NCBI GenBank assembly: GCA_963808235.1
Contig: CAWEEQ010000002.1
Coordinates: 1 to 64,000, forward strand
DNA: 64,000 bases
Direction of reading: 5' to 3'
Origin: an uncultured delta proteobacterium
GTDB lineage: Bacteria > Desulfobacterota > Binatia > Binatales > Binataceae
The notes under the pieces are model-generated. The model was given only the letters and a program-made list of their open reading frames with translations, was not told the DNA's origin and did no database searches. Position numbers and translations under genes: made by a program. Of this stretch, positions 1 to 64,000 are shown one piece after another. Within the stretch, counting starts at the first letter, position 1, and each line of letters begins with the position of its first letter.

Positions 1-8
1 AAAAATCA

Positions 9-270
9 ATGCTGAAACGTAAGGCTTGAGAATCCCGACTTCGTCCTCTTCACGCTCAGCGGTCATATAGACGCCGAGCATGCCGCAGAATTGCAACTGG
101 CCTTCGATGGAGAGGCTCTTCGAATCGTTTTGGATCTCCGAGAGGTGAAGCGTGTCGATCGGGAAGTGGTGGTGGATCTCGCGCGCTGGGATGGAGATAG
201 TATCAAATTCGAAAATTGCCCGGCCTACCTCCGCGAGTGGATTGCGAGGACTCAGATGGATCCTCGTTAG
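9..270 (+). pseudogene. Small STAS-like (anti-sigma antagonist-like) protein, frameshifted near the start
   Basis: ATG at 9 (MLK) is out of frame with VRLENPDFVLFTLSGHIDAEHAAEL...IVLDLREVKRVDRE...ENCPAYLREWI, which ends at TAG 268-270. One extra base near 18. Confidence 0.6.
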
Positions 271-274
271 GGGC

Positions 275-2006
275 TTTGAAGCGGTGTTTGTTAATCTTAA
301 GTGTTCTGATCTTGGATTCCAGCGTGGACGGACGCATGCTGAGTTCGCCGCGGCGCCCGTGGGGCCGGACACTTGGCCGCGTGTTTCAGCCAACGCTGTT
401 TCGATCAACGCCTTTTCCTGGGTCGCGAGCATTTGAACTAGCGGCTGGCTCGCGGGCACGGTCCGATCAGTGTCGTGGACAGCCAACTCTCGTCGACTGA
501 AAACGTTTCAGTTTCGCAAAGGATCACAGAGCGCTCGATTACATTCTGCAGCTCGCGAACGTTCCCTGGCCAGGGATACGATTGAAGCAGCTCCATGCTC
601 TCTTTGCTGATATACCGTATTTTCTTCCCCGCTTCGGTCGCGTAGCGGTCGATGAAGTACTCGACCAGGATCGGAATATCGTCCGTCCTTTCCCGGAGAG
701 GAGGAATCTCGATGGGAAATACGTTCAAGCGATAGAACAGGTCGCTGCGAAAAGCGCCGTTTGCCATGGCGGCTTTTAGATCTCGGTTGCTGGCGGAGAT
801 CACTCGGACGTCTGCTCGAATTGGCTGATTACCGCCGACGCGCTCGAACTGACGCTCCTGAAGTACGCGTAGTAGAGCAATCTGGGTCTCGTTGGGAAGC
901 TCGCCGACCTCGTCGAGGAACAGCGTGCCGCCCTCGGCCATCTCGAAGCGGCCAAGACGGCGCTGCGACGCTCCGGTGAAGGCTCCTTTCTCGTGACCGA
1001 AGAGTTCCGAGGCGATCAACGATTGCGGTATCGCCGCACAGTTCACGCTCACGAACGGCCGCGAGGATCGTAACGATCGCTTGTGGATCGCGCGGGCGAT
1101 GAGCTCCTTACCCGTTCCGGTCTCACCGGCGATAAGGATCGTGGACTCAGTCGGCGCAACCTTGGCGACTCGAGTTAAGACTGCTCGCAGAGTGGACGAA
1201 GTTCCGACAATCTCCTCGAACATCGAAGCCTTGTCGACTTCCTCGCGAAGCGCGAGGTTCTCATTCTGCACTCTCTCTTCTGCTTGTTTCAGAGCTTCGA
1301 TTTCAGTCCCCGTCACGAACCAACGAAGGACCCGTCCGTCACAGTCCCGAAGAGGGTTGAAGCGATACAGAAACCAGCGATAGAGACCGTCCTTCCCCTT
1401 CATTCGTGCTTCGAGTTCGAACTGCACAGCGCGGGAACCCCACTGAGGCGTGCTCGTCACCTTGTCCCAATCGTCCGGATGGATCACCGTCCGCTCAAAG
1501 TCTGGTTCTAGAAACTCCTCGAAGGTGCGGCCAAGATAGTCAAGGGTGGCTCGGTTCGCGTAGATACTGCGTCCATCGGGCTCGCGGATAACGATGAGCT
1601 GTGGAACGTAATCAACGAGGTCGCGAAGCTCCTTCTCGGCTCGCTTCAGGTCCTCGATATCCGTACTCGTTCCGAACCATCTGACGACGTTGCCATGCTC
1701 GTCGCGAACCGGTTCGGCTCGAATCAGGAACCAGCGATACTCTCCGTCAAACCGCCGCATGCGGGCTTCCGCCCCGCCCGGTTCTCCAGAAAGCAGAATG
1801 GCTCGCAACTTCTCCATCACGCTGGCCAGTTCGTCTGGGTGAAATGCGCGGTGCCAGCCCTGACCGAGGGTCTCGGCTCGTGAAAGCCCTGTGTAATCGA
1901 GCCACCGTTTATTGGTAAATTCATTGGCGCCATCAGGCAGACAGCACCAGGCCAGCGCGGGGATGGTATCGATCATGTTCCGGAGCTGAGCTTCCGATGG
2001 ATACAT
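275..2006 (-). pseudogene. PAS-PAS sigma54-dependent enhancer-binding protein; C-terminal Fis HTH disrupted by two frameshifts
   Basis: ORF 438-2006 has two PAS/PAC domains, Walker A GETGTGKE, GAFTGA and WPGNVRELQN. The HTH continues in two other frames (QEKALIETALAETRGQVSGPTGAA / ELSMRPSTLESKIRTLKINKHRFK) over about 275-470. Confidence 0.8.
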
Positions 2007-2303
2007 CTCGCTGAAACCTGCTCGATGATATAGCGCTCTTGAGGTGGAGGCGCGAGCGTTCCGACACCGCCAGGTGCTGCGACCTCGAAGGCGCAATTCG
2101 AGCTCGTTTGCGCATAGATCACGAAACATCGTTACTGCGCCCTACCCGCGAGGAACGACCAAAATTCGGCGGAGGTTATGCCAGCCTCCGGGAGAGTTGG
2201 ATATGCACCCACCACACCCTTCGCAAGAGTCTCAAAAGGTTCCGGCGGATTAGCCAAGCCTCGCCATGCTCTGACCTTCGCGGAAAACCGAAATCAAAAA
2301 TTG

Positions 2304-2321
2304 TGGGCAGTAATTGGGCAC
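2304..2321. repeat. Tandem TGGGCA(G/C) motifs 11 bp apart; candidate integrase arm-type sites
   Basis: TGGGCAG-TAAT-TGGGCAC, followed by AT-rich GTAAGTACCTAATAAATAA directly before the tRNA 5' end. Confidence 0.4.
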
Positions 2322-2374
2322 TCTGGCGAGCCTCGGATTGCGCGGATCGCCGTAAGTACCTAATAAATAAGGGC

Positions 2375-2470
2375 GGAGGAGGAAGGGGCCCGGTGGCCCC
2401 ACCGGTCTTCAAAACCGGCCTGGCGGCTAATATTGTCGCCGGAGGGTTCGACTCCCTCCCCCCTCCGCCA
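2375..2470 (+). tRNA. selC: tRNA-Sec (anticodon UCA)
   Basis: Anticodon arm CCGGT-CTTCAAA-ACCGG, long variable arm, T arm GAGGG-TTCGACT-CCCTC, 8-bp acceptor GGAGGAGG/CCCCCTCC (one A-C mismatch), ends GCCA; 96 nt. Confidence 0.95.
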
Positions 2471-2481
2471 AGTGCGGTCGC

Positions 2482-2550
2482 TGTACGGGGACTGTTGATC
2501 TGATCATCGGGGCAATTTTCCGGGACTAGGCGGGACTAGCCGGGACCAGG
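2482..2550 (+). repeat. Left end: terminal inverted repeat plus three 10-bp direct repeats
   Basis: TG end at 2482; CGGGACTAGG CGGGACTAGC CGGGACCAGG at 2521-2550. Confidence 0.8.
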
Positions 2551-2722
2551 GCGGACGGGCGGTTCAGAAACATCGCGGCGCGGCGCGGCTTTAAGGGCAT
2601 AGGCGATTTTCGGCGGGAGGTTTCCGCGTAGTCGAGACCGGGTTTGCGGCTTGTCCCGGCAATCGCATACATCACGGTCGCAGCGATTTGTTTGCGCGCG
2701 GCTACGCGTGCTCTGTGTCGCG

Positions 2723-2757
2723 ACGCTGAAAGCACGCTGAAAGTATGATCGTTTCAA
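2723..2757 (+). repeat. Subterminal motifs: ACGCTGAAAG x2 and ATGATC-N3-TCAA
   Basis: ACGCTGAAAG at 2723 and 2734. ATGATCGTTTCAA at 2745-2757 matches the motif at 2495-2507 (minus strand) and 16191-16203. Confidence 0.5.
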
Positions 2758-2838
2758 TGTCCGAGAAGTGAAACAGATTTGCCTTGAGACCGACGTTGTT
2801 GAGGATGGCGATCGCTATTTCGACGATTCCCATCTCGT

Positions 2839-3603
2839 TCACGGAATGGCGCTACCCTTCCAGATCACGCGGCCGAGAATCCCGAACATACTATCTTCAT
2901 CAGACGTGATCGCGACCAAATCAGGCCCGATTATGTTTTTGCGTTTCGTGCGGCGGACCGTCTGACCCGGCATCGATTCGAAGTCTCGATTATCGCAAAG
3001 CAGCCGGAACTTTCCGCTGCCTTCAGCCCGAATGCGGCGGACTAGAATCGAAGGGATGCCCGACGACGATATTTCACTTCCGCCCGCGATGGGTGTCATG
3101 AGTGCCCACACGCCATCGCGGAGATCGCGGTCGCTCGTATTGATCAGAATGAGATCGCCGCTTTCAATATACGGCGCCATCGCATCGCCGGCGGCTTCGG
3201 TGAGAAGAAGCGCCTCGGCGATTGGCGATCCGGGCAAGGATCGAATCCAGTCTTTTTTTAGTGCGAGATAATCGACGCCCTGGTACTCGATTTCGCTATC
3301 GCTCTTGTAGCGGCGAACCAAGGCGTATCCTTCGGGTAGAAGATCCGCGGCCATCGGACCGCGGCCTGCGGCGAGCCATTCGATACTGACGTCGGCGGCA
3401 GTCGCCAACTTAACCAATTTCTCTCGACTCGGTTCGGAGCCGCGAAGCCACAAGTGAACCGAGCTGTCCGACACGCCCGCGGCCTGAGCCAGTGCGAGAA
3501 CGCTTCCGGCGCGATCAATCAGAATCCTAAGTCGATCGGCAAATGACTTCGCGGAGCTGCCGCCGACCGTCGAGTGCGATAGTCTGCTAACTCTCCGAGT
3601 CAT
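2839..3603 (-). CDS. Phage repressor (XRE HTH + degenerate S24 domain)
   Basis: FADRLRILI...LAQAAGVSDSSVHLWLRGSEPSREKLVKLA...VSIEWLAAGRGPM HTH; S24-like GDAMAPYIESGDLILIN; divergent from ner. Confidence 0.88.
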   Translation of the reverse strand: MTRRVSRLSHSTVGGSSAKSFADRLRILIDRAGSVLALAQAAGVSDSSVHLWLRGSEPSREKLVKLATAADVSIEWLAAGRGPMAADLLPEGYALVRRYKSDSEIEYQGVDYLALKKDWIRSLPGSPIAEALLLTEAAGDAMAPYIESGDLILINTSDRDLRDGVWALMTPIAGGSEISSSGIPSILVRRIRAEGSGKFRLLCDNRDFESMPGQTVRRTKRKNIIGPDLVAITSDEDSMFGILGRVIWKGSAIP

Positions 3604-3653
3604 TCTGAATATACCTTGAAATAATCCTAGTTTTATGGAACTCTAGTCACGCC

Positions 3654-3872
3654 ATGTCGCCAGAAAAGCGAACCACGAATCGTGCGAGCGCGTCAACGAA
3701 AGACTGGTCGCGTGCCGATGTGGTCGCTGCACTGTGGAATTGCGGCTGGAGCCTTCGCCGTTTATCGATCGCAAACGGGCTCAAACCCGGCACTTTATCT
3801 AACGTTCTACGGCAGAGCTGGCCAAGCGCCGAAGCGATCATCGCGAAAGCAATCGGCGTATCCCCCGACTGA
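3654..3872 (+). CDS. ner: Ner/Nlp-family DNA-binding protein
   Basis: DWSRADVVAAL...SLRRLSIANGLKPGTLSNVLRQSWPSAEAIIAKAIGVSP is the Mu Ner signature; located between repressor and transposase. Confidence 0.9.
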   Translation: MSPEKRTTNRASASTKDWSRADVVAALWNCGWSLRRLSIANGLKPGTLSNVLRQSWPSAEAIIAKAIGVSPD

Positions 3873-3927
3873 TTTGGCCAAATCGGTACGCGCAGCGCGC
3901 CGAGCGTGCGCATAGGAAGGCGCGGCG

Positions 3928-6081
3928 ATGATACTAACGGCAAAACAAATCGGCGATCGGGTGGGCCTCACGCCTCAAGCGGTCAACCGGCGCGCGCGCC
4001 TGAACAATATCGCGGTTCTCCGAACGCTCGGCAAAGGCGGCGCTAATGGGTATGACAAAACAATATCAAATGCCTTCGACGATAAGCGCCAGCGTGCGAT
4101 CGTGGCGGCGCTATTTCTCCCGGACGGCGCGGCATCTGTGGCTTCGGAGCCATCGGCAGCCGAGGTCTTCCCCGCGGATATCGAAGAGCGGCGCGCATCC
4201 TTGTGGGAGTGCTACGACCGCGCGCCGGCGAAAAAGCGCGCGCGCGCCGATCACCGCGCGGAGATCGCCCGCGCGGTTGATGACCGCGTTGAGGATCTCG
4301 GCTGGACTGGCGCGTATGCGGTCGTGGCGGCGGCGCGTGGCTTGCCGATTCCGACGGTTCGCAGATGGGCGGAAAAAGTTCGGGCCTGCGATCCGGCTGA
4401 CTATCCGGCAATGTTTTTGGACGGTTATAAAGGCTCGCAGCGGAAAACCAAATTTGACCCGATCTTCGATCGCCTTTTTCGCGAGTTTTATTTGAGACTC
4501 ACACAGCCGGCCGCGGCTGTTGCATACGAAAAAGCGATCGCCGCCGCGGCGAATATGATGCCGGGAGATCGCGGCGCAGCGGCCCCGAGTCTCAAGACGC
4601 TGCTCCGCCGATTGCGGCGTGAAGTTCATCCGGACGTCATCGTGTTCAAGCGCGAAGGCGGTGACGCGCTCGACCATAAATACCCGCACTTGCAACGCGA
4701 CCGCTCCGTCTTTCACGCAACTCAGGCCATGAACGCCGACGGGCACCGATGGGATTTTTTCGTGCGCTTGCCGGACGGTGAAGTGTGTAGGCCGATGACC
4801 GTGGCCGTACAAGATTTGTATTCAAATCTATTTCTCGCCTGGCGGACCGGCCGTAGCGAAAATCGCGATGCGGTCCGCCTCGCATTCGGCGACGCCTTTA
4901 GGATTGGGCTTCCGGAGCACATTTTTTTAGATAACGGTCGCGGCGGCATGTCCAAGTGGTTGACGGGGGGGATGACTTTCCGTTTTCGATTTAAGATTAA
5001 ACGCGAGGACCCTGTTGGTCTTTTTGAATCGCTCGGGATCAAGGTTCATGCGACGCGCCCCTATCACGGCCAAAGCAAACCGATCGAGCGCGCGTTCCGC
5101 GATCTCGAAAACCACATGCGCGCGCGGCCCGAGTTGACGGGCGCATGGTGTGGCAACCGACCTGACGCGAAACCGGAAAACTATGGCAACAAAGCCATTG
5201 CTCTCGATGTGTTCTTGCGCGTGATGGATGGCGAAATCGCCGCATACAATCGGCGGCTCAATCGGCGCACCGAAATAGCGCGCGGGCTTTCATTTCAGAA
5301 AGTTTTTGACGAATCCTACGTCAAGTCGCCGATTCGCAAGGCGACCCAGGCACAATTGCGCAAGTGCATGCTGGCCATTGAACGCGTATTTGTTTCGCCG
5401 AAAGATTCGACGATAAACTTGTTCGGCAATAGGTATTGGTCCGAAGTTACGCAGCTCAATCGCGGGCAGCATCTCGCGGCGCGTTTTGATCCCGGTAATT
5501 TGCAAAATCCCGAGGCAATTTTTCTCTACACGCTCGACGATTCGTTTATCGGCACCTGCGAAGTGCGCGATGTGGTCGGCTTCAATGATGCCGACGCGGC
5601 GCGCGATTTCCACCGGGCCAAGAAACTACACAAGCGCGGCATTCGGATGCAGGCGGAGGCGGAGCGCCGCATGGACGATGCCGAACTGCGCGGCTTGATG
5701 GTTGACGCCGCGACGCCCGAAGCCGCCGCGGCGAAAGTCGTGCGGCCGTTTCGGCCGAAGGTCGCGCCGCCACGGTTCAAGCCGCCGCTTGAGCACGCCG
5801 ATCGCGCAGAAGTTGATGCGGCCTACGAGGAGCTGATGGCCGAGCGCCGGACGCGTACGCAGTACGATGAGGCGGCCGAAGTCGCCGGGGCCATCGCTGA
5901 TTATCAGAGAATAGCAGCCATCGCGTGCGAGCAGCGGACGAAAGAAGATTCCGATTGGCTCGAATTTGCCGCGAATTTACCCGAGATCAAGCGGCTCAAG
6001 CGGGCGAAACTTGAAAAAATAAATTCTGAAAATTGGAGCGACGACGACCGGGAGTTTATGGGGATAAAAAATGCCGGCTGA
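3928..6081 (+). CDS. muA: Mu-like DDE transposase (MuA)
   Basis: N-terminal Mu-type HTH; catalytic triad ADGH / LDNG / SKPIERAF; Mu transposase C-terminal GNRYWS...ARFDP. Confidence 0.95.
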   Translation: MILTAKQIGDRVGLTPQAVNRRARLNNIAVLRTLGKGGANGYDKTISNAFDDKRQRAIVAALFLPDGAASVASEPSAAEVFPADIEERRASLWECYDRAPAKKRARADHRAEIARAVDDRVEDLGWTGAYAVVAAARGLPIPTVRRWAEKVRACDPADYPAMFLDGYKGSQRKTKFDPIFDRLFREFYLRLTQPAAAVAYEKAIAAAANMMPGDRGAAAPSLKTLLRRLRREVHPDVIVFKREGGDALDHKYPHLQRDRSVFHATQAMNADGHRWDFFVRLPDGEVCRPMTVAVQDLYSNLFLAWRTGRSENRDAVRLAFGDAFRIGLPEHIFLDNGRGGMSKWLTGGMTFRFRFKIKREDPVGLFESLGIKVHATRPYHGQSKPIERAFRDLENHMRARPELTGAWCGNRPDAKPENYGNKAIALDVFLRVMDGEIAAYNRRLNRRTEIARGLSFQKVFDESYVKSPIRKATQAQLRKCMLAIERVFVSPKDSTINLFGNRYWSEVTQLNRGQHLAARFDPGNLQNPEAIFLYTLDDSFIGTCEVRDVVGFNDADAARDFHRAKKLHKRGIRMQAEAERRMDDAELRGLMVDAATPEAAAAKVVRPFRPKVAPPRFKPPLEHADRAEVDAAYEELMAERRTRTQYDEAAEVAGAIADYQRIAAIACEQRTKEDSDWLEFAANLPEIKRLKRAKLEKINSENWSDDDREFMGIKNAG

Positions 6082-6115
6082 AGCGATAGCCCTTGACCGA
6101 TGGAGGAAACGTCCG

Positions 6116-6916
6116 ATGTCCGACGCAGCGCAACCGATGAATCGCCGCAGTGCCGAGATTATTCCGCTGCGTTCCGCCACCGCGGGCGTAGCGTTCGAAG
6201 CGCCGGAGCATGTCGTCACGCCGACTGGCCGCCGCATTTCGAAGGCGCTCGCGACCGCGCAGACTTTCGGCTTGCCGGTGCTGATTGAAGGCGTATCAGG
6301 TTGCGGGAAAACTTCCGAGCTGAATCATTACGCGGCGACGCATGAAAACGTATCGCTTACGACGATGGCGCCGCATTGCAAAAGCGTGTGGGCGTCGCTC
6401 GACGAGCTGGCCGAATCGATCGGCGTCGGAAGCCATCAGGGGCAGGCGCCGCATCGGGTCGCGCGCGAAATTATCGGGCGACTCAAGGAACGTCCGGGCG
6501 CGCTGCTCATTGTTGATGAAGTTCAGCACCTTGAGGACGCGGCGCTCGAAGAATTGCGTTGCATCCACGATCGAACGCGGATCGGCTTGGCGTTGACCGG
6601 CTCAATCATGCTGTACGGCCGCTTAGTTGGCGGCGCGCGCACCGACAAGATGGCGCAGATTCGGTCGCGGATCGCTCAGCGCCTATCGCTGAAAATGGCC
6701 GCGGAAGGCGATGTAGATGCGCTGCTCGATGCATGGCGCGTGCGCGGACCGGCGGAGCGGAGACTATTGCACGAGATAGCCAAGAAGCCCGGCACGCTGC
6801 GCGCGATGGTGAAGACGCTATCACTCGCGATCGCGGCGGCGACAGCGGACGGCCGCAAAGCGGTCGCGATTGCGGATATTCGCGAATCGTGGGCGCTGCT
6901 GGGAGGAGTGGCCTGA
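6116..6916 (+). CDS. muB: MuB-like AAA+ transposition ATPase lacking the N-terminal HTH appendage
   Basis: VTPTGRRI, Walker A GVSGCGKTS, Walker B LLIVDEVQHL, QIRSRI arginine finger, KPGTLR; GGAGG RBS before ATG 6116 (alternative start 6071). Confidence 0.92.
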   Translation: MSDAAQPMNRRSAEIIPLRSATAGVAFEAPEHVVTPTGRRISKALATAQTFGLPVLIEGVSGCGKTSELNHYAATHENVSLTTMAPHCKSVWASLDELAESIGVGSHQGQAPHRVAREIIGRLKERPGALLIVDEVQHLEDAALEELRCIHDRTRIGLALTGSIMLYGRLVGGARTDKMAQIRSRIAQRLSLKMAAEGDVDALLDAWRVRGPAERRLLHEIAKKPGTLRAMVKTLSLAIAAATADGRKAVAIADIRESWALLGGVA

Positions 6917-7276
6917 ATGTCGAAACGGATCGACATATCAGCCGATGCGCGCGCGGTGATTGAAGAGTTTTTCCTCAAGCATAATTTCTCGCGATACCGC
7001 GAGCTGTCGCGGTTGCTCCGAAAGCGCCACGGCGTGCGGGTCTGCAAAAGCACGCTTCACGAATGGGGCCAAAGCTTGCGCGATGAGTTTGAGGCCGGGC
7101 TGCGTCTCGGGGTTCGGAGGCGCGGAATCGTGGCCGGCGCCGGCCAAGGGACGCCGATGACGACCAGGGCACTGGAACGGCTGGCTGCGGAATTGTCGGA
7201 GGCGGCAGAGGCGCAGCGTTCGGTCAGAAAACGATTGATAACCAAACGCCGCGCGCGGCGGGTGAAAACGGCATGA
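6917..7276 (+). CDS. DUF3486 / Mu gp27-like protein (putative small terminase-like)
   Basis: IEEFFLKHNFSRYRELSRLLRKRHGVRVCKSTLHEWGQ resembles the DUF3486 pattern (F.GY.EL..L...G..ISKSALHRYGQ); abuts the muB stop. Family assigned by eye. Confidence 0.6.
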   Translation: MSKRIDISADARAVIEEFFLKHNFSRYRELSRLLRKRHGVRVCKSTLHEWGQSLRDEFEAGLRLGVRRRGIVAGAGQGTPMTTRALERLAAELSEAAEAQRSVRKRLITKRRARRVKTA

Positions 7277-7950
7277 CGACAATGTCCAGCGCGAAAAAAG
7301 AATTATCGAACTCCGACGAGTTGCGCGGCCGGATCGAGGCCATGCTCGTACCGCAATGGGTGAACGTCGCGGCGATCGCCTTCGCGATCCCGATGTCGAC
7401 GGAGCAGCTGATCGAATGGCTTGCCGGCAATCCGATTAAGGGCAACGTGGCGCGGTTCGAGAAAGAGATTTCCGCATACCTCGAATCACGCGCGGCCTGG
7501 CTCGCTGAAGTGAAGAACGCAGACGCGAACCGGCGGGGTGAACTGAGATTTGCCAGAGCGCGAGAAATCAGAGAGCTGAGCGAGAAACTTGCCGAGGAAC
7601 CAAATCGCACGCCGTACGCGGAAATGCTGCACGACAGCATCGTGTTCGGCTTGCACGATCTGATCTCGCTGTTCGAAGAACGTGGCGCCGGAAACTGTTG
7701 GCAATGCGGCGCGACGCACGATGCGCCGGCGGCGACCGTCGAAACTCAAATCGAAATCAATCTGAGAAACGCCGCTTGGCAGACGTGGCCGGAGGAGGTG
7801 TTCCGGGAGCGGCTGCGCGCGGCGATGGTTGACGGCGAGCGCATCATGGCAGTTAACCCCGGTCGCGTTTGGATTCGGCGGCCGGATGGCAGTGTCTACA
7901 CCGCGCTCAGGGGCGCGCCCATAAACGGGGGCGGCATCGAAGAAGCATGA
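7273..7950 (+). CDS. Protein with MuB-N-terminal-like HTH fused to an unknown CxxC-containing region
   Basis: ATGA overlap with the previous gene; DELRGRIEAML...VAAIAFAIPMSTEQLIEWLAGNPIKGNVARFEKEISAYLESR; CWQCG. Confidence 0.65.
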   Translation: MTTMSSAKKELSNSDELRGRIEAMLVPQWVNVAAIAFAIPMSTEQLIEWLAGNPIKGNVARFEKEISAYLESRAAWLAEVKNADANRRGELRFARAREIRELSEKLAEEPNRTPYAEMLHDSIVFGLHDLISLFEERGAGNCWQCGATHDAPAATVETQIEINLRNAAWQTWPEEVFRERLRAAMVDGERIMAVNPGRVWIRRPDGSVYTALRGAPINGGGIEEA

Positions 7951-7966
7951 CGATGGAATCATCAAC

Positions 7967-8596
7967 GTGCGCCGCGCGATGCGGCGCTCTCTTAACATGG
8001 CTTCGACCGGGAGGCTGAAAAAAGTGGACGACAAAACGCGACCAGATCATGACAAGGAGATCGCTCGGATCATCCGAAAGGCAGCAAGGGAAAGCGCCGC
8101 CGAAATCCAGCCGTGCACCGCTTTCGACGCGCTGGCGATGCTCGCGCCGCTGGATGCTGAACAGCTGAAACTCATCGCCGATGTATTCGCCGCGATGCGG
8201 CCGGTTGCGAAGGCGCAAAATGACAGACACGCAATTGCTAGCGATTCCGCGCGCCCGGCAGCCGGAAAAAGCGGCGGGATCAATAAGCACAAATTGGCGA
8301 TCTCGATAAGGCTGGTGCTCGAAGCGATGGTCGCAAAGAACCGCACCGCGGACCCATATTCTATCGCGGACTTTGTGGTTGATTTCTATGAGAAATGGCA
8401 GCGTGACGGGCGAGAGCCGTCGCCGAAGCAGTTCGCGGGACGAATCAAGCCTACAATCAAGCCTACGATCGCGGGGGCTGCGCCTTATGTCGCTCAGCGA
8501 CGCCGCAAGCGGCCGAGCAACGTAGTCCCGTTCAAACCGCGGGCAGTCAACAAAACGGTTGACGCTCAAGAAGGGGATCCGAAGAAAGCGTCATGA
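7967..8596 (+). CDS. Hypothetical basic protein
   Basis: 209-aa ORF co-oriented in the early operon; start may be ATG 7997; basic C-terminus RRRKRPSNVVPFKPR. Confidence 0.6.
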   Translation: MRRAMRRSLNMASTGRLKKVDDKTRPDHDKEIARIIRKAARESAAEIQPCTAFDALAMLAPLDAEQLKLIADVFAAMRPVAKAQNDRHAIASDSARPAAGKSGGINKHKLAISIRLVLEAMVAKNRTADPYSIADFVVDFYEKWQRDGREPSPKQFAGRIKPTIKPTIAGAAPYVAQRRRKRPSNVVPFKPRAVNKTVDAQEGDPKKAS

Positions 8597-8620
8597 CGAT
8601 TTCGGCCACAGAGAAAGTGC

Positions 8621-8825
8621 TCAAGATTCCTACCGGGAATCTTGATTCGCGCGTCGAGCCTCATAAATGTTCCAAGATGGAACATTTGTTTTCCCGGCGG
8701 CATGAGACAGGGCTAATGGTCGTCGCTAACGACCATTATATCCGACGCTTAGTGAACTTCAGACCCGCCAATTGGCGCAACGCCCGCGACGACGCGCGAT
8801 CAAACTTCCCGGTTGGAAGTTTGAT
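8621..8825. repeat. Array of four perfect 10-11 bp inverted repeats
   Basis: TCAAGATTCC-N5-GGAATCTTGA (8621-8645), AAATGTTCCA-N3-TGGAACATTT (8665-8687), TAATGGTCGT-N5-ACGACCATTA (8714-8738), ATCAAACTTCC-N5-GGAAGTTTGAT (8799-8825). Confidence 0.85.
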
Positions 8826-8843
8826 TCGCGCCGCGAGGGCGCA

Positions 8844-11408
8844 ATGTCACAGACACACCCAAGCCGTAAGCGACCGATAACTATTCTTGCGAGCGTGGTA
8901 TTCGCCGCCGCGATCGCGTCGGCCGCGTCCGCGCAGGCCGTCTCGCCGATCACAAATTTTGTCGGGGCGGGCGCAGGCGCGCAGTTTCGCCAGGCGATCA
9001 ACGATCGCTTGTACGGCGCGCAGCCGATCACTCCGGCATTCGGAAAAGTGGCGTTCTCCGCGCTGCCGGGCGAGGCCGACGGCGCGCTGCTGTACTGCAC
9101 AAATTGCTCGAAGACGACGCCATGCACCGTCGGCGGTCCGGGCGCGTTCGCATTTGGACAGAACGGCAACTGGAGCTGCTCGGCCGGCGCGGCCGGGTCA
9201 AGCTTCCCGTTAACAGCCGCGGTCTCCGCCGCGGGCTTCCCGATCAACGCGCAGCCGGCGGGCGTGGTCACCGGCCAATCGATTGTGTACGGGCAGGCCG
9301 CCGCAAAGTTGCAGTCCTTGACGTCGACGGCGACCGGTGTCGATTCGATCAGTAACTTTTCAGTCAATGGCGTTATCAATCTGTTGGACTATGGGGCTGA
9401 CCCCACTGGCGTGGCCGATTCATCGCCGGCGTGGACGCTCGCGATGGCCGCGGCATGTGCCGCCCAGGCGCCGCTTAGTATTCCACCCGGGACTTACAAA
9501 GCGATCAGCCAGCCGTTTCTGCATGAATGCCCGACGAGCGCGTGGAACACGCTCCCCGACATCATCGGCGCGGGCCGCGGATCGGTCACGCTAGAAAGCG
9601 GCGACGGCGCCAGCATGCTGATGCCCACGATTGTCGAAGCGTCGAACGCGCTCGTTGCTACGAATCTCGAAACGATTCCGGTTTCTCCGCTAGTTGGTTC
9701 AACGGGCCACGCAGCTAAATTCAGCGGGTTTCCAAATCTGCACATCATGCCGCTGGACTATGTGCTCGGCAGTCAGTGGGCCAATGGCGACGCGGCTTTC
9801 ACGGTGGAAGGCTTCTTCAATTCCACGAGCAACGCGGCGGCGCAAGTGATTATCTCAAGCGACGGATCTCCGACGCCAATCAAAAGCGGATGCGGCGCGA
9901 TCGGAGTGAGCAGCGATGTAGTCAGTTGCCAACGCGCGTTCACTGTCTATAAAGACAACGACGGCAAGTTGTATGCGGCGATAAAAACGAGCACGACCGG
10001 ATGGTCCGGCGTGGCAACGCTGAAAAGTGCGTCTGCGCTGACCGCGAACACAACTTATTATTTCCAGCTGTCTTACGATGGGAGCTTCGCGCGACTGTAC
10101 TATGCCACGCCCGGCTCGGCGCTCATTTCGTCCGGCAAGCAGGCGATGACCGGCACTATCGCCCAGGACAAATACGAAGACACGGTGATCGGAGCGGTGT
10201 CCGATTATTGGCATCTCGTCGCGCCCAGTCAGTACTTTGCTGGGACTCTCGACTCGATCCGAATCAGTAACACGGCGCGATGCACCGACGACTCGGGCGG
10301 ATGCACGGCGCCGAGCGCAAAGCTCGGCGGCGACGCTAACACTGTGTTTCTAGAAAACTGGAGCAACACACAGTTCGCGTCCGGATCGCCGCTGGTCTCG
10401 CCGGAATATATCAACGGCACGGCGGCCAGCGCCGGTGCGGAAGCATGGACCTTGATGCTCGACCAGGGCGACGGAAATAGCGAAGGCTTCAATCCTCATC
10501 TTCACGATTTCTCGATCCTGGGAAATTCCGCGGGCATCGTTGCCGATTCCGTCTCTCCGTTCATCGACGATGTCGGCGTAGATGTAAACGGCCCGTTCGG
10601 GATCGACCTGGCAGTGATAGAGGACTACAACGACGTGTTGCGTAAAGTCTACATCACGGCAAACACGCTCGACCTGAAGGCGGCGGGGCTCACGCAGATC
10701 AGCGATTCGTTCTTCGTGTACGCCGGCGCCGGAATCGAAACCAGCGGCGAGAAAATGTCCGGCCTTTACTTCCTTCCGGCGTCGGCCGCGAAGTTCGGCG
10801 TGATCTGCAATGGCTTTTGCTCGGTGAGCGATTCCACAGTCGATAACGAGAACGGCAGCACCGGCGGCGTCAATATTCAGCTCTCGAATATGGCGCAAGC
10901 CTCACAAATGGTTCTGGAAGTATCGAACACTTCGCTGGTAAGTGACCCGAGCCAGCCGGTGATTGCGATCGATGGCAATGCGGCGAACCCTGCGAATCAA
11001 ATCAGCCTTGAAGATGTGCAGCTATCTCATGCGGGCGGCACCGGCCCGTACGTAGCGAGCGGCACGATGAACGGAAGCATGAGTGAAGCTGTTCTTTTCA
11101 AGAACCCAGCCTTTGTTGGGACTGGCGGCCCAATTCCAGCCAGCGGCGACAGCTACGTCAGCAGCGGCACTTTCGGGGCCGGAACCCTGATTCCATATTG
11201 TGTAGAGAGCGGGATAGGAAGTACCTGCTTTACAAAAGTAGGCGGCCTGGCGGCTTGCACGGGCGGCCCTATCGACCATCAGCACATGACGGTGACAGAC
11301 GCTAACGCCGGTTGTAGCGCAGGTACGACAGCGGCCGGCGGCGGAACAACCTATTGCGATGAATACTGCGCGGGGGCTTCTACCGCGTGGAAGGAGACAG
11401 GAAACTAA
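8844..11408 (+). CDS. Signal-peptide-bearing tailspike-like protein (pectin-lyase-like beta-helix with inserted LamG/concanavalin domain)
   Basis: Sec signal (KRPITILASVVFAAAIASAASA|Q); INLLDYGADPTGVADSSPAW...IPPGTY beta-helix entry; LamG FTVEGFF...YFQLSYDGS...FAGTLDSIRISNTAR; Cys-rich terminal modules. Confidence 0.8.
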   Translation: MSQTHPSRKRPITILASVVFAAAIASAASAQAVSPITNFVGAGAGAQFRQAINDRLYGAQPITPAFGKVAFSALPGEADGALLYCTNCSKTTPCTVGGPGAFAFGQNGNWSCSAGAAGSSFPLTAAVSAAGFPINAQPAGVVTGQSIVYGQAAAKLQSLTSTATGVDSISNFSVNGVINLLDYGADPTGVADSSPAWTLAMAAACAAQAPLSIPPGTYKAISQPFLHECPTSAWNTLPDIIGAGRGSVTLESGDGASMLMPTIVEASNALVATNLETIPVSPLVGSTGHAAKFSGFPNLHIMPLDYVLGSQWANGDAAFTVEGFFNSTSNAAAQVIISSDGSPTPIKSGCGAIGVSSDVVSCQRAFTVYKDNDGKLYAAIKTSTTGWSGVATLKSASALTANTTYYFQLSYDGSFARLYYATPGSALISSGKQAMTGTIAQDKYEDTVIGAVSDYWHLVAPSQYFAGTLDSIRISNTARCTDDSGGCTAPSAKLGGDANTVFLENWSNTQFASGSPLVSPEYINGTAASAGAEAWTLMLDQGDGNSEGFNPHLHDFSILGNSAGIVADSVSPFIDDVGVDVNGPFGIDLAVIEDYNDVLRKVYITANTLDLKAAGLTQISDSFFVYAGAGIETSGEKMSGLYFLPASAAKFGVICNGFCSVSDSTVDNENGSTGGVNIQLSNMAQASQMVLEVSNTSLVSDPSQPVIAIDGNAANPANQISLEDVQLSHAGGTGPYVASGTMNGSMSEAVLFKNPAFVGTGGPIPASGDSYVSSGTFGAGTLIPYCVESGIGSTCFTKVGGLAACTGGPIDHQHMTVTDANAGCSAGTTAAGGGTTYCDEYCAGASTAWKETGN

Positions 11409-11410
11409 AA

Positions 11411-12022
11411 ATGGAATCACAAATAAATGTCCTGAACGCGAGCGACGTGGCGCAGAGAACGTCCGGCGAGATTCGGCTTGCGAAGGCGGCCGAGACCGCG
11501 ATCGAGAAGGTCATGAGCGCGAGCCCGCAGAAGCGCGCCGCGAAAATAGTTGAATGGGCCGCCGCGTACCAGTGCGCGAGCGATGAAGCGCGGATCACCG
11601 TCGCGAATCATATCGTCGCCTTTGGGCGCGATGCGTTTGAGTTTATCGAGCGCTGCGACTTCGGCGGCTTGAATAGCCTGATCAGCGCGTTCGCTTCGAA
11701 CGTGAGAACGTACGCGGAAATCCCGCCGGCGGCGCCGCCGCTAATGATGCCAGAGATCGGCGGTGACGTTTTCCGTTCGTTCGGATGGTCGATGAAAGAA
11801 CAAGACTCGTTGCAAACGGTGCTGCTCACTCCATCGCTCGGCGTGAAGCGAGGCGATCGCGTAGTCGAGATCGACGAGCACGGCGTGCGATTGGCGAGCG
11901 GACTGAAATTCACGCGCGCGCAACTCTTTGCGGCGGGCAACCACTCGAAGGAAGGAGACAGTGGCGGCGGCCACGTTCCGACGGCGCCGGGACGAACCGG
12001 GATTAGGGAGGTAAGAAGATGA
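11411..12022 (+). CDS. Hypothetical protein
   Basis: ATG 2 bp after the previous stop; ATGA overlap with the next gene. Confidence 0.7.
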   Translation: MESQINVLNASDVAQRTSGEIRLAKAAETAIEKVMSASPQKRAAKIVEWAAAYQCASDEARITVANHIVAFGRDAFEFIERCDFGGLNSLISAFASNVRTYAEIPPAAPPLMMPEIGGDVFRSFGWSMKEQDSLQTVLLTPSLGVKRGDRVVEIDEHGVRLASGLKFTRAQLFAAGNHSKEGDSGGGHVPTAPGRTGIREVRR

Positions 12023-12492
12023 ACCTGGTTGCGACGCCATCGGCGATGAACACGAAGCGGATGCAGCATAGCGCCGTGCAGCTCGGCGGCGGCGGCCTGA
12101 TTCTAATCGTTGGCGGTCTCGATCAGAACGGCAACCCGCTCGCGAGCGCGGAGCTGTTCGATCCCGCGACGGGCGTCTTCACGACGATCGCCGGGGCGCT
12201 CAATGTCGCTCGATATAATCACGCGGCGATCGTGACGAGCGGCGGAGCTGTATTCATCATTGGCGGCCAAGGCGCCGGCGCGGCGTTTCTGGCGAGTGTC
12301 GAAGTGTTCACGCCTGGTGCGGGACGCCCGGAAGTCACAGGCACGTTCGTAACGGCTGCAAGTGGCCTTTCAGCGGCCCGCGCGAGCATTGCCGCCCGAC
12401 TTCTCGTCGATGGCCGGATCCTGGTGACTGGCGGCGCCGACAGCGGCGACGCGGCGCTGAATGTCGCGGAGATTTACTCGCCCGGAATTTGA
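12019..12492 (+). CDS. Kelch-repeat protein (three blades)
   Basis: Three repeats of R..H.A..L..G.ILI.GG...LASAE.F.P; strong GGAGG RBS. Confidence 0.85.
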   Translation: MNLVATPSAMNTKRMQHSAVQLGGGGLILIVGGLDQNGNPLASAELFDPATGVFTTIAGALNVARYNHAAIVTSGGAVFIIGGQGAGAAFLASVEVFTPGAGRPEVTGTFVTAASGLSAARASIAARLLVDGRILVTGGADSGDAALNVAEIYSPGI

Positions 12493-12526
12493 AACAAGCG
12501 CCCGAAATGGAGATGAGCGGCCAAAC

Positions 12527-12868
12527 ATGAAACATACAATGACCCCGGATCAAGTGCGGCTTCTAGGCGGCCCGGAACGGCTAGCAGCCATTCACCGGCA
12601 AATTGCGAGCGAGGGTACCGCTGTGATGTCCTCCATGCACACGACACCCGCTAAGTCTGGCGTGTACGACGATGACGACGAAAATCTCAACGAGGACTCG
12701 TCGCCGGGTGAGTTCGTAACGGCCGCGCAAAGACACCTGAAAAAATATCTCGCGGCGCCGGATGCCGATGACGCCGACAATCGGATCGGGTTGGCGAGTG
12801 CCTATCTATCCACGGCGCTCGCCAAACGCGCTCGCACAAGCCAACAGGCGCGTGCGCGCCGCTGGTAA
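12527..12868 (+). CDS. Hypothetical protein with acidic patch
   Basis: ORF in operon orientation, GGAG upstream; YDDDDENLNEDS. Confidence 0.6.
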   Translation: MKHTMTPDQVRLLGGPERLAAIHRQIASEGTAVMSSMHTTPAKSGVYDDDDENLNEDSSPGEFVTAAQRHLKKYLAAPDADDADNRIGLASAYLSTALAKRARTSQQARARRW

Positions 12869-12874
12869 AGTAGA

Positions 12875-12959
12875 TGGCCGGGAATGTTGACTAGTCCTCG
12901 GCCCGGCGGGAATTGCCCTGCCGGCGGCTCGCACTGGCAGTGCGGCCGGTTCCCGGCCA
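12875..12959 (+). ncRNA. Putative multi-branched structured RNA / cis-element
   Basis: Closing stem TGGCCGGGAA/TTCCCGGCCA encloses two GC-rich hairpins in an intergenic gap. Confidence 0.35.
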
Positions 12960-12975
12960 GTCCGGTTGACGCCGG

Positions 12976-13173
12976 ATGACGGGGTTCTCCGTATGTCCGA
13001 GGTGTGGAAGAAGGTTTTTGTTGGCTGTCGATGTTTGCGACTTTTGCCGCGACAGCGCGGTTCCGGGCGGCCGAAAGCTGATGGTTCGATTGTGGAATGT
13101 AACTCGATCGCGCTTTGGCATGGTCTATCACGGCCCAGGGGCGCTGAATCGGCACACTAGGATGGGAAAATGA
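12976..13173 (+). CDS. Small zinc-ribbon protein
   Basis: CPRC-x10-CDFC; stop overlaps the next start (ATGA at 13170-13173). Confidence 0.5.
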   Translation: MTGFSVCPRCGRRFLLAVDVCDFCRDSAVPGGRKLMVRLWNVTRSRFGMVYHGPGALNRHTRMGK

Positions 13174-13460
13174 AGCGCAATATCCACGTCGATGCGGCCT
13201 GCGCGCGCATTATCTCCATACGCCGGGAGCAAATCGTTTTGCTCACGCGATCGTTGGATCGCATGAAGCGGATCGCGCGGCTTCCGTTCGCTGAGGCGGA
13301 CGATACGAAGCTTGCGGCTACATTGAACGCGCTGGCAAACGCGCTCGATTTGAACTCGTTGACCCAGATGAAAACAAACGAGGAATCCGATCGCGATCTG
13401 GAGAAGAAGGCCCGCGAAATCTCCGCGAAGTCCGTCAAGTCGGCCGCGACCAGGAACTAG
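13170..13460 (+). CDS. Hypothetical helical protein directly upstream of the tape measure
   Basis: 96-aa ORF ending 6 bp before the TMP start; occupies the tail-assembly-chaperone position but no family recognised. Confidence 0.6.
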   Translation: MKRNIHVDAACARIISIRREQIVLLTRSLDRMKRIARLPFAEADDTKLAATLNALANALDLNSLTQMKTNEESDRDLEKKAREISAKSVKSAATRN

Positions 13461-13466
13461 GCGGGA

Positions 13467-15425
13467 ATGGCTTCTATCCGCGACTTCGTTTTCGGCTTCC
13501 GGCTCGAGGTGATCGATCACCTGAGCGGTGTGCTGAAAAACGTCGAGACGCGAATCGAGGGAATCAACGCGGCGGCGGCGAGAGGGTCGCATCTGCGCGA
13601 AGCGTCGGCGACGCTCGGCAAGATAGGTCTCGCCGGAATCGCGGCCGGCGGCGGCCTCGCGTATGGGCTCGGAAAGATCACCGAGTCGGCGATGAAGGGC
13701 GACGACGCAACTCGCCACATGATGACCGCGTTCGACCTCAGCGTCCCGGCCGCACAGCAGACTAAACACCTCGCCGAAACGCTCAAGATGGTAAAGGAAG
13801 CATCGCAGGCGACGGGCATGTCGCAGGATGCGCTTAAGGACTCAGTTTACAACGCAAAAATGATGATGCTGAGCGATGCAGACGCAAATGCCGTCGCGGC
13901 GGCGTCGGCGAAGCTGGCGATAGGCACTACGCACGATTTCGCGGAGGCCCAAGCCAATGTGGCGGACGTAAGCGCGATGCTCGCCACGACTCAGAACGTT
14001 CTGGGTGGCAGCGTGTCGGCCCTCTCTGACAAATTCGCACTTCTACAATCTCACTACGGTTTCGAGCGGCTCCCGGATCTAAAGGCCGCGTGGGATTACA
14101 TCCTCCCCTCGATAAAAGCCGTGAAGTTGGCCCAGGACGATGCCATGGCCGCAATGGCGGTACTCAGCACCAGTGGCTATCAAAAAGATCGAATTGGGAC
14201 CGCCATGGAGGAGGTAGTCGCCAAGATAACGACTGGGAAGGCTGCACTGCGCTCTTTAGTCGTGGCCAACAAAGAAGGTGGCCCGGATCTGGAAAAGACT
14301 AGCGAGCGCCTTGCGGGCATCACCGCCGCGATGTCTGCGCTTCAGCGTGCCAGTTATCTTAAAACCCTGGGATTCAACCTACGCGACGTGCAGGTGATGG
14401 AGACGCTGATCGATGGCGTGAAGAAGTTCCATGCGGCGCGCGCGGACCTCGCCAATAGTAAGGGCGCGACCGACGCGCTCTTCAACATACGGTCGCAAGG
14501 TGCGGACGAGAAGTGGGGGCAGCTGCAAAATAATCTCAGCATTCTGAGCGAGACGCTCGGAAACTCGCTGTTGCCGTCGGTCACCAAGGTGGTTTCAAAA
14601 CTCAACACTGCGGTTATAGCCGTAACCGAGTTTGCTGAAAGCTATAAGCCGTTCGTCAAAGTGGCCATGACGGTAGCCGCCATCAGCTCTGCTGTGCTGC
14701 TGGTCGGTGGCGGCCTGGCGCTGGCGTCGTCGGCGCTGCTGGGCTTCGTCAGCTTCGTTCCTGCGCTGAAAGAAGTGTCGGCGGCGTTCAAGCTCGGCGC
14801 GGCGGTGACCAAGATCTGGACGGCCGCGCAATGGGCGCTCGACGCGGCGATGGCCGTGGGCGTGGCTCCCATCGTGCTCACGATCGCCGCGGTCGCCGCC
14901 CTGGGAGTAGCGATTTACGAAGTCTACAAGCACTGGGCGGCGATCAAGAACTTCGGAAAAGAAATGTACGACGCCGGCATGAATATCGTGAAAGCGATTG
15001 GCTCTGGAATCGCGGCGGGCGCGATGTATCCGGTCCATGCGATTGAACACGCCTTGTCGTTAGTTCGCGCGCATCTACCGTTCTCACCGGCGAAGATTGG
15101 ACCGTTGCGTGATCTGAATCGCGTGCGAATCGTCGAGACGATCGCCGACTCGATGAAGCCCGCGGCGATGGTGACTTCAATGCGCCGCGTCGCGGCCATA
15201 GTCGCGTTCTCGGCGCCGATGATGGCTACGCCGGCTTTCGCCGGCGGCTTTGCCAGAGCGTCTGCCGGCGGCGGATCTTCGATTGTAATCAACATCACGC
15301 AGAACATCACGATCAAGCCGGGCGCCGACGCGGGCGAAGTTCTTGCGGTGATGCGGGCTTCAGGCCGCGAGCTGGCGGATACACTCAGGCGCGAAATGGA
15401 ACATGATGAAAGGCGACACTACTGA
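13467..15425 (+). CDS. Phage tail tape measure protein (652 aa)
   Basis: N-terminal LEVIDHLSG, Ala-rich helical core with QLQNNLSILSETLGNSLLPSV, hydrophobic segments (IWTAAQWALDAAM), C-terminal HLPFSPAKIGPLRDL...INITQNITI. Confidence 0.9.
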   Translation: MASIRDFVFGFRLEVIDHLSGVLKNVETRIEGINAAAARGSHLREASATLGKIGLAGIAAGGGLAYGLGKITESAMKGDDATRHMMTAFDLSVPAAQQTKHLAETLKMVKEASQATGMSQDALKDSVYNAKMMMLSDADANAVAAASAKLAIGTTHDFAEAQANVADVSAMLATTQNVLGGSVSALSDKFALLQSHYGFERLPDLKAAWDYILPSIKAVKLAQDDAMAAMAVLSTSGYQKDRIGTAMEEVVAKITTGKAALRSLVVANKEGGPDLEKTSERLAGITAAMSALQRASYLKTLGFNLRDVQVMETLIDGVKKFHAARADLANSKGATDALFNIRSQGADEKWGQLQNNLSILSETLGNSLLPSVTKVVSKLNTAVIAVTEFAESYKPFVKVAMTVAAISSAVLLVGGGLALASSALLGFVSFVPALKEVSAAFKLGAAVTKIWTAAQWALDAAMAVGVAPIVLTIAAVAALGVAIYEVYKHWAAIKNFGKEMYDAGMNIVKAIGSGIAAGAMYPVHAIEHALSLVRAHLPFSPAKIGPLRDLNRVRIVETIADSMKPAAMVTSMRRVAAIVAFSAPMMATPAFAGGFARASAGGGSSIVINITQNITIKPGADAGEVLAVMRASGRELADTLRREMEHDERRHY

Positions 15426-15720
15426 GAAAAAGGCTCGTCGTACGCAAACTGGAATCGCCGGCGAAGGTCTCGCGCGGGCGATTCGGGAGTACGGCCGCGG
15501 CCATAAGCTTGAGCTTAATGCGGCTTCCGAAGAGGTGCTCGAAAGGCTAGCCGCGACATTCAACGATATCGGCCTTCTCCCACTAGAAGGCGATTACGAC
15601 GTGCTCGTAGCGCGCGGGCTACGGGCTATTGCCGATGAGTTTCGTCAGGCCAACTTGAGGCCAGAAGTTATCGACGCTATGCGAGAGCTGCTGGCCGAGA
15701 TTCGCGAGGCAGGCGTGTGA
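15406..15720 (+). CDS. Hypothetical protein
   Basis: Overlaps the TMP end; about 104 aa, protein-like composition. Confidence 0.6.
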   Translation: MKGDTTEKKARRTQTGIAGEGLARAIREYGRGHKLELNAASEEVLERLAATFNDIGLLPLEGDYDVLVARGLRAIADEFRQANLRPEVIDAMRELLAEIREAGV

Positions 15721-15768
15721 GCACAAGCGTTGAGGCGCACCGCGCTCGGGGCTACACTCAACACTCGC

Positions 15769-16182
15769 ATGCGGATCGAAGCGAAATTAAAGAAATATCC
15801 AGGGCCGACGGAGCGCGGTTCCGTCGTGTGGGATTCAGAGACGGGCGAGCTGGCCGGCAGTCTCGCCGCGGAGATCGCCGAGGCTGCGCACGAGGCCGAC
15901 GCTCGCGGATGGGTTCCGGTCGGTCCGATGTTCTCCTACGAATTGCCGGTTAAGGATGTTCTACACACGCCGGCAGAGTTCGCGGCCGTCCTGTACTATC
16001 TCGGCTACGATGAACTGCCGCGCGAGCTGGCCGGCGAGTTTAGTTGTGAGCCTCCCGATTCAGACGACGGGTGCGATCTGCTTCCGGTATCTGAAATGCC
16101 GGCGCTGCTTGAATCGGATGCGGAATTTCTGCGCAGCCGCGGCATCCGCGTTTCGCCCAACCGTAAGATAATTCCCGGCTAA
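15769..16182 (+). CDS. Hypothetical acidic protein, last gene of the element
   Basis: MRIEAKLKKYPGPTERGSVVWDSETGELAG...; start uncertain (15730-15769). Confidence 0.6.
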   Translation: MRIEAKLKKYPGPTERGSVVWDSETGELAGSLAAEIAEAAHEADARGWVPVGPMFSYELPVKDVLHTPAEFAAVLYYLGYDELPRELAGEFSCEPPDSDDGCDLLPVSEMPALLESDAEFLRSRGIRVSPNRKIIPG

Positions 16183-16190
16183 GCCGAGAA

Positions 16191-16306
16191 ATGATCACAT
16201 CAAGCGATCAGGCGTCGGCGCACGAAAACAGCTTAAAAGTAGTCTGGCGGCGCGCCGGTGATCACCATCAACTGTCTCGCATGATCATTCCTAGTGTCCG
16301 GGTACA
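16191..16306 (-). repeat. Right end: terminal inverted repeat and internal TGATCA-containing sites
   Basis: ATGATCACATCAA (16191), GTGATCACCATCAA (16259), ATGATCATTCC (16281); ends GTACA at 16306, followed by GTCGC. Confidence 0.8.
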
Positions 16307-16381
16307 GTCGCGCAGCAAATTTCCTGATAGCATAGAGATATGGCGTTTTGTGATCGTAGTTTCAGAGATCGAGACGGAATC

Positions 16382-16990
16382 GTGAGGCGATGCGGATTGA
16401 TGCTGACGGCACTGTTTGCTGCGGTGGTGATGTCCGGATGCGCTCCCCAGCAATCGACACTGTCGCAATCGCAGTCGCAAACATCGACGCAAACGAAATC
16501 GCAACCGCAAATGATCATCGAACCCAAAGTCGAGGAAACGCCGGCGCATCCGCTGCCCTTCAAGGGCCGACTGGTTGATGGTGACCCGCAGGAATTGCCG
16601 CCCGCGGTCGCGATGTCGCTAGCCAGCAAGTCGGCGGTTACGTTTACTTATCGCGAAGAATTGACGCACGACGATTACCATGTGCCGCTAATCGTTAGCG
16701 CGCTTGATCCCGCCAACCTGGTGGGCGCACCCCTGGGCGAGTATGGCGTGACAGCGTTCGCGTCGTTGTCGATTAACGACGGCGAGCAGGTACTCGGCGA
16801 CTACACCGCCAAAGAGCACGTGTCGCAATCATACAACCTGTACTCGCAGCCGACGCATAAGGAATTGGAAGATGCCGCTCGCGCAGCAGTTCGACAAAAG
16901 ATCGACCAAAAGCTTTACAGCGATGAAAACCGATTAGCCGGACTCGCTGCGAATTCCGCAAAAGCCGCGCCCGTTCCCGCCGACAGATGA
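16382..16990 (+). CDS. Hypothetical lipoprotein
   Basis: Lipobox VMSG|C after a hydrophobic signal; Q/S/T-rich linker. Confidence 0.75.
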   Translation: MRRCGLMLTALFAAVVMSGCAPQQSTLSQSQSQTSTQTKSQPQMIIEPKVEETPAHPLPFKGRLVDGDPQELPPAVAMSLASKSAVTFTYREELTHDDYHVPLIVSALDPANLVGAPLGEYGVTAFASLSINDGEQVLGDYTAKEHVSQSYNLYSQPTHKELEDAARAAVRQKIDQKLYSDENRLAGLAANSAKAAPVPADR

Positions 16991-17427
16991 CTCGACAGCT
17001 TGCCGCAGTCCTGCTTTGCAGCGCGAGCATCGCCGTGCTCGCCACTGGATGCGCAGTGCAGGGCCGGCCGTTCGAGAAAGTTCCACCACCACCAGCCCAT
17101 GCCGTGATCTATGTCTATCGTCCTTACTCTTACGGAAGCGTTGCGCTTAAGCCCGAGGTGACGTGCGGCGAAGACATGGCGCGTATCGGTCCGGGCACCT
17201 ATCATCCTTTTATCGTTCCAGCCGGGCAGAAAGTCATCTGCAGCGTGCATACTGATAGCACCGACGAGGTAGAAATCCACACCGACGCCCGCGTCTATTA
17301 CCTCAGGGAGGAGCTCGGCTGGGGAATACTGACCGGCCAGCCCCATCTCAATCCAGTCGATACCGACGCCGCGCAGACTGAGATTCAAAGCTGCGTACAG
17401 GAACCTGAGACACGGAGCCCGAAATAG
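16987..17427 (+). CDS. DUF2846-like lipoprotein
   Basis: Lipobox ATG|C; GRPF...AVIYVYRP...VYYLREE. Confidence 0.75.
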   Translation: MTRQLAAVLLCSASIAVLATGCAVQGRPFEKVPPPPAHAVIYVYRPYSYGSVALKPEVTCGEDMARIGPGTYHPFIVPAGQKVICSVHTDSTDEVEIHTDARVYYLREELGWGILTGQPHLNPVDTDAAQTEIQSCVQEPETRSPK

Positions 17428-18479
17428 TGTCGCTCGAAGATGACCTCATGCCCGTGCGGGCAGTTCATCGTTTCGACGAGGCTCGGCTCGAGCATTACCT
17501 ACTCGATCGGATGCCAGGATTTCGCGGGCCGCTAAAAATTCGTCAGTTCGTCGGCGGGCAGTCGAACCCAACTTACCTGCTCGACACGCCGGGCGCGCGT
17601 TTCGTGATGCGCAAGAAACCGCCGGGGACGCTGCTCCAATCGGCGCATCAGGTCGAGCGCGAATTTCGGATTATCAAAGCGCTCGCCGCTACCGATGTCC
17701 CCGTGCCGCGAGCGCATCTGCTCTGCGAAGACGCCGACGTGATCGGCACCGCGTTCTTCGTGATGGATTACGTCGCCGGGCGCATCATGCGCGATCCTAC
17801 GATGCCCGGCTCAAGCCCCGATGAGCGCGGAGCCTGCTACGACTCGATGAACGACGTGCTCGCGCGCCTGCACAGGGTCGATTTTCGCGCGGTGGGATTG
17901 GGCGACTTCGGCCGGCCGACTGGATATGTCGCGCGCCAGGTCGCGCGCTGGTCAAAACAATACGAACTGTCGAAGACCGAAGAGATCCCCGAGATGGATC
18001 GTCTGATCGAATGGCTGACCCTGCACATTCCTACCGACGACGAAACGACGATAGCACACGGCGACTACCGCATGGAGAACATCATCTTCCATCCTTCGGA
18101 GCCGCGCGTCGTCGCGGTGCTCGACTGGGAGCTGTCGACGCTCGGGCATCCGCTCGGCGATCTCGGATGGGCCTGCCGCCCTTACCATTGCCCGCCCGGC
18201 ATCGACGGCGTTCTGAGTTTTGAGGGCATCGAGCGCAAATCGCCGGGGATTCCGAGCGAGGATGAATTTGTCGCCAGCTATTGCAAGCGAGTCGGGCGGC
18301 GCGAGATCCCCGATCTGATGTTTTTCATCGCGTTTTCATTCTTCCGCGCGGCGGCGATTGCACAAGGAATTGCGATGCGCGCGAAGATCGGCACCGCCAG
18401 CGCTCCCGACGCCGCAGAACGAGGTGCGCGAGCGCGCCTCATGGCCGAAATCGGCTGGCAGGTCGCGCAAACGTTGTGA
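17427..18479 (+). CDS. Phosphotransferase family protein (APH / ACAD10-11 N-terminal-like)
   Basis: GGQSNPTY, RKKPPG..LQSAHQVEREF, HGDYRMEN, VLDWELSTLGHP. Confidence 0.92.
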   Translation: MSLEDDLMPVRAVHRFDEARLEHYLLDRMPGFRGPLKIRQFVGGQSNPTYLLDTPGARFVMRKKPPGTLLQSAHQVEREFRIIKALAATDVPVPRAHLLCEDADVIGTAFFVMDYVAGRIMRDPTMPGSSPDERGACYDSMNDVLARLHRVDFRAVGLGDFGRPTGYVARQVARWSKQYELSKTEEIPEMDRLIEWLTLHIPTDDETTIAHGDYRMENIIFHPSEPRVVAVLDWELSTLGHPLGDLGWACRPYHCPPGIDGVLSFEGIERKSPGIPSEDEFVASYCKRVGRREIPDLMFFIAFSFFRAAAIAQGIAMRAKIGTASAPDAAERGARARLMAEIGWQVAQTL

Positions 18480-18495
18480 GCAGATCCGGAAAAGC

Positions 18496-19935
18496 ATGAA
18501 TGAAATCGTAAAGCTCGACGCGGTTGCGCTGTCGAGCGCGATCAAGTCGAAGCGCGTCTCGTGCGTCGAGGTGATGAACGCGTATCTCGATCACATCGAT
18601 TGTTTGAATTCCCTCGTCAACGCGATTGTCTCGCTACAGAATCGCGACGATCTGCTCAAACAGGCGAAGAGCCGCGACGAGCAACTCGCACGCAGCGAGT
18701 ATCTCGGTCCGATGCATGGGTTTCCGCAGGCCATCAAGGATCTCGAGCCGACCATGGGCATCCGCACGACATTCGGCTCGCCACTGTTTAAAGACTTTGT
18801 GCCGAAGACGGACGCGATCTTCGTCGAACGATTGAAGCGCGCGGGAAGCATCATCATCGGCAAGACCAACGTCCCCGAGTGGGGCTTTGGATCGCAAACC
18901 TACAACGACGTGTTCGGCACGACGCTTAACGCTTACGACCAGTCGAAGACATGCGGTGGCAGCAGCGGCGGTGCCGCCGTGGCGCTCGCACTCAGGATGC
19001 TCCCGGTCGCGGACGGCAGCGATCACGCGGGCTCGCTGCGCAATCCAGCCGCGTTCGGCAACGTCTTTTCTCTCCGCCCATCGTTCGGCCGGGTCCCGTC
19101 TGATTTGATCGACGCCTTCATGCCGTCGCTCTCGGTGCATGGGCCGATGGCACGGACGGTTCCCGATCTGGCGATGCTGCTCAGAATTCAGTCGGGCTAC
19201 GACGCACGCGCGCCGCTTTCGATCCGGCAGGATCCGGTTATATTTTCTGGACCGCTCGAACGCGACTTCAAGGGCACTCGCGTTGCCTGGCTCGGAGACT
19301 TCGGAGGATATCTGCCCTTCGAGCCCGGAGTTCTCGATCTCTGCAAGCAATCGCTAAAAGTATTCGAACACCTCGGATGCATCGTCGAAGAGGCGCGGCC
19401 GGATTTTCCAATCGAGCAGGTATGGCGAAACTGGCTTAAGATTCGCGCCTCGCAAGTCGGCGCACGATTCAAGGAGTTCTACAACGATCCCGCCCGGCGC
19501 GCGCTGATGAAACCCGAGCTGCGGTGGGAGATTGAGAATGGTATGCGCCTCAGCGCCGAAGAGATCGCCGACGCCGGCGCAGTCCGCAGCGCCTGGTATC
19601 ACGTGGTGCGCCGATTCTTCGAACGTTACGACTACTTCGTGCTCCCTTCATCGCAGGTGTTTCCATTCGACGCGTCAACGCATTGGCCGAGAGAAATAAA
19701 CGGCAAGGCTATGGATACCTACCATCGATGGATGGAGGTAGCAGTTGTGGTGACGATGTCCGGCTGCCCCGCGCTCGGCGCGCCGGCCGGATTCAACGAA
19801 CAAGGATTACCAATGGGTATCCAGATCGTGGCGCCGAATCACGCCGAGATGAGTTGCATCCAACTAGCATATGCCTACGATCAGGAGACTCAGTGGGTAA
19901 TGAAGCGGTTGCCGCCCATACTCAGTAGTAAGTGA
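18496..19935 (+). CDS. Amidase (amidase signature family)
   Basis: IKDL, GKTNVPE, GGSSGG, GSDHAGSLRNPA. Confidence 0.93.
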   Translation: MNEIVKLDAVALSSAIKSKRVSCVEVMNAYLDHIDCLNSLVNAIVSLQNRDDLLKQAKSRDEQLARSEYLGPMHGFPQAIKDLEPTMGIRTTFGSPLFKDFVPKTDAIFVERLKRAGSIIIGKTNVPEWGFGSQTYNDVFGTTLNAYDQSKTCGGSSGGAAVALALRMLPVADGSDHAGSLRNPAAFGNVFSLRPSFGRVPSDLIDAFMPSLSVHGPMARTVPDLAMLLRIQSGYDARAPLSIRQDPVIFSGPLERDFKGTRVAWLGDFGGYLPFEPGVLDLCKQSLKVFEHLGCIVEEARPDFPIEQVWRNWLKIRASQVGARFKEFYNDPARRALMKPELRWEIENGMRLSAEEIADAGAVRSAWYHVVRRFFERYDYFVLPSSQVFPFDASTHWPREINGKAMDTYHRWMEVAVVVTMSGCPALGAPAGFNEQGLPMGIQIVAPNHAEMSCIQLAYAYDQETQWVMKRLPPILSSK

Positions 19936-19971
19936 TTGGGTATCCAGCAAGCGTTCGCGGAGAATAAACCT

Positions 19972-20472
19972 ATGCAAGATTTGCTGCCCGCGGCGCAGAA
20001 GCTCGCCGCTATATTGAAGACTCGTAACGAGACGGTCGCGGTTGCCGAATCTTCTACCGGAGGCCTCATCTCGGCGGCACTGCTCAGTGTCCCAGGCGCC
20101 TCGGCTTACTTCATCGGTGGCGCGGTCGTTTACACACTGAAGGCGCGGCGCGCGATGCTCGATATCCCGGATTCGGCGTTCGCAGGAATCAAATCGGTGA
20201 CCGAAGAAGGTGCGATGATCCTGGCGCGCGCAGCGAAAGATCGTTTCAACGTTACCTGGAGCGTTGCGGAAATCGGCGCGAGCGGGCCGACTGGTAATCG
20301 CTACGGCGACCCGGCTGGACACAGTTGCATTGCAGTTGCGGGAATCTCGGAGCGCTCCATTACCATCGAAACTGGTAGTGGCGATCGCCTTGCCAACATG
20401 CGGGCGTTTGCTGCCGCTGCGTTGGATCTGCTGACTCAGAGCGTGACTGCATCAGGGCGTCACGTCGGATAG
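19972..20472 (+). CDS. CinA C-terminal / PncC-like protein
   Basis: VAVAESSTGGLISAALLSVPGASAYFIGGAVVYT. Confidence 0.88.
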   Translation: MQDLLPAAQKLAAILKTRNETVAVAESSTGGLISAALLSVPGASAYFIGGAVVYTLKARRAMLDIPDSAFAGIKSVTEEGAMILARAAKDRFNVTWSVAEIGASGPTGNRYGDPAGHSCIAVAGISERSITIETGSGDRLANMRAFAAAALDLLTQSVTASGRHVG

Positions 20473-21684
20473 TCTGTCGACCTCGCGCAGGCTTGGGAAC
20501 AGGCGCAACCATACTGCGACGATCACCAGCGTGCCGACGCCTCCAATCACTACCGACGGCACTGTTCCGAACCAGGTCGCGGTCAGGCCCGACTCGAATT
20601 CGCCGAGTTCGTTCGACGCTCCGACGAAGAGTAGTTTGACCGCGCTCACGCGCCCGCGCATCGCATCGGGCGTCGCCAGTTGGGTGAGCGTCGTCCGCAC
20701 ATAGACGCTCACCATGTCCGATGCGCCTAGGACGAACAGCGCCGTCAGCGAGAGAGCGAAATTTCTCGACAAGCCGAAGACGATCGTCGCGATTCCGAAA
20801 ATCGCGACGCACGCGAACATCGCGAGTCCCGCGTTGCGTTGCAGCGCCATCTTGCCGATCATGTATCCGAGCATCGCGGCGCCGAGCGCGGGGGCGCTGC
20901 GCAATAATCCAAGGCCGACCGGACCGACGTACAGGATGTCGCGCGCATAGATTGGCAGCAGCGCGCTCGCGCCGCCGAGCAGCACCGCGAACAAGTCGAG
21001 CGAGAAACTGCCGAGAATTATCGGCTTGCTGCGCACGTACGAAATTCCCGCGGTGATGCGCTCGAGCACGGTGAGATCGGTCTCGGCCGGGTAGCTGACG
21101 CTTTTACGGATTGTCATCGTGAGGATCGCGATGCTCACAAAGAGCGACAAGCACACCGCGTACGCCACCGCGGGTCCGAGAATGTAAATCGCGCCGCCTA
21201 GCGCGGGACCCGCGATCACCGCAACTGAAAACATCGAGGAACTCCATGCGACGGCCTGCGGGAACAGGTCCTGCGGCACCAGCATCGGGACAAACGACTG
21301 CGCCGCCGGTCCGGCGAACGCGCGCGCGGCGCCAAACAGCGCCAACACGACGTAAAAAGGCCAGATGACCTTTGGCGCGGTCAATGCCAGAGCTACAAAG
21401 AGGCCTGCGGCGACGGCCTCGGCGAGATAGCTCGCCGCAAGGATCAGTCTGCGGTCAAAGCGATCGGCAAGGTGCCCGGCCGGGATCGTGCAGGCCATTA
21501 TCGGAAGGAACTGCGCGAGCCCGACGTAGCCGAGCGCCATCGGGCTGCGTGCGATTGCGTAGATCTGCCAACCGACTGCGACCGACTGAATCTGAATCGC
21601 CAGAATTCCGAGAAAGACGGAGAGGAGATACCGCCGAAAATCGCGATGCGACAGAACGGTTTCGGTGCGAGAAGTCTCAGACAT
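20452..21684 (-). CDS. MFS transporter
   Basis: About 12 hydrophobic segments; GHLADRFDRR; TPDAMRGRVSAV. Confidence 0.92.
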   Translation of the reverse strand: MSETSRTETVLSHRDFRRYLLSVFLGILAIQIQSVAVGWQIYAIARSPMALGYVGLAQFLPIMACTIPAGHLADRFDRRLILAASYLAEAVAAGLFVALALTAPKVIWPFYVVLALFGAARAFAGPAAQSFVPMLVPQDLFPQAVAWSSSMFSVAVIAGPALGGAIYILGPAVAYAVCLSLFVSIAILTMTIRKSVSYPAETDLTVLERITAGISYVRSKPIILGSFSLDLFAVLLGGASALLPIYARDILYVGPVGLGLLRSAPALGAAMLGYMIGKMALQRNAGLAMFACVAIFGIATIVFGLSRNFALSLTALFVLGASDMVSVYVRTTLTQLATPDAMRGRVSAVKLLFVGASNELGEFESGLTATWFGTVPSVVIGGVGTLVIVAVWLRLFPSLREVDRLSDVTP

Positions 21685-21767
21685 GATTTCTTGAAAATCG
21701 CGCTCGCAGTTGCGGCCCCTTCGTTTCTATTTGAACCGCCGCCACAAATCGACGTAGGCTTTTCGCC

Positions 21768-23183
21768 ATGGACAAGGAATCGATACGCACCTACGTGGAT
21801 CGGCTCTTCGCGGAGTCGGTCGTGCCCGAACTAATCGAGTACATTCGCATCCCGAACAAGTCGGTTGCTTTCGATCGCGAGTGGCAAGCGCATGGGCACA
21901 TGGATCGTGTCGTTGCGCGGTTCGAAGCTTTTGCGCGCCGCCAACCGCTAAAGGGCGCGACGATCGAAGTCGTGCGCCTCGCGAATCGCACCCCGCTGCT
22001 GTTCGTCGATATTCCCGGCGACTCGAAAGATTGCGTGCTGCTCTACGGGCACATGGACAAGCAGCCCGAGATGACCGGGTGGCGCGCGGGTCTCGGGCCG
22101 TGGGATCCGGTGATTGAGGGCGAGCGTCTTTACGGCCGCGGCAGCGCCGACGACGGTTACGCGATGTTCGCGTGTCTCGGCGCGATCGGAGCGCTGCAGG
22201 CGAATTCGATTTCCCATGCCCGATGCGTCGTGATCATCGAGGCCTGCGAAGAGAGCGGCAGTTTCGATCTGCCACATTATATAGAGCATCTCGCCGAGCG
22301 GATCGGGCAGCCGAGTTTGTGCATCGCGCTGGATTCCGGATGCGGCAATTACGAGCAACTCTGGTCGACCACGTCGCTGCGCGGCCTGGTCGGCGGAAGA
22401 CTCAGCGTCGAGGTGCTCACCGAGGGCGTCCATTCAGGTGACGCCGGCGGAATCGTGCCGGACAGCTTCCGCATCGTGCGCCAGCTAATCAGCCGCGTCG
22501 AGGACGAGGCGACGGGAAAAATCCTGGCGCCGGAATTTTACGCGACGATTCCCGAGGCGCGCCTCGCGCAGGCGAGTGCGAGCGCCACGGTGCTCGGCGA
22601 CGAAACTTATTCCAAGTTCCCGTTTACCAAGGGCGCCGGCCCCGTCAGCACCGATCCGACCGAGCTGATTCTCAATCGCGCGTGGCGGCCGGCACTCTCG
22701 GTGATCGGCGCCGACGGTCTGCCTGCGACCGGAAACGCGGGCAACGTGCTGCGCGCCTCGACCGCGGTGAGCATATCGCTCCGGCTGCCGCCGACGGTTG
22801 ACGCGCGGGTCGCATCGCAAAAACTGAAAAGCATTCTGGAAAAGGATCCGCCGTACGGCTCCACGGTGAGCTTCAAACCAAATTGGGGCGCGAGCGGTTG
22901 GGATGCGCCCGCGCTTTCGCAGTGGCTCGAGGACAGTATGAACCGGGCGTCGAGCGACTACTTCGGAAAGCCTGCCGCTTACATGGGAGAGGGCGGCACG
23001 ATTCCATTCATGGGGATGCTCGGCGAGCGATTTCCCAAGGCGCAATTTCTGATCACCGGCGTGCTCGGCCCGCACGCCAACGCCCACGGGCCCAACGAGT
23101 TTCTGCATATCCCGACCGCGAAGAAACTCACCTGCTGCGTCGCGAAGGTGATCGCGGATCACTTCAATCGAACCGGAACTTGA
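21768..23183 (+). CDS. M20 family metallopeptidase
   Basis: LLYGHMDKQP, GRGSADDG, EESGS, NAHGPNE. Confidence 0.93.
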   Translation: MDKESIRTYVDRLFAESVVPELIEYIRIPNKSVAFDREWQAHGHMDRVVARFEAFARRQPLKGATIEVVRLANRTPLLFVDIPGDSKDCVLLYGHMDKQPEMTGWRAGLGPWDPVIEGERLYGRGSADDGYAMFACLGAIGALQANSISHARCVVIIEACEESGSFDLPHYIEHLAERIGQPSLCIALDSGCGNYEQLWSTTSLRGLVGGRLSVEVLTEGVHSGDAGGIVPDSFRIVRQLISRVEDEATGKILAPEFYATIPEARLAQASASATVLGDETYSKFPFTKGAGPVSTDPTELILNRAWRPALSVIGADGLPATGNAGNVLRASTAVSISLRLPPTVDARVASQKLKSILEKDPPYGSTVSFKPNWGASGWDAPALSQWLEDSMNRASSDYFGKPAAYMGEGGTIPFMGMLGERFPKAQFLITGVLGPHANAHGPNEFLHIPTAKKLTCCVAKVIADHFNRTGT

Positions 23184-23208
23184 GGCGCGAAAGTGAATTA
23201 AGCAAACG

Positions 23209-25585
23209 ATGCGGAGGACGCTAATCATATCCGGCATCGCAGTTGGCGCGATCGTCCTGATCGCGGCCGCGATAGTAGCGTACGCATTCTTCAATCTCAG
23301 TTCGATAGTTGCTTCGAATCAAAAACGGATCCTTGGCCACCGTCAGCAACGAGCTTGGCCGCCGAGTCGAAGTCGCGCAGATACGAGCGCATATGGGACT
23401 CGGAGTGTCGATCGAAGTGAGTGGCCTCAAGATCGCGGATGACCCCGCATTTTCGGAGAAGCCATTCGTAGTCGCCGACGACGTATCGGTCGAAGTCGAA
23501 TTCATCCCGTTGCTGCGCGGTGAGGCGAAAATCATCCGGCTGGACCTTACCAAGCCGGACATCCGGATAGTGAGAAACGCGCGCGGCGATTACAACGTCG
23601 AGAGCATCGGGACCAGCGCCGCTGAACCGAAGCCTTCCAGCAAGCCGCGCCGCCGCAAGCGCTCTTCGCTCGCGGACCTTTCCATCAAGGCGCTCGGAAT
23701 CCAGGACGGCGCGATCTACTATAACGATCTCGCCGAGAAGGCGGCGCCGATTAAGATTCATCGCCTGGATTTCGAAGTGACGAACTTCAGCGCGGTGGCG
23801 GCGTTTGACGTCGCAATGAAGCTGGCCTTTCCCGGCGACGTGCAAAACGTCGCGATCTCTGGAAAGCTCGGACCCCTTCTGCGCCAAGGCTTTCTCGACA
23901 CGTCGGGAAGTCCGATCGATCTGAACTTGAGCGTCGATTCGATACTGCTCGACCGATTCCGGACCCTGACGGATGTCGGCGCCGAGATTCCGGCGCCTCT
24001 CTCGATTCCAGATCCAATCTCGGTCACCGGAACTCTTCAGGGCTCGCTCGCGAAAATCGCGTTTGCGATCAGCACCGATCTGACTGCGGACCACGTCGCG
24101 TATGCGGGGTTGTTCGACAAGCCGGCCGGCACCGCAATGACGCTCAAGGCGAACGGCACCGAGGCCGATCAGCTCGAGATCGCGAGCGCGAATTTGAAAC
24201 TCTCCGATCTGGAATTGACTGCGAGCAGATTTTCGGTAGGTGGGCCTCAACCTTTGAGTGCGCAGATCGATTCCAACAGCTTCAATCTCGCCAACCTGGC
24301 CCCGATGCTCCCCGCGGCGGCTGGGTACGGCTTGGCAGGCATGAGCGAGGTTCACGGCAGTGCGACCCTCGATAACGGCGGGCCAACCTTCGATGCGACC
24401 GTGACGCTGAAGCAGGTTGGGCTGAAATTAGGGCCGGCGTTGGCGAGTGCGATCACTGATTTGAACGGGACGATCCGTTTCACCCCGGGACGCGAAGTAA
24501 TCTCGCCAACCAGTTTCTCGATCGGCTCCGCGCACGCGAACCTGGAGGGCCAGGTCGATTCGACGAGTCCGCTCAACGCGAGTTACAAGTTGAAAGCCGA
24601 CTCGATCAAGTTGGCCGAATTATTTCCGAGCCGTCCGCGCGGCGATGTGATCAACCAGTTGACAGTCAATGGCACCGCTGATGGCGAGCTGGGCGCTCCG
24701 CGCCTCAGTGGGAGAATTCTTTCATCCGATGGATCGCTGCAAAATGTTTCATATCGCAACCTGGATCTGACCGCCGCCTACAAGGACAATCGCGCGTCCG
24801 CGCGTCCCTTCAACGTCGACGCTTTCGGCGGATCGCTCAACGCCGACGCCGACGCTGTCTTCGGATCGAGTCCGAGCTTCAATGCGACGCTCAAGATGCG
24901 CAATGTGAACGTCGAACAGGCGCTGCGCTCGCAGAATATCCAGGCCGCCAACACGGTGCACGGATTTCTGACTGGCAACGTTGCGGCCTCGGGCAACGGC
25001 GCGAGCTGGGATCGAATCAAGCCCACGCTGCGCGGCAGCGGACGTGCCGCACTCGCAAACGGCAAGCTGGTCGGCGTCAATATAGTTGCCGACGCGATCA
25101 ACGGTGTCGCCGCGCTGCCCGGTGTCAGTCAGCTCATGAACGTGGCCTTCATGTCGAGTCATCACGGGGTGCTGGTGGATCCCGACACGGAGTTGCAAGC
25201 CGCGAGCATGAGCTTCCAGCTTGCGGGCCCGCGCTTCACGACTCATGACCTGTATGCGCAGTCGCCGGATTACAGAATCACGGGCGCCGGATGGTTCGAC
25301 ATGGACAAGAATATAGACATGAACGCCGACGTCGCGCTCTCGCTCGGGCTCCAGATCGCGATCCCGGTTACGGTGACGGGACAATTGCCGGGGGTGCGCG
25401 TGCTGCCCGACGCGCCACAGTTAGCGCAGCGGGTCGCGATGGGCGCGATCAATACACCGGGCAACATTGTTCGCGGCGGAGTTAATACGGTCGGCACGCT
25501 GATCGGCGGTGCGGCGACGACCGGGAAAAATGCGGCATCGTCGATTCCGAATCCGATCGACATGTTCAAGAAATTGATTCCCTAG
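23209..25585 (+). CDS. AsmA family protein, one frameshift near 23335 (pseudogene or sequence error)
   Basis: TM-anchored N-terminus in ORF 23209 continues (ATVSNELGRRVEV) in the frame of ORF 23309-25585; AsmA-like beta-rich body. Confidence 0.8.
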
Positions 25586-25594
25586 ATACCGGGC

Positions 25595-26536
25595 TCAGTG
25601 ACGCGTTAGCTTATCGACCTCGGCGAGTTCCTCAGGTGTCAATTTCCAATTGCCTGCTTTGACGTTCTCGGTGACCTGATCGGGATTGGTCGCGCCGGAA
25701 ATCACACTCGACACCTGCGCTTGCGACGCGAGCCATCCGACCGCCAGCTCGAGCATCGAGCGCTCGCGATTGCGCGCGAATTTCTCCAGCCGCTCGAGCG
25801 TCGCGAAGTTCTCGACGGTGAGAGTTTGCTGAGCCAGGCGTTGCACCAGGGTAAGCCGGGCGCCCTTCGGCAGCTCCTCACCACGTTTGTATTTGCCGGT
25901 GAGAAATCCACTGGCTAATGGAAAGTAGGGCAGGATGCCGACACCGAACTGGCGGCAGACCGGAACCAGTTCGCGCTCGACGCGCCGGTCGAGCAGGTTG
26001 TATTGATTCTGCGCGGAGACATACGCGGCGAGATTGTTAGCACGCGAGATCCAGAGCGCGTCGACAGTCTGCCACGCGGCGAAGTTGCTGCATCCGATGT
26101 AGCGAACCTTCCCGGAACGGACGAGATCGTTCAGCGCTTCGAGAGTTTCCTGTTGCGGCGTTTCAGGATCGGGCTGGTGAATCTGATAGAGATCGATATA
26201 GTCGGTGCCCAGTCGCTTCAGGCTCGCCTCAGCAGCAGCGGCGATGTAACGGCGAGAGCCGCCCCGTAGATACGGACCGTCTCCCATCGCCATTCCAAAC
26301 TTGGTCGCCAGAATGATGTCGCGACGGCGCTCCGCGAGCGCTTTTCCCAGCAGTTCCTCGGAGCCGCCCCGGTTGCCATAGATGTCCGCCGTATCGAACA
26401 GCGTGATGCCTTCATCGAGTGCTCGATGAACCACGGCGCGAGTCTGTTCCGCGTTGTTGCGCATCCCGAAGTTGTTGCATCCCAACCCCACGGCCGAAAC
26501 TTTCAGGCCCGAATTGCCCAGATTGCGATATTCCAC
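25595..26536 (-). CDS. Aldo/keto reductase
   Basis: LGNSGLKVSAVGLG, FDTADIYG, SLKRLGTDYIDLYQIH, GKVRYIGCSN. Confidence 0.95.
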   Translation of the reverse strand: MEYRNLGNSGLKVSAVGLGCNNFGMRNNAEQTRAVVHRALDEGITLFDTADIYGNRGGSEELLGKALAERRRDIILATKFGMAMGDGPYLRGGSRRYIAAAAEASLKRLGTDYIDLYQIHQPDPETPQQETLEALNDLVRSGKVRYIGCSNFAAWQTVDALWISRANNLAAYVSAQNQYNLLDRRVERELVPVCRQFGVGILPYFPLASGFLTGKYKRGEELPKGARLTLVQRLAQQTLTVENFATLERLEKFARNRERSMLELAVGWLASQAQVSSVISGATNPDQVTENVKAGNWKLTPEELAEVDKLTRH

Positions 26537-26562
26537 GGAACTCTCCCGATCGCGAAGACCAA

Positions 26563-27387
26563 TCAGTTTGTTTCAGGTGCGAAGAAGACCAGCGTCCGAA
26601 CTTCTACACTCTCGCGCGGCGCCGCATCGCGCGGGCTGGTCGGATCCTCAAATGCCGTGTGCGCGGTGAAGCGCGAGCGGCGCGAATCGGAATCGTAGCA
26701 TTTGAGCAATAGTACTTCTTCCTTTTCCTGATTCGGAATGTAGTACCACTTGTGATTCGGATTGTACGCGACTGAGTAAACCTCGCCTTCCCGATCGCGA
26801 TACTTCAGCACGTGCTTCACGAAGTCGTCCGGCATCATGCTTTGCGCGTCACACACTGCCAGCGGCGATTCCTGCACCGGGCCGCGAATCGGCCGCCAAA
26901 CGTTGATCACCGCGAAGCGATTCTGAAGCAGTGCGTCGGCCTCGTTCGGCAGCAGGTCGCGCACCCGCTGCGGTCCCGACTTGAGCGTGTAATCATTGTG
27001 CGCGACTTTTACCGGCTCTTGCGCGCCGTTTTCATGCCGCTTCGCCATCGGGCGGCTTCGCACGTTGTGATCGAACACATGCACTCTCACCGCGCCGGTG
27101 AATTCCCTGACCAGCCGCTCGACTTCCGGATAGTAGATCGCGCGCACTTCTCTTTCGTCGAAAAAATCCGACACCGCGGTCTGTTGCCGCACTACGGCGA
27201 ACCCCTGCCGATCCAGCGACAACTGCGGCAGGATTGCCCGCGCACTCATAATCGAGACCGCGAATTTGGCGTAGTTCCCGGTCCTTGCAGCGACGCCCTC
27301 GGGCGGCTTGTAGGTATACGTGACGGGCGTCGTGCTCCGATCGGCCAGGTAGTTGAGCACGGTATCGACGTGATCGCTGGTAGTCAT
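26563..27387 (-). CDS. CmcJ/NvfI-family oxidoreductase
   Basis: FDHNVR, AHNDYT, INVWRPI...PLAVCDA, AHTAF, RESVEVR. Confidence 0.85.
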   Translation of the reverse strand: MTTSDHVDTVLNYLADRSTTPVTYTYKPPEGVAARTGNYAKFAVSIMSARAILPQLSLDRQGFAVVRQQTAVSDFFDEREVRAIYYPEVERLVREFTGAVRVHVFDHNVRSRPMAKRHENGAQEPVKVAHNDYTLKSGPQRVRDLLPNEADALLQNRFAVINVWRPIRGPVQESPLAVCDAQSMMPDDFVKHVLKYRDREGEVYSVAYNPNHKWYYIPNQEKEEVLLLKCYDSDSRRSRFTAHTAFEDPTSPRDAAPRESVEVRTLVFFAPETN

Positions 27388-27468
27388 TCGAAGTACTCCT
27401 TCAATCTACAATTGTGCTACGGCACCACGCTGGTCGGGTCAAGCGGAAAATTGGCAATATGAGGCGCG

Positions 27469-27984
27469 ATGGCGCCGCTGCACGATATCCTTATTCCTCG
27501 CCCGCGAATTCTTTTCGTGGGAATCAACCCAAGTCTTCGCTCGGAGCAAGTGGGGCATCATTTCGCGAGCCCCGGCAATCCCTTCTGGCGGCTGCTCTAC
27601 GCCGCGCGACTGGTTTCCGAAGAGCTGAAATGCGAAGACGATCAGCGTCTCGGAGAATTCGGACTGGCAATCACAAACCTATGCTCACGCGCAACGCGCT
27701 CAGCCGCGGAACTCCGACCGGAAGAGATCAAGCGCGGCCACAAGTTGCTCGAGCGAAAGATCCTCCGCGTCCGCCCGCGGGTAGCCGCTTTCGTCGGCGT
27801 TACGATCTATCGGAGCTTCTTCGGCGTCACCGGTGGCGAGGGAGCCGGCCTTAAAGATGAGCGCGTCGGCGGCGCGCGCGTGTTCGTGTTGCCCAATCCG
27901 AGCGGCCTGAATGCCAGCTTCCCCGGCTTTCAAGACAAGTTGATCTGGTTCGAGCGGCTGCGCGAATTCTCCGACATTGCCTAG
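27469..27984 (+). CDS. mug: G/U mismatch-specific DNA glycosylase
   Basis: LFVGINPS...GHHFASPGNPFW...LPNPSGLNA. Confidence 0.9.
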   Translation: MAPLHDILIPRPRILFVGINPSLRSEQVGHHFASPGNPFWRLLYAARLVSEELKCEDDQRLGEFGLAITNLCSRATRSAAELRPEEIKRGHKLLERKILRVRPRVAAFVGVTIYRSFFGVTGGEGAGLKDERVGGARVFVLPNPSGLNASFPGFQDKLIWFERLREFSDIA

Positions 27985-27996
27985 TAGCAGATCCTA

Positions 27997-29328
27997 CTAT
28001 TCGATTCCGTAGCGCCTGCGCTTCCGCCACAGGGTGGTGACGTTGATGCCGAGCGTGTCGGCCGCTTCCTCGAGGGTTGCGCTGGCGGCGAGGACCCGGG
28101 CTATATGCTCGCGCTCGACTTCATCGAGGCTGGCGGAAGGTGCGATGCCCGCCAGCGGCTCGGTTGAATCGTGGAACAATGAGTCGGGCAGGTCGTCGGG
28201 GGCGATTGTTTCGCCGCGCATCAGAACGGTGCCGCGTTCGATTGCGTTTCTGAGTTCGCGCACATTGCCGGGCCATCGATAGCGTGTCAAGGCGGCTACG
28301 GTTTCGGAGGAGAGCGCCAGGCCAGGATGTCCGTTGCGCAGCGCGGCGACGCCGAGCAGCCAATTCGCCAGGGGCAAGATATCTTCGCGACGCTCGCGGA
28401 GCGGGGGTACGCGCAGAGTGATCACGTTGAGGCGGTAGTAGAGATCCTCGCGAAAACGGTGCGCTGCGACCTCCGAGTCGAGGTCGCGATTGGAGGCTGC
28501 GATTATTCGCGCGTCGACGTGGATCGTATGTTCGCCGCCGACACGTTCGAAGTTCTGATCCTGGAGGAAGCGCAGGAATTTTGTCTGGAGGGTTGGAGTC
28601 AGGTCCGCAATCTCGTCCAGGAACACGGTTCCGCCGTTTGCTGCTTCGAGGCGGCCGGGCTTGTCTTTGACTGCGCCGGTGAAAGCGCCGCGGACGTGTC
28701 CGAAGAGTTCGCTTTCGAGCAATTCCTCGGAGAGGGTGGTGCAATTGACGACGACGAATGGTTTATCCTGGCGCCGGCTCCATCGATGGATCTGCTTCGC
28801 GATCACGTTCTTGCCGGTGCCGCTTTCACCGGCGAGGAGGATTGTCGCGTCGCTGGCCGCCGCCTGGCGCGCGGTTTCCAGCAGTCGTTGCATCGCAGGA
28901 CTTTGCGAGTCGAGCAGCGGGGCTTCATCGATTGCACTTCTAAGCGCGCGATTTTCGGCTTGCAGGACTTTCACGTGCAGAGCGCGGTCAACGGTGTGCT
29001 GAATCTGTTCGAGCGAGAACGGCTTGGTCACGTAGTCGTAAGCGCCGGACTTCATCGCTTCGACCGCATTTTCGACAGTCGCAAACGCGGTCATCAGAAT
29101 GACCAGGCTGTCCGGCGCACGGCGCTTGATCTCGCGTAGCAACTCGAGGCCGCTCATTTCAGCCATCCGGTAATCGGTCAAGACGAGATCAAACTGCGTC
29201 TCGGAGAGCATCGCAACTGCCTGCGGACCGCTCTCTGCGGCGCGGACCGCGTGGCCCAGCGACTCGAAGAATGTCACCAGGCTCCGGCGGATGTTCCGCT
29301 CGTCATCGACGATCAGCAGGCGTGCCAT
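27997..29328 (-). CDS. Sigma54-dependent response regulator (REC-AAA-Fis), functional KdpE replacement
   Basis: REC (VDDE, D-YRM), GESGTGKN, GAFTGA, WPGNVRELRN, HTH; last gene of the kdp cluster. Confidence 0.92.
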   Translation of the reverse strand: MARLLIVDDERNIRRSLVTFFESLGHAVRAAESGPQAVAMLSETQFDLVLTDYRMAEMSGLELLREIKRRAPDSLVILMTAFATVENAVEAMKSGAYDYVTKPFSLEQIQHTVDRALHVKVLQAENRALRSAIDEAPLLDSQSPAMQRLLETARQAAASDATILLAGESGTGKNVIAKQIHRWSRRQDKPFVVVNCTTLSEELLESELFGHVRGAFTGAVKDKPGRLEAANGGTVFLDEIADLTPTLQTKFLRFLQDQNFERVGGEHTIHVDARIIAASNRDLDSEVAAHRFREDLYYRLNVITLRVPPLRERREDILPLANWLLGVAALRNGHPGLALSSETVAALTRYRWPGNVRELRNAIERGTVLMRGETIAPDDLPDSLFHDSTEPLAGIAPSASLDEVEREHIARVLAASATLEEAADTLGINVTTLWRKRRRYGIE

Positions 29329-29379
29329 CAGACTTCCACCGCGGCGGGAATCTCTACGATACTGTTATCTGACAATCGT

Positions 29380-29696
29380 TCAGCCCGAGTTATTTTGGTA
29401 GCGTGACACCGTCATGCATGCTAACACGCCGCATAACAACAAGACGAGGCATGTCTCCGCAAAAACGTCGCCGTGCTCCGAATAGAAAGACCTCGAGCGG
29501 TTCCACGAGACAGTTTCGAGTACGGTGGTTCGCGTGAATATTTTCGAGGCTCCGATGACCTGGCCAGTCGAAGTGATCAGGGCACTGATGCCGGTGTTTC
29601 CGACTCCGTCATACGTCAAAGTAGTGATCTTTCCGTTGGCAACGTTCCTGAAAGCCGGGTGATGCTCGTGATGTTGCCCAGCGAATCGTATGTATC
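29380..29696 (-). pseudogene. Chimeric remnant: YD-repeat fragments fused to an apolipoprotein N-acyltransferase (Lnt) C-terminus
   Basis: YDSLGNITSITRLSGT and ANGKITTLTYDGVGN, then NTGISALITSTGQVIGASKIFTR...SFYSEHGDVFA + TM. Confidence 0.65.
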
Positions 29697-29729
29697 AGCT
29701 GTAATTGACTACACCGATGCGGTCTTTCA

Positions 29730-30854
29730 GTGCGCAGCCTCGCAGCGGTGAATCTGCCAGCGGCAGCTAGCGCCACCTACAACGCGGGCAATCAGTTGAC
29801 TGGCTGGAATGGTGCGAGTATTCCATCGGACCAAGCGAATAATCTGTCCACAGATCCAACGCTTCCGATTCCTGGCAGCATTACTTGGGACGAACGGAAC
29901 CACCTGGCTTCCGTCAACGCTCAGGGCACGCAGAACTTCTTGTACGACGCGCTCGGCAGACGTGAAAGCGAATCCGGGTCGATTCCAACCGCTACTTTCC
30001 TGCTTGATGGAGTCACTCCGGTCAGAACGACGATCGGTTCGGCGAACGCCGATCTGCTGGCAATGCCAGGTACCGGAGAGGTATTCACGCGCACCGATAG
30101 TTCGGGCATTATGGTGCCCTTGCATGATGCTATGGGTTCGACGATTGGTTTAGTGAACTCGACTGGTACGATTGCGACCCGATACACTTACCAACCTTTC
30201 GGCAGGAGCACTGCGAGCGGCGCGGCGAACGCAAATCCCTTCCAATTCGCCGGGATGGAATCTGACAGCAGCGGCCTGTATCACACTTGGGCGCGATACT
30301 ACTCGCCTGGAGTGCAGCGATTCCTTTCGGAAGATCCGCTCGGCTTCGGCGGCGGTGATACGAACATCTTCGCGTGTGTCCATAACAACCCCGTCAACGG
30401 TATTGATCCGTTCGGGCTTTCAGCCGGCAGCGGCGCCGGTGGTGGCGGCGGCCCTCCCACAAACGTCCCACCGGGCGGCGGTAACAAGAGAAACGGCGGG
30501 GTTACTGAGAGTACCAGCACTCTCGGCGACCCAGGAGAAATATACGCTCCTCCGGATGTGCCCGGTATGGAGATATCTGGAGCAACTCTAGGCGGCGCCG
30601 CAGGAATTGTGAGCCTTCTCTCCCATCTCGAAGTTCAACGAGCCTTGGTGCACGCCGGAGTCCCGGTGCCCCTGGTTGAATTTCTGGCCGTCTTTGGAAA
30701 TGAAGCAGAGTTCGTGGCGCTTGGTATCACAATTGGATTTTTCCTCGGGGGACCTATCGGGGCTACTGTTCTCGGTCTGGCTGGTGCTGGCTATGGAGCC
30801 TTCGAGACGGGACAACAAGCAGCTGCATTGGAAGCCACTTCAACGGCACCATAA
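29730..30854 (+). CDS. N-terminally truncated Rhs core with hydrophobic C-terminal toxin-like domain
   Basis: YDALGRR, RYTYQPFG, ARYYSPGVQRFLSEDPLG, NNPVNGIDPFGL cleavage motif, then a Gly-zipper/hydrophobic tip. Confidence 0.85.
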   Translation: MRSLAAVNLPAAASATYNAGNQLTGWNGASIPSDQANNLSTDPTLPIPGSITWDERNHLASVNAQGTQNFLYDALGRRESESGSIPTATFLLDGVTPVRTTIGSANADLLAMPGTGEVFTRTDSSGIMVPLHDAMGSTIGLVNSTGTIATRYTYQPFGRSTASGAANANPFQFAGMESDSSGLYHTWARYYSPGVQRFLSEDPLGFGGGDTNIFACVHNNPVNGIDPFGLSAGSGAGGGGGPPTNVPPGGGNKRNGGVTESTSTLGDPGEIYAPPDVPGMEISGATLGGAAGIVSLLSHLEVQRALVHAGVPVPLVEFLAVFGNEAEFVALGITIGFFLGGPIGATVLGLAGAGYGAFETGQQAAALEATSTAP

Positions 30855-30859
30855 AACGC

Positions 30860-31393
30860 TTGGAGGTTGAGACAGTGGCTCTGGAGAAGTCTGAAGACGG
30901 CACGGTGCAAGCGATCGGGATTTCCATATTCATAGGGGCTGTCTTAGCTGGTGGGGCCGTGTTGGCAATACGACCGCCTTGGTCGCACTCGCCAAGCCTT
31001 TTTGCGGCCACCACGGCGCTTGGAGGAGCGATCGGGGTGGGAGTCTTTTTTTTAACGCGCAAACGGTGGTCACTCGTGCGCCATCCCAGTCCATCATTGC
31101 GAGTGGCGTTTACGGCTATGGTGCTCGTGTATGTGGCCGCAACGGCCCTCGACGTACACTCCGCCTCCTCAGATGAATTGCTAAACGCCAGCCTGTTGGC
31201 GGCGGGCCTGGTTCTTTGTCTGAGTTGGAACGACAGGCACTATATCGCCGCAGCTGCGGGTCTGGCTTTGATTGTCATCGCTAGTCTTTGTGTCGTGATA
31301 TCTAAAAATCCTTTTGCAATACCCTTCGGAATGGCTGGAGCAATGGCAGCGTGGATCCAACTGCGCCTGATCGTGCGGGGGGAATCCGACTGA
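30860..31393 (+). CDS. Multi-pass membrane protein, candidate immunity protein
   Basis: Directly follows the Rhs-CT; about 5-6 hydrophobic segments; start uncertain. Confidence 0.6.
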   Translation: MEVETVALEKSEDGTVQAIGISIFIGAVLAGGAVLAIRPPWSHSPSLFAATTALGGAIGVGVFFLTRKRWSLVRHPSPSLRVAFTAMVLVYVAATALDVHSASSDELLNASLLAAGLVLCLSWNDRHYIAAAAGLALIVIASLCVVISKNPFAIPFGMAGAMAAWIQLRLIVRGESD

Positions 31394-31463
31394 CCCGAGC
31401 CTCGCTCGCGCATCGCGGACACACCAATTGAAAGATTCTTTTCTTCGGAGGACGCTTGGGCCC

Positions 31464-33251
31464 TCAGACTTCCATCGCGGCGGGAATCTCGACGATAAAT
31501 TTTGAGCCGTGCGAGTTGTTGCTCTCGACAAAAATGCGTCCGCCGTGCGCCTCGACAATTTCCTTGACGATCGAGAGGCCGAGTCCAGCCGATCCTTTCT
31601 CGAAGCCGTCGGAACCATACTGGACGAAGCGCTCGAAGATGTAATCTTTCAACTCAGGCGGGATTCCCGGACCCGAATCCGCGATCTCCAGCCGAGACGA
31701 GCCGTTGGAAGTCAGCGCGGACACCTTGATCGTTCCGCCGGTGGGTGTGTAGCGCAATGCGTTGCCGACCAGGTTCGAGATCACCCATGAAAGCTTCACC
31801 GGGTCGCCGATTATTTCTGGCACCTGCTCGATGCTTTCCTGGACCTCGATGTGCTTCTCGCGCGCCTGGATAGTGAACCGCTTGGTCACTTCGGCGGCCA
31901 GGCGTGCGAGGTCGAGGCGCTTCTGCTGCAGCGTGATGGCGGGAATCTCGCCGCGCGCGAGATTCAGAAGATTGTCGGTAAGCTGGCGCATCCGCGAGCA
32001 TTCTTCGAGGATCACCTGGAGCAGTTCATTGTGCTTGGGATTCGATTCGTTCAAATCGCGGCTCATCAGCTCGGCCGACAACGCGAGCGAAGTGAGCGGA
32101 GTTCTGAGCTCGTGCGACAGGGTGGCGACCAGGTTGGTGCGCGCGCGGTCTTGATCACGTATGTAGGTGACGTCCTGGAGAATCAGCAGCGTCCCGAGAG
32201 AGATTCCCTCGGTATGATGGAGCGGGACGGGCTTGAGAACGTAAGAATGCTCCCGGCCGCGGACGTGAAGATCGATTTCGATGCGTTGGCCGTTGCCGCC
32301 GGACCTTTGCAGGGTGCGGAGCGCGTCGCGCACGCGCAGGTAGTGAGGATGGTTGCTGCTGAGATCGTCGAATGGACTGCCGAGCGCGTCGGCGGGATCG
32401 ACCTCGAGAATCAGCGACGCGATCTCATTGATATGCGCAACGACTCCGTTCGCGTCGATCAGCACTACGCCGTCTTCGAGGCTCTCGATGATCGCCTCGG
32501 TCTTGCTCTTCTCATAAACGAGACGCTCGACGTTGAGCTTGTCGTACTGCTCGAGCCGTTCCGCCATCTGGTTGAACTCGCGCGCGACAGCTTCGAGCTC
32601 GGCGAGCGGCTGCGGGCCGAGGCGGACCTGCGACTTGCGCTGGCTTATTCCGCGCAGCCGTTCAGTCAGTTCCGTGAGCGGTTTCGACAGACGCCAGCCG
32701 AGACCCCAGGAGACCGCCGCGCCGACGAGCAGCACTAACGCCAGGCCGCCGGCGAACTCGTAGGCAAGGCGCTTGCCCAAGCGGATTGAGCGGCTGTCGG
32801 CGCGGAACATCGCGGCCTTGTTCATGGCGATCAGATCGTCGAGACGGGCATGTAATTGCGCAAATTCCGGATCGTGATTCACACCCGGGGGCGAGGCCGC
32901 GATTTCGTCGAAGAGCTTTTGCCCGCGCCCGCGGATATCGGCGGCGAGTTCAGGTTCCCCTTTTTCGGTGTAGTCGTGATTCTCGACGTCGAACCACTTC
33001 GCGAACATCTGTCGCGACTGGGGCAGGACAGTTCTGGCGCGGCCGTCGTGCTCGGCGACCTGAAGATCTGTGAGCGAGGCGTGCATGTGCTGTGCGGCCT
33101 CGATGCTGACGTAGTTGCGATAAAGCGTTGCGCGGATCGCGCCGCCAAGCTGGTAGAGCCTGGGCAGCGTGTAGACTCCGAGCAGGACCACCAACGCGAG
33201 CATCAGCAGGGTTCCGTCGCGGATTCGGCGTTGCAGTGATGGTGCGCTCAT
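31464..33251 (-). CDS. Membrane sensor histidine kinase (HAMP-PAS-HisKA-HATPase)
   Basis: Two TM segments, HAMP, PAS, SHELRTPL, NLVGNALRYT, DSGPGI, GLGL. Confidence 0.93.
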   Translation of the reverse strand: MSAPSLQRRIRDGTLLMLALVVLLGVYTLPRLYQLGGAIRATLYRNYVSIEAAQHMHASLTDLQVAEHDGRARTVLPQSRQMFAKWFDVENHDYTEKGEPELAADIRGRGQKLFDEIAASPPGVNHDPEFAQLHARLDDLIAMNKAAMFRADSRSIRLGKRLAYEFAGGLALVLLVGAAVSWGLGWRLSKPLTELTERLRGISQRKSQVRLGPQPLAELEAVAREFNQMAERLEQYDKLNVERLVYEKSKTEAIIESLEDGVVLIDANGVVAHINEIASLILEVDPADALGSPFDDLSSNHPHYLRVRDALRTLQRSGGNGQRIEIDLHVRGREHSYVLKPVPLHHTEGISLGTLLILQDVTYIRDQDRARTNLVATLSHELRTPLTSLALSAELMSRDLNESNPKHNELLQVILEECSRMRQLTDNLLNLARGEIPAITLQQKRLDLARLAAEVTKRFTIQAREKHIEVQESIEQVPEIIGDPVKLSWVISNLVGNALRYTPTGGTIKVSALTSNGSSRLEIADSGPGIPPELKDYIFERFVQYGSDGFEKGSAGLGLSIVKEIVEAHGGRIFVESNNSHGSKFIVEIPAAMEV

Positions 33252-33322
33252 CGAGATCTCTCCGCTGCGCTCATCGGGACTTCTCCGCTGCGCTCATCGG
33301 GATTTCTCCGCTGCGCTCATCG
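33243..33322 (-). repeat. 23-bp tandem repeat (3 units plus partial) at the kdpD-N / kinase junction
   Basis: TGCGCTCATCG recurs at 33243, 33266, 33289 and 33312; each minus-strand unit contains ATGA and GGAG. Confidence 0.9.
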
Positions 33323-34474
33323 CACTTCCTCCGATTGCTCGGTCGCGACGATTTCCACGTCGAGGTCGCTGGCGTCTTCGACTAGGCGGGCCGGCACGTC
33401 GCCTTTGAGCCATCGGCGCCATCGCGGCTGATGGGTGCGGCCTACGATCACTTTCGAAACGCCTTTGTCACGCGCGAAGTCGATCATCGCCTTGACCACG
33501 TCGTCAGACTTGAGCCACACGGTCTCAGCGCCGAGATCGCTGGCGAGATTGATGTTGTTGAGCAGCGCGACGAAATCGCTGGTGCCGATATTTTTCACCG
33601 ATTCGGAAGGGGTTTCGATATGCACTGCATACCATTCCGCGTTGAGCTGGCCCGCGAGCCGGGAAGCTCGGCGCAGCAACTGGCCGGTGTCGCTGGCGTT
33701 GGAGGAGACTCCCACCATGATTCGATCGACGACGTGAGTGCGGCGCCCGCCTTCCCGCTTGAGCGACTCCTGGTCAGTGCGTTGCCGATCGAGATTGCGC
33801 GCCACTTCGCGCAGCGCGAGTTCACGGAGCGAGGCGAGATTGCTCGGCTTGAAGAAATTTTTGAGCGCATTTTCTATCTGGGCGTGAGGATATATCTTGC
33901 CCTCGCGCAGGCGTTCGCGGAGCGCGTCAACCGGCACGTCGATATTTACAATCGTGGCGGCATGAAGGAGGAACGAATCGGGGACCGTCTCGCGGACGTC
34001 GATTCCGGTGATGCGTCTCATCAGGGGATTGAGGCTTTCGAGGTGCTGGATGTTCACCGCGGTAATCACGTTGATGCCAGTGGCAACGATTTCTTCGACG
34101 TCCTGGTACCTCTTTTCGTGGCGCGAGCCGGGAACGTTGGTGTGCGCGAGTTCATCAACGATGGCAACGTCAGGCTTGCGCGCAATGATCGCGTCGATGT
34201 CCATCTCCTCCAGCATCACGTCACGGTAGGAAATATTGCGGCGCGGGACCACCTCGAGGGCGCCTATTAGCGCCTCGGTCTCGCGGCGATGATGCGACTC
34301 GACGAAACCGAGCACGACATCGACTCCCCGGTCGCGAAGCTGATGCGCTTCCTCCAGCATCCGGTATGTTTTGCCTACTCCCGCGGCGGCGCCGATGTAA
34401 ATTTTGAGCCGGCCCTTTTGACGCTGAGGAACGAGATCGAGAAACGCCTCGGGCTCGATTCGCTTATCGTTCAT
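33317..34474 (-). CDS. kdpD: KdpD N-terminal cytoplasmic protein (KdpD + Usp domains; split KdpD)
   Basis: GRLKIYIGAAAGVGKTYRML, VDELAHTN, NIQHLESLN, LRELALR, Usp domain; no TM or kinase domain. Confidence 0.9.
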   Translation of the reverse strand: MNDKRIEPEAFLDLVPQRQKGRLKIYIGAAAGVGKTYRMLEEAHQLRDRGVDVVLGFVESHHRRETEALIGALEVVPRRNISYRDVMLEEMDIDAIIARKPDVAIVDELAHTNVPGSRHEKRYQDVEEIVATGINVITAVNIQHLESLNPLMRRITGIDVRETVPDSFLLHAATIVNIDVPVDALRERLREGKIYPHAQIENALKNFFKPSNLASLRELALREVARNLDRQRTDQESLKREGGRRTHVVDRIMVGVSSNASDTGQLLRRASRLAGQLNAEWYAVHIETPSESVKNIGTSDFVALLNNINLASDLGAETVWLKSDDVVKAMIDFARDKGVSKVIVGRTHQPRWRRWLKGDVPARLVEDASDLDVEIVATEQSEEVR

Positions 34475-34548
34475 TCAGGTCCTGGTTGCATTCAGGTCCC
34501 GGTTCATTCAGGTCCCGGTTCATTCGGGTCTTGGTCGCATTCAGGTTC
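34472..34548 (-). repeat. 16-17 bp tandem repeat (5 units) at the kdpC / kdpD junction
   Basis: CATTC(A/G)GGT recurs at 34472, 34489, 34505, 34521 and 34538 (minus strand ACCTGAATG, i.e. stop + start). Confidence 0.85.
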
Positions 34549-35152
34549 CGGAAGAACCGCCATGACTTGTCGCGACGCGATCGAGGGCGAGGTTAAGCCT
34601 CAGCACATTGACGCCGGCCTCGCCAAAAATCCCCGCCGCACGCGGCCGCGTATTTTCGGCGATCAGCCGCCGCACCTGATCTTCGCTCAGACTACGTGCG
34701 TGGGCAACCCGTGCCACCTGCAATTCGGCGGCGGCCGGACTGATCTCGGGGTCCAGGCCGCTGGCCGAAGTCGTAACTATATCAATCGGGACCTGCGCCG
34801 GGTTGGCTCCGGGATTGCTCTCAAGGAAGTTCTTGAGCCGCAGGCGCACCGCGTCGATGAGCGCTTTGTTGGTGGGCGCGAGATTCGAGCCGCCTGAATT
34901 GGCGGCGTCGTAGCCCTTGTCGCCGGCGGCGGAGGGGCGGCTCTGAAAATAGCGCGGCGACGAAAAATTCTGGCCGATGAGACTCGAGCCGACAACCTTC
35001 CCGTTTTTAACCAGTAAACTTCCGTGAGCACTCTCCGGAAAGATCACCTCGGCGAGGCCGCAGACTGCGAGCGGATAGACCAATCCGGTGATCACGGTGA
35101 GCAAAGCAGTTAGTGCAAGTGCGGAGATGAATGTGCGCACAAACGACCTCAT
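34541..35152 (-). CDS. kdpC: K+-transporting ATPase subunit C
   Basis: YPLAV...GSSLIGQNF...[10 protein letters not shown]...SGGSNL...[10 protein letters not shown]...[11 protein letters not shown]. Confidence 0.97.
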
Positions 35153-37194
35153 GCGAGATGAAGCGCCGCGATTACAACGTCGATCGCCTTGATTCCGATG
35201 AAAGGAATGATAACCCCGCCGACGCCGTAGATGAAAAGGTTGCGGGTCAGGATGGCGGCGGCGCCGAGCGGACGATAGGCGACGCCTCGGAGCGCCAGCG
35301 GTATCAGCGCGATGATGATCAGAGCGTTGAAGATCACGGCGGACAGGATCGCGCTTTGCGGCGTCGCGAGGTGCATCACGTTGAGCCGCTGGAGCTGCGG
35401 ATATTCGACGATGAACAGCGCCGGGATGATCGCGAAATACTTGGCGACGTCGTTGGCGATGGAAAATGTAGTCAGCGCGCCGCGCGTCATCAGGAGTTGT
35501 TTACCAATCTCGACGACTTCCATGACCTTGGTCGGGTTGGAGTCGAGGTCGATCATGTTGCCGGCCTCGCGCGCGGCCTGGGTGCCCGCGTTCATCGCGA
35601 TTCCGACGTCAGCCTGCGCGAGCGCGGGCGCGTCGTTGGTGCCGTCGCCAATCATGGCGACCAGCTTGCCCTGGTTCTGCTCCTCGCGAATCAGGCGCAG
35701 CTTGGTTTCCGGAGTGGCCTCGGCGAGGAAATCGTCGACGCCGGATTCACCCGCGATCGCTGCGGCAGTGAGCGGATTGTCGCCGGTAATCATGACGGTA
35801 CGGAGGCCCATCGCGCGCAGCCGCTCGAAACGTTCCTTGATTCCTTCCTTGACCACATCTTTTAAATGGATGACGCCGAGCGCGCGCGACCCGTCGGCGA
35901 CCACGAGCGGAGTGCCGCCGCTGCGGGCGATGCGCTCGACGATCGGCTTCAAGTCCACCGGCGCAACGCCGTGATTTTCTTCGACGAACTTTATGATCTG
36001 ATCGGTCGCGCCTTTGCGAATCCGATGGGTGCCGACGTCGACGCCGCTCATGCGGGTGGTGGCGGAGAACGGGATGAAGGTTGCACCGTCGTCACCGGCG
36101 CCGAGTTCGCGGCCGCGCAAGTTGTACTCGCGCTTGGCGAGCACGACGATCGATCGTCCCTCGGGGGTCTCGTCGGCCAGAGACGCGAATTGTGCGGCCT
36201 CGGCAAGTTCGCGCGTTTCGACGCCGGCGATGGGCAGAAACTCGGACGCCATCCGATTGCCAAGCGTGATCGTGCCGGTCTTATCGAGCAGCAAGGTATC
36301 GACGTCGCCGGCGGCTTCAACCGCGCGGCCGGACATCGCGAGCACGTTGTGCTGGACGAGGCGATCCATGCCGGCGATTCCAATCGCCGAGAGCAATCCG
36401 CCGATGGTGGTCGGAATCAGACAGACCAGCAAAGCAACCAGCACCGGCAGCGCGAGCCGCGTTCCAAGGTAAAGGCCGAATGGATAGAGGGTGACGATAA
36501 CGAGCAGGAAGACGATGGTGAGTCCAACGAGCAGGATGCTGAGCGCGATTTCGTTGGGAGTCTTCTGGCGCTGGGCGCCTTCGACCAGAGAGATCATTCG
36601 ATCCAGGAAAGTTTCGCCGGGGTTGGCGGTGATACGCACTTTGATCCAGTCGGAGATGACGGTGGTGCCGCCAGTGACGGCGCTGCGATCGCCGCCGCTC
36701 TCGCGAATGACCGGTGCGGATTCGCCGGTAATCGCAGCTTCGTTGACCGCCGCGACGCCCTCGATCACTTCGCCGTCGCCGGGAATCACGTCGCCGGCCG
36801 CGACCATTACGACGTCGCCGCGGCGGAGCTGAGTGGCGGGTACCAGTTTGGTCTCGGAGCCGGTGATCAGTTTGGCCTGGGTCTCGGTGCGCGTCTTGCG
36901 CAGATTTTCGGCCTGCGCCTTGCCGCGTCCTTCGGCCATCGCCTCGGCGAAGTTTGCGAACAGCACGGTGAACCAGAGCCATAGCGCGATTTGAAATTCG
37001 AAGGCGGCCAGGGCGGCGCGATGCGCGAGCGTATCGCGAAGCAGGGTGAACATGGTCAGCACGCTGGTGACTTCGACCACGAACATCACCGGATTCTTGA
37101 TCATCAGGCGCGGATCGAGCTTGACGAACGAATCGATCGCTGCGCGCGAGACGATTTCACGATTCCAGAGTGCGGGAGCCTTTCGATCAGACAT
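35149..37194 (-). CDS. kdpB: K+-transporting ATPase subunit B
   Basis: [18 protein letters not shown] phosphorylation motif, [10 protein letters not shown]; start MSDRKAP at 37194. Confidence 0.97.
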
Positions 37195-37202
37195 AAGTTG
37201 GC

Positions 37203-38930
37203 CTAGAAGAGTTTCCCGGACGACATCAGGAGTTGTTCGACGATTGGTCCAAGTGCGACAGCGCAGAAAAACGTCAGCGCGCCGACGATCACGATCACGC
37301 CGATCAGCAGGAATACGAAGGGGACGCCGTCGGTCGGGAAAGTTCCGGCGCTGGCGGCGGTGGTTTTTTTGGCTGCGACGGAGCCTGCAATCGCGAGTGC
37401 GGGAATTGCCATCATGAATCTCCCGAGCAGCATCACGATCGCGAGAGTCATGTTGTAGAAGGTGGTGTTGGCGTTGAGGCCGGCGAATGCGGAGCCGTTG
37501 TTGGCGCCGGCTTCGGTAAATGCGTAAAGGACTTGCGAGAAGCCGTGCGGGCCGGGATTCGACATGCTCGAGAGTCCGGCGGGCAAGACGGTCGCGATGG
37601 CGGTCGGAATCAGGATGACGGCGGGGAAGATGAGGACGTAGAGCATCGCGAGCTTCATCTCGCGCGCTTCGATTTTTTTGCCGAGGTACTCCGGCGTGCG
37701 GCCGACCATGAGGCCCGCGATGAACACCGCCAGGACCGCCATGACGATGATCCCGTAGAGGCCGGAGCCGACGCCGCCGAAGATCACTTCGCCGAGTTGC
37801 ATATTGACCATCGGCACGAGACCGCCGAGCGGCGTGTAACTGTCGTGCATCGAGTTCACCGCGCCGCACGAGGTGTCGGTGGTGGCAGTGGCCCACATTG
37901 CGGACTCGACGATTCCGAAGCGGACTTCCTTGCCCTCCATGTTGCCGCCGCTTTGCGCGGCCGATGCGTTTGCGTCGAGGCCCATCGCGGCGAACTGCGG
38001 ATTGCCGCGCTGCTCGGCCCATCCAGCGGAGACGGCGCCGACGAGGAACAGGATCGACATCACCGCGAAGAGCGCCCATCCTTGACGGCGATCGCCGACC
38101 ATTTTGCCGAAAGTGTGTGTCAGTCCCGCGCCGATCGAAAAGATCGCGAGCATCTCGAGCAGATTGGTCAGCGGATTCGGGTTCTCATAGGGATGCGCCG
38201 AGTTGGCGTTCATGAAGCCGCCGCCGTTGGTGCCGAGCTCCTTGATAATTTCCTGGGAGGCGACCGGCCCCTCGGCGATCGTTTGCTGAGCACCTTCGAG
38301 CGTGGTTGCACTGACGTAAGGCTCGAGGTTGTCGGGTACGCCCTGCCATACCAGCACGAATGCGAAGATGATCGAGAGCGGCATCAGCACCCAGAGCGTG
38401 GTGCGAGTGAGATCGACCCAGAAATTCCCGATCGTCTTCGCGCTGCGCCGGGCAAATCCGCGAATCACCGCCGCGGCCATCGCGATTCCCGCTGCGGCAG
38501 AGAGGAAATTGTGCGACGTGAGCCCGAGCATCTGGGTCAGATAGCTAAGCGTCTGCTCGCCCGAGTAGGCCTGCCAGTTGGTGTTAGTCGTGAAGCTGGC
38601 GGCGGTGTTGAAGGCGAGTTGCGGAGGTACGCCGGCGAAGTGTTGCGGGTTGAGCGGGAGGTAGTATTGCAGGCGCTGGAGTGCGTAGAGAAAAATCATC
38701 GAGATCAAGCTGAACGCGAGCATCGCGATCGTGTAACCAGTCCAAGCCATCTCGAGGTCGGGATTTATTCCGCAAATTTTGTAGATCAACCTTTCGATCG
38801 GAGAGAGTACCAGGTCGAGAAAAGTGCGCTCATGCGAAAAGACTCGCGCCATGTACAAGCCCAGCGGTACGCTGATAGCGGTGACGATCAGGAAGAAAAC
38901 GGCGAGCTGGATTAGCAGGTTGGATGACAT
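37203..38930 (-). CDS. kdpA: K+-transporting ATPase subunit A
   Basis: [49 protein letters not shown]. Confidence 0.97.
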
Positions 38931-38954
38931 CGCGATCGGTACCGGCGACGGCGA

Positions 38955-39047
38955 TCAGAATTTTTCGGGGCGGATCAGTGCGTAAATCAGGTAGGCGCCG
39001 AGCAAAATCGCGCAGACCCCGCCGAGGACGGTTTCGACCGGACTCAT
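38955..39047 (-). CDS. kdpF: K+-transporting ATPase subunit F
   Basis: MSPVETVLGGVCAILLGAYLIYALIRPEKF (YL.YAL..PEKF signature); not in the ORF track. Confidence 0.92.
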   Translation of the reverse strand: MSPVETVLGGVCAILLGAYLIYALIRPEKF

Positions 39048-39127
39048 AGTGCGTCGCAGCCTCGAACGTAGGCGATAGCGATCGCAAAGAAGGTTAGGGT
39101 GGCGAGAACTGAAGTCAAATCCCACAT
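39044..39127 (-). CDS. 27-aa hydrophobic kdp-associated peptide
   Basis: MWDLTSVLATLTFFAIAIAYVRGCDAL; ATGA overlap with kdpF. Confidence 0.75.
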   Translation of the reverse strand: MWDLTSVLATLTFFAIAIAYVRGCDAL

Positions 39128-39146
39128 ATCGATTTCACACACACTG

Positions 39147-39506
39147 CTATCTTAGTCCAAATCGCGAAGTGAAAAACGTCGCGCGCGGTTCGCGGCGGCG
39201 AATCCGATCGGCGTCGGTACCGTTCGAAGTTTGAATCGGACGGTGCTCAAGGTTCAGTGCTTCCATAGCCGGGCACGGCCCGAGCGCGAATGTTGCGCCG
39301 CGTTTGATCGCCTCGTCATGGGGCAAAGGCTTGCCGTCGTCATCCACCGGAGCGATCACTCCGCGCCGCCCGTCATTGACCACGAATGACCATTTACATC
39401 GCGCGCAGTGATAGAGATAGCGATTCGGTTTGAACAAGCCGGGTAGCTTGTCGAGTACCTTGATCGCAAACAGATGGCGCGTGACGGTCGTCATTGACGA
39501 TTTCAT
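39147..39506 (-). CDS. Hypothetical CxxC protein, first gene of the kdp transcript
   Basis: YLYHCARCKWSF; lies between the sigma54 promoter and the kdp peptides. Confidence 0.65.
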   Translation of the reverse strand: MKSSMTTVTRHLFAIKVLDKLPGLFKPNRYLYHCARCKWSFVVNDGRRGVIAPVDDDGKPLPHDEAIKRGATFALGPCPAMEALNLEHRPIQTSNGTDADRIRRREPRATFFTSRFGLR

Positions 39507-39530
39507 TTACGTTGCCCCTGAGGGTGTATC

Positions 39531-39547
39531 AGCACCCGACGTGCCAA
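39531..39547 (-). promoter_or_regulatory. Sigma54 (-24/-12) promoter of the kdp operon
   Basis: Minus strand TTGGCACGTCGGGTGCT: TGGCACG and GG-N10-GC. Confidence 0.8.
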
Positions 39548-39597
39548 CGAAAAACGCTGATTTGATGAGGTATTTTGTGGGGATTTGCGCCTTAGAT

Positions 39598-39632
39598 TTC
39601 AAAATGCATCGTGCTGCTTGATGCAAACTGCA
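39598..39632. promoter_or_regulatory. Candidate enhancer (bEBP) sites
   Basis: TTCA-AAA-TGCA and TGCA-AAC-TGCA, 24 bp apart, upstream of the sigma54 promoter. Confidence 0.5.
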
Positions 39633-39738
39633 TGAGACTTGGTCTTGGCGAAGGCTAACTCGTCAGATCGGTTGAAGGACTCGCGACGCAGCACTAGCAT
39701 CGGCAATCGATCGCGATTCTCGAATCGAACGGAGAATT

Positions 39739-40953
39739 ATGAAACGGCAGAGTCGACGAGAAAAATCCACGGCAAGCCGGCCGCGCGCCGGCCGCAAAGC
39801 TGCGGGGCCGTCACGCCGGGCGATTCACAAGAAGCGCGTCGTTTTGTTGGTCGGTACGCGCAAGGGCGCGTTCATTTACTACGGCGACGCGACGCGCTCG
39901 CGATGGCGCCTCGACGGGCCGCATCGCCTCGGCGAAATCGTCAATCACGTGGTGCTCGATCCTCGCGACGGCATGACGATGCTGATGGCGGCGCGCGCCG
40001 GCCATCTCGGGCCGACGATCTTTCGCTCGGTCGATATGGGACGCACGTGGAAGGAAGCGGCCGAACCGCCGGCATTTCGCAAGGCGGCGGTGGGCGAGAA
40101 CGGCCGTGCGGTGGATTACACGTTCTGGCTGTCGCCGGGGCATCGCGATGAGCATGACACCTGGTTCGCGGGAACCTCGCCGCCGGCGTTGTTCCGAAGT
40201 GAGGATGGTGGCGTCACGTGGCGCGGCGTCGATAGTTACAACGATCACGACATGTATGCGAGGTGGAACCCGCCGGGCGGCGGCACGCCTGACGGCGCAG
40301 TACTCAGTTCGGTGATCGTGGACCCGCGCGACGCGCGGCATATGTACATGGTTACGTCCGACGGCGGCGCTTTCGAGACGCTCGACAAGTGCGAGACGTG
40401 GCGCTCGATCAACAAGGGCGTCGAGGCGAACTTTCTGCCCGATCCATATCCCGAGTACGGACAGGATGTGCACTGCCTATCGATGCATCCGGCGAATCCG
40501 GATCGGCTCTATCAGCAGAATCATTGCGGCATCTATCGAATCGATCGGCCGAGCGACGAATGGATCCGAATCGGCAGCAACATGCCGAAACAGATCGGAG
40601 ACATCGGCTTTGGAATCGTCGTGCATCCGCGCGATCCGGATACGGCGTGGGTATTTCCGATGGACGGCACGACGGTGTGGCCGCGAACCAGTCCGGACGG
40701 TAAGCCGGCGGTTTACCGCACCAGTGATGCGGGCGCGACGTGGCTCAGGCAGGATCGCGGTTTGCCGCGTGAGCATGCCTGGTTCACGGTCAAGCGCCAG
40801 GCGTTTTGCGCCGATGATTTAGACCCGGTCGGAATTTACTTCGGCACCACCAGCGGAGAGGTGTGGATGAGTCCGAACGAGGGGCGCAGCTTCAATCTGG
40901 TCGCGGCCCATCTGCCGCATATCTACTCGGTCGTCGCGGCGACGATTCCCTGA
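39739..40953 (+). CDS. BNR/Asp-box beta-propeller (glycosyl hydrolase-like) protein
   Basis: LLVGTRKGAF; repeated S.D.G.TW boxes; QQNHCGIYR. Confidence 0.88.
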   Translation: MKRQSRREKSTASRPRAGRKAAGPSRRAIHKKRVVLLVGTRKGAFIYYGDATRSRWRLDGPHRLGEIVNHVVLDPRDGMTMLMAARAGHLGPTIFRSVDMGRTWKEAAEPPAFRKAAVGENGRAVDYTFWLSPGHRDEHDTWFAGTSPPALFRSEDGGVTWRGVDSYNDHDMYARWNPPGGGTPDGAVLSSVIVDPRDARHMYMVTSDGGAFETLDKCETWRSINKGVEANFLPDPYPEYGQDVHCLSMHPANPDRLYQQNHCGIYRIDRPSDEWIRIGSNMPKQIGDIGFGIVVHPRDPDTAWVFPMDGTTVWPRTSPDGKPAVYRTSDAGATWLRQDRGLPREHAWFTVKRQAFCADDLDPVGIYFGTTSGEVWMSPNEGRSFNLVAAHLPHIYSVVAATIP

Positions 40954-41214
40954 TGCGAGTGACTATTCCAAGTCCGCTGCGCTCATATACGCACGGCCGC
41001 GCGGAACTGATTGCGTCGGGCGCGACGTTCGCGGAATTACTCGATCGTCTCGACGCTGATTTTCCCGGGATTCGCTTTCGCATGATCGACGAGCAGGATC
41101 GCATCCGCAGGCATATCAGGCTGTTCGTCAATCGCGAGCCGGTCGTCGATCTGTCGCATAGCACTCAGCGACAATGACGAAGTGCAGATAATCTGCGCGC
41201 TCAGCGGCGGGTAG
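40953..41214 (+). CDS. MoaD/ThiS-family protein, frameshift near 41160
   Basis: MRVTIPSPLRSYT...FPGIRFRMIDEQ...FVNRE; the C-terminal LSDNDEVQIICALSGG* is in another frame. Confidence 0.8.
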
Positions 41215-42004
41215 GTGCCGATGTGGGATCGAAGACATAGCTGCGGCGCCAGTAGACTTCGTCGCTTAATCCTAGCCGCTTATACCATTGGATAGGAGTG
41301 TCGGTTGGGTCGGTGTTGATGATCACGGAGTGGCAGCCGTTATCGTAAGCGTCCGCGATAACCTCGCATAAGAGCTGTTTCGCGATACCTCTCATGCGGA
41401 ATGGTATGCGTGTAGCAAGGTTGAAGATCAAGCGGTCGCTGCCCTCATAGTAGCCGAGGATAGCTGCGGGCTCATTGTCGACTCGCGCGATCAGAAATCG
41501 GCCTATGCTTTCGAATTCGGTTTTGCGGACCGACAGCTCCTCGTCGATGTTCTTGCCGGGTGGTTCGTCTTCAGAATTCGCGAAGCCTTTCAGCTTCACC
41601 TGGACGTAGTCCATCAATGTACCCGCCGTGACAGGCTCGACCGTTACGCCCGGTAGCTGTACTCGATCGGGACGCGGGCCGACATGCGCCAGGTAAGTAT
41701 TCGCCTGGTCGATCGCGCATCCAGCCGCGACTAGTGAAGGCCCACGCGTCCTATCGAGGTTCTTATCATCGAACCCGAGGTGCACCGGGCGATTATCGAA
41801 GTAGCGAATTGCATCGGCCAGAAATTCCGGCACCTCATCGACTGTGAGGGTCTCTATGATGATAAGCCCGGAGTCGGGATGTTCGGCGTGCCGGCGGTAA
41901 AACCCGAAGCGCCTATTCTCGACGTGGTAGCCCCGCTGCGGCCAGGAAGTTCGATACCATGAACGAACTTCCTCGCGCAGACGATCGTGTTCCGGATGAC
42001 GCAT
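41201..42004 (-). CDS. GNAT family acetyltransferase
   Basis: NLATRIPFRMRGIAKQLL...IQWYKRLG motif A/B. Confidence 0.75.
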   Translation of the reverse strand: MRHPEHDRLREEVRSWYRTSWPQRGYHVENRRFGFYRRHAEHPDSGLIIIETLTVDEVPEFLADAIRYFDNRPVHLGFDDKNLDRTRGPSLVAAGCAIDQANTYLAHVGPRPDRVQLPGVTVEPVTAGTLMDYVQVKLKGFANSEDEPPGKNIDEELSVRKTEFESIGRFLIARVDNEPAAILGYYEGSDRLIFNLATRIPFRMRGIAKQLLCEVIADAYDNGCHSVIINTDPTDTPIQWYKRLGLSDEVYWRRSYVFDPTSAPTRR

Positions 42005-42011
42005 CGCGGTG

Positions 42012-42800
42012 CTACTCCTGCTTGACCAATAATCCGCGGCTGCGTGCCTTCTCGAAGATCCACATGAAGAATCCCACCGCAATGACGAAGTAGATCGCGT
42101 TAAGGCCGGCGCCCCACCAGAAATGGAGTGGCGAAAATCCTTTGCCGGCCAGAATGCTCCGCATCCCTTCGAACGAATGGGCGGTCGGCATCATCCACGC
42201 GACGTCCTGCAGCCATTTCGGCAAAGACGATATCGGATACAGCACGCACGACACCGGCATCAGCAGGCCCGCGAAACTCCACGCCAGCGCCTGGATTTTC
42301 GTCGTGTAGCGAAAGATCATGCCCGTGATCGCGATTCCCAGCGCCAGCGCGAAGAACAACAGGTTCGCCACATACGGGATGAAACTCGGCAGCCATGGAA
42401 AAATGTTGAACGAGTACGCCGCCCACGCGATTATCGACGCCGCGATTAGTCCGACCAGCACCTTCAAGATGCACACCGTGATAAGTCCGGCCATGTATTC
42501 CGCCAGCGTCAACGGCGTCGAGAACAGGTTAATGAGGTTGCGGCACCATAGCTCGTCGATGAAGCCGACCGCCATGTCGCGCTGAAACGAAAAGAAAGTG
42601 CCCCACAAGATGACGGCGCCGAGCAGACAGCTCACGACGTTGGGCTGCAATCGATTACCGTGCGCGAGGTAAATCGTGAAGAAGCCCCACACGATGATGT
42701 CGAGCACCGGCCACCAGACCATGTCGGTTACGCGATCGAAATTGCGCCGCGACTCATATATATGCCGCACGATCACGGCGTTGATGCGATGTAACTTCAT
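42012..42800 (-). CDS. ABC-2 type exporter permease
   Basis: Six TM segments; YPISSLPKWLQ...PTAHSFEGMR. Confidence 0.9.
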   Translation of the reverse strand: MKLHRINAVIVRHIYESRRNFDRVTDMVWWPVLDIIVWGFFTIYLAHGNRLQPNVVSCLLGAVILWGTFFSFQRDMAVGFIDELWCRNLINLFSTPLTLAEYMAGLITVCILKVLVGLIAASIIAWAAYSFNIFPWLPSFIPYVANLLFFALALGIAITGMIFRYTTKIQALAWSFAGLLMPVSCVLYPISSLPKWLQDVAWMMPTAHSFEGMRSILAGKGFSPLHFWWGAGLNAIYFVIAVGFFMWIFEKARSRGLLVKQE

Positions 42801-43537
42801 GCTGCCTTGCCTTTGACCAGGCGCATGAAGACTTCCTCCAGCGCTGGTTCTTCGCGTTCCTCTTCGAGAATCGCTTGTGTGATTTCGATCGGACTGCCTG
42901 CCGCGATCACTTTTCCGTGATGCAGGAAAATAATCCGCTTACACATCCGCTCGACCTCGTCCATGTTGTGCGAGGTGTAGAGAATCGTCGTCCCCTTGTC
43001 TCGCTGCGCATCGAGCAGCGCGTTCTTCACCTGCCACGCCACTTCCGGATCGAGATACGCCGTCGGCTCGTCGAGCAGCAGCAGTTGCGGATCGTTCATG
43101 AACGCCTTGCACAATCCGACTCGCGTATTCTCACCGGACGAAAGACGTGAGACTGCCTTGTCGCGCAGCTTGGTGATTCCGAACCGCTCGAGCAATTCGT
43201 CGATGCGCTCGCGCGGCCGCGGCAGGTTGTAGATGCGCGCGAAGACCTTCAGGTTCTCGAGCACCGTCAGCCGGAACGGAAACGCGACGTACGGCGAGGT
43301 GAAGTTCATCCGCTCGAGGATTTCCCCGCGATGCGTCGCCATCGACTTCCCGAAGATGCTGATGCGGCCGGAGGTCGGCGTGATCAGCCCGAGGATCATG
43401 TGAATCGTCGTCGTTTTGCCGGCCCCGTTCGGGCCGAGCACTCCGATGATCTCGCCGCGCTCGATCCCGAAGCTCACGTTATCAACGGCGCGAAAGTCGC
43501 CGAACGTTTTCGTCAGATTTTCAATTTCTACCAGCAT
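42797..43537 (-). CDS. ABC transporter ATP-binding protein
   Basis: GPNGAGKTT, LSSGE, LLLLDEPT, SHNM. Confidence 0.93.
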   Translation of the reverse strand: MLVEIENLTKTFGDFRAVDNVSFGIERGEIIGVLGPNGAGKTTTIHMILGLITPTSGRISIFGKSMATHRGEILERMNFTSPYVAFPFRLTVLENLKVFARIYNLPRPRERIDELLERFGITKLRDKAVSRLSSGENTRVGLCKAFMNDPQLLLLDEPTAYLDPEVAWQVKNALLDAQRDKGTTILYTSHNMDEVERMCKRIIFLHHGKVIAAGSPIEITQAILEEEREEPALEEVFMRLVKGKAA

Positions 43538-43576
43538 CGAATTTGCCTGCCTTTAACGCTTTCGCGTTTAGATCCC

Positions 43577-43624
43577 AAAAAACAAAACGGCCACGGGGTG
43601 TTTTCACTTTGCACCCGTGGCCGT
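43577..43624 (-). terminator. Intrinsic terminator in the 5' leader of the ABC operon
   Basis: ACGGCCACGGG...CCCGTGGCCGT followed by TTTGTTTTTT on the minus strand, 40 bp upstream of the ATPase start. Confidence 0.85.
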
Positions 43625-43651
43625 CTGAAGCGTTCTTATTATGCTATTGAG

Positions 43652-43723
43652 TCAATGATGACCGAACGTCGCAGACACACCACCACGGGAGTTCTCCCGG
43701 GCCCTTTCGATATTCGGATTCAT
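43652..43723 (-). CDS. Putative attenuator leader peptide (23 aa)
   Basis: MNPNIERARENSRGGVSATFGHH; GGAAAAGG upstream; contains the antiterminator segment CCCGTGGT. Confidence 0.55.
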   Translation of the reverse strand: MNPNIERARENSRGGVSATFGHH

Positions 43724-43848
43724 TCTGAGTGTGCCTTTTCCTGACGTTCGAACTATAACCTTGTAGCAGCTTGCACGTGTTGTGGCTATAGCCGCGAAAG
43801 GACGGCACTGGTTCAAGACCGACCAGGGCAAAGCTGGACTAGAATTTT

Positions 43849-44319
43849 GTGAAGACCGAGATTTTCTGGAGTTTCTGGTGGTTCACCGTGGCTTTCTGCG
43901 CTTCCAGCATCCTGAATATTCCGATGTATTTGATCGGTTTCCTGCTGCTCGGCAAGGCCGCATTTAAGACCGACGACACGAATAAAATCATGCTAATGGC
44001 AGGCCTGTGTGCGCTACAGTACATAGCAGTATCGGTCGGATTCGCCTTTGCGGAGCGATTTGCCTATCGCCAGAAGAATTCGGGCATGCTGGTGATCACC
44101 AGTATAATAACCTTTCCAGTGGGATTCATCAGCGGCATGTGGAACGCGCTTCTTTTCGACATTCCCAGTATGGAATCGTTAGCGATGTATCGTTGGTTTC
44201 AAAATATAGCGTTCATCTCGGTATTTCTCTTCCTACCCCTAACCGGCGCTGTCGGGCTGGTGTCCGCAGGGCACCTTCGCCGAAAGATCCGGAACTCGAA
44301 TCCGTCCGCGTCAAACTGA
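43849..44319 (+). CDS. Hypothetical membrane protein
   Basis: Four hydrophobic segments; more AT-rich than neighbours. Confidence 0.6.
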   Translation: MKTEIFWSFWWFTVAFCASSILNIPMYLIGFLLLGKAAFKTDDTNKIMLMAGLCALQYIAVSVGFAFAERFAYRQKNSGMLVITSIITFPVGFISGMWNALLFDIPSMESLAMYRWFQNIAFISVFLFLPLTGAVGLVSAGHLRRKIRNSNPSASN

Positions 44320-44342
44320 ACCAGTGCGTAAAGGAGCTATCG

Positions 44343-45131
44343 ATGGTGGAACCAAAATATGGCGACGTATCGGTAACGCTCGACGGTCACGTGGCGACGC
44401 TGGAGATTCACCGGCCGCCGCATAATTTTTTCGACTTCAATCTTATCCGCGATCTGGCCGACGCATTCGAGGCGCTCGACAAAGAGGCTGAATGCCGCGC
44501 GCTGATGCTCTGTTCGGAGGGCAAGTCATTTTGCGCGGGCGCGAACTTTGCGAATCGGGGCGCGAGCAGCGGCGAGGCTCCGCCGCGCGCCGGCGAAAAT
44601 CCGCTATACGTCGAGGGAGTGCGATTGTTCCGATGCAGCAAGCCCGTGGTTGCCGCAGTGCAGGGAGCCGCAATCGGCGGAGGATTCGGACTGGCTCTGG
44701 TAGCGGACTTCCGGGTGGCGACGGCGGAGGCGCGGTTCGCGGCGAACTTCGTCAAGCTGGGAATCCATCCGGGGTTCGGACTCACGTACACGTTGCCGCG
44801 ATTGATCGGCGCGCAGAAGGCCGCGCTGATGTTCTACACGGGTCGGCGCATCAGCGGTGAAGAAGCGCTCGCATGGGGACTGTGCGATTTCGTCGCGGAG
44901 CCGGATAATCTGCGCAAGGTCGCGAATGCGCTCGCGATGGAAATAGCCGAAGGTGCGCCACTCGCACTATTGTCGACTCGAGCAACGATGCGTCAAGGGC
45001 TAGCCGATGCGGTCAAAGCGCAGACCGATCACGAGTTCAAGGAACAGTCGCGGCTGTTCCTCACCGAGGATCATCGCGAAGGTGTGAAGGCGGTCAGCGA
45101 GCGGAGGCCGGGCAAATTCGTCGGCAGGTGA
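44343..45131 (+). CDS. Enoyl-CoA hydratase/isomerase family
   Basis: FCAGAN, KPVVAAVQGAAIGGGFGLAL, EDHREGV; AAGGAG RBS. Confidence 0.92.
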   Translation: MVEPKYGDVSVTLDGHVATLEIHRPPHNFFDFNLIRDLADAFEALDKEAECRALMLCSEGKSFCAGANFANRGASSGEAPPRAGENPLYVEGVRLFRCSKPVVAAVQGAAIGGGFGLALVADFRVATAEARFAANFVKLGIHPGFGLTYTLPRLIGAQKAALMFYTGRRISGEEALAWGLCDFVAEPDNLRKVANALAMEIAEGAPLALLSTRATMRQGLADAVKAQTDHEFKEQSRLFLTEDHREGVKAVSERRPGKFVGR

Positions 45132-45138
45132 CTAAGAC

Positions 45139-45170
45139 GAGGGGCAGTCCGGTTTTCCGAACTGCCCCTT
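45139..45170. terminator. Hairpin between convergent genes
   Basis: AGGGGCAGT...ACTGCCCCT stem. Confidence 0.65.
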
Positions 45171-45194
45171 CACTTCAATCCTGCTTGGCGCTGA

Positions 45195-46277
45195 TCAAGC
45201 TGCTTCGGCTTTCACTCCGTTGAGCTTCTTCAATTCCGGCATCACGTCGCTCGCGAACAGGCGCAGGCTCTTTTCCGCGTCTTCGATCGGCATTCCGGCG
45301 TAACTGAACACGCCGGTGAAATGATCGGCGCCGACTTTCTGCCGGATTTCGTCGATCTTGTTGAAGCACATCTCGGGCGTGCCCCAGACCTGGAGGCTCA
45401 GGAAGTACTCGATCGACGCGCTCGCGTTGCCTTTCAGCGCCTTCGCCATCTGCTCGTAATACTCATATCCCTTGGCCTTGCCGAAATTCTCGCTCGCCAT
45501 CTCATAGTGCCGTAGCGCGGTGTCCCAGTAGCCGCCGATATATTTGACCGCCATCTCGCGCGCGCGATCGGCGCTCTTGTCGCAGAAGGTCCATCCCGCC
45601 GCGATCGTCGGCAGCGGCTCGCCGCCGTTTACCTGCTTGTAGATAGTGCGATACTCGCCGAGTTCCTGCGCGACGGCTTCCCACGGCTTCTGCGGAATGA
45701 TCAGGATGCCGATGCCGAGCTTCGCCATGATGCGCGAGGACTCGGGCGAGACCGCGGCGGCATAGGTGCGGCCCTTGAACGACTTAAACGGTTTGGGCCG
45801 GATGTCACGGCGCGGCTGCTTGATGAACTTGCCGTCGTATTCGCAGTAGCCCTTCTCGAGTCCCTCAATAATCATCTCGGCAGATTCGATAAAGCGCTCG
45901 CGCGATTCGCCGAGAGGAACGCGGAAGCCTTCAAACTCGATGCGCGCGAGACCGCGGCCGAGTCCGAGAATCATGCGTCCGTTCGACAGGTGATCGACCA
46001 CCGACACCTGTTCTGCCACCCGCATCGGGTCATGCCACGGCAGCACCACGACCATCGAGCCGAGCTGGATGGTTTTGGTGCGGCCGGCGTAGTAGGTCAG
46101 GAACTGAAGCACGTCGGGGCACATCGTGTAGTCGTCGAAGTGATGCTCGACGCTCCAGAGAGAGTCGAATCCGAGCGGTTCATAGAGATCGCCGATTCGA
46201 GCATCTTCCTGATAAACGTCGTAGTCGGAACGTTTGTTGAATGGATTCTGAAAAATGACTGCGCCACCAACTTTCAT
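45195..46277 (-). CDS. Luciferase-like (LLM class) flavin-dependent oxidoreductase
   Basis: GFDSLWSVEHHF, PWHDPMRVAEQ, LGLGRG...EFEGF. Confidence 0.92.
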   Translation of the reverse strand: MKVGGAVIFQNPFNKRSDYDVYQEDARIGDLYEPLGFDSLWSVEHHFDDYTMCPDVLQFLTYYAGRTKTIQLGSMVVVLPWHDPMRVAEQVSVVDHLSNGRMILGLGRGLARIEFEGFRVPLGESRERFIESAEMIIEGLEKGYCEYDGKFIKQPRRDIRPKPFKSFKGRTYAAAVSPESSRIMAKLGIGILIIPQKPWEAVAQELGEYRTIYKQVNGGEPLPTIAAGWTFCDKSADRAREMAVKYIGGYWDTALRHYEMASENFGKAKGYEYYEQMAKALKGNASASIEYFLSLQVWGTPEMCFNKIDEIRQKVGADHFTGVFSYAGMPIEDAEKSLRLFASDVMPELKKLNGVKAEAA

Positions 46278-46381
46278 CGGGAGATCCTCCGCGAGGGCAG
46301 GTTTTCGGTCGTCCTTGTGGACGTACCGCGTCCCGCGCTTCAATAAGATTCCATACCAATCGTTCAGGAAGATTGCAAAGT

Positions 46382-46446
46382 GGAGACCATTGCATAACCG
46401 GATGAAGCAGCATCCCCTCTCCCGACGGAGACCTTTGCATAACCGG
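46382..46446. repeat. 20-bp direct repeat pair
   Basis: GGAGACC(A/T)TTGCATAACCGG at 46382 and 46427. Confidence 0.7.
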
Positions 46447-46489
46447 CTGTTGGGGCCGGCGCTACTGCGCCGGCGCGGTCTTTTCTTTG

Positions 46490-46518
46490 TGTCATTCTAG
46501 AGCGAAGCGAAGAATCCC
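46490..46518 (+). repeat. REP-like element
   Basis: TGTCATTCTAGAGCGAAGCGAAGAATCCC resembles the widespread GTCATTCTGAGCGAAGCGAAGAATC repeat family. Confidence 0.55.
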
Positions 46519-46672
46519 GGATCTTTTCCAATGCTCATCACACTACGCCCTGCTCACCTCCATCGACGTGCTTGCCTGCGCGCCCTACGCCTCTCGCTTC
46601 GGATGCGACAGTCCGCGGCGCGCTCGCGAGCCCTCGCGGCTGCGAACTAATTCCGAGTCTCAGGAGATCCAG

Positions 46673-47830
46673 ATGCGACGAGATATTTTCAGCGAAGAAC
46701 ACGAGATGTTCCGTGCCCAGGTGCGCCGCTTTGTCGATACCGAAATCGAACCGAAGGTGCCCGAATGGAACCGCGCCGGGATGAGCGATCGCGCGAGCTG
46801 GCGTAAAATGGGCGAAGCCGGCTTTCTCGGCGCAAACGCGCCCGCGGAATACGGCGGCGCCGGCGTCGATTTCATCTACGACGCGATCGTGATGGAAGAA
46901 CTGGCGCGGGTGCGCGCGCACGGACTCATGATGTCGCTGCATTCAGACATCTGCATGCCGTACATCACGACCTTCGGCAATTCAGAACAGAAGCGCCGTT
47001 ACATCCCCGGCGCGATCGCGGGCGAAGTAATCCTCGCGATCGCGATGACCGAGCCGGGCACCGGCTCCGATCTTGCTGCCGTTCAAACCACCGCGCGCCG
47101 CGACGGCGATCACTATGTGCTGAACGGTTCGAAGACTTTCATCTCTAACGGACAAATTGCCGACCTGGTAATCGTAGTCTGCAAGACCGATCCCAAAGCG
47201 AATCCGCCGCACAAAGGCGTCAGCTTGATCCTGGTGGATGCGACCAGCCCCGGGTTCGTGCGCGGGCGCAAGCTCGACAAGCTCGGGCTTCGCGGCCAGG
47301 ACACCAGCGAGCTGTTCTTCGAGGATTGTCGCGTCCCGGCCGGCAACCTGCTCGGAAAAGAAGGGTCGGGATTCAAAATGCTGATGGAGAAGCTGCAGCA
47401 GGAGCGGCTTTGCGTCGGAGTCGCCTCGATGGCGAGTTGCCGGCGCACGCTCGAGGACACGGTCGCCTACTGCAAAAATCGGCGCGCATTCGGGCAGCCG
47501 ATCGCCGAGTTCCAGAATACGCAATTCAAGCTCGCCGAGATGATGACCGAAGTCGAAGTGGGGCAGGCATTCGTCGATCGGCTGCTGACGGCGCATGTCC
47601 GCGGCGACGAGATCGTGGCCGAGGTGAGCATGGCAAAATGGTGGACGACCGACCTGCAGAAAAAGATTTCGAGCCAATGCCTGCAACTACACGGCGGCTA
47701 CGGCTTCATGATGGAGTACCCCGTATCGACCGACTACGCCGACGCCGCAGTCCAATCGATCTACGCCGGCACCAACGAAATCATGAAGGTGATAATCGCG
47801 CGCCGAATGGGTTTGGATACGCGCAAATAG
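46673..47830 (+). CDS. Acyl-CoA dehydrogenase
   Basis: AMTEPGTGSDL, NGSKTFISNG, RRAFGQPI, LHGGYG, IYAGTNEIMK. Confidence 0.95.
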   Translation: MRRDIFSEEHEMFRAQVRRFVDTEIEPKVPEWNRAGMSDRASWRKMGEAGFLGANAPAEYGGAGVDFIYDAIVMEELARVRAHGLMMSLHSDICMPYITTFGNSEQKRRYIPGAIAGEVILAIAMTEPGTGSDLAAVQTTARRDGDHYVLNGSKTFISNGQIADLVIVVCKTDPKANPPHKGVSLILVDATSPGFVRGRKLDKLGLRGQDTSELFFEDCRVPAGNLLGKEGSGFKMLMEKLQQERLCVGVASMASCRRTLEDTVAYCKNRRAFGQPIAEFQNTQFKLAEMMTEVEVGQAFVDRLLTAHVRGDEIVAEVSMAKWWTTDLQKKISSQCLQLHGGYGFMMEYPVSTDYADAAVQSIYAGTNEIMKVIIARRMGLDTRK

Positions 47831-47868
47831 TGCAGACCGCCTTAGCGATGGTGTACATGGTATGCTTA

Positions 47869-47881
47869 GCGTAGTATACGC
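47869..47881. promoter_or_regulatory. Palindromic candidate HigA operator
   Basis: GCGTA-GTA-TACGC just upstream of higB. Confidence 0.45.
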
Positions 47882-47887
47882 ACCGTA

Positions 47888-48166
47888 GTGATCAAGTCCT
47901 TTCGTTCAAAGGACACGAGGGCTTTGTTCGACGGCCGTCGCGTGTTGCGTTTTCAGAGCTTTGAGCGTGTCGCGGTGCGAAAGCTTGAGATGATTAACGG
48001 CGCAACCGCCCTTGCGGACTTGCAGGCAGTTCCCGGGAATCGATTGGAGCTGCTCCGAGGTAACAGAAAGGGCCAATACAGCATCCGGATCAATCAGCAA
48101 TGGCGAATCTGTTTCGTTTGGGCCGAAGGAAACGCACATGAAGTCGAGATTGTCGACTATCACTAG
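47888..48166 (+). CDS. higB: HigB (RelE-family) toxin
   Basis: MIKSF...PGNRLELLRGNRKGQYSIRINQQWRICF...VEIVDYH. Confidence 0.95.
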   Translation: MIKSFRSKDTRALFDGRRVLRFQSFERVAVRKLEMINGATALADLQAVPGNRLELLRGNRKGQYSIRINQQWRICFVWAEGNAHEVEIVDYH

Positions 48167-48181
48167 ATGAGGACACCACTT

Positions 48182-48493
48182 ATGGCACGGCAAAAGAGAG
48201 AGGTTCCGCCCGTCCATCCCGGCGAGATCCTGAGCGAGGAATTCTTGAAGCCGCTTGGACTCACCATGAATCAGCTGGCACTGGCGCTGCGCGTGCCTGC
48301 GAACAGGATCAACGCAATCGTGGCGGGCGACCGCGGTATTACCGCCGATACGGCGCTCAGGCTGGGCCGCTACTTCGGGACTTCGGCGCAGTTCTGGATC
48401 AACTTGCAGGCGCGATTCGATCTCGAGAGCACCAAGGACAAGCTCGCCGCGAAGATTGAACGCGAGGTTCAGCCGCGTGTGAGGGCAGCTTGA
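48182..48493 (+). CDS. higA: HigA antitoxin
   Basis: PVHPGEILSEEFLKPLG...ITADTALRLGRYFGTSAQFWINLQ. Confidence 0.95.
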   Translation: MARQKREVPPVHPGEILSEEFLKPLGLTMNQLALALRVPANRINAIVAGDRGITADTALRLGRYFGTSAQFWINLQARFDLESTKDKLAAKIEREVQPRVRAA

Positions 48494-48507
48494 ACGAAGC
48501 GGCGCCG

Positions 48508-48783
48508 TTAGTAATTCACTTGCTGGTTCCGATCCCGACTTACATACCAGCACGGAGCGTAGCCCAGATGAGGGAATATCGAGTTGACGCACGTCTCGCT
48601 CATCGGGTCGCCGGGTTCGTAGTCGGTCTTGCCGCCCTTCTGAGGGACCGCGTAAATCGTGTTGATTTGCACGGCGCTCAAGGGGTCGTGGCGGAATTTA
48701 ACTGAGATAAAATCGCCGGCGTAGAGAATACATACCAATGCGATTGCGACTGTGGCTATTCGTTTGACTAGTGCGACGTTCAT
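48508..48783 (-). CDS. Hypothetical membrane-anchored protein
   Basis: N-terminal TM; CVNSIFPHLGYAPCWY. Confidence 0.7.
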   Translation of the reverse strand: MNVALVKRIATVAIALVCILYAGDFISVKFRHDPLSAVQINTIYAVPQKGGKTDYEPGDPMSETCVNSIFPHLGYAPCWYVSRDRNQQVNY

Positions 48784-48796
48784 GGTAGTCGCGCGG

Positions 48797-48831
48797 AAAA
48801 GAAACGGCCGGCGTCGATCGCGCCGGCCGTT
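48797..48831 (-). terminator. Intrinsic terminator after the thiolase
   Basis: AACGGCCGGCG...CGCCGGCCGTT followed by TCTTTT on the minus strand. Confidence 0.7.
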
Positions 48832-48850
48832 AGGAATGACGAATGCGCGA

Positions 48851-50035
48851 TCAGCCGACCTGGCTGCCTACCACCGAGACGAAGCTGACGCATCGGCCCG
48901 GGGCGCCGCCCAGATTGTGGGTCAGCCCGACCTTTGGATTCTTGATTTGGCGCGGGCCCGCTTCGCCGCGCATCTGCAGCCACATCTCGTACATCATGCG
49001 CAGTCCCGACGCGCCGATCGGATGCCCGAACGACTTGAGCCCGCCGTCCGGATTCACCGGCAGCTTGCCCTCGAGATCGAAGAACCCATCCATCACGTCC
49101 TGCCATGCGGTCCCGCGCGGACTGAAGCCGAGATCCTCGTAGAGCACCAGCTCGGTCGGGGTGAAGCAGTCGTGCACCTCGGCCATGCTGATCTGCTCGC
49201 GAGGATTTGTGATCCCCGCCTGCGCGTATGCGTCTTTGGCGGTCGCGACGACTTCGCGGAAGCTGGTGAAATCGTAATCCTGCGACAGCGGTCCTTCCGC
49301 CGGTCCCGCGATGAACGAGAGCGCCTTTATGTAGATGGGATTCTTGCAGTACTTGTGCGCATCCTCGGCGCGCACCACGATCGCCGCAGCCGAGCCGTCC
49401 GACACACCCGAGCAATCCATGATTCCGAGCGGGTCGGCAATCTTTGGCGAGTTCTTGATCGTCTCGAGCGAAACTTCCTTCTGGAATTGCGCCTTGGGAT
49501 TTTTCGCGCCGTTCTTGTGATTCTTCCACGCGATGCGCGTCAGCACGTCCTTGCCCTTGTCGGGATCGAGTCCGTACTTCTTGAAATACGCGGGCGCCAG
49601 CAGCGAGAACGACGCCGGCGCGGTCATGCTGCCCTGGGTTCCGTCGTTGGGCGGATTGTTGATCACCAGTCCCGAGTAGCCCGAGTCTTTGAGTTTCTCG
49701 ACGCCAATCGCCATCGCGATATCGAACGCTCCCGACGCGACCGCATAGCAAGCCTGCCGGAGCGCCTCGGATCCGGTCGCGCACATGTTCTCGACGCGGG
49801 TCACGGGCTTGTACTGAATCTTGAGCGGCTCGGAGAGCGTCAGCCCCGAGACTCCCGAACCCATCGTGCCGAGCCAGTACGCATCGACGTCATCGGGCTG
49901 AAGGCCGGCCGACTCGTAAGCTTGGTAGGCGGCGTCGACCAAAAAATCTTCGGGGCCCTTGTCCCAATGCTCACCGAACTTGGTGCATCCCATCCCGATG
50001 ATTGCGACGCGGTCCTTGATTCCTCTGCTTGCCAT
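48851..50035 (-). CDS. Thiolase (SCP-x-like acetyl-CoA acetyltransferase)
   Basis: VENMCATGS, SDGSAA, EVHDCF, NPDGGL..GHPIGASG. Confidence 0.92.
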   Translation of the reverse strand: MASRGIKDRVAIIGMGCTKFGEHWDKGPEDFLVDAAYQAYESAGLQPDDVDAYWLGTMGSGVSGLTLSEPLKIQYKPVTRVENMCATGSEALRQACYAVASGAFDIAMAIGVEKLKDSGYSGLVINNPPNDGTQGSMTAPASFSLLAPAYFKKYGLDPDKGKDVLTRIAWKNHKNGAKNPKAQFQKEVSLETIKNSPKIADPLGIMDCSGVSDGSAAAIVVRAEDAHKYCKNPIYIKALSFIAGPAEGPLSQDYDFTSFREVVATAKDAYAQAGITNPREQISMAEVHDCFTPTELVLYEDLGFSPRGTAWQDVMDGFFDLEGKLPVNPDGGLKSFGHPIGASGLRMMYEMWLQMRGEAGPRQIKNPKVGLTHNLGGAPGRCVSFVSVVGSQVG

Positions 50036-50053
50036 GAAAAATTCTCCTTGGCG

Positions 50054-51463
50054 TCAACGCCTCGGGCGCGCCTTCCAGAAATAGTTGTTAACCCCGTCAG
50101 CGGTAAAGAGCCGGCGAAACGTCATCTCGACTTCCTCGCCAATCGCGACTTTGTCCGGCTCGCAGTCGGTCATCTCGCACAGGAAGCGGCCGCCGCCGTC
50201 GAAGTCAATTACGACGTTAACAGTCGGCGGATTGAGAGAATAGGCGAGCCGGTCGATCGCGTAGGTCGCGATTTTGCCGATCCGATCCGCGAATCCATAC
50301 GGCTCCATCTTGCCGCGCTGATGGCATTTGACGCAGACCAGCTGCGGCGGAAGCTGCGGCGTCCCGCAATTGGTGCATCGCGAACCGACGAAGCCGAACT
50401 TCCACTTTTCGGAACGCATCATCGGCGGTCCCGCGGGCCGCTCCGGATCGGGTCGGCGCGGCGGCTCAGTCGGCAGAATCTCGCGCCACTTCAGATAGTT
50501 CGCGTAAGACACGTCGCCCTTCGATTCGATCATGCGGCCCACCGAATGGACCGGCTTGAAGTTTGCGGCCGCCGGCGTGACGCGGAGCAAGATAGCGTCG
50601 GCGCCGTCGGCTACCGTCGCCACGAGGATTCGGTCGCCCGGCTTCGCGGACGGCAGCGCCGCGGCGAGCATCAGGCCCGCGTGCGCGGCGCCGGTTTGTC
50701 CAATCGTCAACATAAACGAGTCGGAAAATTTCGCGGGATCGATCTTCATCGCGCGGGCGATTTCGTCGGCGGCGCGCGGGTTCGGAGTATCGAGAATCAC
50801 CTTGGCGAGATCTGTCGGCGCGACCTTGGCCTTCTCCAGCAGCGTCTTGATCACGGTGCCGAGCATCGGCGCATGCGCCTGCGTAAGCGTGAAGCGCTCT
50901 TCCCACGAATGCGCGAAACGCTCGCCCTGTGCGCGCCAGGTGTCGAGGAACTCGCGGGTGAGCGAGCTGCTCGCCTCGATTTCGGCAAGCACGTTGTCCG
51001 CGCCGAGCACGAATGCGACCGCGCCGTCGCCGGTCGTCTGCTCGGCTTTGCCCTCGGGCGCCGCGAGACGGCAATCGCCAATCGCGACGATCGCACGCTT
51101 CGCGCCTCCGCTGACAGCGTCGGCGCCTTGCAACAGCGCCGACAGTCCCGCGCGCACCGAGCCGGTCATATCCGAGGCGCGAATCTCCGCCGGGAGCATC
51201 GCGGCGGCGCCGATTACCGCGGCGCTCAGTTTCTCCGCGTAAGGCGGAGTCGTGGTTGCGAAGATTAGCGCCTGAATGTCGCCGGGCGGCGCCGACTTGA
51301 GCGCGTCGCGAACCGCCTCGACCGCCATCGAGACACTGTCTTCGTCGAAACTCGCGATCGCGCGCTCGCCCTTGCCGGCGAGTGTCCCAAGAACCGCCGC
51401 AATCGCCGATCGCTTCAGCCGCCGATACGGAACATATGAACCATAAGAAACAATTCCAGCCAT
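50054..51463 (-). CDS. HMG-CoA synthase/FabH-like domain fused to DUF35 (Zn-ribbon + OB-fold)
   Basis: YVPYRRL...DEDSVSMAVEA, GDGAVAF; C-terminal CTNC...CVKC, GEEVEMTFRR...YFWKARP. Confidence 0.88.
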   Translation of the reverse strand: MAGIVSYGSYVPYRRLKRSAIAAVLGTLAGKGERAIASFDEDSVSMAVEAVRDALKSAPPGDIQALIFATTTPPYAEKLSAAVIGAAAMLPAEIRASDMTGSVRAGLSALLQGADAVSGGAKRAIVAIGDCRLAAPEGKAEQTTGDGAVAFVLGADNVLAEIEASSSLTREFLDTWRAQGERFAHSWEERFTLTQAHAPMLGTVIKTLLEKAKVAPTDLAKVILDTPNPRAADEIARAMKIDPAKFSDSFMLTIGQTGAAHAGLMLAAALPSAKPGDRILVATVADGADAILLRVTPAAANFKPVHSVGRMIESKGDVSYANYLKWREILPTEPPRRPDPERPAGPPMMRSEKWKFGFVGSRCTNCGTPQLPPQLVCVKCHQRGKMEPYGFADRIGKIATYAIDRLAYSLNPPTVNVVIDFDGGGRFLCEMTDCEPDKVAIGEEVEMTFRRLFTADGVNNYFWKARPRR

Positions 51464-51735
51464 GACCGGCATTAAAGGCCGAGCGAGCCGACGCGGTCAA
51501 CCGCAAAGCCAAATCGAGCCGGACTCTTCGATCGAAAACTCCGGGACAGGCAAATTGTTAACTTTGTCTTTTCTTGACGGGATTCACTTTCTTCGTGAAA
51601 ATTGGATTGACGAAGGAACGAGAGGCCTTAGCTTCGGACCTAGCTTGATTTCCTGATTGCCAGGAAGCCGCGCGCGCACGTCGATTCCGCTCGAAGATTA
51701 CAGCGAGCAATAGCTCGTATAAACGGGAGGATCTC

Positions 51736-52134
51736 ATGATCACCGAAGACTACGTCAGAAAGATTTTCAAGGGGCTTGAGCACGGCGATGGCGCGGGTTT
51801 TTTCGAGCATGTAGCCGACAAGGTCGACTGGATCGTCGAAGGCACGCATCCGCTGGCCGGTCACTACAAGTCGAAATCTGATTTCATTGCCGGGACTTTC
51901 GCGAAGCTCGGCAAGGTTCTGCCCAACGGGGCTCAACTGGTCGTCGAGCATCTGCTCGTAAAGGATGACCAGGCTGTCGCGGAACTTCACTCCTTGGCCA
52001 CGGCGAAGAACGGACTGAGGTTCGACAACAGATACTGCTGGGTCGTTCACTTCGATGGTGACACCATCGACCGAGTGAGGGCCTATCTCGACTCGGCGAT
52101 GGTCGCGCGTCTCTTCGAAGAAAACCCGATCTAG
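51736..52134 (+). CDS. NTF2/SnoaL-like protein
   Basis: VDWIVEGTHPLAGHY...FDNRYCWV...VRAYLDS; GGAGG RBS. Confidence 0.9.
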   Translation: MITEDYVRKIFKGLEHGDGAGFFEHVADKVDWIVEGTHPLAGHYKSKSDFIAGTFAKLGKVLPNGAQLVVEHLLVKDDQAVAELHSLATAKNGLRFDNRYCWVVHFDGDTIDRVRAYLDSAMVARLFEENPI

Positions 52135-52254
52135 CCATCGGTCGTCGGCGTCTCATCCGACCCGACCTGATGGGCTTGTCGATACGATCGGTGTTTTGAT
52201 TGCCAAATCGTTTAGGGAATTCGCATGATTCGGATTTGAACTGGATGTGTTCGA

Positions 52255-53139
52255 ATGGCGTTTGAGAGCTTCACAGTCGAAGACATAGCAACGCAAGGGG
52301 CGACGATTCACACTCTGAGAAGAGGTGCCGGCCCGCCACTGCTACTTTTGCATGGGTATCCTCAGACGCATTTCATCTGGCACAAAATCGCCGAACGGCT
52401 CTCCGAGCAGTACACCGTGGTGCTGACGGACCTTCGAGGCTACGGCGACTCAGGCAAGCCGGAGGGAGGCGCACGCCATGAGAATTACTCCTTTCGGGCG
52501 ATGGCACAGGACCAAGTCGACGTGATGCACCATCTCGGTCATGAAACGTTTTTCGTCGCATCCCATGATCGCGGCGCGCGGACAGCTCATCGGATGTGCC
52601 TCGACCATCCCAAGGCTGTCCGCAAAGTCTGTTTCATGGAGATTTTGCCTACACTGCGGATGTATCGCGATACCTCAAAGGAGTTTGCCACCAAGTATAT
52701 GTGGTGGTTCTTTTTGATTCAGGAGGCTCCGCTTCCAGAACACATGATCGGTGCAGACGCCGCTTTCTTTCTTGAACAACATTTCAAGCTGCAAAGCGGC
52801 ACTTCCGGAGCGCTGACGGACGAAGCGCTGGAGGAGTACAAGCGTTGCTTCTGTAAGCCAGAAGCAATCCACGCGAGTTGCGAGGATTACCGAGCGGCCG
52901 CGGACATCGATCTTGAGATGGACGAGGAAGACGAGAACGCAGGACGAAAAATAGAGTGCCCAGTTCTCGCGCTTTGGGGAGAGAAAGGTGCCGTGGGCAA
53001 GCTTTGGGACGTGCTTGAGGTGTGGCGACAGCATGCGCGTGCACCCGTCCACGGCCGAGCGCTGAACAGCGGACACTACTTGGCGGAAGAGCAGCCGGAA
53101 GAAGTATTGCAGGAATTGCTACGATTCTTTGCGAATTGA
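52255..53139 (+). CDS. Alpha/beta hydrolase, haloacetate dehalogenase-like
   Basis: LLHGYPQTH, SHDRGAR nucleophile Asp motif, CEDYRAAA, GHYLAEE. Confidence 0.88.
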   Translation: MAFESFTVEDIATQGATIHTLRRGAGPPLLLLHGYPQTHFIWHKIAERLSEQYTVVLTDLRGYGDSGKPEGGARHENYSFRAMAQDQVDVMHHLGHETFFVASHDRGARTAHRMCLDHPKAVRKVCFMEILPTLRMYRDTSKEFATKYMWWFFLIQEAPLPEHMIGADAAFFLEQHFKLQSGTSGALTDEALEEYKRCFCKPEAIHASCEDYRAAADIDLEMDEEDENAGRKIECPVLALWGEKGAVGKLWDVLEVWRQHARAPVHGRALNSGHYLAEEQPEEVLQELLRFFAN

Positions 53140-53187
53140 GGAACAAACAATGAAGCACCAGACAAATCGATCAGTCTCCGAAAACCG

Positions 53188-55491
53188 TCAAAGGCCGAGC
53201 GAGCTGACGCGGTCAACTGAAACCGACGCCGCTCCCGGAATTTGCGGGAGCCATCGATTCAGCTGAGGGACGAGGTATTCGAGGCGGCGCATCGAATGCA
53301 GTTCGGCAAGGATCGCGCGACGCTGATCGATCGTCCACGATTCGACTCGGGCGAATTGTCGCTCCTCCAGCCGTGAGCCGAACTGCTCGAGAGGTGCTGC
53401 CAGGTCATCGGGTGAGTTTGCGCGCGCGATTGCCTGTGCGGCCGCGGCGCTCAGGCTGGCATTGCTGCCGAAGAAGTCGAGCCACGATAGAAGTTGCCTG
53501 CGAACGGCGTCGAGCACTGCTTCGCGCGCCGACTCGGTCACCGGGTCCAGTTGCGGCACGGGAGTAACGATGCGCCCATTCGCTATTGATGCCATCCGGT
53601 TCGCGATGCGCCGCAGCGTTCCGGACGCCTCGACGATCGCGTTATGGTTGACGGTACTGGTGCGGCCTTCCAATTGTGCATCATCCGCGACCTCCAGAAT
53701 TTCGGCGAGGGTACGCATGGTCGCCGAGTTTGCCTGCTGGATTTCGTCCTCAGTGTTCGCGGCGGAACCGCCGGGCGCCAGGGCAAGCGTGTCGCGAATT
53801 ACTTTACGCAGTCTCGGCAACAAGGAATCACCGGCGTATTCCGGCCACAACAGTAAGAAGACGATTCCAGCGACCAGGGTGCCAAGCAGAACTCCCCAGA
53901 TTCGCCACAGCGGTGCATAGACGTCGAAGGCGGGGCTCAAGCCGGCGAACGCCAACGCGAAGGTCGTGCCTATCTGCTTTCCTGCGTATGAAATACGTCC
54001 ACTACTGAGAGCAGAGTAGGAGGAGATAAAGAAGACTACGAAGAGCGCCATCATATACGCCGGAAGAGTTTCGAAGTTGGGCGTGACGATGATGATTGTC
54101 AGCAGAGTCAGTGCCCCGCCGATTAGCACACCGATTATCCGCAGGATCATCTTGCGCAGCGCGGCCCCGTAGGTCGGAAGCGCGGTTATCAGTATCGTCG
54201 TCAGGATCGTGGATAGATCGGGACGCTGCGTGATGAGGCCGATCACATAACCGATCACTACGCAGAAACCGACCTTCATCGAAAAGCGGACGACCTCAGG
54301 ATCCGGAGCAGTCGAGCGCGGAGCAGCACTCTTTGACGGTGCCGCGGCGGGCGGCGGCGGAGGTTCATCGAGCAGGCGTTCGACATGTCCGGTCAGCGCA
54401 GCAATCGAATCGGTGAAGGACGCGAAATTCTCGATCTCCGCGGAACTCGCCGTGCGTATATATGTCGGTCTGACCTGGATGACGCGAGCACTGAGAGTGT
54501 CAAGCGCAGATTCTGCGCGGGTCCGCGAGGCGGGAGGCGGCAGGTCGGCGCCAACGGAGAGGTGAGTGTGCATTTCGGTGGCGATCTCGTCGAACACGGC
54601 CGCAAGCGCATTCACCGTCGCTTCTATTTCGGGCCGTACCATCGCGCGAATTTCTCGTGGTACGTTCTGACGCGCCGCGAAGGTCAGGCGATCCACTTCG
54701 AGACCGATACGCGCCACGCGTGTGACCGCCGCAAGCAGGATCGCATGGCGATGCGCGGATCCACCTTCGGCCACGGCTTGATTCAGAAGCGCCATGTGCA
54801 CGGGAAGATCCGAGGTTGGCGGTGGCATCCGCGGTCGCGGCGCGCTTCGGTAATCCAGATAAAACTTTGTAGCCAGCAGGAGCCGCGAGCGATCGCGCGC
54901 GATGGTCGCTCCCAGCGATTCGAGCAGGATATTTTCGCCCGGGTCGGGCCAAATCCAGTTGTCGAACAGGACGATCGTGCCGAAGGCGATCACGCTCCCA
55001 CCGAATTCTCCCGCGGCAGACCAACCGATTTCGTCGGGTGCATATGCGACGCCGTAGTAAAGGAAAAGGAACGTAACCTGGATGAGGAGAAGAGCCGCGC
55101 CCAGTTTATGAGTCGTTCCAATGTAGGTCGTGAACGAGATCAACGTGAAGAGGAACGGGAGCATCAGCCAGGGCGTTTCCGACAGTATCCCTGCCAGCAC
55201 GACCGATGCAGCGAGCGTGAACGCCAGGGCGATCAGAAACGCAACTGCCTTGCGAGCAGACATCATCGGTCCCGCTCCCACCAGCAGCCACACGATGTAA
55301 GTGCCGAGCTCGTTGTTGACGTGACAGCTCGCGATCAGGCCAGCGCCGATCGTCCCCATCATGGCAAGGCGAAGCGCAGTACGGAGTTTTCGTGAGCTGG
55401 GTGCAAGCTCCCGGGAGAGCAGCCCGGCAAGCTGATCGAACCAACCTGGTGCTTGCGCGAGGCGGATCTCCGGTTTGGCGAAGCCGGCCAT
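53188..55491 (-). CDS. FUSC/MdtO-like inner-membrane efflux protein
   Basis: Two TM bundles separated by helical cytoplasmic domains; in operon with an MFP and YtcA. Confidence 0.85.
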   Translation of the reverse strand: MAGFAKPEIRLAQAPGWFDQLAGLLSRELAPSSRKLRTALRLAMMGTIGAGLIASCHVNNELGTYIVWLLVGAGPMMSARKAVAFLIALAFTLAASVVLAGILSETPWLMLPFLFTLISFTTYIGTTHKLGAALLLIQVTFLFLYYGVAYAPDEIGWSAAGEFGGSVIAFGTIVLFDNWIWPDPGENILLESLGATIARDRSRLLLATKFYLDYRSAPRPRMPPPTSDLPVHMALLNQAVAEGGSAHRHAILLAAVTRVARIGLEVDRLTFAARQNVPREIRAMVRPEIEATVNALAAVFDEIATEMHTHLSVGADLPPPASRTRAESALDTLSARVIQVRPTYIRTASSAEIENFASFTDSIAALTGHVERLLDEPPPPPAAAPSKSAAPRSTAPDPEVVRFSMKVGFCVVIGYVIGLITQRPDLSTILTTILITALPTYGAALRKMILRIIGVLIGGALTLLTIIIVTPNFETLPAYMMALFVVFFISSYSALSSGRISYAGKQIGTTFALAFAGLSPAFDVYAPLWRIWGVLLGTLVAGIVFLLLWPEYAGDSLLPRLRKVIRDTLALAPGGSAANTEDEIQQANSATMRTLAEILEVADDAQLEGRTSTVNHNAIVEASGTLRRIANRMASIANGRIVTPVPQLDPVTESAREAVLDAVRRQLLSWLDFFGSNASLSAAAAQAIARANSPDDLAAPLEQFGSRLEERQFARVESWTIDQRRAILAELHSMRRLEYLVPQLNRWLPQIPGAASVSVDRVSSLGL

Positions 55492-55492
55492 T

Positions 55493-56572
55493 TCAGTGAC
55501 TGCTCTGTTCGCGAAAATCGTGATCGCGTCGATCCTGATCGCGGTATCCCTGGATCGTTACCACCGCCGTGTAGCCCGTCTTGAACGGGTACTTCGGGTC
55601 GCGATCCTCGAGCACGATACGAACGGGAAAGCGCTGCGAGAGCCGCACCCAGTTGAGCGTCGGCTCAGTTTGCGGCAGCCCATCGACGGTCGCGCCGTTC
55701 TGCTGATACAGCGCCCATCCGACGCCTTGCACGCGACCACGAAAGCGCTTGTTGGGATAGGCGAGTACAAAGACCTCGGCGGTCATGCCGGGTTGGATGT
55801 GCGACATAAACGTCTCGCGGAAATTCGCAATCACGTACCACTTGCGATCGTCGACCAGGCTGACGACTTGACGGCCTTCGTTGGCATACTGGCCTTCCGA
55901 GATGTTGAGATTCGTGACCCAACCGTTGTACGGCGCGCGTACCGAGCAATAACCGACGTTGAGTTTCGCGTCGTAAACCGCAGCCTCCGCCGCCTTCCGT
56001 AAGGCGTTGATATTGCCGTACTGGCCGAGCTGGTTTTGTGCTTTGCCGACGTCAGAGCGCGCGGCCTGCACGGCGGCCTCCGCTGCACTCACTCGCGAGC
56101 GGGCGTTGAAGACGTCGTTGGCGGTGACGAAATGCTTCGCGAGCAGCGGCTCAATGCGATTGAGATACTGCTTGTCGTACGCCGCATCGGCTTCGAGCCG
56201 TACTTGATCGGATTTAGCGGTCCGGATCGCATCTTCGAGCGCCTTGATATTGAGCTCGGTCAATTGCAGCTTGGCGACCGCGGCGTCCAATGCCGATTGA
56301 TACGGCCGCGGATCGACGATGAATAGGAGGTCGCCTTGCTTGACGTACTGATTGTCCACGATCGGCAGTTCCGTAATCGGCCCGCTCACGTGCGGCGCGA
56401 TTCCGACCCAGTTGGCGCGAACGTAAGCGTCGTCGGTGCGCGGATACTCGTAGTAGAGGCGCGCGACGTAGAGCCCGACGATAACGGTGGCCGCCACGAT
56501 CGCGGCGCTCAGCAGATGCCCGGCGAATCGCAAGGTCATCGATACTTCGTCGGTGTCGCTAGCCATGGCCAT
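55493..56572 (-). CDS. HlyD/MdtN-like membrane fusion protein
   Basis: PRTDDAYV, IAPHVSG, NQYVKQGD, ANFRET, NWVRLSQRFPVRI. Confidence 0.92.
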   Translation of the reverse strand: MAMASDTDEVSMTLRFAGHLLSAAIVAATVIVGLYVARLYYEYPRTDDAYVRANWVGIAPHVSGPITELPIVDNQYVKQGDLLFIVDPRPYQSALDAAVAKLQLTELNIKALEDAIRTAKSDQVRLEADAAYDKQYLNRIEPLLAKHFVTANDVFNARSRVSAAEAAVQAARSDVGKAQNQLGQYGNINALRKAAEAAVYDAKLNVGYCSVRAPYNGWVTNLNISEGQYANEGRQVVSLVDDRKWYVIANFRETFMSHIQPGMTAEVFVLAYPNKRFRGRVQGVGWALYQQNGATVDGLPQTEPTLNWVRLSQRFPVRIVLEDRDPKYPFKTGYTAVVTIQGYRDQDRRDHDFREQSSH

Positions 56573-56582
56573 CGTGATCTTT

Positions 56583-56858
56583 TCAGATTCGGTTGAAGAA
56601 GATCAGCCACACCACGCATCCCATCAGGATGGCGAGACTCAGGTACACGATCGGCAGCGGCCACAGGTAGCTCTCGACGCGCGTGACCACGAAGATTGGA
56701 CGAATGGCAACGGTCAGAATCGCGCCGCATATTGCGCAGAATAGCCAGCTGGGAAAATTCGCGCCGGCGATATTGACCACCGGATCACATCCCGAAAGCA
56801 GGGAAGCGGCGACGAATAGCGGCGCAAATCTGCCCACGTGCGTGAAAGCGAATCGCAT
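56583..56858 (-). CDS. YtcA family small lipoprotein
   Basis: LSGCDPVVNIAGANFPSWL; typical position upstream of mdtN. Confidence 0.8.
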   Translation of the reverse strand: MRFAFTHVGRFAPLFVAASLLSGCDPVVNIAGANFPSWLFCAICGAILTVAIRPIFVVTRVESYLWPLPIVYLSLAILMGCVVWLIFFNRI

Positions 56859-56941
56859 GGCCCGAAGATTCTACGCGCCGGATTGTGCAAAAGCACGTTC
56901 CGGGATCTAATGTCCGTTCAACTGCGGGTGAGAATCATTTT

Positions 56942-58459
56942 ATGAAAATTGACCTTTCTATCAAGAAGTATTTTGGAACGTGCCGCACCGGTTGGAAGCT
57001 CATCGGGGCCGCGCTCGGCCTCGCGCTATGCGCGAGCGGATGCACCTACTTTGCCGAGCAGCCCGAAGTGTATCCGAACAAATTCTCGCCGGCGGCATCG
57101 GATCGCGCCTGGATACCAAGGTCCGAGGCAGCGAACGAGTTCGTCATACCGACGCAGGCGCGGCCGCCGAGTACGCTGCCCGAGCCTCGGGTAACCAGCG
57201 CAGGCAATAAGTACGACCTGCCGGCGCTGATCGATATCGCGCTCAGCAACAATCCCGACACTCGCCGAACGTGGCTTCAGGCTCGCGCCGCGGCCGCAAG
57301 CTACGGAAGTTCGCGCGCGCCGTACTATCCGGTGGTCAGTACGGAGGTCACGTCCGCATATTCCCGCAGAATTTTCGAGTTGCCCGGACAAGACGGCGTC
57401 CTCAAGCAGTGGCGCGTAACCCCGGCTATCGAGCTCACTTACACGTTGCTCGACTTCGGCCGGCGCGATGCCGGCGCAGCCGCGGCGCGCGATCAACTGG
57501 CCGCCGCGAACTTCTCATTCAATCGCAAGCTCCAGGACGTCGTGTTCGCAACCCAGCGCTCGTTCTATGCGATCGGCGCGGCCAAGGCCGCGGTGCAAGC
57601 CGCGGAACAGAACGTCGAGCTCGCGAAGACTGACGACGAGGCAGTCACCCGACGCGTCGATCTTGGATTGGCAACCCAGCCCGAGTTGCTGCTCTCACGG
57701 CAGCGCGTCGCGCAATCGGAGTACGATCTCGCGAGCGCCCAACTGCTGGTGCGCGAAGCGCAGGCGAGCATGGCGGTCGCGCTCGGCGTCGCCGCCAACA
57801 CCGCGCTCGATGTGCCCAACCTCGAGAGCCTGCCGATTCCCGCGGGATTGGGCGGCGAAGTGGATCAGCTAATCGAAACAGCCGTGCGCCAACGTCCCGA
57901 TCTTGCGGCCCAGGTCGCGACGCTCGTGGCGAGCCGCGCGCAGGTCGAACGCGCGAAGGCTGAATTCTTTCCCGTCGTGGGAGTCTCGGGCGCTTACGGT
58001 GAGCAAATGTGGGGCTACCGGTTCGATGGGACCCCGAGCGTCAAGACCAGCCAGCCTCAATATGCCGGCCTGCTCACAATCAAATGGGATATCTTCACCG
58101 GCTTCAAACGCCTCAACGATGTCCGCCAGGCCGAGGCCGAACGCGACGCGGCCAGCGCGCAACTCAAGTCGCTCGAGGTCGATGCGATAAGCTCCGTCTG
58201 GCGCGCCTACTACGAATTTCAGACCGCGCTGAAACGCTACGAGTACGCCAAGGCGCTGCTCGCCGCGTCCAATGAGTCGTACGCCGCGAATCTCGACACT
58301 TATCGGCAGGGTCTCAGCACGATCGTCGAGTTGCTGACTGCCGATCGCGATCTTGCGAACGCGCGCTACACGATTGTCCAGAGCCGCGCCGACCTGCTGA
58401 CTTCATCGGCAGCCGTCGCGTACGCTGTGGGAGCCGTCGAGATGCCGGCACATCCGTAA
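56942..58459 (+). CDS. TolC-family outer-membrane efflux lipoprotein
   Basis: ASG|C lipobox, LIDIALSNNP, LLDFGRR, RPDL, YRQGLSTIVELL; start uncertain. Confidence 0.9.
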   Translation: MKIDLSIKKYFGTCRTGWKLIGAALGLALCASGCTYFAEQPEVYPNKFSPAASDRAWIPRSEAANEFVIPTQARPPSTLPEPRVTSAGNKYDLPALIDIALSNNPDTRRTWLQARAAAASYGSSRAPYYPVVSTEVTSAYSRRIFELPGQDGVLKQWRVTPAIELTYTLLDFGRRDAGAAAARDQLAAANFSFNRKLQDVVFATQRSFYAIGAAKAAVQAAEQNVELAKTDDEAVTRRVDLGLATQPELLLSRQRVAQSEYDLASAQLLVREAQASMAVALGVAANTALDVPNLESLPIPAGLGGEVDQLIETAVRQRPDLAAQVATLVASRAQVERAKAEFFPVVGVSGAYGEQMWGYRFDGTPSVKTSQPQYAGLLTIKWDIFTGFKRLNDVRQAEAERDAASAQLKSLEVDAISSVWRAYYEFQTALKRYEYAKALLAASNESYAANLDTYRQGLSTIVELLTADRDLANARYTIVQSRADLLTSSAAVAYAVGAVEMPAHP

Positions 58460-58677
58460 TGCCCGACGTCCGTGACGCGAAGATGTTACCCGGACTCTGT
58501 GATCCGCCGATCACTTAAGATACAAGTTTCACCAAAGTTCAGAACTCTTTATGAGATGACAATTGGGCACTCGTTCCTCTAATTCGCGAGGGCTTGGCTC
58601 GACTATTAAGGGAACGCCACAACCAGATTTGGATTTCCTCTGCAACCTTGAATATAGAACGTCCGTAGGTAGCGCCG

Positions 58678-59076
58678 ATGATTAGTCCGAGAGAGCTAGA
58701 GGAAAATTACTATTTCTATTTTGTCAAAACGCTATCAATCCTGGCTGAATCTCCCGCCCAGCAGTGCGCCGTGATGGAGTATAACGTTGCCTGGGAGTTG
58801 CAACGCGACGGATTCCAGGTTGACTATCTCATTCGCCAAGAAGTCATCAAATTTACCAACGATCAGATGGAAGGAATGAAAGAGCTCTCGTCGGCGCTGC
58901 ACGCGTTAAGCGGCGAGGCGTTAAAGGGCAGTAGTTACGCCCGAGAAGAACATTTGCAAGCGATGAGTAATCTTGGCTGGCAATTAGTTCGCGACATCGC
59001 CAAGAAATTAATCGTGACTCTTGCTCCTAGGACTGAAGAGAACCGTAAGTACTTTGAAAGCCAGGCTGGCAGTTAG
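58678..59076 (+). CDS. Hypothetical AT-rich protein (orphan immunity-like)
   Basis: 132-aa helical ORF in a lower-GC patch. Confidence 0.6.
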   Translation: MISPRELEENYYFYFVKTLSILAESPAQQCAVMEYNVAWELQRDGFQVDYLIRQEVIKFTNDQMEGMKELSSALHALSGEALKGSSYAREEHLQAMSNLGWQLVRDIAKKLIVTLAPRTEENRKYFESQAGS

Positions 59077-59127
59077 TTCGATATCGCGACCCTCGCAACT
59101 CGCCACTGACTTCAGCACTATGGATAC

Positions 59128-60213
59128 ATGAGAGCATTGGCGAGCCTGGTGGTTGTTCTGATTGCGGTCGCGATAAGCATCAATGCCGCCGCCGGCGGAG
59201 CGCAATGCGGTCCGTTCGGGGACGCGCCTGCCGAGGTGAATCACGGCGCCTACGCGAGCTTTGTCTCTTCGCACAATCCGATTTGTTTCGGCGGAACTGT
59301 CCTTGGCCCGTGGCCCGATGCGAACGGCGACAATCGCTATGCCTGCCTCTACGAACCGGTGGCCGCCGGCAAAGAGAATCCGCTGCCTCTCGTAATTTTT
59401 CTGCACGGCTCGATCGCGACTGCTGATTCGATTCGCCTCACCGGTCTCGTTCGACTGATCGACCACGCCGATCTCGGCGGCAAAAAGCCCGGCTTCATCC
59501 TGCTCGCGCCGGAGGGCCGCTATACGTCGCATTTCTATCCCGGTCTCGATTCGAACGGGCTTGGATGGGACAACTGGTACCGCCAGTTGAACCCGAGCGG
59601 CGAGGTGAAGATCGCAGGCACGCCGTACCCCGAGAATCAGGACGCCGCGACGATCGATCATTTCGTGCATGATAATGTCGCGTCGGGCAAAGTAGATCGC
59701 AATCGAATCTACGTGATGGGCTGGTCCAACGGTGCTGCGATGGCGATCCTGTATGCCCTGAATCGGCCGTGGATTGCTGCCGCAGCGGTTTACTCCTCGC
59801 CCGATCCGTTCTCCGCCTTCAACGATCCATGTCCCCAGATCCCGATCGCGTCCGCTCCCGGCGGAGTCGGCCAGATTCAACTCTTCAATCCGCGTGTCCC
59901 GCTGATCCACGTTCGTAACGATTGCGATATCGGCGGCATCTGTCCGAACGGCACCCGATTCGCGACTCGGATGCACGACCTCGGCGACCGCGTCGACGAC
60001 GTCATTGTCGATTCGGCGGGCAATCAAATCGGCTCGTGCGACAACGCCTGCGGCACCGACGCGATGGGCAACGGCCAGGTCGGCAGTCTCGGAAGTCTGC
60101 GCGGCGCGGCGCGTCATCTGCGCTGGCCCTCGGACTTTAATGACAAGATGCTGACGTTCCTGAAGGAGCATCCGCTGAACAACGCCGCGCCCGCACCACC
60201 TCCGCGCCCGTAA
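59128..60213 (+). CDS. Secreted alpha/beta hydrolase (PHB depolymerase/esterase-like)
   Basis: Signal peptide, PLVIFLHG, DRNRIYVMGWSNGA nucleophile elbow. Confidence 0.85.
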   Translation: MRALASLVVVLIAVAISINAAAGGAQCGPFGDAPAEVNHGAYASFVSSHNPICFGGTVLGPWPDANGDNRYACLYEPVAAGKENPLPLVIFLHGSIATADSIRLTGLVRLIDHADLGGKKPGFILLAPEGRYTSHFYPGLDSNGLGWDNWYRQLNPSGEVKIAGTPYPENQDAATIDHFVHDNVASGKVDRNRIYVMGWSNGAAMAILYALNRPWIAAAAVYSSPDPFSAFNDPCPQIPIASAPGGVGQIQLFNPRVPLIHVRNDCDIGGICPNGTRFATRMHDLGDRVDDVIVDSAGNQIGSCDNACGTDAMGNGQVGSLGSLRGAARHLRWPSDFNDKMLTFLKEHPLNNAAPAPPPRP

Positions 60214-60418
60214 TATGCTCGCAACAATCTCCGCAGACTCAGCGGCATGAGCGCGCTGCATGCAGTCGCGCGACTGCTTCGCCATTGATGGCGGAAGTAC
60301 TCGCCGGAATCTGAGGAAATCGAGAAGTTTTCGCGAGTCGCGGCAAACGTTTTGCGAATCGCAAATGACTACGACTGCACCCGCCCGAAATTGTCCAATG
60401 AAATGCACACTTCCATTA

Positions 60419-60435
60419 TTGGCATCGGGCTTGCT
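60419..60435 (+). promoter_or_regulatory. Sigma54 promoter
   Basis: TTGGCATCGGGCTTGCT (GG-N10-GC, TTGC); upstream palindromes at 60331-60343 and 60351-60365. Confidence 0.75.
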
Positions 60436-60474
60436 CTACCCCCCGTGTAACTGATTTGACGGGAGGACAGGAAA

Positions 60475-60654
60475 ATGGCAGCTACCACAATTAGTCAAAC
60501 ACGACTCGCGGGCTTCCAGCAGGCGAATGAACAGACCGAGACCATCGCAGCGGATCGGATCGCGCAGAACACTCTGCTCAGTGAGCTGCCTGGCGCGGCT
60601 TTCGCAGTGCTGACCTTGGCCTACATCGTTCTCTCCTTCGCGAGCCTCGCGTAG
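60475..60654 (+). CDS. 59-aa protein with C-terminal TM helix
   Basis: GGAGG/AGGA upstream; MAATTISQ...LPGAAFAVLTLAYIVLSFASLA; below the ORF-track cutoff. Confidence 0.7.
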   Translation: MAATTISQTRLAGFQQANEQTETIAADRIAQNTLLSELPGAAFAVLTLAYIVLSFASLA

Positions 60655-60846
60655 TCGATCGCATTCCACGCACGGGAAGAATCCGGGCCCAGACTTGAGT
60701 CTGACCGGCTTCCCGAGGCGTTCCTGAAAACCTTCTCCGACAAATGCGACTCGATTGATGAGCGCAAGCTCATGATGGAGCGAACTGGGATAGATTTTTT
60801 TTCGCGCGGACGATTAACAAGTGTTCGCGCAAAGTGAGTTAGTAAG

Positions 60847-60951
60847 ATGATGATGGAAGCAGTATCGTTGCTGGCCGGACTGGCGATCGCGGTTGTCATA
60901 ATCGCGAGACCGGTGCGTCCATACTTCAAGCGAACCAGAACCGAGCGGTAA
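60847..60951 (+). CDS. Possible 34-aa membrane peptide
   Basis: MMMEAVSLLAGLAIAVVIIARPVRPYFKRTRTER: TM followed by a basic tail. Confidence 0.4.
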   Translation: MMMEAVSLLAGLAIAVVIIARPVRPYFKRTRTER

Positions 60952-61090
60952 CCAGTTAAACACACCGCGGCGCGGGCCGCGTGCTTGTCCTCGAGCGGGG
61001 CGGGATGCGAATCAGATTCGCGGTTCCGCCCCGCGCTCGTTTTTTCCGGGCTAGCATTCTAGACTTGGCGCCTCTGCCAAGAGGTGCCTG

Positions 61091-61522
61091 ATGAAACGGT
61101 TCACACTTATTCTGATTGTCTTCGCGTGCGCGATTGCGGCGCCGCATCTCGCCTGCGCTCAGGCGACATGTCCGCAAACCCTCGTGGTCGAACAGCGAGC
61201 GTCGGCGCCAGGTGCCGACTGGAACGTTACTTATTCCGGCTACGATACGGCGATCGCTGGAGTCACGATCTTCGACGGGCCGCCCGCCAATCAAGCGTCG
61301 CTGCTACCCGACAACGAGGAAACGACCAATTACAGGGTCTTCCAAACCTGGAAATTAGCGAAGAATGGCAGCTATTGGCTTCAGTGCAATTATGCGAACA
61401 CCACCGCGCAGATCTCACGGCGTTTGCCGGAGGGCGTCACGCGATGCGAGGTCACCTATGATGCCAACGTTCGCTTCGGTGGCGGAGGCGGCCGCGTAGT
61501 AAAAGAGGTCCGTTGCAAGTAG
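61091..61522 (+). CDS. Secreted STY0301-family-like protein
   Basis: Signal peptide; CP...FDGPPANQASLLPD...YWLQCNY...CEV; GAGG RBS. Confidence 0.7.
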   Translation: MKRFTLILIVFACAIAAPHLACAQATCPQTLVVEQRASAPGADWNVTYSGYDTAIAGVTIFDGPPANQASLLPDNEETTNYRVFQTWKLAKNGSYWLQCNYANTTAQISRRLPEGVTRCEVTYDANVRFGGGGGRVVKEVRCK

Positions 61523-61546
61523 CGCCAGCGGCGGAGTCCTGAAAGT

Positions 61547-62437
61547 TTACGACGGCGCGCGTTTGCTCTTGTCCGGGAATGCGCCCAGCTCTACTGCCTT
61601 TGCGAAGATTTCGCCGATCGGTGCATCGGGCGGCTCGGGGAAATCGCCGGCGGCGCGCGGCCATGCGATCGGCGTAACCGGGCTGTCGATCGCCTCGCCA
61701 ATCTTGATTCGGTAGCGCTCGACGGAGTCATGGGGGAACGCGGTTTTCCGTGTCGATCCATCGCGGAAGAAGATCATCGTATGCACGCGCCGGGTGCTCG
61801 CGCCGGTATTCGGCTTCGCCATATGCACGGTAAGTCCATGATGGAACGCAACGGCGCCGCGCGGCACTTCGACCCAAACCGGCGGCGTGTCTTTGATCTC
61901 GGGCCGCTTCAAAATTTCGACCGCGTCCTCGGGCCTGAAGATGTTCACGAATTCCCGCAGGCCAACTGCGTGCGAGCCCGGCACATAGCCCATGCATCCG
62001 GTCGCGAGCGATGAGCCGTCGAACGGAATCCACGCCGTGATCGTGTCGGTTTCATTCATCGGCCAGTACGGCTGATCCTGATGCGGATCCGTCAGCCGGC
62101 CGCCTGCTTCCTTGTAGAGCGCCTGATCGTGCCATAAACGAATCGCATCGACGCCGAGCAGACGCGCAGCCGTCTCGCATACGATCGGATGAAACGTGAG
62201 CGGCATGACTGCCGGCGAGTCTTCCCACAGATTGATGCACTGGATGAATGACTGCTCGTAGGGCGTCTTCTCGCCGAGTTTGCGCGTGTCGAAACGCTTG
62301 CGCCGCGCGACCGCTTCGTCGACGGCCGCTCCGTACCGATCAAGTTCGTCGCCCGTGAGCAGGTCGGGCACCATCACGAACCCGTTGCGCCGAAACTCTT
62401 CGGCATATGGCGCAATTTTCTTGACGAGATTAGTCAC
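61547..62437 (-). CDS. Phytanoyl-CoA dioxygenase (PhyH) family
   Basis: WHDQALYK, HQDQPYWP, GCMGYVPGSH, FHHGLTVH. Confidence 0.92.
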   Translation of the reverse strand: MTNLVKKIAPYAEEFRRNGFVMVPDLLTGDELDRYGAAVDEAVARRKRFDTRKLGEKTPYEQSFIQCINLWEDSPAVMPLTFHPIVCETAARLLGVDAIRLWHDQALYKEAGGRLTDPHQDQPYWPMNETDTITAWIPFDGSSLATGCMGYVPGSHAVGLREFVNIFRPEDAVEILKRPEIKDTPPVWVEVPRGAVAFHHGLTVHMAKPNTGASTRRVHTMIFFRDGSTRKTAFPHDSVERYRIKIGEAIDSPVTPIAWPRAAGDFPEPPDAPIGEIFAKAVELGAFPDKSKRAPS

Positions 62438-62482
62438 TATTCAACTGCCTTCTTATATCACGGCGCGGCTAGCGGGCAATTC

Positions 62483-62926
62483 TCAAAAGTCGGCGCGAAA
62501 GTTGACTCGATCGGCGCCCGCGTAGGATAGCCGGCTGGGCCTGACCCGCATCATCTTGAGCGTCGGATACTTGAAGAACGGCGCCTCGAAGGGACACTTC
62601 TTCAGCATCACGTCCTTCATCGGTTCCCACTCCGGCCCGTCGCGCGCAACCTCACTCGCGACTCCCTGGATCAGCACCCGCGAAATCTCAAACGTTTCAA
62701 TCTTGCCCTGTTCGCGAGCGTCCACGTAAACCGTGACATACGGATGTTTCAGCAGGTTCTGCAACTTCTCCGAGCTGTCATTCATTATGAAGATCAAATC
62801 CAGCTCCGCCGTTTCCGCAAACGCCTGCATCGTCGCCGTGGGCCACTGCTCGCCCTGAGTCACAAGGATTGCGACTTTTTCTGCCGCCAGCAGCGTCGCG
62901 AGCTTCTCTTTCTGTTCAGCTTCCAC
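62483..62926 (-). CDS. Pyridoxamine 5'-phosphate oxidase-like FMN-binding protein
   Basis: SEKLQNLLKHPYVTV...VLIQGVA split-barrel pattern. Confidence 0.7.
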   Translation of the reverse strand: MEAEQKEKLATLLAAEKVAILVTQGEQWPTATMQAFAETAELDLIFIMNDSSEKLQNLLKHPYVTVYVDAREQGKIETFEISRVLIQGVASEVARDGPEWEPMKDVMLKKCPFEAPFFKYPTLKMMRVRPSRLSYAGADRVNFRADF

Positions 62927-63022
62927 GGGTAAGTTCCTTTGACTTTGACCTACGGTATCTTCAGTATCCCGCCTTACATGGGGCGGGCGCTTTACAATTT
63001 CAACGATCTAACCCAGTTCTGA

Positions 63023-64000
63023 ATGGACCAACAGCGAAAAGCAATCGCCGCTGCACTCGCGCTGGCGCTGCTGATCTTCAGTGCATCTCTATCGCTGGCC
63101 GCTTCAGCCCCAGGCGCGAGTTCCGACACGTCTGCCAAGTCCGATGCCCTCGAAGGAATGGCGCAAACTAAATTCGGACCCGCGCTGACCGCGGCCGAAC
63201 GAAAACTCCTGCGTGCGGCGCCGATGCGCGCGCTGGCGTGGCTCGGCCCAAGCGACGATCCCGACAATCCCGCCAACGACACCGCGCAAGCCGTGCATTG
63301 GGGACCCGAGCGCATCGTCCGCGCGGAAATAATCGTATGGCTCGCGACCGACGCCGACGCCTCGCGCGTCGTTCATCCAAGCGGCCTCGGCTTCGCCGGC
63401 GCACGCATCGCCGGCAAGCTCGATCTCTCCTACGCCACCGTCGACAAGCCGATCACGCTGGTCAAGTGCTACCTCCCCGACGGAATCGATTTGTCGTCGG
63501 CGCACCTCGAGGGTATCGAGGTCCGCCGCTCGCGCACCGGGCCTGTCGACGCCGACATGTCAGTCACCCACCGCGACTTGTCGTTTCAGCTCGGTGACTA
63601 CGGTCCGATGACTTTCATGCGCGCGAAAGTCGAAGGCTCCCTGGACCTCACCGGCGCAAGCATCATGGACGGCGGGAACGACACGGTAAACCTGGTCGAG
63701 GCGAATATCGGCGGCGACGTGCTCTTCCAGGAGCACTTTACGACCAACGGCACCGTCGACGCGCGCCTTGCGAAAATCGGCCACGACCTGAGCTTCCACG
63801 ACGTGGTCTTTGAGGGCGACGGCGGTCTGAATGCTGAGCGCGCGACAATCGCCGGGACGTTTTACTGGGTCGAAGTGAAGCACACGGCGAAGACGACGCT
63901 CGACCTCGAAAACACGCGCGCCGGTGCAATCTGGGACGAAGAGGGGAGCTGGCCGGCGCCCGGAAATCTAATCGTGAGCGGATTCGTGTATGGCGAGATT
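63023..64000 (+). CDS. Exported/membrane protein with pentapeptide-like solenoid repeats (runs off the window)
   Basis: MDQQRKAIAAALALALLIFSASL signal; LTAAERKLL...WGPERIVRAE...GARIAGKLDL repeats; no stop before 64000. Confidence 0.75.
   Translation, partial: MDQQRKAIAAALALALLIFSASLSLAASAPGASSDTSAKSDALEGMAQTKFGPALTAAERKLLRAAPMRALAWLGPSDDPDNPANDTAQAVHWGPERIVRAEIIVWLATDADASRVVHPSGLGFAGARIAGKLDLSYATVDKPITLVKCYLPDGIDLSSAHLEGIEVRRSRTGPVDADMSVTHRDLSFQLGDYGPMTFMRAKVEGSLDLTGASIMDGGNDTVNLVEANIGGDVLFQEHFTTNGTVDARLAKIGHDLSFHDVVFEGDGGLNAERATIAGTFYWVEVKHTAKTTLDLENTRAGAIWDEEGSWPAPGNLIVSGFVYGEI

Follow-up and report, generated by a model that had tools for sequence, protein, structure and literature searches.

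Compact Mu-type transposons recurrently inserted in one orientation beside Ser and Sec tRNA genes in Binatia

Phage Mu is the textbook case of a transposon able to insert at almost any site; its laboratory derivative, mini-Mu, comprises the ends together with c, ner, A and B. Tn7 makes 5-bp target duplications, and integrases classically use tRNA genes as their att sites. Mu is described as attaching to non-specific target DNA (PMC3362531, PMC11292022), and MuB as binding DNA non-specifically, with no agreed role for its N-terminal domain (PMC11292022). Tn7-like CASTs are reported to reach tRNA genes by guide RNAs (PMC10293859, PMC11406308), and the type I-D CAST of Cyanothece shows TnsD-dependent homing to the downstream side of a tRNA-Leu gene, at an offset of 30-33 nt (Faure et al. 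2023, PMC10293859).

Here we describe a family of compact Mu-type transposons within a single genus of uncultured Binatia from soil, based on an intact member found in a 64,000-nucleotide stretch of DNA (herein referred to as the window). Unlike Mu (about 37 kb, inserting into non-specific target DNA), the members of this family measure 12-14 kb, and four of ten assessable copies lie beside Ser or Sec tRNA genes, all oriented alike. Like Tn7-like transposons, these four copies are found a few tens of nucleotides downstream of a conserved gene, although at a variable distance. We found no description of tRNA-homing compact Mu-like elements in the literature searched.

Ends and target duplication of the index element

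The target landmark is a tRNA-Sec gene (selC, anticodon TCA, positions 2375-2470, forward strand, ARAGORN), the only tRNA-Sec copy in the four contigs of the index genome (G000; G-numbers denote genomes of the order in the comparison), which reads toward the left end of the element. A spacer of 11 nt (2471-2481) separates the CCA end of this gene from the first base of the element, which occupies positions 2482-16306 on the forward strand (13,825 bp) and is delimited by its TG..CA ends, its target duplication and its gene content. The duplication is a perfect 5-bp direct repeat, GTCGC, identified by sequence reading and by an end-pair scan at 2477-2481 and 16307-16311; the left junction reads CCTCCGCCA-AGTGCG-GTCGC-TGTACGGGGAC and the right junction GTCCGGGTACA-GTCGC-GCAGCAA. 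The initial annotation had placed the CCA end at 2470, the left duplication copy at 2477-2481 and the element start at 2482, and both ARAGORN and the sequence agree with it. With right ends scanned up to 2.1 kb past the last large gene, the chosen pair scored 22 (17 of 25 terminal inverted-repeat bases plus all five duplication bases), the runner-up 16. The pentamer also agrees with the Mu target consensus N-Y-S-R-N, which is quoted as 5'-CYSRG in the part of one source that bears on it (PMC7350765).

The left end (2482-2560, forward strand) consists of the terminal TGTACGGGGAC, followed by GATCTGATCA, GGCAA N8 and four GGAC motifs at 10-bp spacing (2511-2555), and belongs to a non-coding region of 357 nt. 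These presumably represent MuA binding sites. The signature is conserved in six left ends from five genomes (alignment A1), and as a DNA pattern it matched only those six left ends among 165 genomes, with no match for a reversed-pattern control. A relaxed version of the pattern returned GGAY arrays in two further genomes of the genus (G008, G051), which were left uncounted as they have neither a nearby tRNA nor any other family hallmark, and a spurious, likewise uncounted match in G062; three IMG/VR matches to the left-end pattern proved to be unrelated tandem repeats.

Integration directed by homology or by a guide, whether through a site-specific recombinase acting on a tRNA-derived att or through an element RNA pairing with the tRNA gene, would follow the integrase and CAST precedents for tRNA genes. 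It is very improbable here and is largely refuted: the element has TG..CA ends and 5-bp duplications, it encodes no recognised integrase, recombinase or Cas protein, and the longest exact match between target and element is 10-13 nt, against a maximum of 12-14 nt for shuffled targets. Also unlike integrase-type tRNA islands, the element lacks a tRNA repeat at its far end, as initially annotated; a search for the 3'-terminal 19 nt of this gene, allowing at most three mismatches, finds a single occurrence in the window. The further claim of the initial annotation, that the element moved by DDE transposition and not by integrase recombination, gains support from the ends, the 5-bp duplications and the presence of MuA and MuB.

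Compared with the whole genome, window positions 1500-2481 match only themselves, a copy at the end of another contig (C4) and one weak 66-nt stretch. Contig C4 terminates in a 99.5% copy of window positions 1-2413 that diverges inside the anticodon loop of tRNA-Sec, and the assembly is therefore heterogeneous 55 nt from the junction; the C4 tail matches none of the fetched loci. Public reads from four of 24 runs (best word share 0.30) gave only short, low-depth contigs, none bridging 2481-16307, and these same low-coverage runs showed no contig over the tRNA-element junction.

Gene content in relation to Mu and Tn7

The regulatory and transposition genes follow the layout of Mu, mini-Mu and Mu-like phages, with a ner-A-B operon and, pointing away from it, a c-type repressor gene. 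The repressor (2839-3603, reverse strand) carries HTH and S24 peptidase-like domains (Pfam Phage_CI_repr 2.6e-7, HTH_3, Peptidase_S24; phrog_4 5.6e-26). All other genes described lie on the forward strand, beginning with an ORF for a small Ner-like HTH protein of 72 aa (3654-3872), the G058 counterpart of which matches HTH_35 at 5.1e-20. A 98-aa ORF on the opposite strand (3647-3943) was rejected as a gene and regarded as an antisense shadow of the Ner-like ORF; tblastn shows conservation of this antisense frame. The MuA-type DDE transposase (717 aa, 3928-6081) possesses the DDE_2, Mu I-gamma and Mu C-terminal domains of its phage counterpart (PF02914 DDE_2 1.9e-47, PF09039 HTH_Tnp_Mu_2 1.4e-12, PF09299 Mu-transpos_C 4e-5; phrog_310 8e-113), and is followed by a MuB-type AAA+ target-capture ATPase (281 aa, 6071-6916; PF09077 Phage-MuB_C 6.1e-17, AAA_22). 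Further shared features with Mu are the TG..CA ends, several internal transposase-site repeats and the 5-bp duplication at an N-Y-S-R-N pentamer. The ATPase matches solved Mu MuB (PDB 8xvb, phmmer) at 6.9e-37, yet only its residues 43-263 align, to MuB 69-285, and unlike Mu MuB it lacks the N-terminal HTH domain; a predicted look-alike of that domain is carried by a separate protein.

Two ORFs lie directly downstream of the ATPase gene. The first begins at the first base past the MuB stop codon and encodes a 119-aa protein (6917-7276) with a weak HTH signal (IS6-transposase N-terminal HTH 1.4e-4, HTH_32 0.009, Phage_Mu_Gp27 0.029), every match lying below curated cut-offs. The second encodes a 225-aa protein (7273-7950), the candidate target adaptor on the strength of its predicted fold, with homologues in six sister elements. 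Beyond these lie two ORFs of 209 and 95 aa without family match (7967-8880) and an 878-aa protein (8772-11408) that gives weak lectin-like and pectate-lyase-like signals (Laminin_G_3 9.7e-6, Pect-lyase 3.5e-4) and is cargo absent from most sister elements, its sole tblastn match being in G095. Three conserved family genes follow (11387-12868), encoding proteins of 211 aa, 157 aa (Kelch repeats, Kelch_1 6.8e-16) and 135 aa, with homologues in G058 (Kelch protein 77% identical), G015, G056 and G003. The distal part holds a 652-aa tape-measure-like protein (13467-15425; PhageMin_Tail 4.9e-10, phrog_28 1.8e-36, TIGR01760 1.3e-8) and two small ORFs of 105 and 150 aa without family match (15403-16182).

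The core machinery is also homologous to that of Tn7-type transposons (TnsB to MuA, TnsC to MuB), which likewise generate 5-bp duplications. Unlike Tn7-like transposons, however, the element has phage-type regulation (c, ner), its transposase and ATPase fall on the Mu side by Pfam and PDB matches, and TnsA and TniQ/TnsD are not recognised. Indeed, searches of Pfam, PHROGs and NCBIfam gave no match in the element to TniQ/TnsD, TnsA, an integrase, a tyrosine or serine recombinase or Cas, bearing out the initial annotation as regards TniQ, and no PF08722-, PF08721- or PF06527-type match at E <= 0.001 occurred in either the index element or that of G058.

Recurrence beside Ser and Sec tRNA genes

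MuA relatives with 35-44% identity to the index protein were found in 10 of the 165 genomes of the order, giving 10 MuA-bearing elements, detected through MuA, and one left-end remnant, detected through the left-end DNA pattern. Wider MuA pattern scans returned only loci of 36-43% identity (five in genome contigs, three in metagenome contigs and nine in IMG/VR), and no relative above 44% MuA identity to the index was placed in a genome. The family members share a common gene order, with genes for the repressor, Ner, MuA and MuB, a handful of conserved small genes and a single tape-measure-like gene, and without recognised head or packaging genes. The closest relatives of the index element are those of G056 and G018, judged from the repressor, which is 75% identical to that of G056, and from MuB (40-44% identity). 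Three members combine compact size with a perfect 5-bp duplication, namely those of G000 (13,825 bp, GTCGC), G056 (12,121 bp, ATCAG) and G115 (12,871 bp, CTCAT); all three pentamers fit N-Y-S-R-N, and the G056 and G115 elements likewise have TG..CA termini and imperfect terminal inverted repeats. BLAST detected no right-end homology between elements.

In four of the ten assessable copies, a class-II tRNA gene (Ser or Sec) ends 11-43 nt ahead of the left end, and in all four the tRNA reads toward the element. These are the index element (tRNA-Sec, +11), the elements of G058 (tRNA-Ser(GGA), +34) and G003 (tRNA-Ser(CGA), +43), both with end positions placed by homology, and the 350-bp left-end remnant on contig 4 of G061 (+37 from a tRNA-Ser 3' end fragment). 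Element-free counterparts of two of these sites exist in the index genome: the G058 host flank is homologous, up to the insertion point, to the tRNA-Ser(GGA) locus of G000, and the flank of the G061 remnant matches the region downstream of the G000 tRNA-Ser(GCT) gene up to the junction. The G058 duplication matches at four of five bases (score 16 against a background of 15), and synteny with G000 is absent on the right flank of this element. For G058, a first, noisy brute-force end search had proposed a right end at position 36428, implying a 32.8-kb element; this was rejected: the interval carries serine recombinase, SIR2 and HEPN genes, the position falls at an adjacent glycosyltransferase/methyltransferase junction, within the last codons of the methyltransferase, and comparison with the G000 empty site identifies the supposed 10 terminal bases as host flank.

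The remaining copies lie elsewhere. Three of the seven mapped copies occupy non-tRNA sites: G018 within a REP-like hairpin, G056 8 nt past one, and G115 in ordinary intergenic DNA where no hairpin was seen. Thus, the closest relatives of the index element sit at REP-like hairpins, and the three other tRNA-adjacent elements are not its closest relatives. No tRNA was found within about 8-10 kb upstream of MuA in G015, where an IS21-like gene has destroyed the element end, G099 or G095, and a tRNA family search in G061, G056, G018 and G015 did not identify the missing flank of a further copy on contig 5 of G061. Distant Mu-like loci have no upstream tRNA in any of 11 cases where 3.5 kb or more ahead of MuA was covered, nor do any of six class-level loci with 6-7 kb covered.

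Using the 52 tRNAs and seven Ser/Sec genes of G000 as the basis, and in a small sample from one genus, the probability that three of the nine non-index copies fall within 45 nt downstream of any tRNA is 1e-8 under uniform insertion and 1e-5 if 10% of the genome is permissive; it is 7e-4 when the G003 element and the G061 remnant are treated as one event. Given tRNA adjacency, the probability that all three non-index neighbours are Ser genes is 0.002. A bias of target choice toward Ser/Sec tRNA flanks is therefore supported, by four of ten copies adjacent in the same orientation, a chance expectation of about 1e-5 or less excluding the index copy, and none of 17 distant loci. The initial annotation had posed a choice between chance and a new target-selection route, and the evidence now favours targeting. 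The fixed offset from tRNA genes that it had proposed as a sign of targeting was not observed (11 nt against 34-43 nt), although the recurrent adjacency and single orientation were; the presence of homologues at unrelated loci, which it had named as counterevidence, applies in part, to the three mapped relatives at non-tRNA loci. Targeting is neither fixed in offset nor exclusive.

A distribution without any targeting, in which near-random Mu-like insertion is followed by persistence at harmless, recombination-prone spots with tRNA 3' flanks serving as hypervariable safe havens, appears quite unlikely to us. The tRNA-Sec flank is indeed hypervariable: past the CCA end, all 11 loci in 10 relatives differ, with 3-12 kb of variable DNA, and the empty site GCG-GTCGC-GCAG that the initial annotation expected in relatives was consequently not found. 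Other mobile elements use the same tRNAs, as seen in the alternative junction in the tRNA-Sec anticodon loop and in a repeated element that terminates in a tRNA-Ser 3' fragment, and in the pertinent text of one study canonical Mu inserts more often in pre-tRNA leader and trailer DNA than in mature tRNA regions (PMC7350765). However, even the permissive-genome calculation leaves a probability of about 1e-5, to whose improbability the Ser/Sec restriction and single orientation add, none of 17 other Mu-like loci has an upstream tRNA, and the index copy, intact and flanked by a perfect duplication, is hence recent, not the survivor of long sieving.

Target choice and a candidate adaptor

Our preferred reading, which we consider probable as a whole, is that of an intact compact Mu-type transposon, inserted by Mu-type strand transfer as judged from its TG..CA ends and the 5-bp duplication at an N-Y-S-R-N pentamer, whose family has an adaptor-mediated, Tn7-like bias toward class-II tRNA flanks together with a second, less specific mode. 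We hypothesize that in one insertion pathway the left end is placed 11-43 nt past the 3' end of a Ser or Sec tRNA gene that reads toward it. The T-arm and acceptor 3' segment common to these tRNA genes (..GGTTCGA.TCCC..CTCCGCCA) would be bound by a DNA-binding adaptor that the element encodes; this adaptor would next bring in the MuB ATPase downstream of the gene, where MuA would pick a suitable pentamer. The copies at REP-like hairpins and in ordinary intergenic DNA may derive from the second mode. We infer both the existence of two pathways and the involvement of an adaptor, and the Tn7-like logic of target choice is proposed by analogy: the 30-33 nt offset of the Cyanothece CAST is close to the 34-43 nt of three family members, whereas Tn7-like transposons keep a set distance and the offset in this family is variable (11, 34, 37 and 43 nt).

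Structure-directed insertion, in which the transpososome or MuB would prefer DNA at or next to extrudable hairpins, of which tRNA trailers, with their terminator-like hairpins and cruciform-prone tRNA genes, and REP-like palindromes would be the commonest intergenic examples, would unify six of the seven mapped sites, including those of G018 and G056. The element-free tRNA-Ser(GGA) trailer of G000 has a hairpin, CCGCA-TTCTC-TGCGG, directly ahead of the insertion point, the tRNA-Ser(GCT) trailer contains TGTAG-N7-CTACA, and the G000 target, GTGCG-GTCG-CGCAG, has a 4-bp stem, all of these having been read by eye with no background comparison; bendable target DNA, moreover, favours Mu transposition according to part of one report (PMC5357137). 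We nevertheless regard this explanation as unlikely, because it leaves unexplained both the restriction to Ser/Sec genes against the other 45 tRNAs (0.002) and the constant orientation, and the G115 copy lies where no hairpin was seen.

Under adaptor-mediated targeting, the leading candidate for the adaptor, by both position and structure, is the 225-aa product of 7273-7950, which is predicted to contain a fold like the MuB N-terminal HTH domain that the MuB of the element itself lacks. Residues 10-75 of its AF2 model (pLDDT 72) resemble that domain, with 2mqk as the top match in VIA-align (Z 9.2, rmsd 1.9, 65 of 65 residues) and a Foldseek probability of 0.98 (TMt 0.79), a similarity confined to one predicted 65-residue helical domain and carrying a Foldseek E of 0.5. 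The same fold search gave no TniQ match. The protein has nine metagenomic database homologues (56-71% identity); a profile search of solved structures with its family returned nothing below E 1.4, a scan with its alignment gave no matches, and the ESM Atlas had no usable match for it or for the product of 11387-12022. No gene restricted to tRNA-adjacent elements was found.

A more specific and rather unlikely version holds that Tn7-style homing evolved independently in the Mu family when the N-terminal HTH domain of MuB split off as the 7273-7950 protein, which would read the Ser/Sec tRNA 3' segment and nucleate MuB downstream; if so, it would give a compact, possibly satellite-like element orientation-specific insertion at a safe site. 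More broadly, a natural Mu-type homing family would, if true, illustrate how promiscuous MuA and MuB can gain site selection without TniQ, in parallel to Tn7 and its CRISPR-guided relatives. Such a family would also suggest a testable function for the orphan N-terminal domain of MuB, and, with about 4-5 kb of genes, would supply targeted DNA insertion with a compact homing system built from proteins alone.

A further question posed by compact elements that lack capsid genes is whether satellites of Mu-like phages exist. A complete Mu-like virus spans about 35-40 kb with head, portal, terminase, tail and lysis modules, unlike the 13.8-kb element, in which Pfam, PHROGs and NCBIfam recognised a single tail-type gene and none for capsid, portal, terminase or lysis functions; the tape-measure-like protein is the sole structural-family match among 16 ORFs, of which nine are match-less and could hide diverged genes. 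Besides this absence of capsid and terminase genes, hints relevant to a satellite lifestyle are the below-threshold match of the 119-aa protein to Mu gp27 (E 0.029) and the single tail-type gene, which is the last large gene in each mapped family member.

The insertion downstream of tRNA-Sec and the genes it brings

The genome that contains the window (G000; four contigs, 4.59 Mb, with the window forming the start of contig C2) encodes 52 tRNAs, among which tRNA-Sec is represented by a single gene. ARAGORN places this gene, tRNA-SeC(TCA), at 2375-2470 (+), as the sole tRNA in the window. Its CCA end is followed by AGTGCG, by GTCGC (2477-2481) and then, from 2482, by TGTACGGGGAC, the left end of a 13,825-bp Mu-type element; the far side reads GTCCGGGTACA up to 16306, followed by a second GTCGC (16307-16311) and GCAGCAA, and the two ends have TGTAC--GGAC in common. 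When each CA in the 2.1 kb past the last large gene was compared with the left end, the pair 2482/16306 scored 22 (17/25 terminal bases plus 5/5 of the duplication) versus 16 for the runner-up pair, and the coordinates that the initial annotation gave for the tRNA, the duplication and the element start are therefore exact. GTCGC conforms to the Mu target consensus N-Y-S-R-N, given as 5'-CYSRG in PMC7350765. A search of the window for the last 19 nt of tRNA-Sec, with up to three mismatches permitted, gave only the gene itself; thus, as the initial annotation also held, no part of the tRNA is duplicated at the far end.

The element encodes a c-type repressor (2839-3603, -) that combines HTH and S24-like domains, a Ner-like 72-aa protein (3654-3872, +; its counterpart in the relative G058 matches HTH_35 at 5e-20), MuA (3928-6081, +; DDE_2 at 1.9e-47, with Mu I-gamma and Mu C-terminal domains), which is the only MuA gene of G000, and MuB (6071-6916, +; Phage-MuB_C at 6.1e-17). 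Downstream of MuB lie tightly packed or overlapping ORFs with absent or weak family matches, then the gene for an 878-aa protein whose lectin-like and pectate-lyase-like signals are weak (8772-11408, +), a 157-aa Kelch-repeat protein (12019-12492) and a tape-measure-like protein (13467-15425, +; phrog_28 at 1.8e-36), after which two small ORFs are the right-most genes. Family searches of the element returned no capsid, portal, terminase, lysis, integrase, TnsA or TniQ match, in agreement with the earlier observation that no TniQ is recognisable. The ORF of a 119-aa protein (6917-7276) begins directly past the MuB stop codon; the protein matches the IS6 transposase HTH and Mu gp27 (DUF3486) at scores below threshold, which hints at a small-terminase-like DNA binder, such as a satellite might carry.

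The empty site, which the initial annotation had suggested seeking in relatives, was not found: all 11 tRNA-Sec loci examined in 10 relatives (L076-L086) diverge directly past the CCA, and in public reads parts of the window are covered by short contigs only, none spanning the site. In these loci, 3-12 kb of variable DNA separates tRNA-Sec from the orthologue of ORF 16340-16990, and the genes to the right of the element in G000 come only after this DNA. A conserved 750-aa gene lies within it in 9/11 loci, with a G000 orthologue (~87% identity) at C4:295171-297420. With the element removed, the distance from tRNA-Sec to ORF 16340-16990 in G000 is 39 nt only.

Contig C4 of G000 (3847154-3849788) ends in a 99.5% copy of window positions 1-2413, which departs within the tRNA-Sec anticodon loop, past CTTCAAA, into 220 unique bases. 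Extra copies of segment 2284-2416 (the upstream region and 5' half of tRNA-Sec) occur in G003, G004, G006, G012 and G020; the repeated segment may act as the att site for an island using the selC 5' half, or may reflect strain heterogeneity in the assembly. In G003, the 2.8 kb from the segment copy to tRNA-Sec contain an HTH protein and no recognised integrase.

A family of compact Mu-type elements

MuA relatives (E <= 1e-30, 35-44% identity) are present in 10/165 genomes of the order, seven of which, G000 counted, come from the window's own genus; five further genomes with weaker relatives came from 401 sampled across the class. No MuA relative above 44% identity was placed on DNA in the 165 genomes of the order, the class-wide 401 or contig collections. 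Genus members have a common gene order: repressor, ner, A, B, homologues of 7273-7950 and 11387-12022, Kelch and tape-measure-like. Perfect 5-bp duplications delimit three members, namely those of G000 (13,825 bp, GTCGC), G056 (12,121 bp, ATCAG) and G115 (12,871 bp, CTCAT), all three pentamers conform to N-Y-S-R-N, and the right ends lie a few hundred bases beyond the tape-measure-like gene, that of G056 (TGTAGCCGGACTGTTGAAGTGATCA) bearing a close likeness to the left end in G000. Because these three elements share size class, duplications and ends past the tape-measure-like gene, the compact architecture is conserved; the element in the window belongs to this family and is not a decayed prophage. 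The G058 element probably measures 12.6 kb, its duplication matching at 4/5 bases only with an end-pair score near background.

Six left ends, in five genomes, can be aligned from the terminal TGT onward and have in common GATCA, GGCAA and four GGAC spaced 10 bp apart. Searched across 165 genomes, the corresponding pattern matched at those six positions only, and the reversed pattern, as a control, nowhere. At ~1490-1570 (minus strand) of L120 (G008:C6) and L121 (G051:C17), about eight GGAY motifs with 10-bp spacing resemble the GGAC array, without the other left-end hallmarks; neither the G008 nor the G051 genome contains MuA, and no tRNA lies near either array.

Insertion beside Ser and Sec tRNA genes

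Ten copies could be assessed (a further copy, on contig 5 of G061, was excluded as the contig stops one base inside the left end), of which four lie beside a Ser or Sec tRNA gene, three map elsewhere and three have no tRNA nearby. Counted from the tRNA 3' end to the left end, the tRNA-adjacent copies sit at +11 (tRNA-Sec, G000), +34 (tRNA-Ser(GGA), G058, L108; ARAGORN call and left-end pattern 60 nt apart), +43 (tRNA-Ser(CGA), G003, with MuA interrupted by stop codons) and +37 (truncated tRNA-Ser 3' end, G061 contig 4, a 350-bp left-end remnant with 90% identity to the other G061 copy); in all four, tRNA and A-B operon share a strand, and the tRNA is read in the direction of the left end. The 34 nt in G058 are host DNA, aligning with the element-free tRNA-Ser(GGA) trailer of G000 (...TTCTCTGCGGGGAAAG, then CGAGAAC), and the 37-nt flank in G061 matches the G000 tRNA-Ser(GCT) trailer up to the junction (...CTACAATGTGGAGTGAG, then CGGA in G000).

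Elsewhere, the G056 copy sits 8 nt past a REP-like hairpin within a cluster of such hairpins, the G018 copy inside a REP-like hairpin with an intact copy 465 nt away (a case from G018 alone), and the G115 copy in unremarkable intergenic DNA that precedes a regulator gene. In G015, where an IS21-like transposase gene (assigned by eye) replaces the left end, and in G099 and G095, there is no tRNA in ~8-10 kb upstream of MuA; in G095, the MuA start is followed 7.6 kb downstream by a tRNA-Met. The initial annotation had contrasted recurrence at a fixed offset and orientation from tRNA genes with dispersal to unrelated loci: orientation is constant and tRNA-side recurrence holds for 4/10 copies, the offset varies (11, 34, 37 and 43 nt), and three mapped copies do occupy non-tRNA loci.

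With 52 tRNAs in 4.59 Mb and a target zone of 45 nt downstream of each, the chance per insertion is 5e-4, or 5e-3 if insertions are tolerated in only a tenth of the genome, and the probability of 3/9 non-index copies falling in the zone is 1e-8 or 1e-5, respectively; merging G003 and the G061 remnant into one event, with the index case left out, gives 7e-4 at worst. Given tRNA adjacency, three Ser genes have a probability of 0.002 and a shared orientation 0.125. Kinship is not the explanation: each of the four cases has a tRNA gene of its own, and the flanks match element-free G000 loci. Among controls, six class-level MuA relatives have no tRNA in 6-7 kb upstream, and none of 21 loci around more distant MuA relatives contains one; only 11 of the 21 extend at least 3.5 kb upstream of the MuA match, and six have flanks of just 1.5 kb. 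The initial observation, a Mu-type element inserted 11 bp downstream of tRNA-Sec, is confirmed, and the element belongs to a compact Mu-type transposon family whose insertion next to Ser/Sec tRNA genes is biased and specific in orientation. Targeting has statistical support, from a small set of copies within a single genus. A full-text literature search listed no paper on tRNA-homing Mu-type elements or on natural compact Mu-like transposons of this kind.

Upstream of the tRNA-Ser fragment on G061 contig 4 is the end of a different repeated element (L110, ~1600-1900, minus strand), with several AATTCCCTG repeats and terminating in a tRNA-Ser 3' fragment; since it carries this 3' end, the tRNA-Ser body was probably displaced by later integration. 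This end has five copies in G003, three in G058 and one in G056 and probably marks a second kind of tRNA-Ser-directed mobile element. Adjoining the G058 element, at 16.7-30 kb of the oriented sequence (L073/L074), genes for HEPN, IrrE-like peptidase M78, SIR2-like, large serine recombinase and DUF2924 proteins form a block, also downstream of this tRNA-Ser(GGA), that has the look of an integrative or defence island. In G000, the trailers of tRNA-Ser(CGA) and tRNA-Ser(GCT) (C4:289806-289935 and C4:2059105-2059236) are alike, CAG.T.G...TTCCCTACA being, by sequence, a conserved tRNA-Ser trailer element; the GCT trailer bears a small hairpin, TGTAG-N7-CTACA.

Target selection and a candidate adaptor

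The chemistry is of Mu type: the transposase belongs to the DDE class, the ends are TG..CA and the 5-bp duplications fall on Mu-like pentamers, features that bear out the DDE transposition first proposed for this insertion. A guide or homology mechanism that picks the target is unlikely, as shuffled targets give exact matches to the elements at least as long as the longest ones observed (10-13 nt). Both the tRNA trailers and the REP sites could be brought under one preference, for hairpin DNA, but this leaves the restriction to Ser/Sec genes unexplained. The Ser and Sec tRNA genes have a 3' segment in common (..GGTTCGA.TCCC..CTCCGCCA), to which tRNA-Tyr is the nearest among other tRNAs.

The bias to trailers of Ser/Sec tRNA genes, the left end being the nearer one, is reminiscent of Tn7-type homing, in which a DNA-binding selector on a conserved gene recruits an AAA+ protein to one side. 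The window's element has no recognisable TniQ/TnsD. A Tn7-like CAST is described as homing via TnsD 30-33 nt downstream of a tRNA-Leu gene (PMC10293859).

The window's MuB aligns with the solved MuB of Mu from residue 69 onward only and therefore lacks the four-helix HTH N-terminal domain, whose role in Mu is presented as unsettled (PMC11292022). Two genes downstream, a 225-aa protein (7273-7950, +), with metagenomic homologues at 56-71% identity, was modelled from 10 sequences (mean pLDDT 72). The best structural match of the model in 48,161 chains is the MuB N-terminal domain 2mqk (model residues 10-75; Z 9.2, rmsd 1.9 Å, 65/65 residues; Foldseek prob 0.98, TMt 0.79, E 0.5), past which the model shows a long helical hairpin, then a small C-terminal domain rich in beta structure. 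Because MuB is without this domain and its fold is predicted in the 225-aa protein, we hypothesize that the latter is a candidate adaptor that would link a DNA landmark to MuB; the match is confined to a helical domain of small size and is no proof of function. Elements away from tRNAs encode homologues of the protein as well. Canonical Mu is reported to insert more often in pre-tRNA leader and trailer DNA than in mature tRNA regions (PMC7350765), a preference that may have been the raw material for the tRNA-flank bias.

Follow-up and report, generated by a model that had tools for sequence, protein, structure and literature searches.

A compact Mu-type element, with a complete transposition module and few recognisable virion genes, raises the question of whether it is a phage satellite, a transposon in its own right or the remains of a prophage. 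The element lies in the window, the whole 64,000-nucleotide stretch of Binataceae DNA that was analysed. A previous sequence-only reading proposed a helper-dependent satellite that replicates by transposition. We find that the element belongs to a conserved Binataceae family of about 12-14 kb, a natural 'mini-Mu', and that its genome also carries a candidate helper, i.e. a domesticated Mu-like prophage cluster. The proposal is thus partly supported, while packaging of the element by the helper is a step that we infer. We consider it about an even chance (probability near 0.5) that the element is a satellite replicated by transposition, with this resident cluster as its helper. All the genomes compared are MAGs.

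The ends of the element

We scanned the surroundings of the repressor and tape-measure genes for every TG..CA pair flanked by the same 5 bp. Read directly from the letters, the best pair encloses a Mu-type element of 13,825 bp (Table 1), beginning at 2482 with TGTACGGGG and ending at 16306 with CCGGGTACA. Its terminal matches amount to 17/25 bases, compared with 10/25 for the runner-up. The exact ends and 5-bp duplication noticed previously are therefore confirmed.

The repeats at the left end are candidate MuA binding sites, and by analogy with Mu they are also a candidate pac. The same order of motifs recurs at the left ends of the elements in genomes G028, G027 and G070, and TGATCA arrays are also present at the right ends in G027, G028, G070, G015 and G003. 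The genome of the window (G000) contains a single copy of the element and a single MuA, so that recent replicative transposition is not visible there. An empty-site-like arrangement is found in G035.

Table 1. Features of the element in the window.
Feature	Position	Strand	Description
Left target-site duplication	2477-2481	.	GTCGC, matches 16307-16311; best TG..CA/duplication pair
Left end	2482-2566	+	TG terminus, TGATCA at 2501, GGCAATTTT, then three CGGGAC(T/C)AG-type repeats
CI-like repressor	2839-3603	-	HTH and S24-like domain; phrog_4 5.6e-26
Ner-like regulator	3654-3872	+	HTH_35 4.6e-15; phrog_769 1.5e-21
MuA transposase	3928-6081	+	DDE_2 1.9e-47, Mu-transpos_C; DDE motifs intact
MuB AAA+ target-DNA activator	6071-6916	+	AAA_22 2e-14; Phage-MuB_C 6.1e-17
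ORF5	6917-7276	+	119 aa, with an HTH; in relatives, homologues match Mu gp27 over its N-terminal 70 positions
ORF6	7273-7950	+	225 aa; N-terminal HTH resembling MuB N-terminal domain
ORF7	7967-8596	+	209 aa; no match in profile searches
ORF8	8593-8880	+	95 aa; no match in profile searches
ORF9	8772-11408	+	878 aa; lectin/pectate-lyase-like cargo gene, this copy only
ORF10	11387-12022	+	211 aa, family-conserved; helical bundle and small beta domain
Kelch-repeat protein	12019-12492	+	157 aa, half-propeller size; Kelch_1 6.8e-16
ORF12	12461-12868	+	135 aa, acidic/helical, kept across family
ORF13 and ORF14	12976-13460	+	65 and 96 aa; immediately 5' of tape measure
Tape measure	13467-15425	+	652 aa; phrog_28 1.8e-36; TIGR01760 above its cut-off
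Three small ORFs	15403-16171	+	105, 78 and 71 aa; no match in profile searches
Right end	16177-16306	+	TGATCA three times (16192, 16259, 16282), CA terminus
Right target-site duplication	16307-16311	.	GTCGC, letters read directly

The transposition and immunity module

The Mu transposition and immunity module is complete, comprising repressor, Ner, MuA and MuB together with the TG..CA ends and the 5-bp duplication. All four proteins named in the sequence-only reading are identified by Pfam or PHROG. MuA aligns with the chain of the Mu transpososome 4FCY at 2.8e-79, and in this alignment the motifs surrounding its three catalytic residues (nADGh, lDNgRG and kPiERaf) are retained, using what we take to be the numbering of those residues in MuA. 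It is 33-38% identical to phage MuA proteins. The MuB-type proteins additionally give weak matches to TniB.

At the autocleavage positions the element repressor has GDAM and RR, where the repressor of the resident cluster has GDSM and KR. Both the serine and the lysine are gone from 5/5 aligned element repressors. In the element of the window their replacement by alanine and arginine is consistent with a non-cleavable repressor, as had been suggested. The SOS-type cleavage residues of the cluster repressor are intact by sequence.

A complete module and a target duplication, within DNA having the GC content of its flanks, would also be found in a large autonomous transposon of Mu-like phage ancestry. 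Such an element would spread within genomes using MuA and MuB, would never be packaged and would pass between cells by other routes, its phage-like genes having been co-opted for non-virion or host-serving roles. We regard this as possible but rather unlikely. The uniform loss of the autocleavage residues from the elements and their retention in the cluster argue against it, fitting instead a dependence on the induction of another element.

Genes downstream of MuB

Downstream of MuB there are 14 co-oriented ORFs of at least 65 aa, with stops and starts that mostly overlap or abut; the packing and orientation are as first described, but the number had been put at about 12. Apart from MuA, only the tape measure and ORF9 exceed 281 aa. 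When the element ORFs were searched against Pfam and PHROG, none matched a family of capsid, portal, terminase, protease, sheath, tube, baseplate, Gam, Mor or lysis proteins, in agreement with the previous reading, in which no such gene was recognisable. The window copy lacks gpD and the protease domain, and its match to gp27 is not significant. This match concerns ORF5 (HTH_32 E 0.009; hhalign to gp27 Prob 10.8, E 0.0028), previously called gp27-like; the assignment falls below significance for the window copy, while its homologues in two relatives match PF11985 over the N-terminal 70 positions.

In ORF6 the HTH is followed by a long helical part and then a small beta domain, with an invariant CxxC (C142, C145) between the two in a stretch of lower confidence. 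It matches the structure 2mqk (Z 9.2, rmsd 2.1, 65 aligned). Its 32 homologues are unnamed or called 'hypothetical protein', and the organism is given for two, both Candidatus Binatus sp.; ORF6 is specific to the compact element family. ORF10 has homologues in 39 representatives out of 1.84 billion. Sequence and structure searches gave no assignable function for ORF6, ORF10 or ORF12.

ORF9, formerly read as tailspike-like, is better interpreted as cargo. Its Laminin_G_3 and pectate-lyase matches are both sub-threshold, it has a chromosomal paralogue of 40-44% identity (G000:C4:2622565-2625522), and it was not found in any other compact element compared. The listed start is TTG, and the true start may lie further downstream. 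The Kelch protein has many chromosomal paralogues in G000, and one of the small right-end ORF families has at least six. Chromosomal paralogues of such cargo-like genes lend some support to the autonomous transposon.

By their position ORF13 and ORF14 are candidate tail assembly chaperones; their relatives give weak zinc-ribbon matches. The last 54 residues of the tape measure match a short tape-measure-like ORF of the resident cluster (hhalign Prob 90, E 1.7e-6).

A conserved family of compact elements

The same compact arrangement is shared by 7/47 genomes of this genus, Candidatus Binatus, and extends to two further genera, in the order rep-ner-A-B-ORF5-ORF6-(GemA)-ORF10-Kelch-(protease N-domain)-ORF12-(gpD)-ORF13/14-tape measure. 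Besides the window it is carried by G027, G028, G015, G003, G070 and G018 (unpublished). The elements are 11.9-13.8 kb long, and their proteins are 30-77% identical. The closest relatives of the window copy have identities of 75% for the repressor, 66% for ORF6, 77% for Kelch and 54% for the tape measure. Three further elements have defined ends, those of G028 (12,121 bp, flanking repeat ATCAG), G027 (11,904 bp, flanked by AGAAAAG) and, from another genus, G183 (12,871 bp, CTCAT, terminal matches 18/25). Together with the window element these have four different flanking repeats and lie at different sites. The compact order is therefore found in independent insertions, as the sequence-only reading would require.

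For the repressor, ORF6, Kelch, ORF12, tape measure, ORF10 and MuA, dN/dS is 0.17-0.40 at dS of about 0.8-1.8, showing that purifying selection maintains the reduced gene set in separate insertions. The copies are also mosaic, the left part of the window element being nearest to G028 and the right part nearest to G027.

These data bear on the possibility that the element is a decaying, functionless Mu-like prophage left by internal deletion, the likeness between copies reflecting one old shared deletion. One member is clearly decaying (the MuA of G003 is broken by five stop codons), and gpD, protease, GemA and Kelch are variably present or absent. By contrast, DDE_2 is matched in 6/47 genus genomes, G018 included, and all six transposase frames are open (672-770 aa), while the tape-measure ORF is intact in 5/5 copies for which it is listed. 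Selection, mosaicism and the four distinct insertion sites also oppose decay. In G070, G015 and G003 contig breaks coincide exactly with the element ends, as expected of mobile or polymorphic DNA. The closest relatives are themselves compact rather than full-length prophages, and a search with the capsid gene gpT found no full-length Mu-like parent in the 47 genus genomes. The genes tying the window copy to the others lie in compact elements, and this makes random decay very improbable.

A resident Mu-like virion cluster

A separate Mu-like virion cluster, lacking a transposase, is located at about 996.5-1034.5 kb of contig C4 in G000. Its genes, all single copy, encode Mor, gp27, TerL, portal, protease I, gpT, sheath, tube, the short tape-measure-like ORF, gpU, gpX, gpD, gpV, gpW, gpJ, gpI and a fibre protein. 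A 13.7-kb block of non-phage genes lies between portal and protease. Searches of G000 for further head genes (PF05065, PF04860 and PF03237) gave no matches.

The cluster is fixed in the genus. gpT is present in 47/47 genomes with one or two matches in each; the second match reflects a split gene in G003, G026 and G066, and a second copy on another contig in G014. The locus is the same in both other genomes examined, the host flanks matching on both sides in G017 and on the right, the side covered by the compared stretch, in G006. gpT is 93% identical, compared with 56-88% for aligned flanking genes. From these comparisons the cluster appears to be vertically inherited and domesticated. Its tape-measure-like ORF is held by 43/47 genomes and is open in most. 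Damage includes a tube-to-gpJ deletion in G017 and the splitting of gpT in G003 and G026. A co-resident helper had been anticipated as a full Mu-like phage; the candidate found is instead this cluster.

The compact elements keep diverged relatives of cluster components. Their gpD copies are 43-44% identical to that of the cluster and their protease N-domains 47-50% (51% for the G070 copy); full-length gp27 is present in the G151 and G183 elements, and gpV and gpX in that of G151. The selective retention proposed before gains support from this comparison, in which gp27, protease N-domain, tape measure, gpD, gpV and gpX are kept as diverged copies by different elements in different combinations. 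Autonomous transposition would not readily explain why the genes retained are precisely virion genes with homologues in the resident cluster (for the tape measure, through the shared C-terminal motif) and are under purifying selection. We know of no role for a tape measure or the small-terminase-like gp27 outside particle assembly.

The relationship might alternatively be a mutualism resembling a gene transfer agent (GTA), in which the host would control the cluster as a particle factory and would tolerate the element as a beneficial accessory module, adding replication or amplification and targeting that turn the particles into efficient transducers. The vertical inheritance of the cluster, a capsid gene that exceeds the aligned host flanks in conservation and the intact SOS-type cleavage residues of the cluster repressor are in keeping with this. 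Mu packages DNA by headful, and an element of a third of that size would carry flanking host DNA. However, with the element in only 7/47 genus genomes the cluster is maintained without it, and we consider this explanation improbable.

A proposed life cycle

For a satellite with the resident cluster as helper, we suggest that derepression would lead to replicative transposition of the element by MuA and MuB. Starting at the left end, the gp27/TerL machinery of the cluster would load the copies into cluster-encoded capsids. The element would fill no more than a third of a Mu-size headful, so that adjacent host DNA would be taken up with each packaged copy. The late genes of the window element (the long tape measure and chaperone-like ORFs) would replace or modify resident tail-tip and assembly parts, as would the gpD hub, gpV spike, gpX, protease N-domain or gp27 of sister elements. 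It counts against this reading that the cluster already possesses a gp27 and a tape-measure-like ORF and can be complete without those of the element.

Also against it, a search of G000, including the surroundings of the resident cluster, found no motif like the left end of the element (Mu-end/pac). A search of IMG/VR with the Kelch profile found no relative, and four sequencing runs contain the element as low-depth contigs without junction information; the lack of packaging evidence from these two sources favours the autonomous transposon. If our reading is correct, this would be a phage satellite that replicates by transposition and whose helper has no transposition genes.

Comparison with known systems

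Tn7 and Tn5053-type transposons share the pairing of a DDE transposase with a MuB/TniB-like ATPase. They lack Mu-transpos_C, MuB_C, Ner, a CI-type repressor and phage tail genes, and their ends and duplications are organised differently from the Mu type. Full-length Mu-like phages and prophages have the MuA/MuB/Ner/repressor set and end structure in common with the element, and GemA with its sisters, but among the best MuA matches they are 31.6-38.9 kb with full head and tail, against 13.8 kb here.

The resident cluster resembles RcGTA and other GTAs in its phage origin and vertical inheritance, in its conservation throughout a bacterial family and in lacking genes for replication or transposition. 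It differs in being of the Mu-like myovirus type and in having Mor and an SOS-type repressor. Among the papers returned by our literature searches there was no Mu-like GTA and no Mu-type phage satellite.

The P4, PICI/SaPI, cf-PICI, PLE and PICMI satellites are similar in size (about 10-15 kb), in missing most or all virion genes, in having their own repressor not tied to SOS and in keeping genes that interface with helper packaging or assembly; the TerS of PICI is paralleled by the small-terminase-like gp27 of the sister elements. Known satellites integrate by tyrosine or serine recombinases and replicate as episomes, whereas the window family uses Mu DDE transposition and keeps tape measure, hub and spike. 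To our knowledge no described satellite class carries these three. AH14b is P4-like with an integrase (PMC4936722).

A further parallel is the laboratory mini-Mu. Both have the two Mu ends and the c/ner/A/B module, lack virion genes and occupy a fraction of a headful. Laboratory mini-Mu is packaged by helper Mu ('mini-muduction'), and here too helper packaging would carry adjacent host DNA. One account gives the requirements of mini-Mu as the L and R ends, MuA and MuB (PMC3145075). Unlike those engineered deletions of a single phage, the window family is natural, extends across genera with 30-77% protein identity, has its own tail-tip genes and has a putative helper without transposition genes.

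Insertion of the element

The element is a discrete insertion that begins with TGTACGGGG and ends with CCGGGTACA, as read directly in the window. The TG..CA termini and the 5-bp target duplication are those of a Mu-type element. All TG..CA pairs with identical 5-bp flanks were enumerated in the stretches beyond the repressor on one side and the tape-measure gene on the other; 17 of 25 terminal bases match in this pair, compared with 10 for the runner-up. The GC content of the element (58-61%) equals that of its flanks. A tRNA-SeC gene lies 11 bp to the left, and in G035, a genome of another species of the genus, the homologue of the sequence that flanks the element on its right is found within about 40 bp after the tRNA. 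Comparing the two sequences, this arrangement fits insertion of the element in the window.

We note that the first 2.4 kb of the window, with a PAS/sigma-54 activator gene and the 5′ half of tRNA-SeC, has a 99% identical copy that closes contig C4 of the source genome (G000). The copy diverges from the window within the tRNA anticodon loop, which suggests either an assembly fork or an island with tRNA-SeC as its integration site. Partial 5′ copies of tRNA-SeC occur several times in other genomes of the genus.

Coordinates of the element, its relatives and the resident virion cluster (window positions unless a contig or locus is named)
Feature	Position	Strand	Remarks
Element, G000	2482-16306		13,825 bp; flanking repeat GTCGC
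GTCGC duplication	2477-2481 and 16307-16311
tRNA-SeC	2375-2470
CI-like repressor	2839-3603	-	phrog_4 5.6e-26
Ner	3654-3872	+	HTH_35 4.6e-15
MuA	3928-6081	+	DDE_2 1.9e-47, HTH_Tnp_Mu_2, Mu-transpos_C
MuB	6071-6916	+	AAA_22 2e-14, Phage-MuB_C 6.1e-17
14 ORFs	6917-16171	co-oriented	mostly overlapping
Kelch protein	12019-12492
Repeated left flank	1-2416		copy at G000:C4:3847154-3849571
Partial tRNA-SeC copies	2284-2416		other genomes of the genus
Element, G028			12,121 bp; flanking repeat ATCAG
Element, G027			11,904 bp; flanking repeat AGAAAAG (5 bp + two ambiguous bases)
Element, G183 (another genus)			12,871 bp; CTCAT; 18/25 terminal matches
Right-end ORF	L017:6362-6742	-
Right-end ORF	L019:15726-16055	+
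Right-end ORF	L021:129-497	-
Right-end ORF	L066 about 5254-5580
Second-lineage element	L073 (G015:C1)
Second-lineage element	L072 (G003:C9)		12,181 bp; duplication GATCG
Second-lineage element	L069 (G016:C103)
Second-lineage element	L071 (G061:C37)
Resident cluster	G000:C4 about 996,480-1,034,500		loci L064, L065; outside the window, on another contig
Cluster gp27	G000:C4:1001520-1002059
Full-length-looking prophage	G167:C16:173001-213000		loci L081/L082

Gene content

At the left end the repressor and Ner genes are divergent, as in Mu-type elements. MuA matches the Mu transpososome chain 4FCY at 2.8e-79 and keeps all of the D, D and E motifs, so that it has intact catalytic motifs together with the Mu C-terminal domain; MuB has both the AAA+ and the MuB C-terminal domains. 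The sequence-only reading of a complete compact Mu-type element is thus confirmed, with TG..CA ends, GTCGC duplication, repressor, Ner, MuA and MuB all in place. That reading was correct on the common orientation of the ORFs that follow MuB and low in their number, about 12 where we count 14. A firm family match was obtained for only two of these, a Kelch-repeat protein (157 aa) and a tape measure (652 aa; phrog_28 1.8e-36, and TIGR01760 exceeding its cut-off), and the lone tape measure that had been proposed therefore stands. The reported lack of head, terminase, portal, protease, sheath, tube, baseplate, Gam, Mor and lysis genes also holds: none of the 18 ORFs has a family match to any of these or to a capsid. 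With the tape measure as its only virion gene, the element is not a complete Mu-like temperate phage. Only MuA, the tape measure and an 878-aa ORF exceed 281 aa, leaving no space in which a portal, large terminase or sheath could be hidden. PADLOC found no defence families (15 ORFs, 0 matches).

The 878-aa ORF had been called tailspike-like. Its lectin and pectate-lyase matches are all sub-threshold, it has a paralogue on the chromosome (40-44% identity), and it is missing from every sister element, the compact relatives in other genomes; from these comparisons we read it instead as putative cargo. The S24-like domain of the repressor has GDAM and RR in place of the GDSM and KR of an autocleaving repressor, in agreement with the earlier suggestion that it is non-cleavable; a PDB sequence search with the repressor gave no matches. 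The gp27-like assignment survives in relatives of ORF5 only. Homologues of ORF5 in G027 and G028 have a gp27 match that covers its first 70 positions, while the match of the window's own ORF5 is below significance.

The Kelch protein contains about three blades only, and would therefore need to oligomerise to form a closed propeller. Its paralogues are numerous on the host chromosome, and a Kelch-profile scan of the genome collection gave 39 loci, 4 in a Mu context and 35 encoding ordinary cellular Kelch proteins.

Two further conserved ORFs were subjected to fold and homologue searches. For ORF6, a set of 5.8 billion clusters yielded 32 homologues, each either nameless or labelled 'hypothetical protein'; two carry an organism name, in both cases Candidatus Binatus sp. 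Its predicted structure (pLDDT 83.5) has a meaningful fold match for the N-terminal HTH only, which resembles the N-terminal domain of MuB (Z 9.2, rmsd 2.1, 65 aligned). For ORF10 there are 39 representatives in a set of 1.84 billion, and AlphaFold predicts a generic helical bundle (pLDDT 79.6). Foldseek against PDB and BFVD returned nothing for ORF10 at E <= 0.001, and VIA-align only generic three-helix-bundle matches with Z of 9.1 or lower; the ESM Atlas gave no usable match for either protein.

A family of compact elements

Four further genomes of the genus have relatives of MuA with 38-44% identity, and a fifth (G003) has a broken copy; a sixth copy, in G070, is intact and was recovered using the DDE_2 model. 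These six genomes include the unpublished G018, where a 10.3-kb contig has the same gene order; the other results are independent of G018. DDE_2 is found in 6 of 47 genomes of the genus and 9 of 165 of the family. All copies have in common the order repressor, Ner, MuA, MuB, ORF5, ORF6, (GemA), ORF10, Kelch, followed by (N-terminal domain of the Mu gpI protease), ORF12, (gpD-type hub), ORF13/14, tape measure and a few small ORFs, where brackets denote genes present in some copies.

The ends are also shared. On the left, TG is followed by about 18 bases, TGATCA, GGCAA(C)TTT and three CCGGAC-type repeats; on the right there are two or three TGATCA motifs at a spacing of about 23 bp. The contigs of G070, G015 and G003 terminate at the element ends, and scans for exact 5-bp target duplications gave no convincing ends for G015, G151 and the family-2 copy in G015:C1. 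The expectation that the same gene order would recur at different sites at about 14 kb is borne out by four elements of 11,904-13,825 bp with distinct flanking repeats. These are therefore discrete mobile elements of conserved small size that are devoid of capsid and packaging genes, as is expected of satellites.

Between copies, protein identity is 30-77%. The dN/dS analysis that had been proposed gave ratios of 0.17-0.40 (dS 0.8-1.8) for the repressor, ORF6, Kelch, ORF12, tape measure, ORF10 and MuA; because dS approaches saturation, any bias in these values would be upward. The copies are mosaic. In the left part the window copy is nearest to G028 (repressor 75%, ORF6 66%), whereas for the right part the nearest is G027, with 77% for Kelch and 54% for the tape measure. 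G000 has a single MuA and a single copy of the element.

Several sister elements have an ORF of 109-126 aa at the right end that has no family match. It has 3 to 8 paralogues across the G000 chromosome (the number depending on the query) at 29-43% identity, and no detectable homologue in the window copy.

Other compact forms exist. A second lineage encodes an rve-type transposase with the Mu C-terminal domain and a MuB-like ATPase, together with GemA, a tape measure (642-659 aa), gpD and a Mor-like protein. A third form in G151, of about 10.5 kb, has a protease-like ORF, full-length gp27, a gpV spike and gpX.

It could be argued that the element is a mini-Mu in the laboratory sense, i.e. the product of a deletion in a full-length parent. 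No full-length relative against which this copy could show a deletion junction was found in the 47 genomes of the genus; such a relative would have counted against the sequence-only reading. The sole full-length-looking Mu-like prophage found in the family, in G167, resembles the elements in its early genes only (33-42%; MuA 33%) and has no homologues of their late genes; it could be a present-day free-living relative. This prophage, in another genus, has Ner, MuA, MuB, GemA and Mor, and its TerL is just 29% identical to that of the resident cluster described below.

The element carries a complete transposition and immunity module inside intact ends, and its reduced gene set is conserved and under selection. 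It is very probably functional, one of a conserved family of compact Mu-type elements, and not debris.

A resident Mu-like virion cluster

No full Mu-like helper of the kind that had been expected was found in G000. What the genome has is a fixed, transposase-less cluster of Mu-like virion genes, a putative helper. From the left it comprises a CI-like repressor, Mor, gp27, TerL and the Mu portal; a 13.7-kb non-phage block (methyltransferase, Flp pilin, NHL-repeat and DUF7948 proteins) that separates portal from protease; Mu protease I, a virion protein, the gpT capsid, Gp37, sheath and tube; a tape-measure-like ORF of 344 aa; and gpU, gpX, gpD, gpV, gpW, gpJ, gpI and a fibre gene. The space between repressor and Mor holds two small ORFs only, so the ner-A-B region has gone. 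HK97-type capsid, generic portal and Terminase_6N models have no match elsewhere in G000; note that Terminase_6N also misses the cluster's own TerL, so this screen for head genes is non-exhaustive.

Such a cluster is present in every host genome. gpT is found in all 47 genomes of the genus (counting the unpublished G018 and G023), with one or two matches each; a split gene accounts for the second match in G003, G026 and G066, and an extra copy on another contig for that in G014. Beyond the genus, gpT occurs in 15 of 17 sampled family genomes and 7 of 8 genera. The host genes that border the cluster on either side are also its neighbours in G017, and the right flank, the side contained in the fetched stretch, matches in G006. 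gpT is 93% identical, compared with 56-88% for the aligned flanking genes. Given the loss of tube to gpJ in G017 and the split gpT of G003 and G026, conservation of the cluster is strong, not universal. Vertical inheritance, and virion genes lacking replication or mobility genes of their own, are properties of a gene transfer agent, and the cluster is on these genomic grounds a candidate Mu-derived gene-transfer-agent-like system in the Binataceae.

We considered that the element might supply a tape measure missing from the cluster. This was rejected; 43 of 47 genomes have a short tape-measure-like ORF in the cluster, and in 42 of these 43 its frame is open over 110-405 aa and the match is free of stops. 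The ORF has the same C-terminal motif as the element tape measures. Absence of gp27 from the cluster was likewise considered and rejected, as the gene is present.

Relationship between the elements and the cluster

Several genes of the sister elements (gp27, gpD, gpV, gpX and the protease N-domain) are homologues of cluster genes, with identities to their cluster counterparts of 43-44% for gpD and 47-50% for the protease N-domains. The last 54 residues of the tape measures are homologous between the elements and the short ORFs of the cluster (hhalign Prob 90, E 1.7e-6); the full lengths are about two-fold apart, 627-659 aa in the elements and 272-369 aa in the cluster. The catalytic Ser and Lys are kept in the cluster repressor, and both are gone in five of five aligned element repressors.

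We place the probability that the element is a helper-dependent satellite at about 0.5. Of the earlier preference for a satellite over random decay, the rejection of decay stands and the helper is plausible if unusual; packaging is the part that we infer. Several observations argue against a satellite. A motif search of G000 with the left end, and blastn-short with both ends, found nothing beside the cluster that resembles pac or the element ends. The cluster has its own gp27 and tape-measure-like ORF, there is a single element copy in G000, the gpD, protease and complete gp27 known from sister elements are missing from the window copy, and several conserved ORFs, ORF10 and ORF6 among them, have no assigned role. 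In addition, every genome compared is a MAG.

On the satellite reading, the element would multiply by replicative transposition after derepression, the resident terminase would package it from the left end, and tail-tip parts that it encodes would be built into the particles. Mu packages by headful, and by analogy headful packaging of an element of 12-14 kb would include flanking host DNA. A satellite copy is about a third of a headful, so some 25 kb of adjoining host DNA would accompany each packaged copy.

Environmental searches gave little. A Kelch-profile scan of IMG/VR yielded 64 pattern matches and an ORF6-profile scan of JGI metagenomes 592, none confirmed in either case. Four soil-metagenome runs from one study contain 13-30% of the element words, in short contigs at a depth of about 2-4; these runs had no joints and no sequence at the element junctions, and no RNA run was listed as containing the element.

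Implications and comparison with known satellites

Overall, a transposition-replicating satellite or mini-Mu paired with a domesticated helper is partly supported. More speculatively, and in our judgement rather unlikely as a whole, the Binataceae might possess a two-part Mu system acting as a natural 'mini-muduction', with the first class of satellites replicated by transposition. One part would be a Mu-like virion factory, SOS-inducible and passed on vertically throughout the family, from which the transposition genes have been lost. The other would be mobile mini-Mu satellites of 10-14 kb, from at least two transposase lineages, supplying replicative transposition and their own variants of gp27, tape measure, hub and spike.

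If this were true, cluster and satellites would together be a machine for transposition-driven generalised transduction, in which headful packaging of a transposing element of one-third size should allow random host DNA to be co-transferred efficiently within a soil lineage that is abundant and uncultured. The putative helper is not a competent phage but a virion cluster fixed at the level of a bacterial family, and the case would link the fields of satellites and gene transfer agents. The systematic retention of tape measure, hub, spike and gpX raises the question of whether a satellite could re-arm the injection device of its helper. To our knowledge all described classes of phage satellite use site-specific recombinases, and amplification by Mu transposition would be a new replication logic for satellite biology.

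At the level of titles and abstracts, neither a Mu-type satellite nor a Mu-like gene transfer agent turned up in the literature, and for Binatota and prophages the match was a paper on plant microbiomes. The helper-satellite paper found to mention Mu-like phages (PMC4936722) concerns a P4-like satellite that bears an integrase. By contrast, the element described here has a Mu-type transposase.
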